From Raillietiella orientalis (taxonomy: Eukaryota), in the NCBI GenBank assembly GCA_036172245.1, contig JAYWIR010000073.1, positions 62,001 to 126,000 on the forward strand: a DNA stretch of 64,000 bases. Reading direction: 5' to 3'. The notes below the pieces were generated by a model that saw only the letters and a program-made list of their open reading frames with translations, was not told the origin of the DNA and ran no database searches. A program made the translations under genes and the position numbers. Below, piece by piece: positions 1 through 64,000 of the stretch (positions are counted from its first letter, which is position 1; each line of letters starts with the position of its first letter).

Positions 1-195
1 TGGGGATTTCGATGGACGGCGCTTGCCCGGACGTTGCGTGGCTCCCCGGTGTCGGTGGGGTTCCGTGACGCCGGGAGACTCCCGCACTTTCCGCAGTCTC
101 GAAGGCGCCCTTCTCCGGGAAGAAGTTCTTCTCTCCACCTCCCATCCGAAAAGCTGATCTTCCATCTCCAAGATTCCACTCGGAGATGTGGATGC
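1..195. repeat. Left copy of a perfect inverted repeat (runs off the window edge)
   Basis: 1-195 is the exact reverse complement of 28681-28875, compared base by base. Identity stops abruptly at 196/28680. Confidence 0.97.
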
Positions 196-3100
196 TAACG
201 AGTCGACTTTGAAGAACGGAGTACTCGGCTTGCACTGCTGCCCAGTCCGTGGGGGTTGCCGAAGAACCTGAGGATTCAGTTGCACTGCTCGAGTTTCTCA
301 GGAGTTATCAGAATGCAGGTCCCCGAAGGCAGATCCGAACTGGGAACGATGCCCGTACAATCCCAGAGGATTGTGCATCAAATAAGCTCAAGTGAGATGT
401 CAGAGGATTCCAAAGCAACCGTAGGAAGCGTTCCAAGAAACCAGACCAGCAATACTGGGGGAAATTTTCAGCTCATGAGAGGACGGGGTTTCCGTGATTT
501 CCTTACTGATGGTTGCCGACAGTGGAGAGCAGACTACGGTTCCCCAGGAAACACCATCAGGAGTTCCGTTTTGCTGGACATTTGCCAAATCAGCCGTTTC
601 GGCTTCCGGAATGCACCCGCAGCATCGAGGACGCTCATCCGAGCGAAGAAAAAAAAACGAGCACTCCGGATTCGAATTCATCACCAGGGCGCTGGCTTTG
701 ACGCCTGAGGACTGTGGGAAAAGCATCCGCAGGAAGCGATTTTTGCTTTCCGAAAACCAGGTGCGCTCTTGCGCCCGGTTCTCTTCCCGAGCGGCCACGA
801 CAGGATCCGAGTATGAGGTTTCGGCATGCTGAAAGGTGGCACAGAAAGTGGATCGAAGCAGGAAACGACCACTCGTGGACTGGCGTTGGAAAGCATAGGA
901 TGCTTTCCTTGCAGCCGAAGAAAGAGAGACGCTGCTGGTCCACAGATCGAAGTTGGCACGGGGACGAACCTTCGAGGTCTCTGGAAGTGACGGGTCGGCA
1001 AACGAGGTGTTTAGCAAAGCCAGCGCGGGGGCCGAGAGCGTTACGAAGTCGGGCCAGCTGATCCTAAAGCTACCAAATGCGAGGCAACCCATCACCTTGG
1101 AAACTGAAACAGTCAATGAATCGAACTTGATTTCGAGTTTTGAGCAAGCAAGATTGCTACGACAACTCTTTTGCATTAGCTAATAATAGTTCACCGATAC
1201 ATGCAAAAATGCATAAATATTTAATTCGAGTCTATTAGAAAGGCAATGATGCGTATGTAACATGAATAACATGCCGAATAGTATGTAACATAAATTTAGT
1301 ACGCCGGTGGTTGATCATTTAATCCGGTACGTCCATATTTTCCTGGAGTCATATACAACATTTTATGATGGTACCACATGAGGAAATTTGGCCTAGTAGG
1401 TTAGACAGAAAGTCGGGACCGCTGCCCTGGTAACCGTGACTACTGCGTTGCAGCAGCTGTTCGCTGACAGATCGCCAAGTTCAGATGCCGCGGGAAATTG
1501 AGGAGTTGCTCTGCGATGACTCTTGACTCTCGACGTCAAGAGTCAACAGCCTCACTGCTATCGGCATAGCAACTTTAGCGAAGACAACCGTAAGCCACGC
1601 TTCTGGCCGATTCTCCTCTAACCAGCCTTCTGATGTAAGATAAGCATCCTGCTCGTGACCCAGAATGACTCCTCTGTATCCTCTTCGAAGATCACCATTC
1701 CGAGGTGCAGGCAAGTGAAATCGGAGCGTGAGGTGCATGGGGCTGACCTTATCTCCCGCCAGGACCGCTGTGGAGAGATTCCCGCTTAACCACTGGCACC
1801 TTAACCTGTCCCGGCGGCAAAGTCCCAGTGCCACCCTTTAGCCTTTCCCATTCATCCTTAATGCCACGCCGCAGTCATCGCTAGCCAGGAACAGGGAGCT
1901 TTGGCAGGGGACGAGGTGGGCAAATCTGTTGAGAGAACTGTGAATTATTCTGGACCCGTTGCCAAGGAGAGAGAGGCGTCGTTTGCACTGCTGCTTTGAA
2001 GTGTTTCTCTGTACCCGGAGACAGAGAGGAGGCGTGCAGGAAGGAAGCTTTCGAGAGCCCTGTAAACCTGCAATCTCCAGATGAGAAGGGCGTGCCGTCC
2101 TTTTGCTGTGGATCTCTCGTGACTGAAAGCCCCTGACAACGTGCCTGCCTTTGGGCTAGAGCCTTCCCACAGAATTCAACTGGAATTTCGAAGGAGGAAA
2201 AGAAAGCAAATGTGAACCGACTCTGTGGGTCACACACCATCTTTGGTGCGCGCCTCTCAGTGCATCCCGCAACGTTCTAGCTCCAGCCCCCCTTGTAGTG
2301 GGTTTCGGTTGAACCTTGGAAACGTGGAGGCTGGATAAGAAGATCACTTTGATCTGCGCGAGTCTGGCAACACCAGTGTCCATCGTCAGCTTCCACGTTG
2401 GCCTGATGAGGAGCCAACCGGATCTCTCGAGTCGATGCGTCCACCCAGCTACCGAAAAGTGGACTACGTCCTCGGTGCTTCCTGCAAATCTTGCGTTGCA
2501 TCGCAAACCCGGTCGCTCTGCCCTTAGGCGAGGCGGCAGGCGTGGTCCTCGCGGCCATTTTATTTTTGCACCCCCATGAGAAGGGCAGCTGCGCCACCTT
2601 CTGCCCACTTTGTCTTTCTGAACGTGCAAGTGACCAAAACGGAAGGTCAAAATCGGACGACAGCCGGTCCACCTTTTGATTCGGAAACGAGGATTACTCG
2701 TTCGGAGATTCCGAGATGCCAAAGCGAGCTGATGCTCAAAGGAACCTTTTCACCTCTCTTCAGGTCAACGTCCTTCGCCCACCGCACTTCCTGTGCGGCC
2801 GCAGAGACAGCGGCAGTCTGCTGGCATTAGTCCCGTCGGCAGCTTTCCCCCTCACCAGTTTCTTTATTTCTTTGGAGGAAGGCATCGAACGAATCCGTAT
2901 CAGGGAATCAGATGTGAACTCATCTCCGCAGGTGCGGGGATTTCCTTCGCAAAAAAGATTGCGAAGGAATTACAGCGATCGCATGGTGAGCCAGCATCCA
3001 AACACAAAGGGTTCCAGAAGAAAAGCGCTTGCGTATGCTGCACGGTCTAAAAGGGAAGACGCATGGCATGCGCTTACATCCTCAAAATCGCTTGTGCGGA

Positions 3101-4268
3101 TGATGACGTCTTCATTCTTCGTTCCTCCCTTTGTCTGCCAAAACGCCCGAAGCTCAGGTCCGTAGATAGAGGATTCTGTGGTGCAAAGGGCATGGGAACA
3201 CCGCAAAAGCCCCTCCCCTCTTTCCCGCACACACCGCAGAGACCCTATCACTAACTAGTCTCGCACACGACACCAGCAATCGCTGACCCCTACGCCACAT
3301 CCAATCCGATACCACCACCCTCTTGCTTCTCTCAGCAGTTTACCTCCACATTCCCTGCGCACTATCTTGCTTTTCCCATGAAAGTACCATCGTCTGTACA
3401 TCGAAACTCCTAGTCCTTATACAGTTTGGAACGAAAGAAATAGGAGAGCGTTCTTCCACACACCCACGACTGCGAGGATGGATTTTTCTGCTTCCTGACT
3501 CGAGCACGCACGGTAGCAAGTGGCCTGTGGACGCGTTCCTTCATGAATAGAAAAAGAAAACAAAAAGGGTTTAGAAAAGACATGCAGAACGTTCGAAGAT
3601 CCCATCCAGAATGAATGCCAAAGGTGTTATCAGCCCGGTGCAAGGTGTGGAGCCGGGGCGTGCAAATGGAGGAAACGAACCGACCCGGCGCAGCAGAGAA
3701 GCAGCAGTGGTAAATCAGCGCTGAAAATTCGTCGCGGGATCTTGGACCTGGGGGACCATTCATGAGGAAAAACAGGGAGAATTCGGAAGAGGCATGCGTG
3801 GCGAAAGACTAAAAGGCAGAGGACCGAAGGGGTGGCTGTAAGTGGCACGAGCAACGAGTGGTCGCATCCATCCGAGTTGCCATATCTCGAGCCGGAACGC
3901 AAAAAAAAGCAGGAAAAAAAATGCAAACGGGCCGTGATGAATTCCACCTATTTTTTCCCACGCATGGCAAGATCGAACCGTAGATCCAGGTTAGTAGGTC
4001 CAGGGCCGTACATCAGGCTAAATGGGAGTGCTCACTCGCAAAAAGGCAAGGTGCACACGTTCCTCCCGGAGTTCCGCAACCCCCTCTCCCTCCCCCTTTC
4101 CTCTAGGGAGAAAGGGGATACGGGGAATGTGCGGTCCCGCGTTCGCCGTGTGCATGGATCCCCGTCGCGAAGTCCGCATGCTACCTCATCACGCCTCCTC
4201 CTCCCATGGCTCGCACTGGGTTCTGACTGAGGCAGTTGGGAGCGGGATACGGAAGGGGGCTCTCCCTG

Positions 4269-4984
4269 CAGGAGCGATGGAAATCCCTTTGGGTTCCTTT
4301 CTATCTTGGCTGTTTTTCTTCCAGTTTTCTTTTTTTCTGGTTCGCTGAGTACCTCGAGAAGCGTCTCGCCCCTGTCGGCGGCTTACGCAGCTCTTCAACG
4401 CTGTTCCACGCCGCCCGGGGTTGCGTGGAATTCATCAAAATGGGAGTGCACCGTGAGGAAGCCGCCCTATGAGTCCAGGAAGGAGCTCCGGGGAAGGGAG
4501 TCGCGTTCCTCTAACTCCTGGGGAGGGATTCCCGGAGGGAATTTCCTCCTTGGTTGTCTCAGAAGGAACCCCAAATCTCTTTCCTTATTTTCTCCGCAGG
4601 GACCCCCGAAGGGGTCCCCTCCTGGAATTTCCTCTCTGGAGGGAACCGCTCCTGTTTCCTCCTCTAAAGAGAGCCCAAAAGGGGCGCTTCCGAAATGTCT
4701 CTAAAGGGCAGAGCTCTCCGATAGGAGCGGCACGCTTCTCTGAACTCTAGAGAGATGACGACACACCTACTCCACGGAGGGTGCCTCCAGAATGAGGGGT
4801 ACGGTCCTTTGCACAACCGGAGGGGAACTCCCACTCCTTGATTCCTGGAAGAATCCAAAGGGTCGACTCCCATTGTCCCGGTCACTCATCGGGACATCCG
4901 GTTTTGAGCCGCTACCAGCGCCGCACCGGAATGAGTAGAGGCCAACCAGAGTCATCTCGCGGGAGGAAATCGAACCCCCGACGC
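4269..4984 (-). repeat. ~700-bp repeat, copy A (possible tRNA-like/SINE head)
   Basis: The reverse complement aligns with 23951-24636 (e.g. shared gagatgactctggttggcctcta and tctctagagttcagagaagcgtgccgct), with substitutions and indels. A B-box-like GGTTCGA lies at the 5' end. Confidence 0.85.
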
Positions 4985-5547
4985 TTGATACTAAGCGCTG
5001 ATACCCGTAACCATGTGGCGTTCCGCCTGTGAGAGCGGGGCATCGGGGGGAGGATTGTCTCTAGCAGAAGGGGACTTGCAGCACTCTGAACGCAGGCAAA
5101 GAAGAAGAAATGCGCATGTTGCGTTTCGGTGCCTGGCAACCCCAGCGCAGCGTCCCATGGCGACTCTTGGATCGCCACAAAAATTTCGCAAATCTCCTCT
5201 TTCGAAATCGCACTGGGACTCACCATGGAGACTCCCCTCGTTTCCGTGACCGGGAAACACCCCGAAGCGCCAGGGCGAGGAAAGAACAATCTCGACAGAA
5301 AAAAAGAAAGGAGGATTGGAAATCGGGGCGGAAGGAGATCGTTCGTCCTTCGCGAACCCTGGTGTCAGCAGAGGCAAATAAGCAGCAGCTGGCGGCAGCA
5401 CATTTTTTTTTTTATTAGCCAGTGCGGAAGTTCGCGGGCGCCTCTTCTGAGACGAGTCGTCGCGGAAGCGAAAAATCCGTGCTTCTCGTGTCTCCGTTCC
5501 CGTTTCTTCGAGGACGAAATTCCCAGAGCAGCTGCAGAGGCGGACGA

Positions 5548-7563
5548 TCACCTCTGGAACGGGGGCTGGCTTTCCAGAGCATCGGCTTTCGGAGTGACGA
5601 TGCAAGCGTACACAAAATTCCTCAGGCTCCTGTTGTCCAGGAAAATGGCTATCTTCTCGCTGCAGACGTAAGGCAGAGAGCAGTCCCTGATGACGGAACA
5701 GTGGAAAACCTTGCTGAACTCCTGCACCAGCTTATTCCTCTTGTTCCCTCTGTTGAACTGGTTCTCCATCATGGAGGCGTAGATCGGAAACAAGGCTTTG
5801 TATTTCTGCGACTCGAAGAACTCGGCGACGCTTTCGTTGGCGACGAACGAGGCCAGCTCGTTGCCTCGCTTCACCAGGATGACGTGGTACGAATCCTCTT
5901 CCTTCATCCTTGCGAGTTCGCCCTGACACTGAGTCCGGAACTCTTTCAGTCGCTCCAGCCCCAACCATCTCAGCAGCTGCATGTTTCTGTCCCTCACACG
6001 AAATCCCAAAAATTCCAAATGAGCAATGTGTCTCAGCAGGAGGTAGACAGCATCTTCCGAGGTACGGCAGCTACCTTGGAAGGTGAGCGGAGTAGGGGTG
6101 TGCAGCAGCGTTTTCATGCACACATCCAGCGGCGTTTTATTCTTGCCATCCACGGCGTTTACGTCCGCGTCGTTTTCCAGCAGCGTCAGAAGAGCTCTTA
6201 AGTTCGAGTTCGCGCAAGCAAGGTGGAGAGGCGTCGATTGGTCGTCATCTCTCGCTTCCACGTCAGCTCCGTAATCCAAGAGGAGCTTCAGCATTTTGTC
6301 GTTCCCATTCTTCGAGACCCAGTGGAGTGCGGTCGCTTTGTGATTGTCTTTAGCGTTGATATCGGCCTTGTGGTCCAGAAGGATCCTCACGAGTCTGGTG
6401 TTCATCTTGCTGGAAGCAACATGCAAGGCAGTCGCTCCACTCTTCATCATGGCGTTCACATCCGCATCGTAATCCAAAAGCAGCTTGATGAGCTGCTCGT
6501 TTCCAACCTTCGAGGCAATGTGAAGAGCCGTGGATCCGTCCTCGGTCACCTCTTCAATGTCCGCTCCGTAATCCAAGAGGAGCTTCACCGTTTTCTCGTT
6601 TTGGTATCTGGTAGCGATGTGGAGCGCAGTCGATTGACAGATCATAGCGCTGACGTCAGCTCCATGATCCAAAAGAAGCTTCACCAGTCCTTCGTTCGTC
6701 CTACTTGGAGAGGTTGCGTACCCGCACCGTTTATGGTGGCTTTCAGTGCCAATGACGTCTTCCTGGTACAAAAGACGTTCCATAAGGTTGTCGTCACTTG
6801 CGTTGTATGAAGCGAGGTGAAGTGCAGTCGTTCCGTCTTTGGTCTCGGCATTCACGTCGGCACCGCGATCCAGAAGAACCCTCGCGGCGGCTTCGTTACC
6901 CTTTAACGCGGCGATGTGCAGTGGGGTCAAGCCGCCCTCTTCCCTGGGGTCGACGGAAGCATGGTTGTTCAAAAGCAGCCTCACCACTTCCTCGTCCCCT
7001 CTGAGGGCTGCGAAGTGAAGTGGCACGTAAGTCCTCCACTTTTCCAGGGAAGCAGCCGAATCGCTGAAGGCTCCTTGTTTCAGGAGCTCCTCCACCGTTG
7101 CGCGAGATCCATTCTTTGCAGCAATGTGAAGAGGTTGCAGCCCACTGCTGTCCGCAACGTTCACTTGGGATCCACTTTCCAGGAGCAATCTTACGATGCC
7201 CTGGTTTCTCCTTTCTGTGGCGATATGAAGAGGAATCCTTCCACCCTCGTCCTCAGCATTTACGTCTGCGCCTGCATTCAGGAGCATTTCCACAGTCTGC
7301 AGATCCTCGACAGCGACAGCCAAATGGAGCGGCGTCTCAGTAGGTTCATCACTTGTTCTGTTGACTTTGCATCCGTACCTTAAAAGCATCTGTGACACAT
7401 CACAGTGGCCGTTTCTAAGAGCAATGCAAAGCAACTCGTATCCCTCACTCCAGGCCTCCCAGAGACTGATGTCTATGGAATCAACTATTTCTCTAATCTT
7501 CTCGATCTGAGCCCCGAGAACTGCCTCACACAATTCGCCCCACAGCTTCTCACTTCCTAACAT
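5548..7563 (-). CDS. Intronless ankyrin-repeat protein with C-terminal PRANC/F-box-like domain (paralog 1, ~671 aa)
   Basis: Over a dozen TPLH/TALH...LL.xGADVN repeats. The C-terminus has ELARMK...FPIYASMM...LPYVCSEKIAIFLDNRSL. The ATG at 7563 aligns with the paralog N-terminus; the ORF track extends to a GTG at 7662. Confidence 0.9.
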   Translation of the reverse strand: MLGSEKLWGELCEAVLGAQIEKIREIVDSIDISLWEAWSEGYELLCIALRNGHCDVSQMLLRYGCKVNRTSDEPTETPLHLAVAVEDLQTVEMLLNAGADVNAEDEGGRIPLHIATERRNQGIVRLLLESGSQVNVADSSGLQPLHIAAKNGSRATVEELLKQGAFSDSAASLEKWRTYVPLHFAALRGDEEVVRLLLNNHASVDPREEGGLTPLHIAALKGNEAAARVLLDRGADVNAETKDGTTALHLASYNASDDNLMERLLYQEDVIGTESHHKRCGYATSPSRTNEGLVKLLLDHGADVSAMICQSTALHIATRYQNEKTVKLLLDYGADIEEVTEDGSTALHIASKVGNEQLIKLLLDYDADVNAMMKSGATALHVASSKMNTRLVRILLDHKADINAKDNHKATALHWVSKNGNDKMLKLLLDYGADVEARDDDQSTPLHLACANSNLRALLTLLENDADVNAVDGKNKTPLDVCMKTLLHTPTPLTFQGSCRTSEDAVYLLLRHIAHLEFLGFRVRDRNMQLLRWLGLERLKEFRTQCQGELARMKEEDSYHVILVKRGNELASFVANESVAEFFESQKYKALFPIYASMMENQFNRGNKRNKLVQEFSKVFHCSVIRDCSLPYVCSEKIAIFLDNRSLRNFVYACIVTPKADALESQPPFQR

Positions 7564-8589
7564 GTTGGTTACCACCGAAACGCTGATGCAGTTCCAGATA
7601 AGAGTGAAAGTTCGTCGGAAGGAAAACTTCGACACGCGTGCCTCCGACAGCACGAAGCTCACAAGACCAAAGGCTCCTTTCAGCCTTGGAATTTAAGGCG
7701 ACGTGCAAAATAAGCGCAGTCAGATTTCGAAAAAAAAAAAAAACGTAACCTTAGGGCACGCCGGCGCGCAAGAGGTTCAAGACGCCAGCGATTCCCTCGT
7801 CTGCAAGTTCAGCGCTTCGTCGTGACGTTGCGCGCCAGAAATCGGATCTCTGTGAGGTCCCAGATGAATCCCTTCTCTGGGAGCTTTTGCTTCCTACGGA
7901 ATACGGTTGCCGGATCCCGGAGCGTATCTTCAGGAACAGTCGCAGCCAACTCGATGGCCTGCTTGGGAATCCGAGGCAAAAGAGGCGAGTGAAATGCATA
8001 CTCGCAGCCAACCCTTCCAGCGTGAAGAACCGTCACCACTGGGTCGCAAGTTCTCTCTGTGGCCACTTCCATTGTGCACGAAGCACTCGAAACTCGAAAC
8101 ACCACTTGCCTGCACGGCACCCACGAGCGAAAAGTGCTTCGCACTTCCATGGATCCTCCAAACCCCGAAGAACCACCGACTTCAACGTGAGCTTCCGTCC
8201 TGCATGGCTTCGCCCTTCTGATAGGCAGCTCCAAAAAACGCGACCTACGATGCAACAAAACCTCCCAACAGATGTGTCACCAGCTTCTGTGACGACCTTG
8301 GGCGGTGACCCATCACCACGTAATTACACACACAGCAGGCGTACTTTTTGAATGTCCATCTCGTCACCGACTTCCATCAGCTGATGAGTCCGTAATCCGG
8401 GAAGGGCAGAAATGCAACCATCCTACTCCCACCTGCCACGTCGCTCCCGGGAACCAGCTCGGCATTCATCCGCTCCGGGGTCACAAGTCAAACGAGTAGA
8501 CCGTACTAAAAGACTGCCACACTCAATGATACGCATACCTACTCTTCTCCAGTGCCCATCGAAACCTCGAAGGATCACAAAAACGGTAA

Positions 8590-9030
8590 AAAACATTTAC
8601 GTTTATTCCACACACGCTAATGTACGAATTTATTTTGACATACATAGTTATTCATATTTGTTAACATTCATGTGAACGCATATATTCAATCACATTTACT
8701 AACATATATTTTAATAATGTAAATAATAAGCTGTTGACTATATTATTGATATATATGGAAGATTATGAAAAATAAATGTATATGCTTATTATATACATAG
8801 ATAATGTGAATATGTATATATATAGATAGATGCATACATATATATATCGAAATGTAATTACATGCATATATAGAGAGACGCATCTATATATATTTCTCTG
8901 TACGTGTATTAATTGTACATGTATACATACATGTATTTATGCATGCATATACATGTATGTATGTATATACATATATTTATATATATATTTGCATACACAC
9001 ACGTGTATATATATTTATATTACTTTCCAT
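8590..9030. repeat. AT-rich TA/CA/TG low-complexity island
   Basis: Degenerate tatata/tacata/tgtata runs embedded in GC-rich sequence. Confidence 0.75.
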
Positions 9031-9449
9031 TTTCGGAGTGAACCGCCACACATTGAAGGTAGTGCTCTTCATCTTCCACTCTCCCTCGCCTTCCACTCTT
9101 CCTTCCTGGTCATCGAAGTTGCGTTACGAGGGATGCCACAGCAGGTTGCGCTCATCGGACGCCCGTAGGCTGCATTTCCGCGGCGTCTTCCCCTCCACCC
9201 AAGAGCTGCTCCTCTTCAGAAGGTTGTCGCAGGATTGGAGCGTCATCCGCCCGTCGTCCGGGCCGACGTGTCCATCCGATGGGTGTCGCGGGAGCTGCCT
9301 CTTTTATCGACATACATCTGTGGGATACACCACTTAACGGAGGACTGCTCGCTTCGTTGCCGGGGTCACACGTTCCCAAGGGTCCAACGACGACGGCCCG
9401 CATTTCTGCATCGACTCCTTTCCTGGGCTGCTGGTCCTCACGATCCTGG

Positions 9450-11750
9450 TACTTGGATACTCTCTGCTTCCCGACGATGCTGACGGCTCCTACTCCATCT
9501 TCAAAGGGGAGAAAAAACGTCCAGCATCACCATCCTGTTGCCCTTTTGCAGTACCAAATCTCGCCTCCGGGCTGAATGAAGCCCAGGAGCGCGCTGATTC
9601 TCAAACGCCACTTTCCATGTTGCTGCTGCTACGGTGGGTGGCTGCTGTTTCGATCTCGTCCACAATCGCGTCTTTCCGTGCCACGTGCAGTCGAGAGTGG
9701 CTCGTGCAGTGATCCGTGTCACGTCAGGCAACACAGGTCGTCTCCCAGGCCACAACGGAGGAACCATCTTCCCTCCTTCTGGCAGCTCTTCTTATGAGGA
9801 GCAGACTTAGCCTTGCGGCGTGGATGAAGCTGCAGTCCGCAACCTGGTGGTCGCCGTCTGTAATAAAACAGCTCGAAGCTCCGGTTCAGAGCATGTCTTC
9901 CCCTCGGCCCAGGTGCTCCTATACCGGGAGTCGCCATGACTCCTCGTGTTGTGCAGCAGCTCTTACGAAGGAGGAAAAGTTTCTCTTCGTGCTGATGTAA
10001 TCAGTCCTCTCCCCGACATGGATTGATGGTTCTTCTCGAAATTTCCGTACTGCTCCTGATCTTAACGAAGCTTCTCTCCCGATGCTGTCCCTAAACTTCG
10101 CACATCCCCACATATTCTGGAATGTGCAGTCCGACGTAAATTCGCGCAGAACATCCTCCGTGGGTGGCAAAAGAATTTCCTTCAACACCACCTCACAGAG
10201 GGTTTCATGGGCTCATGCCTTGACGGCACCATCAAGTAAGGGTGATGACCTGGAGCAGCTGTTCATGATGAAGGCATCAGCCTCATCTAACAGCTTCATG
10301 AATCCAAAACAGCCTCTTTTCCTCGCTTTACAGAGGTGTTCCTTCGCTTTGCAAATCGAGAGATGCAGCAATGTCTTCATCACCTGTTTTATTTTATCAT
10401 ATAGCTATTTCCGGTCCCCTGACGCATTTTTCCAGTCTCGTGGTGTACGAGACTGCGGGAAAAGAAGGTATCCATAGCATTGTTTTTTTTTGGCCAGGCT
10501 GAAAGATGACAACCGAAGATGCGTTCAGCTTAGGCGATGATGCTTTCCTTGGAAGCAGGAGTCTTGAGTACAGTGATACCTCGGTAATCGACGGTTTCGG
10601 AACTCATCAAACTCAGTACTCGCTTCATGTTGACGAGAAAAAATGCTTCGACACTCGGCGCATGTTCAGCACCCGACACCCCAATCTCATGATGAATAAG
10701 TGAATGCTTTCGTCTGATGATAGTTCGCGAACAGTGCCGAACACCTCCATAGAGTGCCGTTTCCACTCGTCACGAGTTCCGGAACGCTTTACCGACGAGT
10801 ACCAAGGTACAGGTATCCCTGTATTTCAGTCCCAACGGCCCTCCTAGGTACTTATAGATCTCTGATGTATTTCTTCTGGGAATTGAACCATCTCAAACCC
10901 CGAGAATTCTCTCCACAACAGAAAAGGCAGGAGCATCCGGAAGGATGAATTGCTAAACCGGACCTATCAAGTAGATCCTCAGAATGGAGGCAGCCTATTT
11001 CTTAGACCCTCTTCGGAATCCACAAGGATGACTAAGTCATCGGCATATCACATAAGGATATTCCTCGCAGTGAATCCCCCCGTTACACTCATGGCTGGTT
11101 CTGAGGCGAATTCTGAAGGGACCCTGTTCTACTCCCTTGCGCAGGTGGGGGAAAGGCCTCGTTCCATGCTCCTATCCCAGCTCCGTATTCTTAGCACCAT
11201 GATCTGCAGGATGGCGTTCCTAAGCACGGGTAGAGTCCACGAAAGCCTTTCCAAGATCCAAGTCCAAACCGTTCCAGCATTCCTCGATCGTCGACATGAG
11301 GCACTCAGTCGTGTTCGCGAGACAAAACTCCGACCAAGAGCCCCACCGGAAGGTAGCAATCCCTTCTGCTGGGGGACATGCGACCTTGCATTCCTGGATC
11401 CGTTCCTAGGTCCTGTCGTTAGGCATCTACTTAGTGTGAAGCCTGTTGCCAATAAAAACTGACTTCCAGCTGCTGGTCTCTTCGAACGAGGCAGAAGCCC
11501 TGGGGATTGAAATTGCTCCCGGACAGTTTCCGGAACCCCACTGGATTTCAGTGACAAACTGAACATGAGTATTGGAATGGTGACTTCCGCATCAATCGCC
11601 TTCGATTCGGAGGATGCAATCCCTTCTACTACGGGAAAGGAATCCTCCTCCCTACGCAACAGCATGGAAACCTCTTCTTGCGTAAAGGGAAACGCTTCCT
11701 GGGGGCAAATCTGGCCGCTTCTCTCCCAAGCAGCATTTTCGGCAGAGGCT
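9450..11750 (-). mobile_element. Degenerate RLE-type non-LTR retrotransposon (NeSL/Utopia/R2-like) relic
   Basis: Ordered minus-strand motifs across frameshifts: QKGLLP (~11360), DLGKAF (~11250), YADDLVI (YADD 11047-11036), YKYLG (10856-10842), a decayed zinc knuckle plus DAIVDEI (~9650-9750), and ENQRAPG..RRDLVLQKGNRMVMLDV (PD..D endonuclease, ~9520-9605). Ends approximate. Confidence 0.72.
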
Positions 11751-13214
11751 AATATCCGTTTCCTTGGTGATCCGCGGTTGATCATGGGAACGCTCCTCGG
11801 TGGCCTTCTCATCAGCCGAGCATCCGAGCTCTTGTTGGCCCGCAGTGGCTCGCACGGCCCTCCTTCGATTCGCACTGTGTGATTTCCAAATTGAGGATTT
11901 GTCGTGAGGGCCCACCGTCAGCTTCTCTGCACGTAGCTCTGGAAAGTTTTCTATTCGAAACATGGCGTGCCTTTTTCCAAGATGGAGTCGCGCAAAGCCT
12001 CGGAACCTCCCCGCTGTGTTCCCTCGTTGTCTGGCAACCGATGAAAGCGATTCTTCTCTTCCGAAGATTGCCAGGTAAAATTTCCATCTCCTGCTGTATC
12101 TCTTCCCCCTCTCCTCTCTTTTAGGTTTGGTGACTGTTTTTTGCTTGGAGATGACCATTCCTTTCCATCATTGCCTACTTTTCCATCAGAAACCAAAGAA
12201 GGCATCGACTCGCCTTCCTCAGATGCTCCATCTCTTTTTGAAGGATTTCATCTTGCATTCCAGTCGTCTCTTAGCTTCCGTTAGAGTACTGTGAATGTCA
12301 ATTACATCCTCTTCTGCAACCCAAGAGAGGAAGTACATTGTTCCAAGCAGCATTCGAAGGAGATGAAAGAGCAAAGAAGAAGACAAAGACAGAGAAGAAT
12401 ACACTTCCGATACATCCTCATCTTGATCTGAATCTGAAGATTTCTTAGGTTCCCACCCCTTGGGAACCTGACACCGAAGAGAGTGGCCAGTTGAGCAGCT
12501 GAAACGGCGAGAGATTCAGCACCTTCCGGACGCACGCGGTTGGAAGGCCACCTCGGCCGACACGTAGTTCCAGAGCATCTTGCACCGATGACGCAGCAGT
12601 ACGTTTCCCAAATGGTGGATCACTGGTCCCTGGGTAAGCTCGCGTCGTGAAGCTGCATCCTGCAGCACCCCAGCAGGTCAGCGAATACGCTGGGGAAGGA
12701 AGGGGGGGTGGAGTGGGGGGTGAGAAATGTGACCACGCTGGTCCCATGGTCAAATCCTGCTCCTTCAACGTTCTGCATTGTTGGACCACTCTTGGCCAGA
12801 CAAGGCCAGACTTCATCTCCTTCATCGAGGCAGACAGCAGAGCCTCCAGTCCAAAAGCAGAAATCGCCAGCGATGTCGGAACGGAATTCTGGGTGTCAGA
12901 GGAAAAATCTGCTGATTATCAACGCAACTCTCGTATCACGAGCGATGAGAGCGCCTGCGGCTCTCGCCTCGGCAGTCCCGGGATTCGAGGCCACTGAGAC
13001 ATCCTCCCGTTCTACCACTCCCCCAATGCAACCACCCCCTTGCCAGCACAAACCGACCCCAATGCAAGCACCGGTCCGTCAAACTGGCCGCCCCGATCCT
13101 CTTTGCTTCCCAGAGGCGTCCGCAACGGAAGATTCCGCCTTCTGCTGCCTCCAGCCTTCGTTTCAAGGCGGCCACGCCTCTGCGCTCTTCTCAGCACGTG
13201 TTCCCATGGCTTCC

Positions 13215-13700
13215 CAATATACATGTAAATGTTTGGACGTGTGAATACATGTACGTTTATGTGAATGCACACACTAATACACACACATACATATGAATAC
13301 ACATTTGTATGTATGCATGCACGCGCAAACATATATACGTACATTTTGACAACTTTCTAGTACACGCATTTTCACAAGTCGGATTTTCCTTTTCCGTTTT
13401 TTTATTTCGTTTGCTTTTTTGTTTTGCCCTATTGCTGCAGTCGCAATTATTTTTCATTTTGAAAAATTCGATACTCATATATTCATTTGATGTATATATA
13501 CACACATATGTGAAATTAACATTCATATATCATTTTTTATAGTTTTCAAGACATATGTGTATCAGTAATAAAATAAATAACTTACTGATCTTGTTCATGC
13601 TATGCTAAAGTTACCGCTAAAAATATGTATGCTGGTAAACACGAATAACTGTGTGCATCCAAACAAATTTGTGTATGAATCTGTGTAGAATAGGCACAGT
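13215..13700. repeat. AT-rich TA/CA/TG low-complexity island
   Basis: Same tacata/tatatg-type composition as 8590-9030. Confidence 0.7.
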
Positions 13701-15264
13701 GTTTGCCTCTTATGATCTCGTTTGGTATTTCGAACCAGACCCATTCTCCCTGACCTACAAACTGTCAATCACCTTGCCCCCTTACCCGGACCCAGTGTTG
13801 CTCATGCAGGCCGCTGCGCCTCTTAACACCGGAACCGATCACTCAGTGCATAAGAGCCCATCTGGGTTGCCGAACAACACATCAGAACACCTACATTTTC
13901 CACTCCCTACTCACGTACTTATGAACATCCCGTGAATTCCACCCCTCAAATAAAAAAACCACACACACACACAGCTCATATCAACCTCATGAGCTCTCAA
14001 TTCCTGGGACCAACCACTCCCATCTCCACGGTTGCTTCGAGCAGCATTGCAGGACCCAACTCACACCCATTTTATGCTGTTCACCAGCTCACCTTTCGTC
14101 TCACCCAACGACGTGGAACCGCCTCCCGTCTCCCAGAGGGAGAGTGCAGGTCGTCTATCGCATGACGCCTTGCCGCTGATCTCCCATCCCCGTTGCGACC
14201 TGCTGCTCTGCAGGTTGGATCTTGTGCTGCAGGCCGCTGCGGACGGCTGAACTCTGCCGCAACCTGGGGAGCACATCTCCTTGGAGAATTCCTGTCCGGA
14301 AACCTGCGCATCCCTTCGGAGCTTTATCCACTTGATCAGGATACTCCTGAAGAAGGCTAAAACGACCCTCAGCCAGCGGTTGTATAGGGATGTGAGGCGC
14401 ATCCTCACTCACGGAAAAGCCAGTCCCATTTATTTCCTCACAGGATCTCTCCGGTGACAGTTCGCACTTCCAGAGGAGGGTCCCAACGGCGAGTGGGTGG
14501 CCTTGGTCTTCGTTTCCAACGCGGTGGTCTTCCGCCCGATGTGGTCCTGCAGTACTCCGGAGTTGACTCTGGTCCACTGCGTGCCCTGGCCTTGCCCGAA
14601 TTCGCGAAACTTGCAGGGCATCCACCCATGCACCATCCCATCTCACTGTGCTCGTCCTCGTTCCCTGGTTACCTTTCCTTATGCAAGCACAAAGGCAGGC
14701 GTTCGAGTGAGCATGGTTAGCGTGGAAACGAACCCGTTTCCCTGAACATCTTTCTTCAGTTGATTCGGTGAATCATGGAGGCAGTAGTTGGACTCAGATC
14801 ATATCAGGTTTGTTTGAAGAGGCTTTCACTTCACTGTTGCCAAGCATAGCGAGTGAAGTGCCCGTTTTGTCTTATTCGTAATCTTCAGCAGCATCCTCAG
14901 CTCGAAGAATAAGCTCCAGGTATATTCCATGGTTACAGAATGCTCTCCATTCTTCTCCTACATCATTCCCTATCACAAAACCTCTGGAGGGGCAACATCC
15001 GAGAGGGGAAGCAACTGATTATGGTACGCGCGGAGGAAAGGACGGCTGCGTTTCCACAGTTGGAGGGGGAGAACCCCGAACGGAACCTGCGCTCTATGGT
15101 TCCAGGAAGGCCAGTCCCTGAGGGCCAACTCTCAATCCCGGCCAGCCAGCGCGGGTATCGGGCTTCCTCCAGCTCTGCACCCCAGGAATAGGTTGACCAG
15201 CGTCATACTGCTGGAGGAACTCGAAACCCACAACACAGTTCCCAGTTCCTCGGAGTCGATCCCT

Positions 15265-15335
15265 CCCCGGGAGGGATTCGAACCCACGACGCCTGGTACG
15301 CCACGCGGCCGCCAGCGCGGCTCCGTCAGCTTGCG
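15265..15335 (-). other. tRNA-derived fragment / SINE head (not a functional tRNA)
   Basis: The minus strand reads GTCGTGGGTTCGAATCCC (T-arm/B-box), preceded by a weak A-box-like AGCTGACGGAGC. No full cloverleaf. Confidence 0.4.
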
Positions 15336-17149
15336 TTTCCGTACCTTCCAGTCAGCTGCATCTGCGAGAAGGTGGGTCAAGGACGGCTACTTCACTCTTC
15401 CGCAAGAGACCTACTGACTGCGGACGGCCGCTTGGAGTCCGCATCTCTGGAGCTCACGACCGCGGACCGCGCTCATTGGATCGAATCGACCTCTATCCCC
15501 CAACCAGTCTGACATCTTTGGAAGGCGACCATTCCAGAATGACGTATCGCTCCTTTCTCGCTCATTACTACGCCAATCCTGTCCTTCTCTGGTAGAGATT
15601 GACGAAGCGCTTGCGATCGTCACCGGCGACCGCCTTGGTGACCACGCACTAGCAACGCAAGCAAGTCGGGGCGTGTGGAATTTCAGCGGCTTCTTTGCTT
15701 TCTGCTCTTCCGCGAGGACCTGCAGCCCTTTAGCCGGATCAGCAACGCTCCACGATCTCCAGGTTTCCGGGTCTGCCTCCAGAGCCTCTACCTTGTTGCG
15801 TCTCATTCGGAGTCGGCTTCTGCTCTTTGGGAGCACCCAGCTGTCCCGTAGAAGATCGATGCAAGCGTTTTCTGACCTGACTGGTCGTTGGCTCGCTGAT
15901 GCCTAGTGGTAAAAAAAAAAAACTGATTACGGTGACCGGTCACTTCACGGAGGGGTTCCCTCGGGTTGACACCGGTCAGGCGGAAGCGTTTGTTTATCAA
16001 AAATGAACACGTGGAAAGGCGTTTGATCCCACCACGTGGCTTAAAACCACGCAAAAAACCCTGCCGGGAACTGGTGCGCAGACCGGCGAGAGGCGCCACG
16101 ACAGGAGAGACAAACAAAAAGAATAGAAAAAAAAAGGCAAAAAACATGCAGTCAGAAAGTGATGGGGATGAGGGGTCGGGGAGGGATCACTGCGTGCTGG
16201 AGGGCGTCCTCTGCATCCTTGTAAGGTTGTCGAAGAGTTTTGTTCCGAGACTTCCAAATGGGTCCATCTTGACGATGTTTTCAAGGAAAGGACAGCAAAA
16301 GAGATGGCTCCCCTGTTGTTCTGGCCTTTTCTGGCGCTGCTCCATGCAGCCGCGGTCCAGCCACGTGGACAGGAAGGTGTTGCTGCGGACGCGGACGGCG
16401 TGAGGGCATCGCGCAGGAATTGGCGCTTGAAAACGTCTCTCGCGTTGCCTCCGGGGCTTCCAAAAGTCAGTACGCGGTGCACAGAGTCCCCTCGAGGCTG
16501 ATCAACAATTCGAAAGAACTGATGTCAGCTCCAATTTGCAAACGTGGAGATTCGGAGAACGTGGAGAAGAAAACAGGCACTGGTGGAGCGGTCACCAACT
16601 GAAGATAGTGCCTGCAAGCAAGGAATCATGGCAAAAGGCCATGGTCTTCCTCACTTCATGAGGGTCACGGGGAGACTTGAAAGTGGATGATTCAGAGGCC
16701 AGAAAATAAGGTTTGGCAACGGAGAACAGTGGTAGTTGCCGCAGAATGCGGAAGTGATGGGAAGATGCAGCCACAGGACCCACGAGCTCTGGAAGGGTCG
16801 TAGGAGCTGACATCTGCGATGAAATGAAGGGTAAGCGGAGAGAAGATGACGCACTCGAGGAGGCTGCCAGTAGCCACGGGGTCCTGAAAAGGAAGGCCTG
16901 TTAGCGGCGGGCACAACGAGGAGGTGGAGGAGGAGACCGACCCGCGGACTAGCTCGGGATGATGACCTCCCGATGGATTGGCCACGGGGGAAGGCCGGGC
17001 GGCTTCAGACTGAACGGTTGAACAGGTGGCAGCCGGGATGGCACTGCCAGGCATGCGCAGCCAGGGAATCCCGACTTCGCGTTGGCCGGCTCTGCGCCAG
17101 GATTGACCGGCGGGGGGGCCCGCGTGCAGAGCGAAAACGAAGATGGAGG

Positions 17150-20100
17150 TGCGGGCGGGAGTGACTGGAGGGAAGGGCAGCGCCATACAATCTCTTGGGA
17201 CGGACCACCGTTGCCCTCTTTGCAACGAGCAACGCGATAAGAAGGGCAAACCGATGCGGAACACAGCAGAGCTCGCGACGACCATCGTCCGAGCAGTCAT
17301 CGACAGGGAAACGGAGATCAGGTAGAGCGTCCCCCTTGAGTTACCGCTGCATGTTGAAGAAGGTGGCGGATGGCCCCAAGCGAGTGGACAGTCCACCGGA
17401 CTCCATTGCCCCTCGACCAATAGGAAAAGATTTTCTTTCAAATTGAACGCAGAAAGTGGTACTTGGTGACTTGTGGAGTGCTGGGTGCAGGAATTCTCGA
17501 CAAAGTGTCTGCAGAAAGATGCGTGATTGCGCTGTTTGTTTCAAAGTTGCTTCCCAAATTCACCCCTCTACAGGTCGGACCGGGAACTTGGCATTTTGCT
17601 TAAGGACCCGAAAGACCTTGGAAATTCATTTCCTTCCTCGTCAACCAAAAGGACAAAATCTACGCTGTACCAAATTTTTTTTTTCTCGAGTTTTGAGACA
17701 TTGCTCCGTTCCAGATTCTTTTCCCACATGCTATTTTTCTGAACCGAACATTCTGTCAAGGTTTAACAGGTGCCTTCCAGGAGACCTCACCTACTCAGGC
17801 GGGTGCAGAAACGCAAGACAAGGAGGCATATGGGAAACCGCTACTGCCCATCTGAGCAGCCAGTTCCTTGACTACACAAATCATTCCCAGGATTTTTCGT
17901 CAGGCACGTCTCACCACAATCCCAAATGAGCTTCCTCAAGACACTGATGCTACCCGGCTCGTATTCCACTGCTGACCAACCATTTTCTTCCGCTTCTGCA
18001 TCGGTTCTCAAGCATGATTGCACGAAACATCCATCCTTGCACGCACGCAACACGCACACACACAAACACACATGTGAGCTTTCTTGTCCCGGCTTGGCCT
18101 TGACATTGGAGATGTCAAGCCTGTGGTTTGGCCACGTACAGCTTGAGGTCTACTGGCAGTGGTCAGGGAATGGCTGCCTGCTCCGAAAATCGTTCTTCTA
18201 TCGCGTCTGTGATGTCTGGAGCGACTCGTTCTTCCTACATAAGTGCGAGAACAGAAATCTAGGAATAATTAGCCTTCCATACTTGTCCTCTTGCGAACGC
18301 GCACAAGGAACACAAAGTGTGACCCTCGTAAAGCCTCCCTATTTGGAAGAAATGAACACTAAGGTTCACGCCACTGGAGTTGCCGAAACACATGTCCGTA
18401 GGCCAACGTGCATAGCAATGCGTCCGCAAAGCGCCAAGCAGAGTGCGAAACCTCGTGGAAGACTGTCTCAAGGTTTCGCGGACTTGGCATGTGCTCGATA
18501 ATGCCTAGGAGCAAGGAGTCGTGGCGGGATGAACTGGCCACGGGGACTGTTCACCCCGTGAGGTCCCCTCGGCAGACCTGGAAGCGGATGACACGGAGGT
18601 CAGGAACGAGGATTCGCAACGGCGAACAGTGGCAGTTGCTGCGGAATGCGTGTAGAAAGACGGCACCGTCTTAAGAAACAACCAGTGGTCACGTGCTGCA
18701 TGAATCAAGACTATTAGGAAATTTCTTAGGAAGCCACACAATCCAGGCATGCTCCCGGAAGACGAGGAGATTTTGACTTCCTGGAGTGACCTTTATTTTC
18801 AGTGATGGACCCTCTTCAGAGAAACGGAGCTTTCACTGTGGATGTCAACCGAAGACCGGCGCTCCGAGGAAAGCTGATGTGCTGCGATCTCTTTTTCTGT
18901 GCTCTTAGGGAAGCGGAAGGCGTTCTGGAGAGAAGAGGAAGATGCCATTCTTGTCGGAGACGGAACCGTAGTGGTTTACTTCGAACTCGTGAATTTATCA
19001 GTCGTATTGTGCGGCCAGAGAATATTCGTTTCCAGGGAAATGCCCACTCCTTCATTCTGGATCTTCACTGATATCTCGGGAGAATACCAACGTACCACAT
19101 GTACTCGCTTGTCACATATCTAAGTTGCCTGCTGTGTCTCAATGTTTGTTGGCACGACAACATCTTCACTTTAGCTACAGGCATCACCCTTTTCTGTGAT
19201 ATGATCGGAGCAACTCTCGCTTCCTGTCTTTCGCCAAATGTTCCTTGGCTTCTTCGAAAACTGTGGTGAATCTTGGCGCCTGGAAGCGCATCTCCTCCGT
19301 GCCAAAGGTGCTGCAAGAAACCTGGAGCTGCGTCCTAGTTTGTTTTGAAGGGAGAGATCAAGAAGGACGAAAGGAGGGAATCGCATTGCCTCATCTTGAG
19401 GATTCCCCAAGATGCGAAGACATGAAGCATGATGAAGACATGAAGCACAAGCGCTGCTTCCAGCTGCTGAGTATCCTCTTTGCGCCTTATTTTTTGTCGC
19501 TGCGACCGAAAGTTGATTGACAGCACTGGTGATCACCTAAAGCGGCTGTTGGCGCATCTTGCTTTGCCCGTGGACCATAGTCTGCCTGTGGTCAGAGTGC
19601 ATGGTGCTCTGGGTGTGTAAGACTTTCTGAAGCCTCCAGGATGAAGTGAATCCCTGGATGAATCCTTATTCATCCGAGATGAACTCCTTAAATCATTCTC
19701 ATTGCCATGGGGTGTGTGCAACCAAATTCTCTCTCCTTTTTTTTGTCTTTTCAAGACTCATGGAGTGCTTGAAGGATAATAGCGGATGATGAAAGCGAAT
19801 GGAGCCTGCGGCTCTCTTATAGCCGCTAAATAAGGACGGGTCACCTCGCTGTTTTCCTAAAACAGAGTCAGGTCCTTAAGGAATTATAGGGCTGATATCG
19901 TGCAACCTTCAGACGAACTTTCTTTCCTATTTTAAATAGAAGAACCTCAAAGACTCTTCCGAACATGATGCTTCCAGAGGAGCCATTGAGAAAAACGGGC
20001 GAATCCGATTGCTTGTGCTTGGCCTCGAACACGGAAGGTGTCAAACATAAAATGATACAGTTGCTGAAGCCAGCAGACATTGGGATCAGGAAAATCATCC
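17150..20100 (+). mobile_element. Possible very decayed R2-like non-LTR relic
   Basis: Only weak motifs: CPLC (~17210), LLRAKGAARNL (~19300) and GV..Q.LSP-like (~19710-19740). No clean YADD found. Confidence 0.25.
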
Positions 20101-21219
20101 TGAATAAGAAGAGGAAACTCGTGTGGCCGTAAACAACACGACGGCAAGAGAACCATGGCACCCTTGGGTTGTTTGCAGGCGTTTCTCGGGTAAACCTCTT
20201 GCAAACTCACGTCAGTCTTCCCGGATTTCCCATGTTCCCTTATTCAGGAAGATGCGAGTCCTGAGGGGAAAACATGCACCTCGAATGACTGCTGTCCAGC
20301 ACGATCCCATGAGCGCACGTGCGAGCAGCAGGGTCCTCTCTGGTGCTGGCTCGCGCCAGCACAGTTGGAATGGGGCGCTGACTGCTCCGTTTCCATCGCC
20401 GCAGTTGGTCTTTGCGGGAATCTCCTTGCCTTCCTCGGGAGAAATTCTGTGGCAGTCCGAAAAAGGTTCTTTGCTCGCTCGAAGAGCACCTTTGACTGCG
20501 CAGGTTGCACCCAAACGAAGATTCTGCTCGTATCTTTTGCAAGTCTGGAAGGGAAACGGAGATGCGCCGCATTGCGCGCCGCGTGAAGGCCCTCGCGGGC
20601 ACGCGTTCCGAGTTCGCTGGAGCGCTGAGCACGTGACCCGAGAAAGTGCCCTTCGCGATCGATAAAAAGACCGTTCGCACGGAAGTCCCGCGAATCCGCT
20701 GGGGTCGAAAAATTGTTTCCTAAATCCGGTTCCTGCAGCTGCAGTTCTTTTGCATGCAAATTCCTCTTAGCCTTCCGGAAAGTTGGCGGCAGTTCGTCCT
20801 GTGACCTTGAGCGAAGAAAAGGAAAGTGTGTCCTATCACGATGGCCAGTAAGTGTGGGATGCAGAGAGCGTGCGCTTGAAATTTCGCCGCCGTGGAATGG
20901 CGGGAAAGGTCTTCAGTTGTCCTAGCGAAGAGGCGTTTCCTTGACACCAGTTACCGACCCACGAACCGACCGAGAAGCCAACACCGGAATTTCTTGTGCG
21001 GCAGCGAGAAAGAGGGTGGCCTTCTTTTTTGTTCCGCAAGATGCTTCATACGGCGGTCGCCGTAAAGGGAATGTAAAGTCCGCCATCGCTTTCTGGTCTG
21101 TCTTCCCACGAGATACATCTACACTACTCGAGGGAAACTGCATCCAGTTACACGAGCTGGGCTGCCGCGTGTTTCCTTTTTTTCCTTGTTGAGATCGAAA
21201 TGCCAGTGACGCAAGCAAC

Positions 21220-23634
21220 ATGGAAAACCTGGAGCTACTGGAAGAATTAAACGTAGCCATACGCGAGGGAATCGTCGGGAAAGTAAGGGAAATCATCCAC
21301 TCCGTTGGTCTCCGCTACTCGGAATCGTGGTGCGAAGGCTACACGCTGCTCTGCGATGCTCTCCAGCACCACAGCTACGAGGTTGCCGAGTTGCTTTTGG
21401 AATACGGGTGTGCGGTCAACAGCGACACCCCCGGGTTTTCCGGCACGCCGCTCCACTTTGCCGTTCGCTCCGGGAACGCCTCAATGACGGAGATGCTCTT
21501 GAAGAGGGGCGCCCGCGTGGACGTCCTGAACGAGAGGTTGGCGAGCCCCCTGCACCTGGCCGTGGGGAATTCGGAACGGAAGATTGCCAAGATGCTTTTG
21601 GAGGCCGGAGCGTTGGCGGACTGCGTAAACGACAACGGGATGGCGCCGATCCACATCTCCTCTCAGAGGAGATCCTCCCCGCTCGTGGAACTCCTGCTGA
21701 AGTACGGGGCGAGCCCCGACTTCAGCTGCACGTCGGAGAAGCGGCCGGGGTACACCCCGCTCCACTTTGCCACCCTAAAGGGGAGCGCAAGGACGATGGG
21801 GCTGCTGCTTAGCTACGGTGCTCCCGTCGGCTCCAGGGCCGCGAGCGGAGCGACCTCCCTCCACCTGGCCGCCCTGAAGAGGAACGAGCAGATCTCGAGG
21901 CTGCTGCTGGAGAACGGGGCCGAGGTCGACGCCACGTGCAATTACGGGACGACGGCGCTCCACTGCGCGGCCACCAACTCGAACAAGGATGTCGCGCTCT
22001 ATCTGCTGGAGCACGGCGCCGACGTGAACGCCAGGTGCCCGATCGGCAGGCCTGCCGTCCCGATGGTCGACAAGCCGGAATACGAGATGTTTGTGGACCT
22101 CCTCTCGAAGCACAGCGCGGAGACCCACAGCGCCGACCCCAGCGAAGGTTACGACCTCGAGAAACACCTGTCGGAGTTCAAGGCCGATATCAAGAACGGG
22201 TACAAGAGCGAGAGGATCCTGCTCCGCCTCATCAAGAAGTACGAAGATTACCACCTGGGGGCTCTCCTCATGCGCCGCGGCGGTGCCACAGAGAGCCGCA
22301 GGGGAAGGTGCGGGACGACCGCGCTCCACATCGCCAGCGAAACCGGCAACCTGGTGGTGGCCAGCGTCCTGCTGGAGCACAAGGCCGACGTGAATGCGAT
22401 CGAGGGCGACGGGCTCACCGCGCTCCACATCGCGGTCAGGCAGAGGAACCCGAACCTGGTCCGGCTGCTCCTGGAGCACGGCGCTGACGTCCAAATCCGG
22501 AATCCAAACGGGATGACGTCGTTCCGCATCGCCGTTCAGTCCAAGAACTTTGAAATAACGAAACACCTGCTGGAGTTCCACGCCGACGTGAACGAGAGGT
22601 TCGGGGACGGAAACGCCCTCCACTTCGCCATCAACTTCAGGAACCTCAAGATGGCGAAGCTCTTCCTGGACCACGGGATCGACGTCAATGCCACGAATTA
22701 CAGAAACATGACCGCGCTCCACATGGCCACCCAGATGTACAACCACGAGGCGGTGAAGCTCCTGCTGGATTACAAGGCCGACGTCAACAGCAGGAACATC
22801 AACGGGTCGACCCCGCTCCATATCCTCGCCAACGCGGGCGTAATGTCTTCCATGTCCAGCGTGTCGGCTCTGCTTCGGATTCTCCTGGATTCCGGCGCCG
22901 AAATCGATGCGAAGGACAACGTCGGATCGACTGTCCTCTACAACGCGGTCTGGGAGATGAACCCGGATATGGTCATGATCCTGCTGCAGGAGGGCGCCGA
23001 ATTCAACGCCGTCAACAACACCGGAGAGACTATCCTCGCCTTGGCCAACAGGCTCTGGGAGCACTATTCGCAGGCGCAGGCTGTGGGACGCGAGAAAGCG
23101 CTGTCCGCTCTCGAGTGCATCATCACGATCCTCACACGCTTCATCGTGAGAATGCGTTTCTGCGGCATCTACGTGAGCAGGAGGAACATGGAGGCTTTTG
23201 AGATCCTCAACGAGGTCTGTCTCCTGCGGAGCTACACGTCTGAGTGCGAAAAAGAACTTCAGAGGATGAAGTCGACGAAGATCGGCGACAACGTCTCCTT
23301 CTCGGACATATTGGTTAAGCATGGCAACGAGCTCGCGTTCTGCACCGGGAACGCGAGCATCATCCGGTTCTTCCGAGAGGAGCACTTGACCCTCACAGAC
23401 AGATTTCCAATATACGGCGCTCTGGTAGAAGCTCAGTTTGTAAAAGGAACGGAGAGGAGAGAGCTGCTCGAAGCGTTCTTCCCCGTTTTCGATCACTGTT
23501 TCAGGGACTGCCCCATCTTGCCGCGCGTCTGTACCAACAAGGTATCGAGCTTCCTGGATGAAGAAGATTTGAAGCATTTCGTGAATGCTTTGGAATCCAT
23601 CGATCTGCATAAGTCCAGCTCAGAAGATTCATAA
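21220..23634 (+). CDS. Intronless ankyrin-repeat protein with C-terminal PRANC/F-box-like domain (paralog 2, 804 aa)
   Basis: Many ankyrin repeats. The C-terminus has CEKELQRMK...FPIYGALV...LPRVCTNKVSSFLDEEDL. The N-terminus (REII.S.....E.W.EGY.LLC.AL) is homologous to paralog 1. Codon third positions are strongly G/C. Confidence 0.93.
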   Translation: MENLELLEELNVAIREGIVGKVREIIHSVGLRYSESWCEGYTLLCDALQHHSYEVAELLLEYGCAVNSDTPGFSGTPLHFAVRSGNASMTEMLLKRGARVDVLNERLASPLHLAVGNSERKIAKMLLEAGALADCVNDNGMAPIHISSQRRSSPLVELLLKYGASPDFSCTSEKRPGYTPLHFATLKGSARTMGLLLSYGAPVGSRAASGATSLHLAALKRNEQISRLLLENGAEVDATCNYGTTALHCAATNSNKDVALYLLEHGADVNARCPIGRPAVPMVDKPEYEMFVDLLSKHSAETHSADPSEGYDLEKHLSEFKADIKNGYKSERILLRLIKKYEDYHLGALLMRRGGATESRRGRCGTTALHIASETGNLVVASVLLEHKADVNAIEGDGLTALHIAVRQRNPNLVRLLLEHGADVQIRNPNGMTSFRIAVQSKNFEITKHLLEFHADVNERFGDGNALHFAINFRNLKMAKLFLDHGIDVNATNYRNMTALHMATQMYNHEAVKLLLDYKADVNSRNINGSTPLHILANAGVMSSMSSVSALLRILLDSGAEIDAKDNVGSTVLYNAVWEMNPDMVMILLQEGAEFNAVNNTGETILALANRLWEHYSQAQAVGREKALSALECIITILTRFIVRMRFCGIYVSRRNMEAFEILNEVCLLRSYTSECEKELQRMKSTKIGDNVSFSDILVKHGNELAFCTGNASIIRFFREEHLTLTDRFPIYGALVEAQFVKGTERRELLEAFFPVFDHCFRDCPILPRVCTNKVSSFLDEEDLKHFVNALESIDLHKSSSEDS

Positions 23635-23950
23635 CAGAATGTACGATAATGATTTGAATGCACAAAGCGTTTCGTCATGCGAATCACTAGAAGAAAAAAA
23701 AAAAGTCCGAGCATGCCGAGCTGATGTTTGCTTTGGAAATTTCATCTGCTTTTCTCCTGACGAGGTTCTTCATCTTGTACAGAGAGGAACCAGCGCGAGT
23801 GCTCGCTTTGAGTCCCGAGTTTCGCTGAGGTCCTTACAACGGAGACCGCGTGGCTGCTGAAGTCGCCGCGCGTGGCACCCGCGAAGCGTCGCGGGCTCGA
23901 ACACTCGGAAAGAATTGAGGCCGAGAGATGAAAGGAAGAGGGGGAAGGTT

Positions 23951-24636
23951 GCGTCGCGGGTTCGAGTTACTTTTGGGAGATGACTCTGGTTGGCCTCTAT
24001 TCATTCGGGTGCGGCGCTAGTAGCGGTTCAAACCGGTTGCCTCGATGAGTGACCGGGACAATGGAAGTCGACCCTCCGGGTCCTTCCAGGAATCAAGGAG
24101 TGTGAGTTCCCCTCCGGTTGTGCAAAGGAGAGTACTCCTCATTCTGGGGGGACCCATCGTGGAGTAGGTGTGTCGCCACCTCTCTAGAGTTCAGAGAAGC
24201 GTGCCGCTTCTATCGGAGAGCTCCACCCTTTAGAGACATTTCGGAAGCGTTTTTTCGGGGTTTTCTTAAGAGGAGGAACAGGAGCGATTCCCTTGCGAGA
24301 GGGTCCCTTCGAAGAATTCCAAGAGCCGGCATCTTTGGGGTCCCTCTGGAGGAAACCAGGGAGGAAGTTCCCCTCGGGGATCCCTCTCCAGGCGTGAAAG
24401 GAACGGATTCCCTTCTCCGGAGCCCTTTTCTGAATTCATAGGATGGTTTGCTACCGGAACACCCCCCATCTTGAGGAATTCCACGCACCCTGGGTGGTGT
24501 GGAACAGCGTTAAAGAGAGTGCGTGAGACTCCTCCAGGGGAGCGACGGTTCTCGAGGTGCTCAAGAGAACCAAGGAAAAGCTGGAAGGAAAACAGGGAAG
24601 ACAGGAAAGAACCCACAGGGATTCTTATTCCTCCTG
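23951..24636 (+). repeat. ~700-bp repeat, copy B
   Basis: Inverted homolog of 4269-4984. Confidence 0.85.
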
Positions 24637-25299
24637 AGCGCGCTTGCTTGCCTTGAGACGCCGCATCCACCGGGAGGAATTCAGTTCCCGCTTACGTTTC
24701 GGGGAACGCCGCAGTCGTTCCCATCCGACCAGGCGCCTCAGCGACGGATGATCCCTCTAGTTTCCATTCTAGCTCAACCCGTAAGTAATTCGAGCCACTG
24801 CTTGCGAGGTGAACTCTTGGGGGTGTGCAGCTTCCTCCAGCTTGAAATTCGGAATCGTTGGATGGTCCCCAGGAGACTGTACATTTTCCAAGACTTCCTT
24901 GGGAATCTAGACGAGACCGTCTGGTTTGCTGCTTTGCAGGGAACCATCAGGCACCCTATGCATCATCGAGTACGTGTGAAGAGCGTGCTCCTGAGTACGG
25001 TGCCTATAGATTCCGCGTTTCGTCCCTACGACTAAGGAGCAGCATCCGGTTTGATCTTCACCTTCACCTACTGTGCGCGCTCCATGTTTACGTGGAGTGA
25101 GGTTCGTTTCCTACTCCGGCACTGGGCAGAAGCGCTGCGTTGAGTCCTTACCTGTGGAGAAGAAAAGCAGTGGAAGAGCGAGTAGGTCCGCCGAATGTCC
25201 AAGACTTTTCTCGTCGAGCACGCCAGCGTGCTGCATCATGCCAAAGACGTCCTCGAGGAAGTGGAAGGCGACTAGCTCCGAGCTCTCTCCCGTCAGTTC

Positions 25300-28200
25300 G
25301 GGGAGACGGATTTCCCTGCAGCCGCTCTCTCGACACAAATAGGGCGAAAAACAAAAAACGCTGGGAAAGACGGGAAGAAAAAAATCGAAAGACCATGCTC
25401 ATCAAGCCAAGAAGCAAGCATCTGGATGGCACCTGTACCGCCTGGGTTCAAGGATTCACATCTTCTGGTCAGGTCCCATACCCCAGTCGAAGAAATGCGT
25501 AGTTGGGAGTGAAGACGAGGTGTTTCTAGGAACAGTCTCAATGCTGCAGTCTTTCTCAACTAAAGAAGAAAAAACGAGGAACGCCTTTCTCCGTTGTAAA
25601 CGAAACGCTTCCGTTGAACCGCTTCTGCATGCCCACCCACAACCCCAAAATCTTCCCGCGAGATGCATGCAAACATCGTTCCTCGGAACGAAACCTGAGC
25701 ACCCTTTGGAGAACCAACGCGGCATTCCTCTCTCTCTTCCCTTTTTTCCTCGTGGCCGTTGCCATGGCACGAGCATTTGCATCGCGAGCTAAATTCACGT
25801 TCGAGAGCGCGGCTACCTCGGACGGACTCGAATCTGGTCTAGTCGGGAGAACTCCCACTGCTCCCAATGAGGCAAACCTCTCGCATCCTCTCTGAAGAAA
25901 CGAGCTGTCACGGGGGAAGAAACGGCGGCGTCTCGTTTCTTCGGGTCCCTAAGTGACCTCAGGCGAATTCTCCTTCTCCTGTGTAACACCAAGTTTCTGT
26001 ATTTCGTGTAAGAAGTCACCTTTCCTGATGAGCCCGCTGCTGCTGTTCGGATCACCACCCTTCTGGTAGTCCAGGAATGACGCGCGCTATCGATCCATCG
26101 CTCGCCTACATATTAATCGTTGATTCCATCCACGTATCCGTAGTTACGTTGGTTGCCTGGCATGCCTCTTGCGTTCTTCTCCCACGTCACAGTTTGGCTG
26201 AAGCAATGCTGGTTGCTGCCACTACAGGTTTCCCATCCAAGACGTTTCTTTGAAAAATACACTCGCAGTTTGAGGAGGACCCCTTGGTCCTACCACATGC
26301 GGAAGTTTCGGGGCGCCATGTGCTGACGCTTGGGAGGAAGGAAAACAAGAAAGAAAAAGATGACTTTGAACAGAACAACAAAAAAAAAATGTCCTTTTCG
26401 GGAGTTAGGGAAGGGATCATCACAGTGTGCCCCGCGCCGTACCGTTCATCGGCTGGAGGATGCTATCAAGGCTGCTCTTGCCGTTTCCCAGATGGCGTCA
26501 TCCCCAGAAAGAGCTTCGTCCAGTGGACGGAGCCGCTGTTGAGCTGGTCTCTTCTCGCAGCGTTACTAACCAGCTGCCGTTGCCGATACCCGCATGCAGC
26601 AAGCGGTTGCTAAGTACGCGGCTGGCGGCAGTGCGTCACACACGAAGAGGCGCTCGAACAGGTTGCTCTCCGGGATTCCTCCCGGAGGGCTGTCGAGAAA
26701 GGTTCCCAGAGGGTCCGGACGGCATCAGCCAAGGAGCAGGTGAGGGAGGGTCTCCCTTCCCTCGCATCTGAGGGTGCACATTCCCTTCCTCTTTCGCCGG
26801 ATGATGAAGGTGCGCTTTGCATGGGGCGTCCCAATTCGGAAACAGCAACGTCGACTCCTGGTGGGCAGGACCGGGTCCTCTGGAGGGACTTCAATTGGCT
26901 GGGAGCAACGTATCGGTCCTTTGGGTGGGACACTCGGAGTCGCAGCGTCCATGGGTTGCCTTGTCGACCATCTGGCAACGTTCTATGAGATCAGTTGCGA
27001 TCCCACGTCCCAAGAAATCTTTTCTAGGATCTGTTAGCACAGTTATGCCAGTTTTACTCTTCGACTTCTCACAGCCACCCGAACTAACGCAAAAGTCAGT
27101 CGCGTTTGGTTCACATGTCTCCTCCGCTTGACACCTGGCAACGATGAAACCAAATGAGTGACTATGAGTCGGAACGTGACAACGGTCCATCCCGCAGCAG
27201 TGATCGACGAGGCGGCATTTTTAAAAGAATAAAAAAAATGGAGAAGCATCCAGCAGCCGTGTTCGGCTTCGCAGCACGGGCGATCCAGTTGGTCAAGATC
27301 ATTTCCGAGTGTGGAGCTTCCTTCAAGCTCACGTGCACTCATGAGCTCATCCCGACGGTTTCCAAACTGCTCAGGCCAGCTGGTGGTATCCTGAGAAAGA
27401 AGTCTTCACCTATCATCCACAAGAGGCTCGGAACGCTCCTCAAAGCGCTACAGTCAACCGAAGAGAGAGTCACAGTGTCCCCTTTTTATCCGGAAACCTC
27501 CCCCCGGGTTCCCTGCGACTCGCTGAAGCGGTAAAAACCTACCAAATATGCTGAAGAAAGAAGAGTAATGTTCATTTTAGCTCTGTGCCCTTCTAGGATA
27601 TCACTTCATGTGATGCTGCTCGAGAGTAACGTTGCCGAAGACTCCACCCCCCACCCACATTTCACTAGGACATGATTTCCTTTTCTCCTGCTTTCTTCTG
27701 GGACACCATTCTCAACTAAACGATGCTGCTCACGGTTATCATTCTCGATGCCTTTGCATTCCTCTAAGGAATGATTCATTATGATCCTGTGCTTCTCCAG
27801 GATATTACTCCCCGCTGCTCTATGTTTCCGTAAAATGACACTCGCTTTCGTTTTACCGCGGTCTCGTTCTTGCATTTCGCAGCTAAAGCTCCAGTTTTCA
27901 CGGTACGGATCAAAATGCGATCCGCAGGAAATGTCCTTCTTCTACGACAGTCGCTGAAGGCAAACGAAATTCCCACTTTTTTCCCAGCACTTCCACTTGT
28001 GGCCGTTCTTCTCGTAAGCTTCGTTCACGCCCGAAAAGCGGAGAGGAAAGGGGTAGGGGGCAGTCAGGATCCAGGGGAGAGGTTGGGTGGGGACGAACCT
28101 TTGCACACTACTCCACGTCCCGACTTACCAATGAGGAACGGTGAGCGGGGAAGCCGAAGAGAAGAGTTCTAGGCATTCCCAGCTTCCTGTCTCTTTTGGC

Positions 28201-28680
28201 AGAAACCATGCCGATTGACACGAGCATAGCAGCACGAGTTCTCAAGGAGCATTCCGGTCCACTTTGCAGTTGGCATTTGCACAAACGTCCACGGAAGTGC
28301 ATGTCCCCGGAGGACACGTCTGTGTTCCGTGGAGGAAACCTTTGATGGTGGACGAGAGGACAATGCGATCAAGAAATGGAAGTTTGTGATTGCCTCGCCC
28401 CTCAGAGCTTCTGCCAGATCGAAGAAAGCAGGGAGATTTCGTGATCCTCGGGAAGCGCTCGCGGCAGCGGGCGAGGAGCTCCAGCAGACGACGCTGAGAG
28501 AGATGCACTGCATCCTCGTGGGTGGTTTTTCCTTTCACGCCCTCCGGCGAAACGGAGACAGAAGATGCCCTGCAACCTCGTGGTCGATCACCTGTCTCTA
28601 GGGAAGATGAGCAGCTGTTGGCACGGAGAGGAGGCAGGCTGCTCGGAAGCGAACTGGACAGCATTGCAGGCGTGGTCCAG
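25300..28680 (+). mobile_element. Degenerate R2-like non-LTR retrotransposon relic
   Basis: Ordered decayed motifs: RRGARTGCSP (GVRQG-like, ~26645-26670), ttcgcc(g)gatgat (FADD with a 1-nt insertion, ~26792-26805), FNWLG (YLG-like, ~26890) and IKMR (~27910). No long ORF. Confidence 0.45.
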
Positions 28681-28875
28681 GCATCCACATCTCCGAGTGG
28701 AATCTTGGAGATGGAAGATCAGCTTTTCGGATGGGAGGTGGAGAGAAGAACTTCTTCCCGGAGAAGGGCGCCTTCGAGACTGCGGAAAGTGCGGGAGTCT
28801 CCCGGCGTCACGGAACCCCACCGACACCGGGGAGCCACGCAACGTCCGGGCAAGCGCCGTCCATCGAAATCCCCA
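28681..28875. repeat. Right copy of the perfect inverted repeat (true outer end unknown)
   Basis: Exact reverse complement of 1-195. Confidence 0.97.
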
Positions 28876-30441
28876 ATGAAATCCCAAACGATCGTAAAAA
28901 GGAATTCTGCATGTGTTCGTTGCACACGAATCCATATACAAATTGACTTTCGCGTACACAGCGATTCCTATTTATTAGGATTCCTATGATTCACATTCCT
29001 ATTGCAGGAAACTCTGTCTTTAGTAAGACTTATCGGCAGACACTTTTTGAATGCATTTTACGAATGAGTTGTCGAGCACATTGCTGACGGATATATTGGA
29101 GATTATAAAAAATAAATAGATATGGATGCGTGTGCTATTGCACCCATCAATATTTGTAGATCATGTGAACACATATATAGGAATAGAAATGTGTCAATGT
29201 GAATACGTAGGCACGTATTTCTATATTATCTGCACATATCGATATATTCGATGGGCAAACATTCTTTATTACACGCTCCGCAATCTATATGACTCCATGG
29301 ATAGAAAAACATGTGCACATATGGAATATGCAAAGATGTGGACTTTCTCTCATCCTCAGTGCGACTGTAGTCGACAACTTGCTCGTCTCACTGATGCAGC
29401 GGACCGTGATAGACGTCTCCGTTTCCATGGTGTTCTTCCCAATAACACGCGTGTGCCAACCAGTGCCGAATAACCACGCCCATTCCCATCAACTGGCATG
29501 CGAATCCACGCAGCGTAGGCACGCGCCTGGATTGAGCAAAGTGAGCCGATTTCGGGGCAGGCTCATCCTTCGTCAATACCCCGATGCCTTGGGTCTCGAA
29601 GGTAGCGAAGAATGTCGGAGCTTTGCTCTTCGCGGAGAGATGGTTGCTGAACTCAAGGCTTCCAGCCGCTTCGTGGTCTGCCGCCTGAGCATGCGCTCCT
29701 ATTCGAGCAAGGAAATGCCTTTTCAAGGGGAGGCTCTGCGTTTCCAAATCTCGGGTTTTGGAAGAGATGTCGAGCCGTACAGAGATGAAGAAACGCTGGA
29801 TGTGTGTCTGCGTTCAGGCGAGCGAATCCGACGTAGTCTGCTGCCACTGTGCCGTCATCGTGGGGACGTTTCATGCCATCTCAACCGTCCGTCCTTCAGC
29901 CTTTGCCTGCCCTTCATGACTGGACATGAGGAGCGACCGTTGCTCCTCAGATAAGTTCCGCATTAACCAGTAGGTCCTGCGCCGCGCTGGTAGTTCCCAC
30001 GGGATGAAAAGAATGCCCGGCTCTCCTTCCGTGTTCGACACAGAGACCTGATGCTGGTAAACTCGCTCTCGACTACGTTCTGAGCGACCGTACCGGGAGG
30101 ACTAAGGTCGGCAACTTTTGACGAACACCGCGGCTGCAATTCCACATGGGATGGACCCTCAGCAAAGACACAGTCGGTGGCCAGCATGTGGAGGAGTGAG
30201 CCTCGCGTGGCGCTACGTGCAAGCGACGACACAACTTCGATTCCCGGTCATACTTCTCACGTCTTGGAGTCCGTCGCCCATACACCCTGCGGGAAAGCGT
30301 TGCAACCTCCACAAGAAGGAAGTGGTACCGAGTGTATGCCTACAATCCTATCCTTTTACAAGGTGTCTAGTTAAAGCTGTTTTGCGAACTACTTGACAAG
30401 TAAATAATTTTGCGTCTAATGCAAAAACTCTAAGGAAAAAA

Positions 30442-30880
30442 AGATTCCCTAACATGACAGTTGCTCTGCTCACCCGAGAGTCTGCTCAAAACGCATCCAG
30501 TAATGGCATTACAGCTGCCCAGATTTCGAAATTTTTACAAATCCATGCCCATCCAGTATGCTTGAAATCAGATTGTGTCGTCCCAACAACTATTAGTGAC
30601 CAGATCCAACTGTGGCAGTTGGAAAGAGAGAGGTAAGCAAGTGCAAGACTGTATGTAGATTCTTAACCACTCTTTTAGAATTGTGTGGCAGGAGGGTGTC
30701 CTGTATAATCAGTTCTTGTCACAAGGTGACTTTCAATTGCTTTGTAGTTACAGTAGAGATGCTGGTTTGCTCATCTGGAGTAACAGTCAGAAACGAACCA
30801 TGGTTGTAACGAAAAATGGTCATGACACTGTCTGGAAAAAGCTGGAAAAGATATGGAACAAAGGATGTGTGTACACATGA
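30442..30880 (+). pseudogene. GTF2H4: TFIIH subunit p52/Tfb2, 3' fragment only (two exons, 30442-30632 and ~30679-30880)
   Basis: [14 protein letters not shown]...GITAAQI...[12 protein letters not shown], a GT-AG intron, then EGVLYNQFLSQGDF...KRTMVVTKNGH. Homology starts abruptly at 30442 and no upstream exons are recognisable. Confidence 0.75.
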
Positions 30881-33070
30881 CTTTCAAAGGTTCTTAAAGA
30901 GAAAAAGAATGAGTACGCATTTGACAGGATTGCCGATTTGTGTCTTCTCTGGCACAAACCTTTCAAACAGTGTCCAATAAAGCTGACTCGATTCTTTTTC
31001 GGCTTCGAACGTTGTGTTTTTACTATATGTTTTCTATCCAAAGCATCCAAAGGTTTCAAACTACACAGATTCAGAAATCTCTTCACCATGGTTGTTTTAA
31101 ACTGCATCAGCTGACTTTTGCGGACCTTCCCAGACCACTGCAAATTCCTCCTGATGGTTTGACTCTGATAGTCACAAAACATGCTAACACATTCTACCAG
31201 TTGCAGTAAGAAGGTCTCAGGAATCTCATGCTTTTGAAACACTGGACAATGCAATTTGTGGATAGTTGCACCATTCTTCCAAGGAGAACATTCTTTTACT
31301 TGTAATAATTTCAACACGGAGTGCCGACATTGCAACAGTTTATCAGGGGGCTGAAAGTGTTCACACACAACATAAACTTCCGAATTTCCTGGTTTACTGC
31401 TTGCTGGTTTAAACACTTGCACTTTGTGGAAAGAGCAAACCAACAAATACATTAAGCATATTGTTTGACACTCGAATGTAGTAAATATTTTCAGAACAAA
31501 ACATCCTCCCACTTTAAGTGAATGTATTGCCAAAAGGATTTTGCAGAATTGTAGCTCAGATGTCATTGATTCTTGACTCCCAGGATTTGAACTGCAGTCA
31601 ATGCTCCCATCTGCAGTAACCTAGGAAAGCCACACACAATACGTAACAGGTGATTCAAGCAAAGTATACCAAGTTTATCTCGCCTATTTCGGAGAGCTGT
31701 CCCATGAGTTCCATGAGGTTGGACGGAATTGTAATGTCACCTGTTTCATCTACTCCAAACAACCAGTGATGCCATGTTTTCGCCATAAACCAGCTATCTG
31801 ATGCAATGCAGCTCTCAGTACCTCCTTGGCAGAAGGGATTCAAGCTGGAAGCTCTCCAGATCCACTTGTAGGGAAAAAAATTGCAAAATTATTTTGGAAG
31901 AAGCACTTTTGCCTTTACATCCAGTTCTGAACAGATATTTGCAAAGTAAGCTGTGTGCATTGTGATGAGCTTCAACCTATTTGAATCCTAGATACTTGCC
32001 AGGAGAGTTCATCTGATGCTGCTGACTACAAATAGGTCAACAATTTGTCAACCAATCTGATCGCTTCTAATAAAGTTAAATATCCACATCCTCCCATTTA
32101 AACTCAAAGGACTTCATATTAAATATGTGAGCATTTTGCAGATATTGCCTCCTTTGTAAACACATAGTTTATAAATATATTAATATACAGTTTTCATGTG
32201 CAGATTGTAAACTTAAAGCTGAATAATTTAGCAACCAAAATGATCTCATGGGAAGCAACTGTTTTCAAAATATAATTTAAATTGGAATAAATTAACCAAG
32301 CATGTAACCCAAAGCATTCAAACAACAACAAAATCAACTGACACTATTGAATAGAAAGCCATAAAACCATGCAACTGTGTGAAATGACATTGCAAATGCA
32401 TGGTAATTACAAGCGATTCGACTTTCAAACATACTTTGATGTGTGGTCAATATGTTTTCAAATGATGGTTCAAAGCTGTCACAAAAGTATCAGGAGCTTC
32501 ACAATTCACAAGGAAGCTAAATGCACAATTCTTGTAATGACCCCAAATTATTAAGAATCGACAAGCAATTTATAATTTTGGTAAATGTACACCAAACCTG
32601 TAACATAGAATTTTGGAAATCATGAATACTTCAAAGTAACACTGAAAATATTGCAACAAAACATACAGGTAATTCATCATTTGTTCCATAAACTTCTATA
32701 CATTTACAAACATCATCAATGATTTTGTCTTTAACATGCAGATGAAGAAATGAACATGAAAAAAAAAAAAAAACCCTTGTTACCTGAGTGCATAAGTCAA
32801 CACCAAATTCTTGCTCACAAATCTGAATAAAAAGTTTGTAGAAGTGAAGATGCACATGCCACTTTTCAATACTCAAATCACTATTTAGATCAGCCTTTAC
32901 AGCATTTAATTCAGTTTTCAACTCCTCAAGCACAGGTATCTGGAGTAATGGTTTAAATACATACACAGGATATCCATGTGCATACCTCCCATGCATCATT
33001 TGCATTACACTGTGGCAAATTCCAATCTTCTTTTGGGCAATCAAAGACATAGTTTGTTAAATGCATCAGT
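30820..33070 (-). pseudogene. CMTR2: Cap2 mRNA 2'-O-methyltransferase, disrupted
   Basis: Motifs LKTELNAVK..W.VH..LCTQ; VWCTF...CEAPDTFVTALNHHL; WIWRASSLNPF...GDIT; VTADGSIDC..NP..QE; FVLKIFT; FKPASSKPGNSEVYVVC. There is an in-frame TAG (~32518) and a frameshift in the exon starting at 32597, and a frameshift near 33050. Confidence 0.8.
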
Positions 33071-33218
33071 AACATGAAAATATTTCATGATTCAACACAT
33101 CTGGATATGGCAAATGAGGTAAAAATGAAAGATGACTACAAATTAGAAAACAGATTGCTCTCAGATGGTTTATTTCAAAGTGATATCTTCAGTTTGCGCA
33201 CACAAATGTCATGATTGG

Positions 33219-33279
33219 AAAATCAAAGCATCCAACATAACTTCTTCCACTTTCAAGTTATGTTTTCATTATTTAATTT
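33219..33279 (-). promoter_or_regulatory. SECIS element (type I) in the SELENOF 3' UTR
   Basis: Minus strand ATGA-A-AACATAACTT-GAAAGTGGAAG-AAGTTATGTT-G-GA: AUGA/GA core, perfect 10-bp stem, AAA in the loop, and a lower stem aaattaaa/tttgattt. Confidence 0.88.
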
Positions 33280-33315
33280 CCTATCATAACACAGTTCACA
33301 AACCTATAAAGAACT

Positions 33316-34213
33316 TTAATTTTCCAAATGTACTGACAAAAACTCTCTTATCGAATCAGTGTCCCATTTGTCAATTGGAAGAGTGTTTTTCACCTCACCA
33401 ACATGATCAACAAGCTTAATAATGGGATCAGAACCACGTTTATATGTTATTGCTAAATTTTTAAAATCCTCATTGTGCTTTCCTTTCACAAAGGCTGCAA
33501 AAATAAATTGTTATAAGTACGTTTTATGTGAGAAACCACATATTTCAACCAAAACACACATTCCATAACTGCAAGTGCTCAACTTAGTACCCATACTGCA
33601 CACTTGTGATAAACACAAAAAATGTGCATACATTTAGACACATTAAAACAAAACATAAAAATGGCTCGTTTTACACAAGAAATAAAAGGGAATAGTAAAA
33701 AACCGAGCAAGCAAAAATGAACTCCCATAAACATTCAAAAATCCTGTAAATAATTAAAAGATTATACCTTCAACATGAGGATATGACCTCAACTTTCAGG
33801 AACACACTTCAAGAACTGCCCTTGGGAACCTCTTAGGTGTATTCCTCTTATCTTCTTTTTGACAGCATTCCAAACATGATTGTCTAGAATTCAGATTATT
33901 ATTATTAAGAGGCTTGGAATTGCATCTTTTAAACTAGGCTTCTGATTAACACAATCATGAAGGTGCTCAGATTAAAAATGAAATACTTGCCCGAGTTCTT
34001 CCAAGTTCACATGCTCCAACACACTACATGATGAACACAATAAATTCGCTTTATTAAAACCAATCTGCCAGCACTCATCGGCAGACAAAGATGAAATCGC
34101 ACTCTCAACCTTAAAAAGCAACAAATTACCTGAAAGGCACATCAGAAAGAACGGCAACTTACTATATTGGAAATTACCGCTGAGAATGCCAAAATTGGCA
34201 CTGTGAGCCACAT
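33316..34213 (-). CDS. SELENOF: Selenoprotein F (Sep15); exons 34213-34163, 34109-33991, 33883-33768, 33494-33316
   Basis: Signal peptide MWLTVPILAFS, Cys-rich EC..IGFNKANLLCSSC...CLECCQ, AVLEVCS-TGA(33798-33796)-KL..YPHVEAFVK, RGSDPIIKL and KWDTDSIREFL. Confidence 0.93.
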
Positions 34214-34329
34214 CTCGCTGCCACCTTAAGGTTCCACTTACCAACCCCTGGTCATCCTCACCTCACCTACAGACAGGTACGAACGATGCCGTCTGAGACG
34301 AACATATATATTGTCTTCTGCCCCCCCCC

Positions 34330-34330
<1 letters not shown>

Positions 34331-34366
<36 letters not shown>

Positions 34367-34382
34367 GCACGCACGCACGCAC
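34331..34382. repeat. (CA)n/(CACG)n microsatellite
   Basis: acacacac...acgcacgcac run just upstream of the SELENOF start. Confidence 0.9.
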
Positions 34383-37300
34383 GTTCCACAAATTCGAGTA
34401 TTCCTAGGAATCTGGGGAAAATCACATCACGAGTCAGGAAAACAAACGAGCATCCACTTGCACGCCATGTCTGTTTCTACGGGAGACTGAAATCAGTGTT
34501 CATAAGGCTTTTTGTCGGATGATCCACTTTAAAATTTACAGATTCATATTAACAAATTTTTCAGATTGTGTGTGCTCGGTAAAAAAATCAGATGACGGTG
34601 AAATTAATGTGACTTGGTTTTTGGGGATGAGAAAAGTTGTTTTCCGAATTACAAAAGTTAAACTTCATTTTCGAAATGCTCAAGGTTGCCGCTAGCATAC
34701 AGTGGACTAGGGCTAGATGGCATTCTACGCTTCGTACCAAATAAAATAAATGCAAATATTAATTTCTTAATTAATTCCTTAGTTGTAGCTGGCAAACATC
34801 CCAACCTTAGCAAATCCAGATTACCAAAGTAAGCAAGCAAGTAATTGAACGTTCACTCTTTCTACGATGTGCACATTGACAGCACCGTACATTCAAAGAA
34901 TTGGGGTTATTTAATTCTTCCCTGTTTCTTTTGGGAATCCGTTGGTGTTTGAAGATATATCCCGGTAATTTCTCTCCTTTCTCGGCCTGTCCATTAAATT
35001 ATGAAAATTCGCCTGTTCTTCGGGACAAGCATTTAGCTAAGCTTCAGGTACTGTATATCGATTAACTCGAAGTTCCGTTTTTCTTAGTAAGCAAATTTTA
35101 CAGTTTCTGAGTCTACAAATAAAGAGGCAGTTCGGTTCTTTTCAGAAAGTTCTGGATCTTTCTGTAGGATACGCTGTTCGCGATCCCGTATGTCGGGTCG
35201 ATACAGCTAACTTGGGAGACAAAATTTAAATTACGGAATAAAAAAATGGTACACCCAAAAACAATGAAAATTCCAAATTGCTGGAAAAATTAATTCATTA
35301 AAAATGGAAGCGATCTATGCTTTCAATACTAAAATCTACAATGCAAATCAGCTACTGTTTTAATTTTGGTAGGGGGATCAGAAAGGATTACAAGTGATTC
35401 ACATAGAAAAGAATCCACTATGGAAATCACATGGATGCACACTTTCAAGTCGTGTTCCAGATAAATACAACAAATATTTGCGTGCTTCGATTTGTATGCA
35501 AATGCTTATTAGATTTGCGGATTCGGTTTAACAAATATACGTTCATTCAACTAATTCTCTATCGTGTTTATGTTGGCTAAACTGAAAGGAGAAATACAGC
35601 CCAGGACCATTTTTATTGAAACTCGAAACTCGACAAGGGATTATTAGTCGTTTGCTCGAATAGACAAGGATGCTTTGAGCTTGCACATTCCCCACATCGA
35701 ATTTGTTTGGTTTCACCCAGAAAATAAAGGATTTTAACCATTCAAATTCTGTGATTCGTCGAATGTAGACTGAATATAACTCAAAGAAAGTGGTGAGCTT
35801 GTTTTGAATTCTTATACTTAATGTTGGAGTCACTATTCTCCAGAGAGCTTATTTTCTGTCTTGCATTATGTTTTGGAATCAAATATCACGATGAAAAAAT
35901 ATTGTTGATAACTGAAATGCGTGGTGGCTTACTGAATGCAGGAATCACCTATTCTCTGCAATACACTTTATATTGTTCACCACTCATCCTCATATTGTAT
36001 TATGTATACACTTCATATCCTTCTCCAAAATGAAATTGTGCTCGGGGCTCTTCGCTTGAGGAGCAAATGAAAAACTTACTAGTCGGTCTCCTTTAACACT
36101 TCTTCCTTCTCTTCCTTCGTCTCTGTCGTATTAAATGTTACTATCCTCCTTGTTACCTAACGGTATTCTTAAAGATTAGCTCATTACTAATAAACTTTAA
36201 GTGGGCTTCCATAAAACTTTCTACAAAAACCCTTTAGAGCTTTTGTAGAAAGTTTCGTAAGCGCTGCAATTTAAACTGCAGATTGTGCCTTTACGAGAAC
36301 AACTTGGTCGAATTGTTTGAGAATGTCGGAATGCCTTAAGAAAGCCTTGTATTTCGTGATTGGATTATTATTGTCTTCTACATGATCAGATTAAGTAACG
36401 ATCCCTCACAGAATGAGACTAAAAAAATATATGTAACTCCGGAGGAAGAGGCTGTAAGCGAATTCCTTCGCTTCGAGTAGGAATTGCTCTCTGAAGAGTT
36501 CCCTGTTTGTGAATGGGCACTCGCATCACCCCATGTACATTACATCTGCTGGAAAAAAACACCAAGTGTGCTGTGATTTTAATAAACGGCACAAATGGCC
36601 GCAGCCAGAATAAATGCGTTTGTAGACTGACGATAAGAATGACGACAGAAAGAAACAGATGGAGGGATGCTTCATCTTGAAGTTTCTGGAAGAGCTGACT
36701 GCAAGGAACCATCCATGTTGTGCCTAGTTGAACAGAGAAAACACACCAACCATGAAGTCAGCTTCCAACTGACCAGCTCTGAGTTTACTTTTTTTGCCAA
36801 TTTCGATTTCTGCTCCTTTGGAAGGAAAGAAGATAATCAGAATTTCCCAATAGGACTGTCGTATGAATTACTTCTTGCTTTTTCTTTTTTAAAAGAAAGC
36901 AACGGCTTCGGTCTGACTGTTGCCCTAGGAGCAATCTAAAACACCTGCTAAATCCTTGAATTTGAGTCCAGGTATCTGTGTAAACTAAGCGGTGGTTCTC
37001 TAGCATCCATTTCACTTTCGTTAGAGCTGTTTTGCATTCCTCACGTTTTGCAGAGATTCAAAGTGGAATTAGAACGCAGAATGATCACCCGAATCCAGAT
37101 TTCCTGACGATCCCTTTGCAAGGGTCAGCTTCCTGAACACAAGTCGTGACCCTCTCCCCATTTCTGCAGATCTTCAGATGTGATTTTGGAGTATAAATTC
37201 CATTTTGTAGACCGAAAGAATGGATGCTGTGATGGCCCGGAGCAGGATTTCTTCTGTGATTTCTCCATTGCCACATGTGACATTGCAGACGTATATTAAC

Positions 37301-40300
37301 TAAAAGAGCAGAGCAGCGTACTGCAAAGTAGGGACTCCTTACTACGTAGAAGAATACACGAAAGAAATTAGTGTTCTTCGACGTTCTAGCCTAAAAAAAA
37401 TGCCTGATTTAGTCTTTATCGGAAAAATTCTCCGCCAATAACGAATCCATAATCCCGAATTCTCTCATGATCTCAAATTTGCCTGATTGCAAACTTACTG
37501 AGATTGGGTCGGTAAGGATTTTCTCCTTCACTTACTTGAGACGTCGTAGCGCGGGAAACGAATCCGACTGTCGGTGGAGAAAAGACTCAAAGGAGCAAAT
37601 GCTATTAACCGCATACTTCATGCTTTTCTGACAAGAAAAACAAAATTTCATCATCCAGTGAGCACCGGGGCATTCGAGACACCTCGAGAATCGGAAAAGA
37701 AATTCTTTGTTATTCCCACTGCATCCGCGTTCTCAAGAAAATTTTTCAGCTGCCCTCGCGTTATCTCTGCGGTCACCACCCAGCAGCTGACTGTTTGGAG
37801 TCTGCCTGAGAAATCCTTTCCTCCTTCTCCCCTGAAGACCGATGTGTAACAACAACAAGGAGGTTAAAATCTAATCGAGGGGAGAAGACAAGGTAATCTG
37901 GACCGATAGATCCGTTGTCGAAAGCCCTTTGCGAATGCCTCTTTCTTTAAAAGTACACTCGGGACTCGAATTTATTCTTCGACGGTGTGCTTCCATCGAA
38001 TGCACTCTTCCAGCCTGCAAACACCGTCGACTTTCCCCTGGGTTTCCCCTGCAAGAGCGACATGAACTTCCATGAACGACATTTGAATTTTCCATTCCCT
38101 TTTACTTGTCTGCTTTTAAGTATTTTGCAATTTCACTTCCCATTCCTCTCCACCGCCACACAAACACTCCTCTGAGGCAACACCTAGGAAACGTTCCTGT
38201 GATCGATCGAGCACATGTTCTATTTGCCAAATTTTCCAGCTCATCCACTGCCTACTTGCTCTCTGTTGAAAACGGATGTGATTCTCTGGTTTCTTAGTTT
38301 GTATTCGGTATTTTTGGCCAGAGGTCGTGTGCCAACAGCGGTGCTGGGTTTCCCTGAATAAATGCCTGGTTTTGTTTTCCTTGCAGTTTCCCTGTTTTTT
38401 GTTTTCTTCGTCATGATTCCCGAGTTCTCATACTTCCAGTTTCCATAATGACCTCAGGAGCATCCTGGTTGTGATTGATCCTTTAACTGCCTGGCATTCC
38501 AGGAACGAAATGTTTGACCTTTGGCACAGTAACCGGTGGTTTCGACTTTATTTTACCTGTTGCGTTCGCAAAGACGTTGCTGGCTAGGTCGGCTTCTGGT
38601 TTCAATGACTGGACTAGGCTGGAATACTGCCAGTAATTATGGGCACGAATGGAGTATCATAATGGTCTCAATGCCGGAGCTCCGACGGGATGCCTCATTC
38701 AAAATAAGAGATGCAAACGGATAGTTCAAGTAAAAGAGAGCATATAGAAAGCTGAAACTCTCGTTACATATGGCAGAAGGCAGTAACCGCTTTGTGTGAT
38801 TCCTGTATCCTGCTTGATCTATGAGAATCGGATATCCCTAAACAGATAACGATCCTTGACATTGAGCGTAAGCGAATTAGAAAGAACAATTTGAATGTTC
38901 GTTCAGAGAATAGGAAGAGTTGCTGACTTCGAAAAAGGAGCATATCAACTGTGTTGAGACACTCTTGGTGATATTGATGAAACTGTTGTAGACTATGGAC
39001 TGAAATAGATGACTTCATGGATTCAGTTCAGATACGAGGGAGAGGAAAATCATGGATTCTCGTCTCTCGGGCACTCTCTAGACATCAAGCATACAGAGGT
39101 GAGGAAGAGCAAAGCAAATTAAATTCCAGGTTATGCGCGAAAGTGGAAGTACTGCTAAGGTGTCACCAACATGTTCTTCTTATCGAGTTTTGGCTAGATT
39201 CTCCTTCACTGTACACTCCCCTATCCCAATAAAGTTTGGCAGCCAAACAGGAATTAAGCATTGAGAACCAAGAATTATGAAGTCCAAATTAGGTGAAAAA
39301 TAACGAGTAGCATCAGGAGAACTCACTGGGATACAAGCAGACCTGAGGTCTCCATAAGTTTACTGATGCCTGGATGTCTCAACGAGCGAGGGCTCAGGAG
39401 TAATCCTGCGGGTTTGTGGGGCTCCCTGCACCAGGGGAACGCACTTGTTTTTGCATTTTTCAATGGATCCTGGACTGAATACTTCGGCCCATGTGACAAG
39501 AGTGAGCATCAATACTCATAAAAAAAGAGCAGAGTAGCACAGTGGCTTGTGCCGACCAAGACGTTGCGTGTAGCCACCGTGAAGACCGCAGCTGTGAACA
39601 TCAGAACACACTTCTGAATAAAGCGTGCTACGCCAAGAGATCGAGCAACCTTGATGTGCACCTGTAGAAAGCGGTGCTATTGCCGACAGCTGAAAACTTG
39701 TAGAATATCCCATTCTGCTTGACTGGGCTAAAAGCGGTTTTTCATCTGGAAGGATTTGTGCATTGATCCTTATCATCTCCACTTCATGTTAATGCATTCG
39801 TGTTCAGCACGATTTTCAAAATACGTGCTTGTCAGTATTGCCATCAATTCACCAAATACTTTCTGTAAGATTTTCGGTTTAGAAAAGAAAAAAAGGAACT
39901 TGCCTACACTTCGGGCTTACAAATTCCGCTTCGACGTTGACTGACGTCGACTTAGTTAAATTAGGCTCCAGCAATTGACTCTTCGTTAGCACAGAATTAG
40001 ACGCTGGAAATGTGCCGACACACAAAACACTGCACTTCTCTATGAATTTACGGTGATGCACGTGGCGCACTTCTCTGACGACGCTCCGCAGATGCTCACA
40101 TTAGAAAGTGCTGATCAGTTACCTTCTTTGACTTTCTACGTAATCAAACACTGCGCTCTCTGAAGACTGTGTGCCGCTGCGCCATTTTACTCCAGCTCTT
40201 TACACAAATCTTTTTTCTATGGCTACCCGCTTGATGGAGCTTTTATTGCCCTTTTATGAGTACGTTTACGAAGGAGACATTCAGATCGAATGCTTTTCTT

Positions 40301-43300
40301 TTCCGATTCAGTTTCGATCGCCTCCGATTCAAATCTTTCATGCTCTGTGTTTCGTGTAGAAATTATGGTGATTTCCCGGAAACCAAAACAGAGGAATGCT
40401 GATGCAGACGTTGTGACCAAAGCAGAAATTCCCTCTATTTTAAAAGGAATGAGGGCGATATACTCAGTCTGGCCAGGTTAAAAAGCAAAACTCTGAAACC
40501 CTAACACGTTTTGTTTCCTTTTGAAATTTCCTAATCAAACATGTCGGAGTGGACCATTTCGGACTTGAAAACTAAACCCGTTGACTACAGATGAATTTAA
40601 TATTATTATTCTTGAAAAAATAAATTTAATGGAAGTATCCGGAAAAGTTTCTCGAATAAGTTAAAAAAAATACATTCATATGAAAATTCTTAACCAATAA
40701 GTTTAGCAGCAAGGAGCCCTTGCCTTCAGGCAGAGAGAAGGCAACTGCCACAAGCCCAGAGACGACAGTGCCATCCTATGCGGCAGTGGGAAGTGTCCAG
40801 AGATGTAGGGACTGCCTCGGCACCAATTCGTGGAAAACTCACAACCTTGTCAGCTTTAGTGGAGTTTATAGATCCAATTTGTAGATTGGAGGCTTCAGAA
40901 CCGAAACATGACTCTTCAAATGGAGCCCATACGCAATAGTTCAGTGCTGAACATCAATTTCACTACTCTACACAGAAAATGTGGACTTTTAAAAAACACA
41001 AGGGCTAGTATCCTTAGTAAATGTTTTTTTTTTTTTTTCCACAGGCAGCGATAGTCTTGTAGATGCCCTCGTGTGTCGATACTGCCACAAACACCGTGCA
41101 CTTGCACAGTGTGAACCCCGCAATGTTCCAGACAACCGCCTGAGAGGACTTTGCCCAATACAAAAAACTTACGATAGCAACCACTTTGGTTGTTTTTTCG
41201 GGAAAGGCATTCATGAAAGTAAAACTTCTCGGAAATGCAGAAACCTTACCAACCTCGAGGAGAATGTTTCGCCCTGAGTGCAAGCTACGAACCAACGTCA
41301 AAGAAGCTTGCTTGGTGTTCAGCCATAGACTAGGCTCGTCCTAAAAAATGTGGCACGAATTTCTGCTTTTCCTGTAACCCTAGCCCAGGAGGTGCTGTTT
41401 AGGCAGCATAGCGAAACACCTGCGGCAGGATTGCCCACAGCATAAGGAATGGTTACAATTGTAGGGGCAATCTGCCACCCTGTAGAAAACCAACACATTT
41501 CGTATCTGCACAGGAATAAGCTGTGAAAAGATAGAAATGGGATAAAGAATAAAGAAAGTAGAAACTGGAATGAAAAAGCAGACTTTGGGCTTGGGAACAC
41601 TGAAGTCGACCTAGTTGCAAAAGGGGAAAGGAAATCAGAAGACCTGCCAAAAGTTGCAACAGGACAACAAAACCACATATGGCGCAGCCTCAATTCCAGA
41701 AGTTGCTGACATTAACTCTCTGGGAAATACTGAAGTGGACTCTTGTGGACTCTCAAAAGAGAAGAAATCAGAGTCATTAGTCGCGTGGTCTCTTCAAACC
41801 ACGCGACGTATTCGAATCAGAGAAGAGCATATTCTGAGAAATTTGAAACTTCCATCGTCAAGATAGAGACACCAAGAAGATGACCATCCATCTTGACAAG
41901 AGAATTTGAACGAAGAACTCCTGCATTATCGCACGAGGCTATCCGTAGAATGGAAAGTTAGGATAAAGAAGGAATCTTTCGATATAAACGTGGATGAATC
42001 AAGGAAAGAAGAGGCATAACCTACGCAATGAACTTTTGGGAAAAAAATCAAAAACTTAAAATCAAAAACTTGTTTGTTTCGCCTTATTCTTTTGGAGAAA
42101 TAGACTACTCAATGATCGTTGAGATTAATGAATTGGATGCTGTTACCCTCATTCAAATGCCTTTGAAAAATACTGCACGCTCATTTAGCCGAGAATCTTT
42201 TCAATTGAATTGCAATTAATAACTCTCACTGCTTTTGTGCACATCAAATATTTGCCTATAAATTTGCCAATACTTATCAAAACTCTATCGCTGGAAAAGT
42301 GTAATGATAAAAGTAATTAGCTGTCACTTTAGACAATTTTTATAGGAACAGAACAGAAAGTTTACCTGTCCAATGTTTGGAAACTAGATTTAAAGAGTGC
42401 AAATGTTGGCACAAGTTTTCAAATAACTTGCTTCATTTACAAGTGCTTCACTACACATGTATAATTTTGTATCAAAACTAGCGTATTATTAATACACATG
42501 CTTTTGCATTTAACGTCTGAAACCTTTAAAAGCTGTAAATAAAGGAAACAACGTAGGCATTTTTTAAATATCAGAAAAATGAGATTGAATTGTAAGTAGC
42601 AATTGAATGTTCAAAATTGCTTCATTCAGCAAGGTTTTCTTTCTACAACACCGTCCTTGTGAAAATATTACTTCAGGTTTTTAAAATACCACATCATTAT
42701 TTGAAATTAGGATGTGATATAAAGTAACAGATAGAAATAGAAACTATACAACATACTATTCTTGGTTCGTATCTACACCAGATTCTTTACACAAAATATT
42801 CAAGTAAATATCAGAAAGATGTAACTATCCAAGGAATACAAACGGTCCATGTTTTTCTAAACTTCTGCATCTAGTAGATAGTGATAGTCGACTAGATCAA
42901 AAAATTACAGAATTAGAGTAATTTTAGCACACTTTTAAATTACAATCCAGTAGGATTCCATGCCGTAAGAGAATGTTTGGTTCTTTTAAAAATTCATTTA
43001 TCAATGAATAGAATTGTCGAATTTTGTAAATAGTTAATAATACATGGGTTTCTAAGTAAGATGTTTGCTGATATCTAACTTTGTGCCACATAAGTTGCAC
43101 ATATTAAGGCACATTACTTTTGCTTAGTCTGTGATTTTTTGTATTCGCAGAATCTGAATCCATTATTTGTTCACTAGAGTGATTAAGAACCTCTCAAGAC
43201 AGATTTAAACAAACTTCTCAAAGTTTTCAAGATGATCATAGGAGCTTATTAATTGAATTCCAAAATTTTCAGCATATACAAGTATTTCAATAGCATTTGA

Positions 43301-43684
43301 AGTATGACTTCATAAGCGGAAATAATTGTTGGATTTTGAATGCTTTGCAATGTGATGGAAGAATGCTTCAATGCAATTAATATCGTTAATAATGTTGTTC
43401 TATTTTGAAGATCAAATTCTTTGAAGAGAAATTTCGTGGGAGTTTGATAGTCTAAAAACTTTAACAAGTTCCAACTATCAAAAGAATACAAAATCTATTA
43501 CGTTTTATTCGCTAACATAAATTATTTGCTTTCAAATATTTTAATTGACACTTTTGTAGCGAATTTTCTTAATGTGTACGATACTTGCAAAGATTTTCGT
43601 GAGGAAAATGGCTGCATTTATTTTCACAGTTGGTACTTCTATTTTTATTGTCCTATATAGAATTTGTGCTGCTCAATTTCTCTC

Positions 43685-46600
43685 ATGGTTGAAAAAATGG
43701 CCGCAACAACGGAGTCCTTAATAGATAATCGTAAGAACGAGTGTGCTATATGTTTACAGCAGTTGTTGTATCCGATTAAATTACCATGTGAACATGTTTT
43801 TTGTTATCTGTGTGCCAAAGGAACATGGATGGCTAATAAAAAATGTGCACTCTGTAGGCGCCTTATATGCCCTACATATTTTAGTTGTCCTACGGTTCTT
43901 GATTTGCAAAGTATATCGAAACCTGATCAATATATGTGGTTTTACGAAGGCCGACAAGGTAAGAAATAATAAGTGCGAACTTGTGTAATTTGTGGCATTT
44001 AAGTGACTACATGGGAGAGTGAAATCATTATTCATACATACATATTTACCTTTATGCTTGTGTGGAGGTGGAGGTATTTGTGTGTATGAGTGTGTATATG
44101 TATGGATGGATGTACATAAAAAAAAACATGCATTCGTGCATTTTATCTGTTATTGTATGATGAGATTTACTAAGATAGTTTATTGAAGGTTCATTTGCCT
44201 CTAGAGACACCTAATTAGATTAATTACTAATTGTGATTTATTAATGTAAGGCTATAATTTGAATTTTGGGTATTTGTATTTTTTCGGTGTCTCGTTTTGC
44301 CTCCGCTAGAAGTGTGCCACAACCAGTGTGTTGCTTAGACTTCATGATGCTTTGTCATTTCATTATTAGAAAATCAGTTTACTTGGTTGAGCTCTCTGCC
44401 TATCACAATTTTTTTCCTTCCCGAAACGGTTATGCATGTTTCTGCTCTGCATTTCACAAAGATTTTTACAGTACCATCTTTAGTGAACATCTTTGTGATG
44501 CACAGCTCACAGTGTTTTTCTGAAAGGGTTATTTTTCCTGCAATACACATTCATGTGAGGCCATGAATAAACCACTAAATGATGATCAAATCAACAAATA
44601 AGAAAAAAGTAAGGATTTGCCAATTGCATGTTTTACATTTAACATGTAGGATTTATGTATCCTTGCTATTGATAGCTGCAAGCATGAAATACGTGTGAAA
44701 ATCAGACTATTTGTGATCATTATTTTAAACGTTTACACTATTTCAAGGTATAAGGGAAAAGCATATAATTTATATGATGAAAAATCTATTTGACAATTTG
44801 AAAATAGTAAAGTTTTCAGTGTTTGTATGATTGCTGTTCTCACAGTTAAGATTTAATTTTACCAATTGTGTGAGAACAAACTGTAGCATATGTGTCTCGT
44901 AGCCTTATGTAATTTTATTACAAGATTACAGAGCTATTAGTATATGCAGATCTTAAAAAGTGATGAAATTTAATGCTGTAATCATTTTTAAAATGCAGGC
45001 TTTGTAGTTTATATCAGTTTTCTTAACCCATTTTGGTTAAGAAAAAAAATTATACCAGTTATTTATTGTAATTTTGTGATGTTTATGTTTTTATTATGTG
45101 ATTACATAAAGTAAGCAGAAAATTCGCATCTGTTGTGCATGTAGACTCGTGTTTTACTTTTGCAAGCAAATTTCAATGTCCACAGACTGGATGTTTGTTG
45201 TTTTAGAAAGCTTAAATTAAGGAAACACAGGGAGAAAGAAAGTTGTTATATTGTGGCTAAACTACTTGTGGATTGAGTCACTCATTTGATCTTAGCATCA
45301 ACATTTAATTGTAAGCTTTGCTGCTTAATACCCATGCCTGAGATCAGATTGATAGCCTAGAATCTCCTTATATATAATGCTTGTGTGGAGGTGGAGGTAT
45401 TTGTGTGTATGAGTGTGTGTATGTATGGATGTATGTACATAAAAAAAAACATGCATTCGTGCATTTTATCTGTTATTGTATGATGAGATTTACTAAGATA
45501 GTTTATTGAAGGTTCATTTGCCTCTAGAGACACCTAATTAGATTAATTACTAATTGTGATTTATTAATGTAAGGCTATAATTTGAATTTTGGGTATTTGT
45601 ATTTTTTCGGTGTCTCATTTTGCCTCTGCTAGAATCTCATTCATATAATCTCATTCATATCTCATTATATATAATGAGATTCTAGGCTATCAATCTAGTG
45701 CAACATTTACATTCTGTAAGGGATTCTAAGTCATATTATGCAGGCAGATTGGAACCCTGTTGAGGTTCTTCAGTGATTAACAATTATTGTGTTATGTATT
45801 TACAGTGGATGGTATATGCAGTTTGCTGTTTTGTTAAGAAAGAGATTTAGATTTTACATTGTTTTCAAAATTGTAATTAGAGCTTAAGCAGAAAGCAATT
45901 TGTCGCAGCTGTAATCTTTCTTCTGAATTTCTGAATGTGTACAAACAGCATGCTGTATTATGATTTCCATTTATGGCATAATTATATCTTCCTGCATTTA
46001 TGTAGTTTTACATGCAAGTATTGTTGATGCGTAATGATGTTTTTCTTAGGACTTCATAGTCAGTTTCTATATTTCAGCTATCGTGGTTTTGTTTTTAATA
46101 CTGAACTGAAACTTTGCAATGATGCAGTTTGTTTAGATTTAAGTAAATTACATCCTAATCAATTCATGTGAAAAAAGTTGGTGAACAACGCAGGTCTGCA
46201 AGTCTTCATTCATGGACTGCTGTTCTAGATAGATCCCTCAGTTTCATGAAGCAAACAATGCTTTTATCTGAGTTGCAAAAATGCTGGGATGAAAACGGAT
46301 GCAATTCCATAATCAAAAGCAGAGTCATTAATAAGTTTCCATGCACATAGCTTTTTCTGTGTGTATAAAAAAAAAAAAAACCCTGCGTATGCAAGCAAAC
46401 TGAACAAAAATTAAATCAGTTTCTCATTCAAGAAAGAATCTATACATTTGCAATATGAGTGTTAGAAAGTGTTATTTGCATCACACAAAGTATGAAGCAA
46501 ATAGCACTCATGCTTTGCCATTCTTAAGTAATGAATTTTTCTATGAATTTTAGGTTGGTGGCAGTATGATGCTAGAACATGTGTGGCTTTGGAAACTGCT

Positions 46601-46854
46601 TATACAAACAATATAGAGACAACAGAAATATTAATAGCTGGGCACATGTATGTCATTGATTTTATTGATATGCTACAGGTTTGACATGGATTTCACTGTT
46701 AAAATATGCAAAAATACTTTAGATTAGAAAAGATAATCATCATAAGAAAAGAAGAATTAAACGTAGCTTGGATGATGATATGAAAAAAGGTGTGGCTGGA
46801 ATAGAACTATCTGCAATTTCTATGCAGCAACCAGAAGAATGTGAGCAACTATGA
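43685..46854 (+). CDS. RNF146: RING-WWE E3 ubiquitin ligase (Iduna); exons 43685-43958, 46554-46678, 46723-46854
   Basis: C3HC4 RING (CAICLQ...PCEHVFCYLCAKG...CALCR) and WWE domain (WFYEGRQG|WWQYDART...LIAGHMYVIDF..MLQ|IR...RRIKR...KKGVAG). GT-AG junctions are in phase. An alternative ATG lies at 43697. Confidence 0.92.
44054..44311 (+). repeat. ~257-bp direct repeat, copy 1 (RNF146 intron 1)
   Basis: Near-identical to 45377-45633. Confidence 0.93.
45346..45696 (+). repeat. Direct repeat copy 2 (45377-45633) enclosed by a 21-bp inverted repeat
   Basis: agattgatagcctagaatctc (45346-45366) and gagattctaggctatcaatct (45676-45696). Confidence 0.9.
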
Positions 46855-46908
46855 AAAAATGCGATTTGAGTTTATAATGGGAAAGTACGTAATTTAATCA
46901 AAAGAACT

Positions 46909-49900
46909 TTATGCACTACATTGTAATGTCTTTAGAGAATGACTAAGTCTTTCTGGGAGATCACAGCCAACATAAGCACCCTTGGCAACCATAAGACTTA
47001 ATAACTGTCCCCAATGAGCATCCATAATCAACAGATGAGGATTGCCAATCATAATGAGTATGGATTGTGCTCTACTAATTGCAACATTGAGACGCTTTGG
47101 ATTGCACAAGAATCCCAAATGATGACGTGCATCAAAGTCCATATCTGTTTCTGAAGACCGAACAGCAGAAACAATCACAACTCTTCTTTCTTGGCCCTGG
47201 AATTCTTCTACGGATCCCACTTTTACAGGGCTAATGTTTAGTACATTAATAAAGTGTCGAATTTTTTCAACTTGTTTCCTATATGGAGTGACAACTCCAA
47301 TGTCAGCACTGTCTGTATTATGTTGAAAAAGAAGTTTTAAATAATGCACTACTTGAAAAACTTCTGCAGGGTTAAACCAAGATGGACTATCTCCTTCCTT
47401 GAGATTTTCACCACGTACACCATGAAACAAATAAGGGGCACTGGGATTTGGTAGGAAGTCATATGGTTGGCATGTAGGTTCACTATTATACGCTGTTAAG
47501 TGTCCATCATAAAAAATCTGAGAATATAAATCCAAAATATAAGGATGGGCACGATAGTTGATGGTTAACTGTGTTAATAACAAAGTCCTGTTCTTTTTCT
47601 TTGTTCTGTATAGTGGATGTTGATGCAGCCTTTCCAGTAAAGATACTGACAGACCATGAGAAGAAGCAAGTTTACAATGAAGTACAGGACCCAGCTGCAA
47701 GGGATCTCCAGAGAGAACTGTCTGACTACTCTCACTACAGGCTAAACATAAAGGTACTAAAGAATCTGGTTCTGTAGCCTGGCCTGCCTCATCTATAAAT
47801 ACATGAGTGAAGTGATTTCTTTGTAAACTAAGGGTATAAAATGGTCCAGCTGCAGCACAAGTTGTTACAATAATTCTCCTACGACATATTTCCTACAGCA
47901 CAGTCATAATCATGTAAACTTGAATACTTACATTTAGATTGGAACCTTCATTACAAAAGGGTTGCAAAATTTCTGGCATATTTTCTGACTGCCTATTAAA
48001 AGCCAGCAATCTAACCATACTGCCTTCAGGCAATATTCCACTGCATGCCAATAATTCTGCAATCAAGTCTGCTGAACTGTTTGAAGGAGTGGCCACAAGA
48101 ATTCTGCAGAACAATATAACTCCCTCTCAAAACACAAAACTCACCTAGAACTTGGACATAGCGTATACACTTGTAGTATTGCCTCTACTAATGTAATGGT
48201 CTTTCCTGTACCTGGTGGTCCAAGAATGAGGTATGGTAAAGGTCTTGCAACTGCGCGAATTGCATTTTTAACTGCTATTTTTTGATATTTGTTGAGGTTT
48301 TTGTTATACCAATGAATGACTTTTACAGGGATAGGGCCTGAAATCCCATTGGTCAGCTTGTATAGAGAATGGCAATCTGTCAAAAATTGTTGTTTGTGAT
48401 GCACATTTCCAAATACTGGGTACGCATTGCTTGCATTGGCCATTTTTTTGATCTGCACACGTTTACTGTAGCTATTAATTAGTTTTTTTACTTGGCCAGA
48501 CTTTTGAAGCTGTTTATAACTACAACTAGGTATAATACTTTGGGTTTCAAGCATGTCAGTATCTATAAAAGGGATTTGAGGATAACTGATGGTCAGTTGA
48601 TTCGGGAATAAAACATGTGAGCCCATTTGTTTTAAAGCTAAATCAATGGCTGTATGCTGTCGACGAAATGGAGTCCTACTGAACGTAAATGAAGCATGAT
48701 AGCATTCTCCTTGATAACAATTGTGAAAGCTGGGATGGAACTTTAGTAATACAGCTGTATTTAATACTTGATGCACACAGCCTTCAAAAGCTACACCTTA
48801 AACACAATACTTTTATATCTCTATTGTTGCATTTCATTTACCATCTTGCTGATGAGGATCAGATAGTATAACACTGTCACCAACAAGAAGGGATGGGCGC
48901 TGTTCAGCCAATCCAAGAACTTCAAGGAGCAGGAACTCACCATGAGGTCGTAAACATGCTTCATCCATATCAAAACTTTGCATGTAGATCCGCTGCTGAA
49001 GTTCTTCTAAGTAAATAAGTGCATGAAATTTTTCCCTGTAACAATCTGCATCTAGCACATCAAGGAGAACAGGAACCTGAACGATTCTGAGAATTAACTT
49101 TCAATTTTTGTAAAAATCACCTGAAACAGCATTTTCTCATCGTCATCCACAGTGAAACTAGTTGGAATTGGATATGGTTTGAGTTGAGCAGGAATGTAAC
49201 CTAATGGTCGAAATGGTTTTGCACCAGGTACTAACGTTTCAAAAAGCACACTGTTGCGAGCAATAGGTTTGTAATTATGTTTTTTTGTAATTTTTGAAAC
49301 ATGAGATGAGAAATCTGAATCAACTTTAAGGACTATTTTCCTAGCAATTCGGAACCCTTGGAATGTAAATACACAAAGCTCATTGCTCTGTCCTACTAAT
49401 TCTGCCGAACACTGAATTTCACAAATAAGGGAAGTTCCAGGTAAAATATGCATTGAATCATCGTCCACAGGCAGCAAACAACCCAATTTCTCATGGAGTA
49501 TCCTCAATAATTTGAACTGTGATTTCTGTCCATCGTAATAAAATTGGACTTTTTGCAAAGTATGATTTTGCTTGCTAGTATTTGCTACAATAACACTTAA
49601 TTCAACTTTGCTACCATATTTCAGCACACCCAATTGGAAGTTGCCATCGATTGTTATACCTTCTTTATCTTTCACAAGTTCAGCAATGAATGTCTTTGTT
49701 TTACTCATGTTGCTTATTGAATTTTTGTTTGGTATTTCAGGAATAACATGAACAGCTCTCCAGTTATATGATTTTCTTGAAGATTCCACTGCTACAATTT
49801 CTATAGTATCATTTGTGCGTGGTTTATAGCTGCAATATATGATTTCAACTTGATTATGCATATGAAAATTAATTCATTTTTGCTAAAGTACATGTAAAAC

Positions 49901-50722
49901 AATATAATAATTTTTTTCCTCTTAAAAACATAAAATATGCATATTTGTAAAGTCAAAAAAACAAAAAAGTCAATAAACAAAATCTAATCTGACTAAAAGA
50001 AAGATTTATGCTGTAGACTTGTAAACTTTGAAAAATAAATGAATTAATGTTAAATGCTATACCCATTTTGAATGACTTTTTGGTCCACATATACTTGCTC
50101 ATTTGCTACTCCGAAGTTTCCTTCCCAATCACTAATGTAACCTTTAAAATGCTGAGTTCTCAAAGGCTTTACCTCAATTACCACTCCATCTGTATGAATT
50201 TGACACTGAACCCAATCACCTAAATACAGAACAATTAAGAAAAATTATTACTATTATAAAGTTTGATTCTTACTTACCTTCTTCTAGATTATACATATAC
50301 TGTACTTTCTCCTTGAGAAATGAAATGTTTTTATCCGCAAGGGACCACGAAAATTCACCATCTGCAATAAGCATTCCCACAATTAGTTCACTTGAGCCAT
50401 TTTTCTTATCAAAAGCTCTTGAGACCCTAATTGTCTTTGCTTTCCAACCATGATGTGAATCATCCCGACAAGCAACTCCTGTGACCTTGCTCCCCACTTT
50501 TGGGGAGCCTTCGAGTAACAAATTTCTATCAAAATAAATGACGTTATCTACAAGTCCGTACTCTACTGTCAACAAAGTTATAACACCATCAAACTCCTTC
50601 GTTTCTCCTTTGCTGTGTTTAAATGCATGATCATGTGTGGATATTTCACACTGCACGACTGAACTAAGGTCAGTAATATTTTTCGAAAACAAAGACTTTA
50701 TATTACTAAATACTGCTGCCAT
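46909..50722 (-). CDS. MOV10L1: UPF1-like SF1 RNA helicase, MOV10L1/Armitage (piRNA pathway), multi-exon
   Basis: N-terminal OB-like segments (GVIT...YGLVDNVIYF), GLAEQRPSLLVGD, GPPGTGKT, ATPSNSSAD, FIDEAGQATEP, GDPLQLGP, NYRAHP, SWFNPAE, VGSVEEFQGQE and NPKRLNVAISRA. Short GT-AG introns keep the frame. Confidence 0.9.
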
Positions 50723-50746
50723 TCTTAATGACACTGGTTTTCACAT

Positions 50747-50998
50747 TCACTTAAACTTCTTGTACATCCACTTTGTTTCCTGCAAATAGTCTAATTCTTT
50801 TCTCAGTGCTTTAAGACATTTATCGTGCTTATCTTTATTAGCTTGAGGCAGATTTTTCTTTACATCTCTTTCGAACCAAACACAATTAATATACTGTTCC
50901 AATTTATTGGCATTTGTTGAGTTATGAGTCGCAGTTTGTCCGGGGCTAACGAACAAAGATTTATTAAGAGCAAGCTCAGCAAACGTATTCGTTGCCAT
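50747..50998 (-). CDS. Small 83-aa protein, APC16 (ANAPC16)-like
   Basis: The C-terminal KHDKCLKALRKELDYLQETKWMYK resembles the APC16 C-terminal helix (KHD...L.E..W.F/Y). Assigned from memory of the family only. Confidence 0.5.
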   Translation of the reverse strand: MATNTFAELALNKSLFVSPGQTATHNSTNANKLEQYINCVWFERDVKKNLPQANKDKHDKCLKALRKELDYLQETKWMYKKFK

Positions 50999-51224
50999 GC
51001 TAAACAATGGCAGTCACATGAGAACAGCAAAAAAATACAAACTACAACATGAGAACCAAGAAATACAACCACTGCAGATTTGGCGCGCACATCACTAAGA
51101 GGCCTGAGCGATCAATCATCGACAAAAGTGCCGCAGATTGGCTACCGACGACCGTAATTTACGACTTTCACGGTAGCCACCATTCGCACCAAGGAAACTC
51201 AAACATCTGCTTTCAAAATATACG

Positions 51225-51258
<34 letters not shown>

Positions 51259-54073
51259 CAGCAGACATCAACATAGTGTTCAGAATACAGTCAGTTTTCG
51301 CTTCCAAAGTTTTCGATGTGTGACACAGCAGTACTCTTTCATTCTGAATTGATTTCAATACCTTAGTCTGGACAGTCTAAACAATATTTCAATAATATTT
51401 AGGATATATACAAACACACACATCTTGTATGAATTTCCTGTGACTCTTCTAAAAAGAAATATTGTACGAAATTCATCATGTTCATGATCCTAGACAGACA
51501 AATGCTCTACTTATCAATATTTGGGACTGTTTCAAAAGAATGCTGATACATATATTTGGCAATTTTAAAGGGGAAATAAATGGATAAAATTAATAGCAAT
51601 AAAATAGGTAATCAGATATTCCAAGTGGTTGAACAGTTCGTAACGGCATTTTTGTTTTGTGTGTGCGTTTAGGGAATAAACTCATCAGCGTTTTCCAATT
51701 TCAATAATTGCACTTTTTAGATGGAACAGCAGGTAACTTAGTACGAATGTTTCAAATGTAATTTCTTAAGATTCCCCAAATATCAAATCGTACCTGAAAT
51801 CCAATCTGAACAGTTTCACCTGAACATAAGTAGTCAAAATTATCACAAAATATAGTATTACATTTTGTTAATTTATTATCACAGTTTTCTACGTCTTTGA
51901 AAACGAAATCAACAATCTTTACCTCCAGTAACTTTTTCATAAACTTTAATTTTTTAAAACACACACCATGCAATTTTATATAAATTTATTTCGTTATGGT
52001 TAGTAAGCACAATGTTCATAATCATTGGATCATGTAAAATACCGTGAAATACTGAGTCTCTGGGAAAAGATTAGAAATTTTTGTTCTGTTTTAGAATCAG
52101 ACATTCCATCTGTATGTGAGAATACACCTCTCTGTTTATTATAATTAACATTTCCTATTTAAAGTTTCATTGGCAACACTCCTGTTCTATTAAGTAATGT
52201 GCGAATAAAATCGAAACGATTCTTTTTATGCGAGAATATGTTTTGTGAACTACACTTCAGTGCTTTCTTAAAGCTTCGTTGCATATGATGATGTCACAAT
52301 AATAAATGAGGAAAAAATCGTCTGCTTCTTTTCTATATAATTGCAGTACTTTAATAATTCTGAATACATTTTCTTCATGTTCGATACAATACTGTTCCAC
52401 AAATACAAAATTGGCTATTCTCAAATACTAGAAATAGGCACTTTTGTTAAATATGCATTCAAAAAACATATGTTGCATCAACCTAGATGGTAGTGACCTT
52501 AAGAATTCTCTTCACTTATGAAATGATTAATTAGTTAACTAGTGTAAGTATGTTGTTTTCTCTTTTCATCAGGAGCAGATTTTGAATTAAAGTCTTAGTT
52601 TATTCCAAATTCATACGCTCCAGTTTCCGACAACAGTTTTTCATTCTCAGTTATTAGGATGAAATACAACAAATTTGTATTCTTAATCTGGAATTGAACT
52701 GAAAATTTATGACTGCTTGATTAACTAAGGTGTAACGAACGTGGATGAAATTTCCGCGAATCAGCAAAAATACTTCATCTGGATCAGATGTGTTTTTCGG
52801 TTGACAAAATTCCAGCAAACCACGCAAGTCGTAGCAAGTTAGTATGTGCTAAGTTGAGACTATTCGGCATGAAGCCAAGGATAAGATCGATTGGTTAAAA
52901 CTAATTTTCGGTGCTGCCTATGCAATCAAAATACAAAATCATAATTTCATACCTTATGGATGCTGCGAGCATTTAAATATGATTTCCACGCAACCTGAAA
53001 ATTGCTTTTACCAGACGTTGCCAGCGTGCTGTACCTGCATTTCATCAGCATTTATCAAAGGTTTATGATCAGTAAGAATGATAAGTCCTTAGTAGATAGC
53101 AAATGAGTCACAAGACTTGAGACTCCGACTTCGCCTTGGTAGTTTTGAATTCACCTCAGCCTCGGCTGCTATCATCGATGATTGCAAAGCAAAGCTTCAC
53201 CTACCGAATATTTCGGTGTTCTTTGTTCCACATGGTTCAGGTGTTCCTCAGATAAGTCAGAACCGTGGACTCCTTAGTCATAAGCTGCTGATACTTTACC
53301 TATACTTTTTCTTTTATTGAAGCAGTAAGAAAAAAAAAAAAGGCAATTAATGATGGGTATCACTGTTTTTCTATGTTCACGTATTACGTCACATATTAAT
53401 CTTTGGACTCCATTGCTAAATGTAGACGTTCAAAGTCCATTTTTCAATTTCATTTGCGGTTGACCCGTAAACTACGTGCCCACGCCTGGATATTCATCAT
53501 TTTGCAATTAGTGCAAATTGCAACTTAAATTTTTTGTATAGAAGTTGAAAGAGAGTTATTTAAATTTTCGTATACTAAGTACATATTGCAAAAGGTAGCA
53601 TTAGAGTTTGGCAGCTGCCATCATCAAAGTATCAAAGTTTCAAACTTTCGCTGTTTGCTGTTCCATGACTCGCAATTCCCAGATTCAGTTTCACTTCAAA
53701 TACCCTATGTTTCTTGGTTAAGGAAAGATTCAAGTATCTAATACAATAATTCAAAATAATGATTTATTTACAATTATTACAAAAAGTACTTCCCAGATCT
53801 TCTAAAATAGCACTTATACAAATACATTTGCAGAGCTATATTTCATGGGTGGAATCCACTTGCAAACTTCATGAAAATCACCTACACATGCAACAGCATG
53901 ACAATTATAAAAACTTGTTAAATCAAAGCTTCTTAATGGCAAACAGAATGGGAATACGTCTGCATTAGTCAAACACATAACTGATTATGTTAAAAAATAG
54001 GCAAATCCATAATGAAAATTCCAATATATCATTAGTACATATCCATTGTGTCCTTCAAATCCATGCATACTTT

Positions 54074-56107
54074 TTATGCAGGTGGATGCGAAGTTGCTGA
54101 CTGATATGGAAAACAATGTTGCTCATAGTTACCATACTGAGTGGGAGACTGGGAGTGATATGCTTGATAAGTAGGTTGGGTTGGTGTAGAACTATAATTC
54201 TGTGATGAATACTGATGAGAAAAATTCCCTTGGGACACTGGAGGAGGATTTCCATAACTTGTTCCAGATGCATGGTGAAAGTTTGGTGCATATGCTCCTT
54301 GCGGAGAAAAACTATTGAGGTTGTTTCCATAAGGCTGATGAGGATATCCAACTGTAGGATACTGTGAATTCTGGTTCAGAGTAGGATACTGGGAATTTGG
54401 TGATGACTGAACTGATGTATACTGGTTATGAGCTTGGGAGTATTGTGAGCTTTGCCCAAGATATGGAGGTGCAGGTCCAGAAATGCTGATAGCAGTTGGT
54501 GAAGGTGATACTGCTGGAGACACAGCAGAAGATATAGAAGAATAATTTCCTGGATGAGAAAACTGGGCAGATGATGAGGCAGGTGACTGCGAACTGACAG
54601 GCTGTGCTGGTGGGGATGTGCTAGGCTGTTGCACTGAAGTAGGGAAATGACCACTTTGGGAATAGTGTGCACTAGCTGGAGGTGTCTGAGCTGGGCTACT
54701 ACGCCCACCAGCATACTGATTGCTGCTTGCTGAATTAGTATTTGAATAAGCAGTATTCTGGGTCATGGGATACTGGGTACCACTACTTGAATGTGAAGAA
54801 AAGGGAACTGAGGCATTCTGATTATAAACTGTTGATGTGTGTTGGGAAGGATACTGAGGTTGTGTCGAAGTTTGCTGATACGCAGCTTGAGAATTTGAAT
54901 TAAATGAAGCATCTAATGATGAAGAGTATGACTGCACTCCACTAGTAGGATATGAAGTGGACTGAGAAGAAGGAGGATAAGGTGCAGCTATCTGTGAAGG
55001 AGGAGTGAACTGAGGGCTTGAAGCAGATTGGGGGGAAGCATTGAAATGAGTTGAGTAAGATGAGGCATTGGATTGAGTAGTAGGAGTAAAAGAACTAGCT
55101 GCCTGAGCAGTTGAAAAAGTTGCATTAACAGAGGGCTGCTGATGAGAAGAGTAGTTAGAAGGACCATTCTGAGTTGTTGGGGGAGGATATGGTATATTGG
55201 GAGGTCCTGAAGGATAAGAATGTGCTTGAGAAGCTGAAATAGCAGAAGAATTGGAAAGATATGGTGTATTATTAACAGACTGTTGAGAATAAGGATAAGA
55301 TTGTTGACCAGAAGAATTTCCATAGGATGGATTAGAAGGGTACGCAGTATTTTGTGGTGGGCAAGAATTATAGTTTCCTGATCCGAACGTCTGCTGGCCA
55401 GAATAAGACTTACAAAAAGACAACAATCAATGGTAGTCGGTGCTAATTAACCAAAAATGCTACCTGTGCTGGTTGTGACTGAGGCTGTGATTGATACTGA
55501 TAAGTGACTTGAGAACCCTGAGGGGTTCCATATCCAGGTCCTTGTGGTCTGTATGTCTGAATATTTGTTCCTGATTGAAATGTAAATGAGGGTGTTTAAA
55601 ATGTCTATGTCAACCTGGACGGAATGTAGCCACTGGTGCTGACTGGTGAGGATAATTAACTTCTGCTGGCAACTGAACTGGTCCAGGTGACAACTGGCCA
55701 TTTGGAGATAATGGCTGTGGTGGCTACACAACAATTTCATTCACTAAAAACACAAAAATCACACAATTCTATCTCACCGGCAATAAATTTTGGACATTTT
55801 GATTTGCATCAGCCAAGGATGCTAAATAAACCAGATTTCTATGCAAAATTTGTTGATACCTGTAAGATAAAAACAATTCAAGCACTAATTGGCAGCTATC
55901 ATAAACTCACTGGAGGCATTCTTGACCTTTTCCTTTCCCTTGAAACTCAGCAATTGTTTGAATTAAGTGGATATTTTCATCTAACATCTTCAGAAAATAT
56001 TTACAAGCTGGAAAATGTTTATGTTTGCTCCCTACCTTTTGTATTTGTGCTTGTGTAGGAGGAGGAGGAGCCTTATTCTTCTGAAGTTGTGCAAATGTTA
56101 AGGACAT
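54074..56107 (-). CDS. SS18: SS18/SSXT (CREST-like) BAF complex subunit, multi-exon
   Basis: SNH domain split over exons (IQK|MLDENIHLIQTIAEFQGKGK..ECLQ|YQQILHRNLVYLASLAD), followed by a long Q/P/S/Y/G-rich last exon (54074-~55409). Confidence 0.9.
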
Positions 56108-58002
56108 TGTACAAACTGTGTAACTGAATGCTCAGTTATGCAACTTAAAGTAAACAAAACCTGACATCAAGAATACACAAAATCAAAATGGATAAATCCA
56201 TGAATTTTATATCACAAACTGGACTTTTATGTATAATATACGAATCATCCATAACACAAACATCTGATACATTTCTGAATGTACACTGTAATGTAACGCG
56301 CGAAAGCATCGATAAAACTGACAAGTAACACTGTCCACAAATTAGACATACAAACAAACAAGCTTGCTTCTTGAAATAAAATCAACATGCGTATTTCTAC
56401 CTGGGCATAGAAACATTTATCCTCACAAAAAAATGAATACCTGTGCAATTAACGTTCACTTTACATAATGCTGAAATAATAATTACAAAACATTACATTC
56501 AGTCATAAAACAAATGAGAAAAATCCAAAAGCGATTCACAACAAATAAGCATTGAAAACCCATTTTATAAGATATACATCTTCTAAAATGAGCTTTGGAA
56601 TCGAAAACTCGAAAGTCAACTTCTTAAGAAGATCTTTTCATTTTCTGGTTCCAAAAGGGCCCCTCCAGTATAAAAATTTGTTTTCACAACATTTGCTTTA
56701 ATCCAAAGTTGCACCGTAAGCCCGAAAAATGAGAAAGAGAAAGGAAAATGAACTGTACTTGCAAAACGGCACCTAGGTGAACACTTATTCCTCTACACCA
56801 AGAAACACTTATTTTCTTTTACTTTCTAACAACGCAGCATCCCCGTTTCGACAGACGGCAAATGTAAAAACTGGGCTTTTCCGGACATTATACATTCACG
56901 CTGGAAAACCAAAAAAAAAAACGAAAAAAAAAAAAACATCACACATGAAAGCCAACCATCCGTTTTCTTGCACCTCCCATTAAAAAGTTCCCTCTTCGAA
57001 AGCCACAGCACTACGTGCACCAAAGCTGAGTTCACGAAGATTACCAATTCTTCTTCTCTTATTTATAAATACACGGAACACGCGTGTTTTGAAATGGCGC
57101 ACGAGGATTCTGGCCAGCTCTGACAGATGACCTATCAGCAACACAAACAGATAAATATGCAAAAATCCGAATCGGTTTTTATTAGAGCATGCACTGGGCT
57201 CGTGCAGAATTTAGATCGGGAGCACAATAACGGCTCCATTGCGAGGATGCTGGAAGCGGGAATCTTCGCCGTGGATGATGGAGTGACGTTGCCCGACATC
57301 GGCAGACAGTAGGCGACGGACTGAATGAATCTAGCAACACATAACACCAAACTGGAAAATTAGAAAAATCCAGTCTTCGGGCGAACAGCCCCATCGAATT
57401 CGGTATTTAGACGATGGGTGAAGCACACACTTTGAGGAAAGGAAAGTGGATCACCGGAAAAGATTCTACAGCATCATAAAAATTGCTTTCCGAATGATTG
57501 TGAAGCATCATAGAGGCGACTGAGAGAACGAACGAATAAAAATCCACACTATGTGCACTCTAAAGCATCCAAAGCTGAGGTGACTTGTCTCTCGTCACTT
57601 TATGAGTCTTCCAAATATCACTTCGATCCCAAATAAAACAGAAGTTATAATGGAGAAACAAATGACCAACTTGCTGTTTCTGATGAAGTATTCCAACAGT
57701 TGATTTTGGATTTTCTCGAGTTTTTATTGCAATTATTAGAATTGCAATCATTATTGAAATTACTGAAACAATGATTCCAAACTCATAAAACATCATTAGC
57801 CTATTATAGAAGTAAACTGCTTGCATTTCTCTTTGAGTAACACTTTCATACTCAATATAACAGATCAAATAGTATAAATTAATTGATTATAATTTCAAAC
57901 GTGTTTTTTCTGAAATCATATAATTTCATTATATTGTTTCTTTCGTTATTTTCTCAGAATGCTTTGGACATCATCAGATGAATATTCTATAATTTGCCTA
58001 AT

Positions 58003-58554
58003 ATTAAATTTGCAATAATCATATTTATTATCTCGGAAATTTTCTTATTCGTCTCCTTCTTTTGATCATTCTTTCACTCTAGACTAAGAGTCAATCCACA
58101 ATTTAGATTTTCTTGACCATCAGCTAATCTCACCATACCCACGGCCATAGAAGCACCCCTATTTAATACTATTCTTTTATTAAGATCAGGCATTTCAGTA
58201 ACATGAACACATCACTCCCTCCTAAAAAAAAATTACTCCATCTCACTCTTCTCTCTACTCATTACCATTACAATCGGATCAACATTCCTTATAACTCAGG
58301 CCATAGAATACTTCATACTAAGTTTCTCCATTGCAGATTCAGTTTTTGGATCAACATTCTTCATTGCAACAGGGTTCCACGGTTTACATGTACTTGCTGG
58401 CCTCATTTGCCTCACTCTATCTATAACCCAAATCTTTTCACTCTCCATTACTCACCTTCACCACTTGTCATTTGAACTCCCTCTTTGATACTGACATTTC
58501 GTAGATATTGTATGACTATTTCTATTTTTATTCATATACCTATACCTAAAATAA
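58003..58554 (+). pseudogene. COX3: NUMT: 3' two-thirds of mitochondrial cox3
   Basis: Under the invertebrate mitochondrial code (TGA=W, AGA=S, ATA=M) it reads MFIISE..FVSFFW, PLFNTILLLSSG, IADSVFGSTFFIATGFHGLHV and WYWHFVDIVWLFL, ending at TAA 58552-58554. Confidence 0.93.
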
Positions 58555-61500
58555 ATAAAGCAAAACAATGCATTCTTTTTTAATTCTTGGAACAAATAAA
58601 AGTCATTAAAATAAGCATTCATTAGCAGTCAGATTTTTCCTCAGTTTCAGCTTGACTAGTATGTTGACAAAAGGCACAGTTGAGTGGTGATAGTGTTAAT
58701 GAGGAAATAGACTGATGAGTAAAGCAAGTGATGTCTTGAATCCAAGTGACTTAACGATTCTTTAAATATAACTTTACTAAACCAGAATGAGACGAAGAAG
58801 GTCCAAAAGTGAAGAAAACATTAAGACAACCACAAAATTGAAACGGCCTATATGGCGAAGAAATGATCCATTTGAAAAAGAGAATATCCTTTAAACAGCG
58901 CCACGGAGTAAACAAGAAGGGACAAGAAGATATAATGCAACACTTCGTTCCATATTCGAATGGGAATGACAAAGAAATTGTTGATGGAATCGAAGAGTTT
59001 GGAAATGTAAATAGCTTGTACCAACTTTATAGATTATGACAACCTTTACTGCAACTTTATTGCACTTTCACAAGGCAAAATGCAACACACTCTTCCGACC
59101 TTGGCGACTTGCAAGAGATGAACCCTTCCGAGCTGTTCCCATCGTCGACTCATTTCTCTTCCCCGGCTGTGCAGCTACTGAAAAGCACGTCAGGTCCCTC
59201 CGTGTTTCTTTCATCGCTGCGCGTGAACGTTTATCGGAAAGCAAAAGAAACAAAAAAATTGACACACACATTGAAGAAGGAGGCAAACTCTTCCTATTAC
59301 AACACTTCTATACAGGGAAATGTTCATGAAGAATTCCAGTCATGGGGGAAGTGTGACTTCACAAAAGGAAAAAACAATAAATGAATTTAAAAAAGAAATT
59401 TTAGGGAGATCAAAAGGAGGATCAGTGTTTTTATTCTGAGGTCAGTCCTTCCACCTCTGAGGCATTTTACAATGCAAGACATTTCTTCCGTTATTCGTAT
59501 GAATCCCCTAGGTAGCCCGATGAATATTCAACCAAAAGTAGCTTTCTTCTTCTAAGGAACTTCATTTCACCATAAGACCACTGTCTAAGTTAGAGAAACT
59601 GAAGTGACCCTAGCCACAGATAACATCAAATGCTCGCTGTACGACACGCAAACAGAGAAGATCGTGACTGTGTTGGTAGCGATAGAAAATGCTCAGATTT
59701 CTGTTTCCATTTCCAGGTATCTGATCCGTAGAGGGGAAGCCACAACACCGCAGAGACTGTCACCAGACAAGTCTTGAAAGCAGCTTTACCAAAAATCATG
59801 TGTGAGTGCAACAAGAAGGAGTGCACGAGGGCACTTTGCCCTGAACGGGAGAAAGCCGAAGCTGACGTGACACCAAGCCACAATTAGATTGTAGGAGAAA
59901 ATCCAGCGAGCCCCTGCACCAGTACATGGGCTATGAGAGCAGCCTGAAGGGTACAGATAAGTGACAAGAAAATGACGATGACTCCCAATCCTGTCTTCAA
60001 AAGAGCATGCGAATGCGTAAGGAAAAAGAGAAGAAAAGACAGACAAACAAACAAAGCGAAACATAATCTTGAAGATCAGGAAACTAGGATACGAAGTTTC
60101 CATCGACCGGGATACTGACTTCATGACATCACAGAAGCAACTAGAATATTAGGCAGAGGTGATGGGGATATTTAAGGAACGCCTGAGCTCCAAAAAGCAG
60201 AGCAAGGCATAGAAGCAAAAAAGTGACATAAAGAGAAACATATAAGAAGAATGCCAATCGACGGACACGGACATCGGGCAAGGACACGGATAGCAGAAGA
60301 ATCAGAGGGGTGCTGAAAAACAACGAACAAACACGCCTCTGAAAAGCAGTGTGTGGAACAGATGTTTGCACCTGATGTCTGGGTGTGCGCTGCCTAGAGG
60401 GGGAATGTGAGTCATTCTTTTTCACCTGGGTTCACCATCCCAGTGAAAAGAACGAAGCAATGAAGGTCAATCTCTGAGATTTGCACCTGGTCAGTGTTCC
60501 ACGAAACTCTTATCAGCAAGGCCCTTAGAGATTTGGAACGGATCGCACATCATCCATAACGCGCTCCGACGGAACCCGGCAACTCTTTGGAGTTGGGCTA
60601 TTGTACAACTTCATATCCATGGTACAATCAACAATGAAGGATCTTCGAGCCCTCTTTGAACTGGCTGCCTGCAATCCAGCTAGTCGGTGGCATTTAACCC
60701 ACCTTTGCGATCATACGTGCACTGCATCAAGGTGACGAGCTGCGGTTCTACAAAGAGTTCAACAGTTGCACCTGGAGGCAGAGTCAGTCAAGCCCTCAAG
60801 TGCCCTGACACCACAAGAGTACAGCAGCACTGTTTCAGGATCTTGGTCAAAGTAAATCCGTCCAGAGATCAACCTGTGCGTCAAAGAATAACGGAAACAA
60901 GAGACCCGTGTTGATTCTCAGATGATGTATGTATTCACGATTTTATAGGTTCAGAATGCATTCAACAGAGAATCTCCGAGGAAGGAAATTCCTATGGCGA
61001 ATTTAATCCTGCAACGGACTGGAACATGGTCATCGAGGAATTTCCAAATACAGTCTGTGATCTTAGAAAGGGAACTTCTAGAAACTGAGTCTTTAGGAAA
61101 GTGTGTTTCTTACAGAAACGACAACATAAAAATCGATACAGAAGACAGCAGCTGAATACCATCGTAGCAGTCAGAGACCATATTGCTCAAGAATGTGATG
61201 AAATACTCCATTTAAGGCAGATTGGACCAGCAACAGACTGTACTTCTTTATTGACTCTCACATCTTCATAAGGAAAAAAGAAACGAATAAAGTCTCGGAG
61301 ACTGTACGACCTACGAGATCAGGCAAATCTCCAGGCTTATTTGCAGGGATACATGAGGAATCGGAAGTTTGGAAAGGAAACCGAGGCTAGAGGGTGGCAC
61401 ATGAGGAAAAAAAATATGAGGGCAGGGTTGTGGGAAGCGAGGGTCCAGCAGCCAGGTCCGCAGATAGGAAAGCGACGAGAGGTGCGGACACCAGCATGCA

Positions 61501-62134
61501 AGGCCGACTGAAGTCGACACACGAAAAGAGCTGTTACCGAAAGCAGAAGAATTTATTGGAAGTCCGCAAGTGTCGAATCGTCGCGTTGGTGGATGCTGGT
61601 GTGGAAACCAGGCCGCTGGCTCCAAATCGTAGCAGCCCGAAATGCAAGAGTTCACGGAGGACTGACACGAAAAGCATCAGCCGGGTCAGTGAAAGATGAG
61701 AAACACCCTTGGATCTTTTTCTTGGCTCCCTGCAGTCCGTCTCGAGGAATGCCGCTTTGTCCGATAACCCTGCGCCGAACGAGGAAGGCCTCTCCTGCAG
61801 TGCGGAGATGCTCCCATCATCCACAGGCCAATGCCGGAACCTACGGCGAACACCCGCCCCACAATAGGCATGCGCAGTGCGAAGTGGTTCCCTCACTCCA
61901 CACGGCTTCTTCGGACGCTCGAGAGGACGACTTGCCAGCTGGAGCGGTTTTCGATGGCTCCACCCTTCGGGCGTGGTCAGACGGGTGGGCGCGGTAAATG
62001 CCAGAAGCTGCGCATCAGCACCAAAGGATGTCTGTCGTGTGTCTGAGACTATACCGACCATACCGACTCCAGTTCCAAATTTCGAACTCGGGTATCCCAG
62101 ACGATCGAAATCCCGAAAGATCTTCGAACGGAAC

Positions 62135-63550
62135 ATATATGCTTATTATATATGTGGATACATAAATTTGCATGCAGACTGATGCATACAGTAACATGGA
62201 AATGATGAAAAACAATATACATGCTTAATGACATATGGCATGATACGCATATTTATTTTCACGTACATGTTGATGAGAACCACACTGCTGCCAGTAAAAT
62301 AATTTGCAACACACACCCACACACACACATCTTGGCATTCATAACCATGCAGATCATTAATACAATAAATAATGTCGCCATTATATGTCAATACGTATTA
62401 CAAAGTAAAATGAATGGAGAGACGTATGTTCATTATATTAATACATGTAATAAACGTATACTTACATTGATTTTTTTTCACACGCACACGCACATCATAT
62501 TATAGCTAAAATGCATGTATTCATGTTATTTCAATAATACATTTCAACCTATATGTCAATGTATACATGCACACATCTATTCGTGTGTGCATATACGTAT
62601 ACATTCATACATACGTTTAGGCATAAATTCATATGTGCGTTACAATACATTATCAAAGTAATACTGCTACAATATGAGTATGATCTGCAATAAGTTCATC
62701 ACGTTTATTGATACGTAGGTTCACAAATATAAATCGCAGAGATTACAGAAAATGAAATGCATGTTTGTTATACATATTGACATTTAACATCAATGATTCC
62801 TATACGAACTTATCCAAGGACTGCCATGCATTGATAGGATGGATCACCGGCGTCGGTCTGCACTATACATACCGAGGATCACAAAAAAAAAAAAATAAGC
62901 ACGCGCGTTTATTACGTACATAAATGCGTGACTGTACATGTAAGGAATATGCCCTGAACGAATCTGAGAATGCCGAATTTCGGACAGACAGCGGGAAGAG
63001 CGGCTGCAAATCGGGAACGGCAGGGGGGGGGGAGAAGGAAATCATGGAAGAAATTCAATGAGAAAAAAAAAAAAAAGGCAAGGAGGAACCCGCGCCACCC
63101 TTTTTTCCCTCCCCCCCCCCCCCCCCCTTTCCTTTCCTTTGCAGAACTGACGAAGTGGCACTTCCCCAGGAAATGACACTCGACGTTTTCGTCGGTTCGC
63201 TCCCTCGACGAGTTGGTACATCGTACGTCCACAAATTCCGCACTTGTACATTTCTTTCGTATGCATTTCTTATGTTCATGAATCTACATTAGTATGTGCA
63301 CATCAATTTATGATGCACACATTTTGAATTCTATTCGTTCAATAGTGACTATGAGTGAGAAAATAAAGTTGTATAATAATCCACAAATGAATATATACAT
63401 TAACGTACACAACGAGCACACAGATTTATTTTTTTCATCTCAAGAATACGTATCGACGCATGCATCAATCTACACCTCAACGTATGTACTAAGCACATGT
63501 ACATATATATATACTTAAAACTCAAACTTAAAACTATATATATATGGTTT
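62135..63550. repeat. Two AT-rich low-complexity islands (62135-62800, 63250-63550) with homopolymer tracts between
   Basis: tacata/tatatg composition; poly-A, poly-G and poly-C runs at 62882-63130. Confidence 0.6.
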
Positions 63551-64000
63551 TACGATCTTCCGGTACTTTGATGCTCACAGACATGAATGGTGCAGAAGCT
63601 GCGTATGCGATAGGATGGATTCGTCGTGTGTGAGGATCAAAGACACGATCGCAAGCTGTGCGATGTCATCGCGTTGTGACAGGCTGCGAGTTGCCTCGAG
63701 GGTCACCTCGGGTGCCCCGCAATCGTACAGAGTCGGGCCCTTCCACCCGTGTCGTGGAGCCTGGTGCGGCTCGCTTGGTCCTCAACTGCGAGGGTCGGCA
63801 AGCCGTACTCTCCTTGCGAGGACTGCGCTGAAGAGGAGTGACGAGACGCTGAAATGCGGGAGTGTCAGCCCGCTCGCTCAGGTCATCCTCCTGAATGGAG
63901 GACCAGGGAGCCTAGAGGGGGAAGGAGACGGATGGCCATCGACTTCCGCTGCGGAAATCTGGCTGTTGGATCCGCAGGCGTCCTGTAAGTTGCGTGCCAT

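What the first reader, a model, noticed from the sequence alone, without database searches (positions are those of the whole stretch)
5548..23634. Intronless ankyrin-PRANC/F-box paralogs in an animal genome: candidate laterally acquired SCF adaptors
Seen: two single-exon, GC-rich, intact ORFs with shared N-terminus, ankyrin array and C-terminal LP..C..KI/V..FLD...L motif, whereas neighbouring host genes are AT-rich with introns. Established: ANK plus C-terminal PRANC/F-box is typical of poxviruses, Orientia, and Wolbachia/phage WO, where studied members bind Skp1/Cul1; Nasonia PRANC genes are attributed to lateral transfer. Inference: a domesticated, diversified endosymbiont- or virus-derived ubiquitin-ligase adaptor family, kept intact amid decayed TEs.
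Basis: partly seen in the sequence, partly recalled or inferred. Interest (0 to 1): 0.75.

Follow-up and report, generated by a model that had tools for sequence, protein, structure and literature searches.

The report
Phage-WO-type ankyrin-PRANC gene pair in animal
Two intact, intron-free genes in an animal chromosome are full-length relatives of an ankyrin-PRANC gene carried by the Wolbachia phage WO, a kind of bacterium-to-animal gene sharing already known from wasps and other insects.

Summary
ORF A (5548-7563, minus, 671 aa) and ORF B (21220-23634, plus, 804 aa) are intact single-exon ankyrin genes sharing an N-terminal cap, 12-14 ANK repeats and a ~170-aa tail with the motif LP..C..K[IV]..FLD...L.

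Their own Pfam PRANC scores are below threshold (about 15 bits; cutoff 25.8). A profile of the two tails still finds 1,152 cluster representatives, and 59 of 72 scanned hit PRANC. The predicted tail fold matches poxvirus ANK/PRANC proteins.

Both proteins resemble phage WO gwv_1092 ("ankyrin repeat with PRANC domain protein") along their length; B aligns with it end to end (E 5e-108). The tail occurs in 28 of 60 Wolbachia genomes, in 0 of 289 other Rickettsiales sampled, and patchily in insects plus Artemia.

The neighbouring Mov10l1 gene shows the host is an animal, probably not an insect.

A and B are mirror copies in an old inverted duplication, with saturated dS and dN/dS about 0.26, so both were kept by selection. 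Their GC3 (0.64-0.82) is far from Wolbachia's GC (0.31-0.33), so any transfer is ancient.

Unsettled: the direction and number of transfers (AU test p 0.25), Skp1 binding and expression. The "decayed TEs" claim was not confirmed. This is a new member of a known kind.

The parts
5548..7563 (-). ORF A: intact single-exon gene, 671 aa, with N-cap, ANK array and PRANC-type tail
   Evidence: It aligns with a Wolbachia homologue of gwv_1092 from residue 1. Chance of an open frame 3e-14.
7324..7563 (-). ORF A N-terminal cap (aa 1-80), shared with ORF B, with insect family members and with the Wolbachia/WO protein
   Evidence: 42.5% identity to residues 7-86 of the Wolbachia ORF in L001. 36-44% identity at or near the N-terminus of 8 of 12 named family proteins compared (insects); the other 4 matched internal repeats only or more weakly.
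6115..7443 (-). ORF A ankyrin-repeat array (approximate limits, aa ~41-483)
   Evidence: Pfam Ank, 12 stretches, E 1e-85. Internal 86-nt repeat family D2.
5551..6093 (-). ORF A C-terminal tail (aa 491-671), extended PRANC-type domain
   Evidence: Pfam PRANC is the only hit, 14.7 bits, E 0.04. Local family HMM 174 bits. 35% identity to Wolbachia P0282, E 1e-28.
5623..5676 (-). ORF A F-box-like motif LPYVCSEKIAIFLDNRSL (aa 630-647)
   Evidence: It aligns with the family column block LPxxCxEKIxSYLSxxDL.
21220..23634 (+). ORF B: intact single-exon gene, 804 aa, same architecture as ORF A
   Evidence: A single collinear HSP, residues 13-796 against 14-924 of phage WO gwv_1092, E 5e-108. Chance of an open frame 1e-12.
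21220..21459 (+). ORF B N-terminal cap (aa 1-80)
   Evidence: 54% identity to residues 20-87 of the Wolbachia ORF in L001. 41-53% identity at or near the N-terminus of 8 of 12 named family proteins compared.
21337..23055 (+). ORF B ankyrin-repeat array (approximate limits, aa ~40-612), with a non-ANK insert around aa 280-360
   Evidence: Pfam Ank, 14 stretches. 78-nt repeat family D1 with 99-nt spacing. The alignment gap against A lies at this place.
23089..23625 (+). ORF B C-terminal tail (aa 624-802), extended PRANC-type domain, nine predicted helices
   Evidence: Pfam PRANC 15.4 bits, E 0.025. Family HMM 190 bits. AlphaFold2 pLDDT 86.1. Foldseek matches to poxvirus ANK/PRANC models. tblastn hits only phage WO among 50,697 phage records.
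23518..23571 (+). ORF B F-box-like motif LPRVCTNKVSSFLDEEDL (aa 767-784)
   Evidence: It lies in the last two helices of the model (H156-165 and H168-182 of the tail).
4269..4984 (.). Non-coding segment downstream of ORF A; inverted copy of 23951-24636
   Evidence: 77.7% identity over 722 nt in inverted orientation, coordinate sum 28,905. 1-nt indels and no clear codon periodicity.
23951..24636 (.). Non-coding segment downstream of ORF B; inverted copy of 4269-4984
1..195 (.). Outer inverted-repeat arm, 100% complementary to 28681-28875; it may extend beyond the window start
   Evidence: The coordinate sum of 28,876 gives the same symmetry axis (~14.45 kb) as the inner pair.
28681..28875 (.). 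Outer inverted-repeat arm, partner of 1-195

Best explanation
The two ORFs are real, selectively maintained host genes of the ankyrin-PRANC family, in the subfamily shared by Wolbachia/phage WO (type gene gwv_1092 of WOVitA1) and arthropod nuclear genomes.

Most likely history: one full-length gene passed between a Wolbachia-like endosymbiont (or its phage WO) and an ancestor of this animal, more probably from bacterium to host. It adapted to the host's local GC-rich composition and was then duplicated in inverted orientation. Both copies have since diverged under purifying selection.

Most likely mechanism (inferred, not shown): the ANK solenoid binds a target protein. The C-terminal helical PRANC tail, ending in a truncated F-box-like LP...I..L...DL motif, docks onto Skp1/Cullin-1. 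The proteins would then act as substrate adaptors of the host's own SCF ubiquitin ligase.

Shown here: gene integrity, architecture, family membership by homology and fold, distribution, and selection. Inferred: the transfer itself, its direction, Skp1 binding and expression.
For: Integrity: the ORFs are open with chance probabilities of 3e-14 and 1e-12.

Selection: dN 0.58 against a saturated dS of ~2.2 (pN 0.40, pS 0.71) over 661 aligned codons.

Family:
- PRANC is the only Pfam family hit by either tail.
- The two-tail profile finds 1,152 representatives at E<=1e-3 and 272 at E<=1e-10.
- The tail lies within 40 residues of the C-terminus in 146 of the 149 rows kept: 147 of the 150 listed hits plus the two window proteins.
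- 59 of 72 scanned hits match PRANC at E<=0.01, and 37 of 72 reach the gathering score.
- The family's invariant and near-invariant columns (P117, N98, F116, G130, R133) are kept in both tails.

Fold: the model has pLDDT 86.1. Of 50 listed BFVD matches, the 32 that carry names are all poxvirus proteins, mostly named ankyrin or PRANC proteins, with TMq up to 0.65.

Phage WO link:
- B aligns collinearly with gwv_1092 over residues 13-796 against 14-924, E 5e-108, and with the Wolbachia ORF in L001, E 3e-110.
- A starts with the same MLG and aligns from residue 1.
- B's tail hits 3 of 50,697 phage records, all phage WO.
- gwv_1092 lies next to the ANK-TPR gene gwv_1093, as described in PMC5062602. 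The same pair occurs in Wolbachia genome G237.

Distribution:
- 28 of 60 genomes of the Wolbachia genus match.
- 8 of 301 in the order sample match. All 8 are in that genus, so 0 of the 289 others match.
- All 16 of 30 looked-up clusters that carry an organism name are arthropods, in six orders: Hymenoptera, Coleoptera, Siphonaptera and Hemiptera, plus Neuroptera and the crustacean Artemia.

Host context: a metazoan Mov10l1 gene lies on the same contig.

Not a bacterial contaminant: ORF GC3 is 0.64-0.82, against Wolbachia loci at GC 0.31-0.33.

Function by analogy: Orientia Ank-PRANC proteins pull down Cullin-1 and Skp1, and poxviral ones are cited as doing so (PMC4148323, passages).
Against: - Direct Pfam PRANC scores (14.7 and 15.4 bits) are below the 25.8 cutoff, and neither window tail hits a Pfam F-box model at E<=10.
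- In the tail tree the window pair is unplaced inside a polytomy, and its own pairing has only SH-aLRT 84.
- The AU test does not reject Wolbachia monophyly (p 0.246). Interleaving, and therefore repeated transfer and its direction, is not demonstrated.
- PMC5062602 notes that the WO PRANC domain is more similar to invertebrate than to bacterial sequences, and it considers animal-to-phage transfer.
- The family now spans several insect orders and a crustacean, which weakens 'patchy' as an argument.
- No Wolbachia or insect PRANC protein was seen to bind Skp1 in the passages read.
Confidence: 0.6

Rival explanations
1. The family is an old, vertically inherited arthropod (or wider animal) gene family with many losses. 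Wolbachia or phage WO captured it from a host, so the window's genes are native rather than laterally acquired.
For: The AU test does not reject one Wolbachia clade (p 0.246). PMC5062602 reports that the WO PRANC domain is closer to invertebrate than to bacterial sequences and lists animal-to-phage transfer as a route. ANK repeats and F-box-like motifs are eukaryote-type modules. Members occur in Hymenoptera, Coleoptera, Neuroptera, Siphonaptera, Hemiptera and Artemia.
Against: In the tail tree a well-supported (SH-aLRT 99), diverse Wolbachia-only clade of 14 rows stands apart from the mixed clade. The tail is in 28 of 60 Wolbachia genomes, often in several copies. The window genes have no introns and keep the bacterial-type ORF from the same start, MLG. 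Pers and Lynch found significant hits outside a few insect lineages only in Rickettsiales and poxviruses (PMC6161386, passages).
Confidence: 0.2
2. The proteins are ANK-PRANC family members, but the tail no longer works as an SCF-docking F-box. They act as plain ankyrin scaffolds, or use the tail for another partner, as suggested for Nasonia CLANKs in Toll/Dorsal patterning.
For: The window motifs depart from the family consensus, with V/C/S where canonical F-boxes have E/I/L. There is no Pfam F-box hit on the window tails. Solved F-box structures were not recovered by fold search. PMC6161386 describes CLANKs integrated into developmental networks without shown SCF binding.
Against: The tail, including L-P and the I/V, L and D-L positions, is conserved between two paralogues whose synonymous sites are saturated. 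Relatives give weak Pfam F-box/F-box-like hits on the same last ~28 residues; P0014 reaches the 20.5-bit cutoff. Orientia and poxvirus PRANC tails bind Skp1/Cul1.
Confidence: 0.25
3. The ORFs are recently dead or never-expressed relics, or bacterial or assembly contamination, rather than working host genes.
For: No expression evidence was obtained. The 1-30 kb block differs sharply in composition from the rest of the window.
Against: Both long frames are intact with pN well below pS. Composition is unlike Wolbachia, with GC3 0.64-0.82 against GC 0.31-0.33. Identity to any Wolbachia protein is only 29-36%. No bacterial gene lies nearby. The diverged palindrome arms are unlike a fold-back read artefact.
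Confidence: 0.05

Closest known systems
Phage WO gwv_1092 (WOVitA1 eukaryotic association module) and its Wolbachia chromosomal homologues, 'ankyrin repeat with PRANC domain protein'
   Same: The whole architecture is collinear: the same N-terminal cap from the first residues, an ANK array, and a ~170-aa helical tail ending in LPxxCxEKIxSYLSxxDL. B against gwv_1092 gives E 5e-108 over residues 13-796, and the tails are 34-36% identical.
   Different: The window genes are encoded in an animal contig, are GC3-rich (0.64-0.82 against about 0.32 GC), are only 29-36% identical, and are shorter (671 and 804 aa against 946). There is no adjacent ANK-TPR gene, transposase or phage gene.
Insect nuclear ANK-PRANC genes, including Nasonia CLANKs (Pers and Lynch 2018, PMC6161386, passages read; the Nasonia genome paper is known here only through that text)
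   Same: Host-encoded ANK proteins with PRANC or cryptic-PRANC C-termini related to Wolbachia proteins, diversified by duplication. The N-cap and tail are shared with Lasius, Halictus, Temnothorax, Chrysoperla and Ctenocephalides proteins.
   Different: CLANKs are defined as chalcid-wasp lineage-restricted and mostly carry introns. The window genes are intronless. Their host's Mov10l1 groups with no insect. Identity to any insect tail is at most 43%.
Poxvirus ANK/F-box (PRANC, Pfam PF09372) host-range proteins
   Same: ANK array plus C-terminal PRANC. The predicted tail fold matches avipox, parapox and other poxvirus ANK proteins over ~140-180 columns. The proposed adaptor logic is the same.
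   Different: No significant sequence similarity was seen directly. Only 1 BFVD match reaches E<=1e-3. These are viral genes that act against the host rather than host genes.
Orientia tsutsugamushi Ank F-box effectors
   Same: Bipartite ANK plus C-terminal truncated F-box-like PRANC in a Rickettsiales bacterium, with Cul1/Skp1 binding shown (PMC4148323).
   Different: The extended-tail profile found no match in the 289 non-Wolbachia genomes of the order sample, so the Orientia tails belong to a different, more distant PRANC branch. They are secreted bacterial effectors.
Cellular F-box proteins, and ANK-SOCS-box (ASB) proteins
   Same: A cullin-RING substrate adaptor built from a repeat domain plus a short helical box. 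The motif aligns weakly with the FBXW7 and KDM2B F-boxes (E 1.2-1.6, not significant).
   Different: The box is C-terminal and truncated. No Pfam F-box or SOCS-box hit was found. No fold match to solved F-box structures was found.

Membership tests
Pfam PRANC (PF09372) domain family | The sequence scores at or above the curated gathering threshold (25.8 bits) on the PRANC model | tested here: not met
   Tails alone score 14.7 bits (E 0.04) and 15.4 bits (E 0.025). The whole proteins give no PRANC hit at E<=1. PRANC was nevertheless the only family hit by either tail.
Pfam PRANC (PF09372) domain family | Demonstrable homology to proteins that do pass the PRANC threshold | tested here: met
   The two-tail profile retrieves proteins of which 59 of 72 hit PRANC at E<=0.01 and 37 of 72 reach at least 25.8 bits. 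B aligns end to end (E 5e-108) with gwv_1092. The near-identical Wolbachia G237 copy of gwv_1092 scores 32.7 bits on PRANC.
Pfam PRANC (PF09372) domain family | The domain lies at the C-terminus, directly after an ankyrin-repeat array | tested here: met
   A tail is aa 491-671 of 671, and B tail is aa 624-802 of 804. ANK arrays lie upstream.
Pfam PRANC (PF09372) domain family | Fold like poxviral PRANC regions | tested here: met
   The model has pLDDT 86.1. Of 50 listed BFVD rows, all 32 named rows are poxvirus proteins, mostly named ankyrin or PRANC proteins, and 18 rows are unnamed. Probability 0.94-1.00, TMq 0.28-0.65, best E 9.4e-4.
Pfam PRANC (PF09372) domain family | Binds Skp1/Cullin-1 through the terminal F-box-like motif | not testable with these tools
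This needs wet-lab work or the host proteome.
Wolbachia / phage WO gwv_1092-type ANK-PRANC subfamily (extended ~170-aa tail plus N-cap) | Full-length collinear similarity including the N-terminal cap and the extended tail | tested here: met
   B's tail hits only phage WO among 50,697 phage records.
Wolbachia / phage WO gwv_1092-type ANK-PRANC subfamily (extended ~170-aa tail plus N-cap) | Located in a Wolbachia chromosome or prophage, next to the ANK-TPR gene (gwv_1093 type) | tested here: not met
   The window copies lie in an animal contig with a Mov10l1 gene and have no ANK-TPR, phage or IS genes nearby. They are homologues of the subfamily, not prophage genes.
Nasonia-type CLANKs (chalcid lineage-specific ankyrin genes) | Restricted to Chalcidoidea and clustering with chalcid sequences | tested here: not met
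   The window pair does not cluster with Copidosoma, Eretmocerus or Trichogramma rows. The host's Mov10l1 is not insect-like.
Canonical cellular F-box proteins (PF00646 / PF12937) | Significant match to an F-box model | tested here: not met
   No F-box hit on the window tails at E<=10. Only weak sub-threshold F-box hits appear in some relatives.
Canonical cellular F-box proteins (PF00646 / PF12937) | Three-helix F-box fold superimposable on solved F-box structures | tested here: inconclusive
   Foldseek against the PDB gave a best E of 0.9. VIA-align wide gave only generic helical matches, Z<=6.3. The PDB sequence profile search gave FBXW7 and KDM2B F-box pieces at E 1.2-1.6.

The most novel reading that the evidence does not exclude
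This is an independent, ancient capture of the phage WO gwv_1092-type ANK-PRANC gene by a fast-evolving, non-insect animal lineage. The gene has been kept for a very long time as a mirror-image pair under purifying selection, inside a palindrome whose non-coding flanks are still being homogenised. If so, domestication of phage-WO 'eukaryotic association module' genes reaches well beyond the insects in which it has been described. It would also offer a simple two-gene system for asking what a host does with a PRANC adaptor.
Probability: 0.3. Interest if true: 0.6.

Novelty: new member of a known kind. Interest (0 to 1): 0.4.

Why it matters
ANK-PRANC genes shared between Wolbachia or phage WO and insects are a textbook case of inter-domain gene flow, and in Nasonia they have been wired into embryonic patterning.

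This locus adds a well-preserved case with four features. It is full-length and matches the named phage gene gwv_1092 from the first residues to the tail. It is strongly ameliorated in composition. It is duplicated. It shows a clear signature of purifying selection. The host does not look like an insect.

If the host lineage and expression are confirmed, the locus would widen the known host range of this domestication. It would also provide two diverged paralogues for testing whether host-encoded PRANC tails still recruit SCF ligases.

It does not reveal a new kind of system.

Tried and rejected
- **Word-indexed search with B's tail** against proteins of similar total length: 0 hits. This reflects the method's sensitivity and is not evidence of absence; the exhaustive search then found 1,152.
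- **ESM Atlas on B's tail:** only sub-0.9 hits to unnamed fragments, not informative.
- **Whole genome of the window:** none held, so copy number, orthologues and TE families could not be checked.
- **Sequencing runs:** none was listed and no RNA holder was listed. Expression and assembly could not be examined, and read laying was not used.
- **PDB sequence searches:** A1 gave 0 hits. A2 gave three insignificant hits, E 0.45-1.6.
- **Foldseek PDB and VIA-align wide:** nothing specific.
- **Pattern scans of viral contigs** with A1 and with P0282: no confirmed relative. This is weak evidence, because the patterns are narrow.
- **NCBIfam:** only generic ankyrin similarity to Legionella Ank effector models, MzaA and trp, all far below their cutoffs. 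Rejected as membership.
- **Rfam on the whole window:** no family at gathering score.
- **Tandem Repeats Finder:** nothing at score 80 or more.
- **TE idea:** Pfam on 31 other ORFs of 120 aa or more within 1-30 kb, out of 46 non-ANK ORFs scanned in the window, found no transposase, RT or integrase. Shorter decayed fragments were not examined.
- **Endogenous large virus or TIR element:** I considered whether the GC-rich palindromic block could be one and rejected it for lack of any viral or transposon domain.
- **Host placement:** the Mov10l1 tree left the host on a long unplaced branch.
- **Earlier scan notes:** nothing on this genome or on look-alike sequence. The 8 notes shown of 48 found by words concern giant-virus, phage or Micavibrio tails and did not bear on this locus.
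- **Literature:** 'PRANC'+'mite' (74 papers, 15 listed) and 'PRANC'+'crustacean' (19 papers, 15 listed) showed no paper on PRANC genes in mite or crustacean nuclear genomes among those listed. A looser six-term query was uninformative.

Full report
**1. The observation**

Under the standard code the region holds two long, uninterrupted ORFs:
- ORF A, 5548-7563 on the minus strand, 671 aa.
- ORF B, 21220-23634 on the plus strand, 804 aa.

At their own base composition the chance of such frames staying open is about 3e-14 and 1e-12. Pfam finds 12 and 14 ankyrin stretches, with Ank E-values of 1e-85 and 2e-83.

The two proteins are 31-36% identical by BLASTP and 39.6% identical over 661 aligned codons. 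They share their first ~80 residues and a ~170-residue C-terminal tail that is 38% identical.

tblastn finds no third copy in the window.

**2. Is the tail a PRANC domain?**

On the whole proteins Pfam reports no PRANC or F-box hit at E<=1. On the tails alone, PRANC (PF09372) is the only family hit. It scores 14.7 and 15.4 bits (E 0.04 and 0.025), under the 25.8-bit gathering score. Taken alone this test fails.

The family evidence is much stronger:
- A profile of the two tails, run exhaustively over 1.84 billion representatives, finds 1,152 proteins at E<=1e-3 and 272 at E<=1e-10.
- I kept rows whose domain spans at least 100 model positions. That gave 149 rows: 147 of the 150 listed hits plus the two window proteins. 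The domain lies within 40 residues of the C-terminus in 146 of them.
- I scanned 72 of the 150 against Pfam, leaving out the longest ones and everything after P0080 to fit the size limit. Of these, 59 of 72 hit PRANC at E<=0.01, 37 of 72 reach the gathering score and 13 of 72 have no PRANC hit. Nearly all carry ANK arrays upstream, and several give weak F-box or F-box-like hits on the last ~28 residues.
- In an 18-row tail alignment, the invariant or near-invariant columns (P117, N98, F116, G130, R133) are kept in both window tails.

**3. Fold**

AlphaFold2 on B's tail with that alignment gives a confident all-helical model of nine helices (mean pLDDT 86.1, pTM 0.74).

Against predicted viral structures, 50 matches are listed:
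- Probability is 0.94-1.00 and TMq is 0.28-0.65 over roughly 120-200 alignment columns.
- Only one match reaches E<=1e-3.

Solved structures give nothing specific: Foldseek's best E is 0.9, and VIA-align wide gives only generic helical matches at Z<=6.3. The PDB sequence profile search gave three insignificant hits. Two are F-box segments (FBXW7 and KDM2B) aligned on the LP...L...DL motif.

The tail therefore shares a fold with poxviral PRANC regions. F-box identity at the structural level remains inconclusive.

**4. The closest relatives are Wolbachia / phage WO proteins, along the whole length**

- The named best hit of the tail profile is a Wolbachia protein, P0282 (E 4.9e-69).
- The window tails score slightly better against it (35% identity, E 1e-28 and 3e-32) than against any named insect protein.
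- Its full-length form in a Wolbachia-genus MAG (L001) shares the N-terminal cap at its extreme N-terminus, with 42-54% identity over the window proteins' first 80 residues.
- B aligns in one collinear HSP, residues 13-796 against 14-924 (E 3e-110).
- A starts with the same MLG and aligns over residues 1-479 against 1-452 at 36% identity, and again through the tail.
- Among 50,697 annotated phage records, B's tail hits exactly three, all Wolbachia phage WO (36.3% identity, 83% coverage, E 2e-25).
- In WOVitA1 the gene is gwv_1092, 'ankyrin repeat with PRANC domain protein'. It lies next to gwv_1093, 'ankyrin and tetratricopeptide repeat family protein'.
- B against gwv_1092 directly gives E 5e-108.
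- The same gene pair, with Hsp20 and IS66/IS110/DDE_3 transposases, is found in the complete Wolbachia genome G237, and there the gene scores 32.7 bits on PRANC.

This is the PRANC gene of the phage WO 'eukaryotic association module' discussed in PMC5062602 (passages read).

**5. Distribution**

With the 18-row profile:
- 28 of 60 genomes in the genus of the Wolbachia handle match, with up to 7 places per genome.
- In a 301-genome sample of the order, 8 match. By comparing handles, all 8 are among the 12 genus members in that sample, so 0 of the 289 others match. This is 'not found in those searched', and Orientia-type tails may simply be too distant for this profile.

Among 30 clusters looked up by name, 16 carry an organism and all 16 are arthropods: Lasius (2), Halictus, Lasioglossum, Leptopilina (2), Copidosoma, Eretmocerus (2), Trichogramma, Photinus, Ceutorhynchus, Ctenocephalides, Bemisia, Macrosteles and the branchiopod Artemia. 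The other 14 of 30 come from unnamed metagenome or Logan contigs.

One search adds Temnothorax, eight Chrysoperla proteins and two more Eretmocerus proteins. Many of these lie on chromosome-sized contigs.

**6. Phylogeny**

In a FastTree of 149 tails the two window tails are each other's nearest rows and are at most 43% and 38% identical to anything else.

I then built an IQ-TREE of 58 tails: 2 window, 18 named arthropod, 18 unnamed and 20 Wolbachia.
- A and B pair with SH-aLRT 84.
- They sit in a clade (SH-aLRT 99) containing all arthropod and unnamed rows plus 6 Wolbachia rows. The other 14 Wolbachia rows form a separate clade.
- The gwv_1092-type Wolbachia rows are the nearest to the window pair by path length.
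- Inside the mixed clade the window pair is part of a polytomy.

An AU test does not reject holding all Wolbachia rows together (delta lnL 15.9, p 0.246). The tail alone therefore cannot show repeated transfer or its direction.

**7. Host and context**

ORFs at 46909-50740 (minus strand) carry, in order, the S1-like, MOV10 Ig-like, beta-barrel, AAA_11 and AAA_12 domains. The 327-aa exon is 48-53% identical to Mov10l1 of brachiopods, molluscs, echinoderms, cnidarians, chelicerates, a sponge and vertebrates. The two insect sequences in the sample, both MOV10-type, reach 42%.

In a tree it falls inside the Mov10l1 clade (SH-aLRT 99) but on a long, unplaced branch. The contig is therefore metazoan, from a poorly sampled, fast-evolving lineage that is probably not an insect. 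I did not go further.

Composition:

| Sequence | GC | GC3 |
|---|---|---|
| ORF A | 0.53 | 0.64 |
| ORF B | 0.59 | 0.82 |
| 2-kb flanks of the ORFs | 0.48-0.56 | n/a |
| 1-30 kb without the ORFs | 0.522 | n/a |
| 31-64 kb | 0.381 | n/a |
| Mov10l1 exons | 0.34-0.39 | 0.25-0.32 |
| Wolbachia loci | 0.31-0.33 | n/a |

The genes therefore match their local GC-rich block, not Wolbachia. That excludes contamination or a recent insert, and it means any transfer is old.

No TE, phage or bacterial domain was found in the 31 other ORFs of 120 aa or more scanned from the 1-30 kb block. 'Amid decayed TEs' is unconfirmed.

**8. Duplication and selection**

Inverted repeats tie the two genes together:
- 4269-4984 matches 24636-23951 at 77.7% over 722 nt, with an 88% core.
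- 1-195 matches 28875-28681 at 100%.
- Their coordinate sums are 28,905 and 28,876, so both pairs share one symmetry axis near 14.45 kb. ORF B lies at roughly the mirror position of ORF A.

The genes are thus the two arms of an inverted duplication. The conserved flank shows no coding signature.

Between the coding sequences, synonymous sites are saturated (pS 0.71, dS ~2.2) while pN is 0.40 (dN 0.58). The ratio is about 0.26, and it is imprecise because of the saturation. The duplication is therefore ancient and both copies were kept under purifying selection.

It follows that the 78-100% identical flank segments are younger than the gene duplication, through gene conversion or later insertions. 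This is unexplained.

**9. Mechanism**

By analogy, the ANK array would bind a substrate and the PRANC tail would dock on Skp1/Cullin-1. Orientia Ank-PRANC proteins pull down Cul1 and Skp1, and those lacking the tail do not. Poxviral ones are cited as doing the same (PMC4148323, passages).

For Wolbachia/WO and insect members I saw no binding data in the passages read. Pers and Lynch (PMC6161386, passages) show that Nasonia relatives function in dorsoventral patterning. I put Skp1 docking at roughly even odds for these two proteins.

**10. Verdict**

- The reading 'ANK-PRANC paralogues related to Wolbachia/WO in an animal genome' is supported.
- 'Laterally acquired' is likely, but its direction is unproven.
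- 'SCF adaptor' is inferred only.
- The TE and gene-specific-GC arguments do not hold.

The phenomenon is known from the Nasonia PRANC/CLANK genes and from proposed transfers in Pseudomyrmex, Bemisia, Ceratina and Microplitis. This is a new member of a known kind. It is of moderate interest because of the end-to-end match to gwv_1092, the age and selection signal, the palindromic arrangement, and a host that is probably not an insect.

Noticed in passing
window 4269-4984 with 23951-24636, and 1-195 with 28681-28875: The non-coding flanks of the two genes are 78% (core 88%) and 100% identical in inverted orientation about one axis (~14.45 kb). The genes between them have saturated synonymous sites. 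The flanks must therefore be much younger than the gene duplication, through patchy gene conversion or later symmetric insertions. The outer arm starts at base 1, so it may extend beyond the window.
   Followed up: partly
window 21775-23610 (-): A 611-codon open frame runs antisense to ORF B. This is most likely a by-product of B's GC3 of 0.82 (few stop codons on the opposite strand) rather than a gene. It was not tested further.
   Followed up: no
window ~30000-31000: There is a sharp compositional boundary. 1-30 kb is 52% GC with CpG observed/expected 0.90, and 31-64 kb is 38% GC with CpG observed/expected 0.65. Apart from the two ANK genes, no ORF of 120 aa or more scanned in the GC-rich block had a Pfam match.
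   Followed up: partly
window 46909-50740 (-): A Mov10l1-type RNA helicase gene is split over at least four open frames (S1-like, Ig-like, beta-barrel, AAA_11, AAA_12). Profile positions 42-192 of AAA_11 are not covered by the two large frames, so a small exon or a frame change lies in the 248-bp gap 47893-48140. It sits on a long branch in the Mov10l1 tree.
   Followed up: partly
window 30820-31620 (-): An open frame carries the C-terminal half of an FtsJ-like methyltransferase domain (E 3.7e-15). It is probably one exon of a host rRNA/tRNA or cap methyltransferase gene lying right at the compositional boundary.
   Followed up: no
window 54074-55426 (-): A 450-codon open frame encodes a Ser/Gln/Pro/Tyr-rich low-complexity sequence with no Pfam match. 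It lies in a stretch of strong GC skew (0.25-0.34).
   Followed up: partly
window 44054-44311 and 45377-45634: A 258-nt direct repeat at 98.4% identity, with copies 1.3 kb apart, lies in the AT-rich half. It could be the ends of a small mobile element or a local duplication.
   Followed up: no
window ~5400-5417 (-) and ~23695-23710 (+): Each gene is followed by an A-run of roughly 11 bases. A's lies about 131 nt after the stop and is fused to an AATAAA. B's lies about 60-75 nt after the stop. They may be polyadenylation-site contexts, or possibly remnants of a retroposed copy. The positions are approximate.
   Followed up: no
L042 (Wolbachia genome G237, C1:508500-528400) and L043 (KX522565.1): In the chromosomal copy, IS66-, IS110- and DDE_3-type transposase genes and further small ANK genes lie a few kb beyond the adjacent Hsp20 and hypothetical genes on one side of the gwv_1092/gwv_1093-type pair. 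In the phage record the gene pair sits beside the recombinase and baseplate and tail genes.
   Followed up: partly
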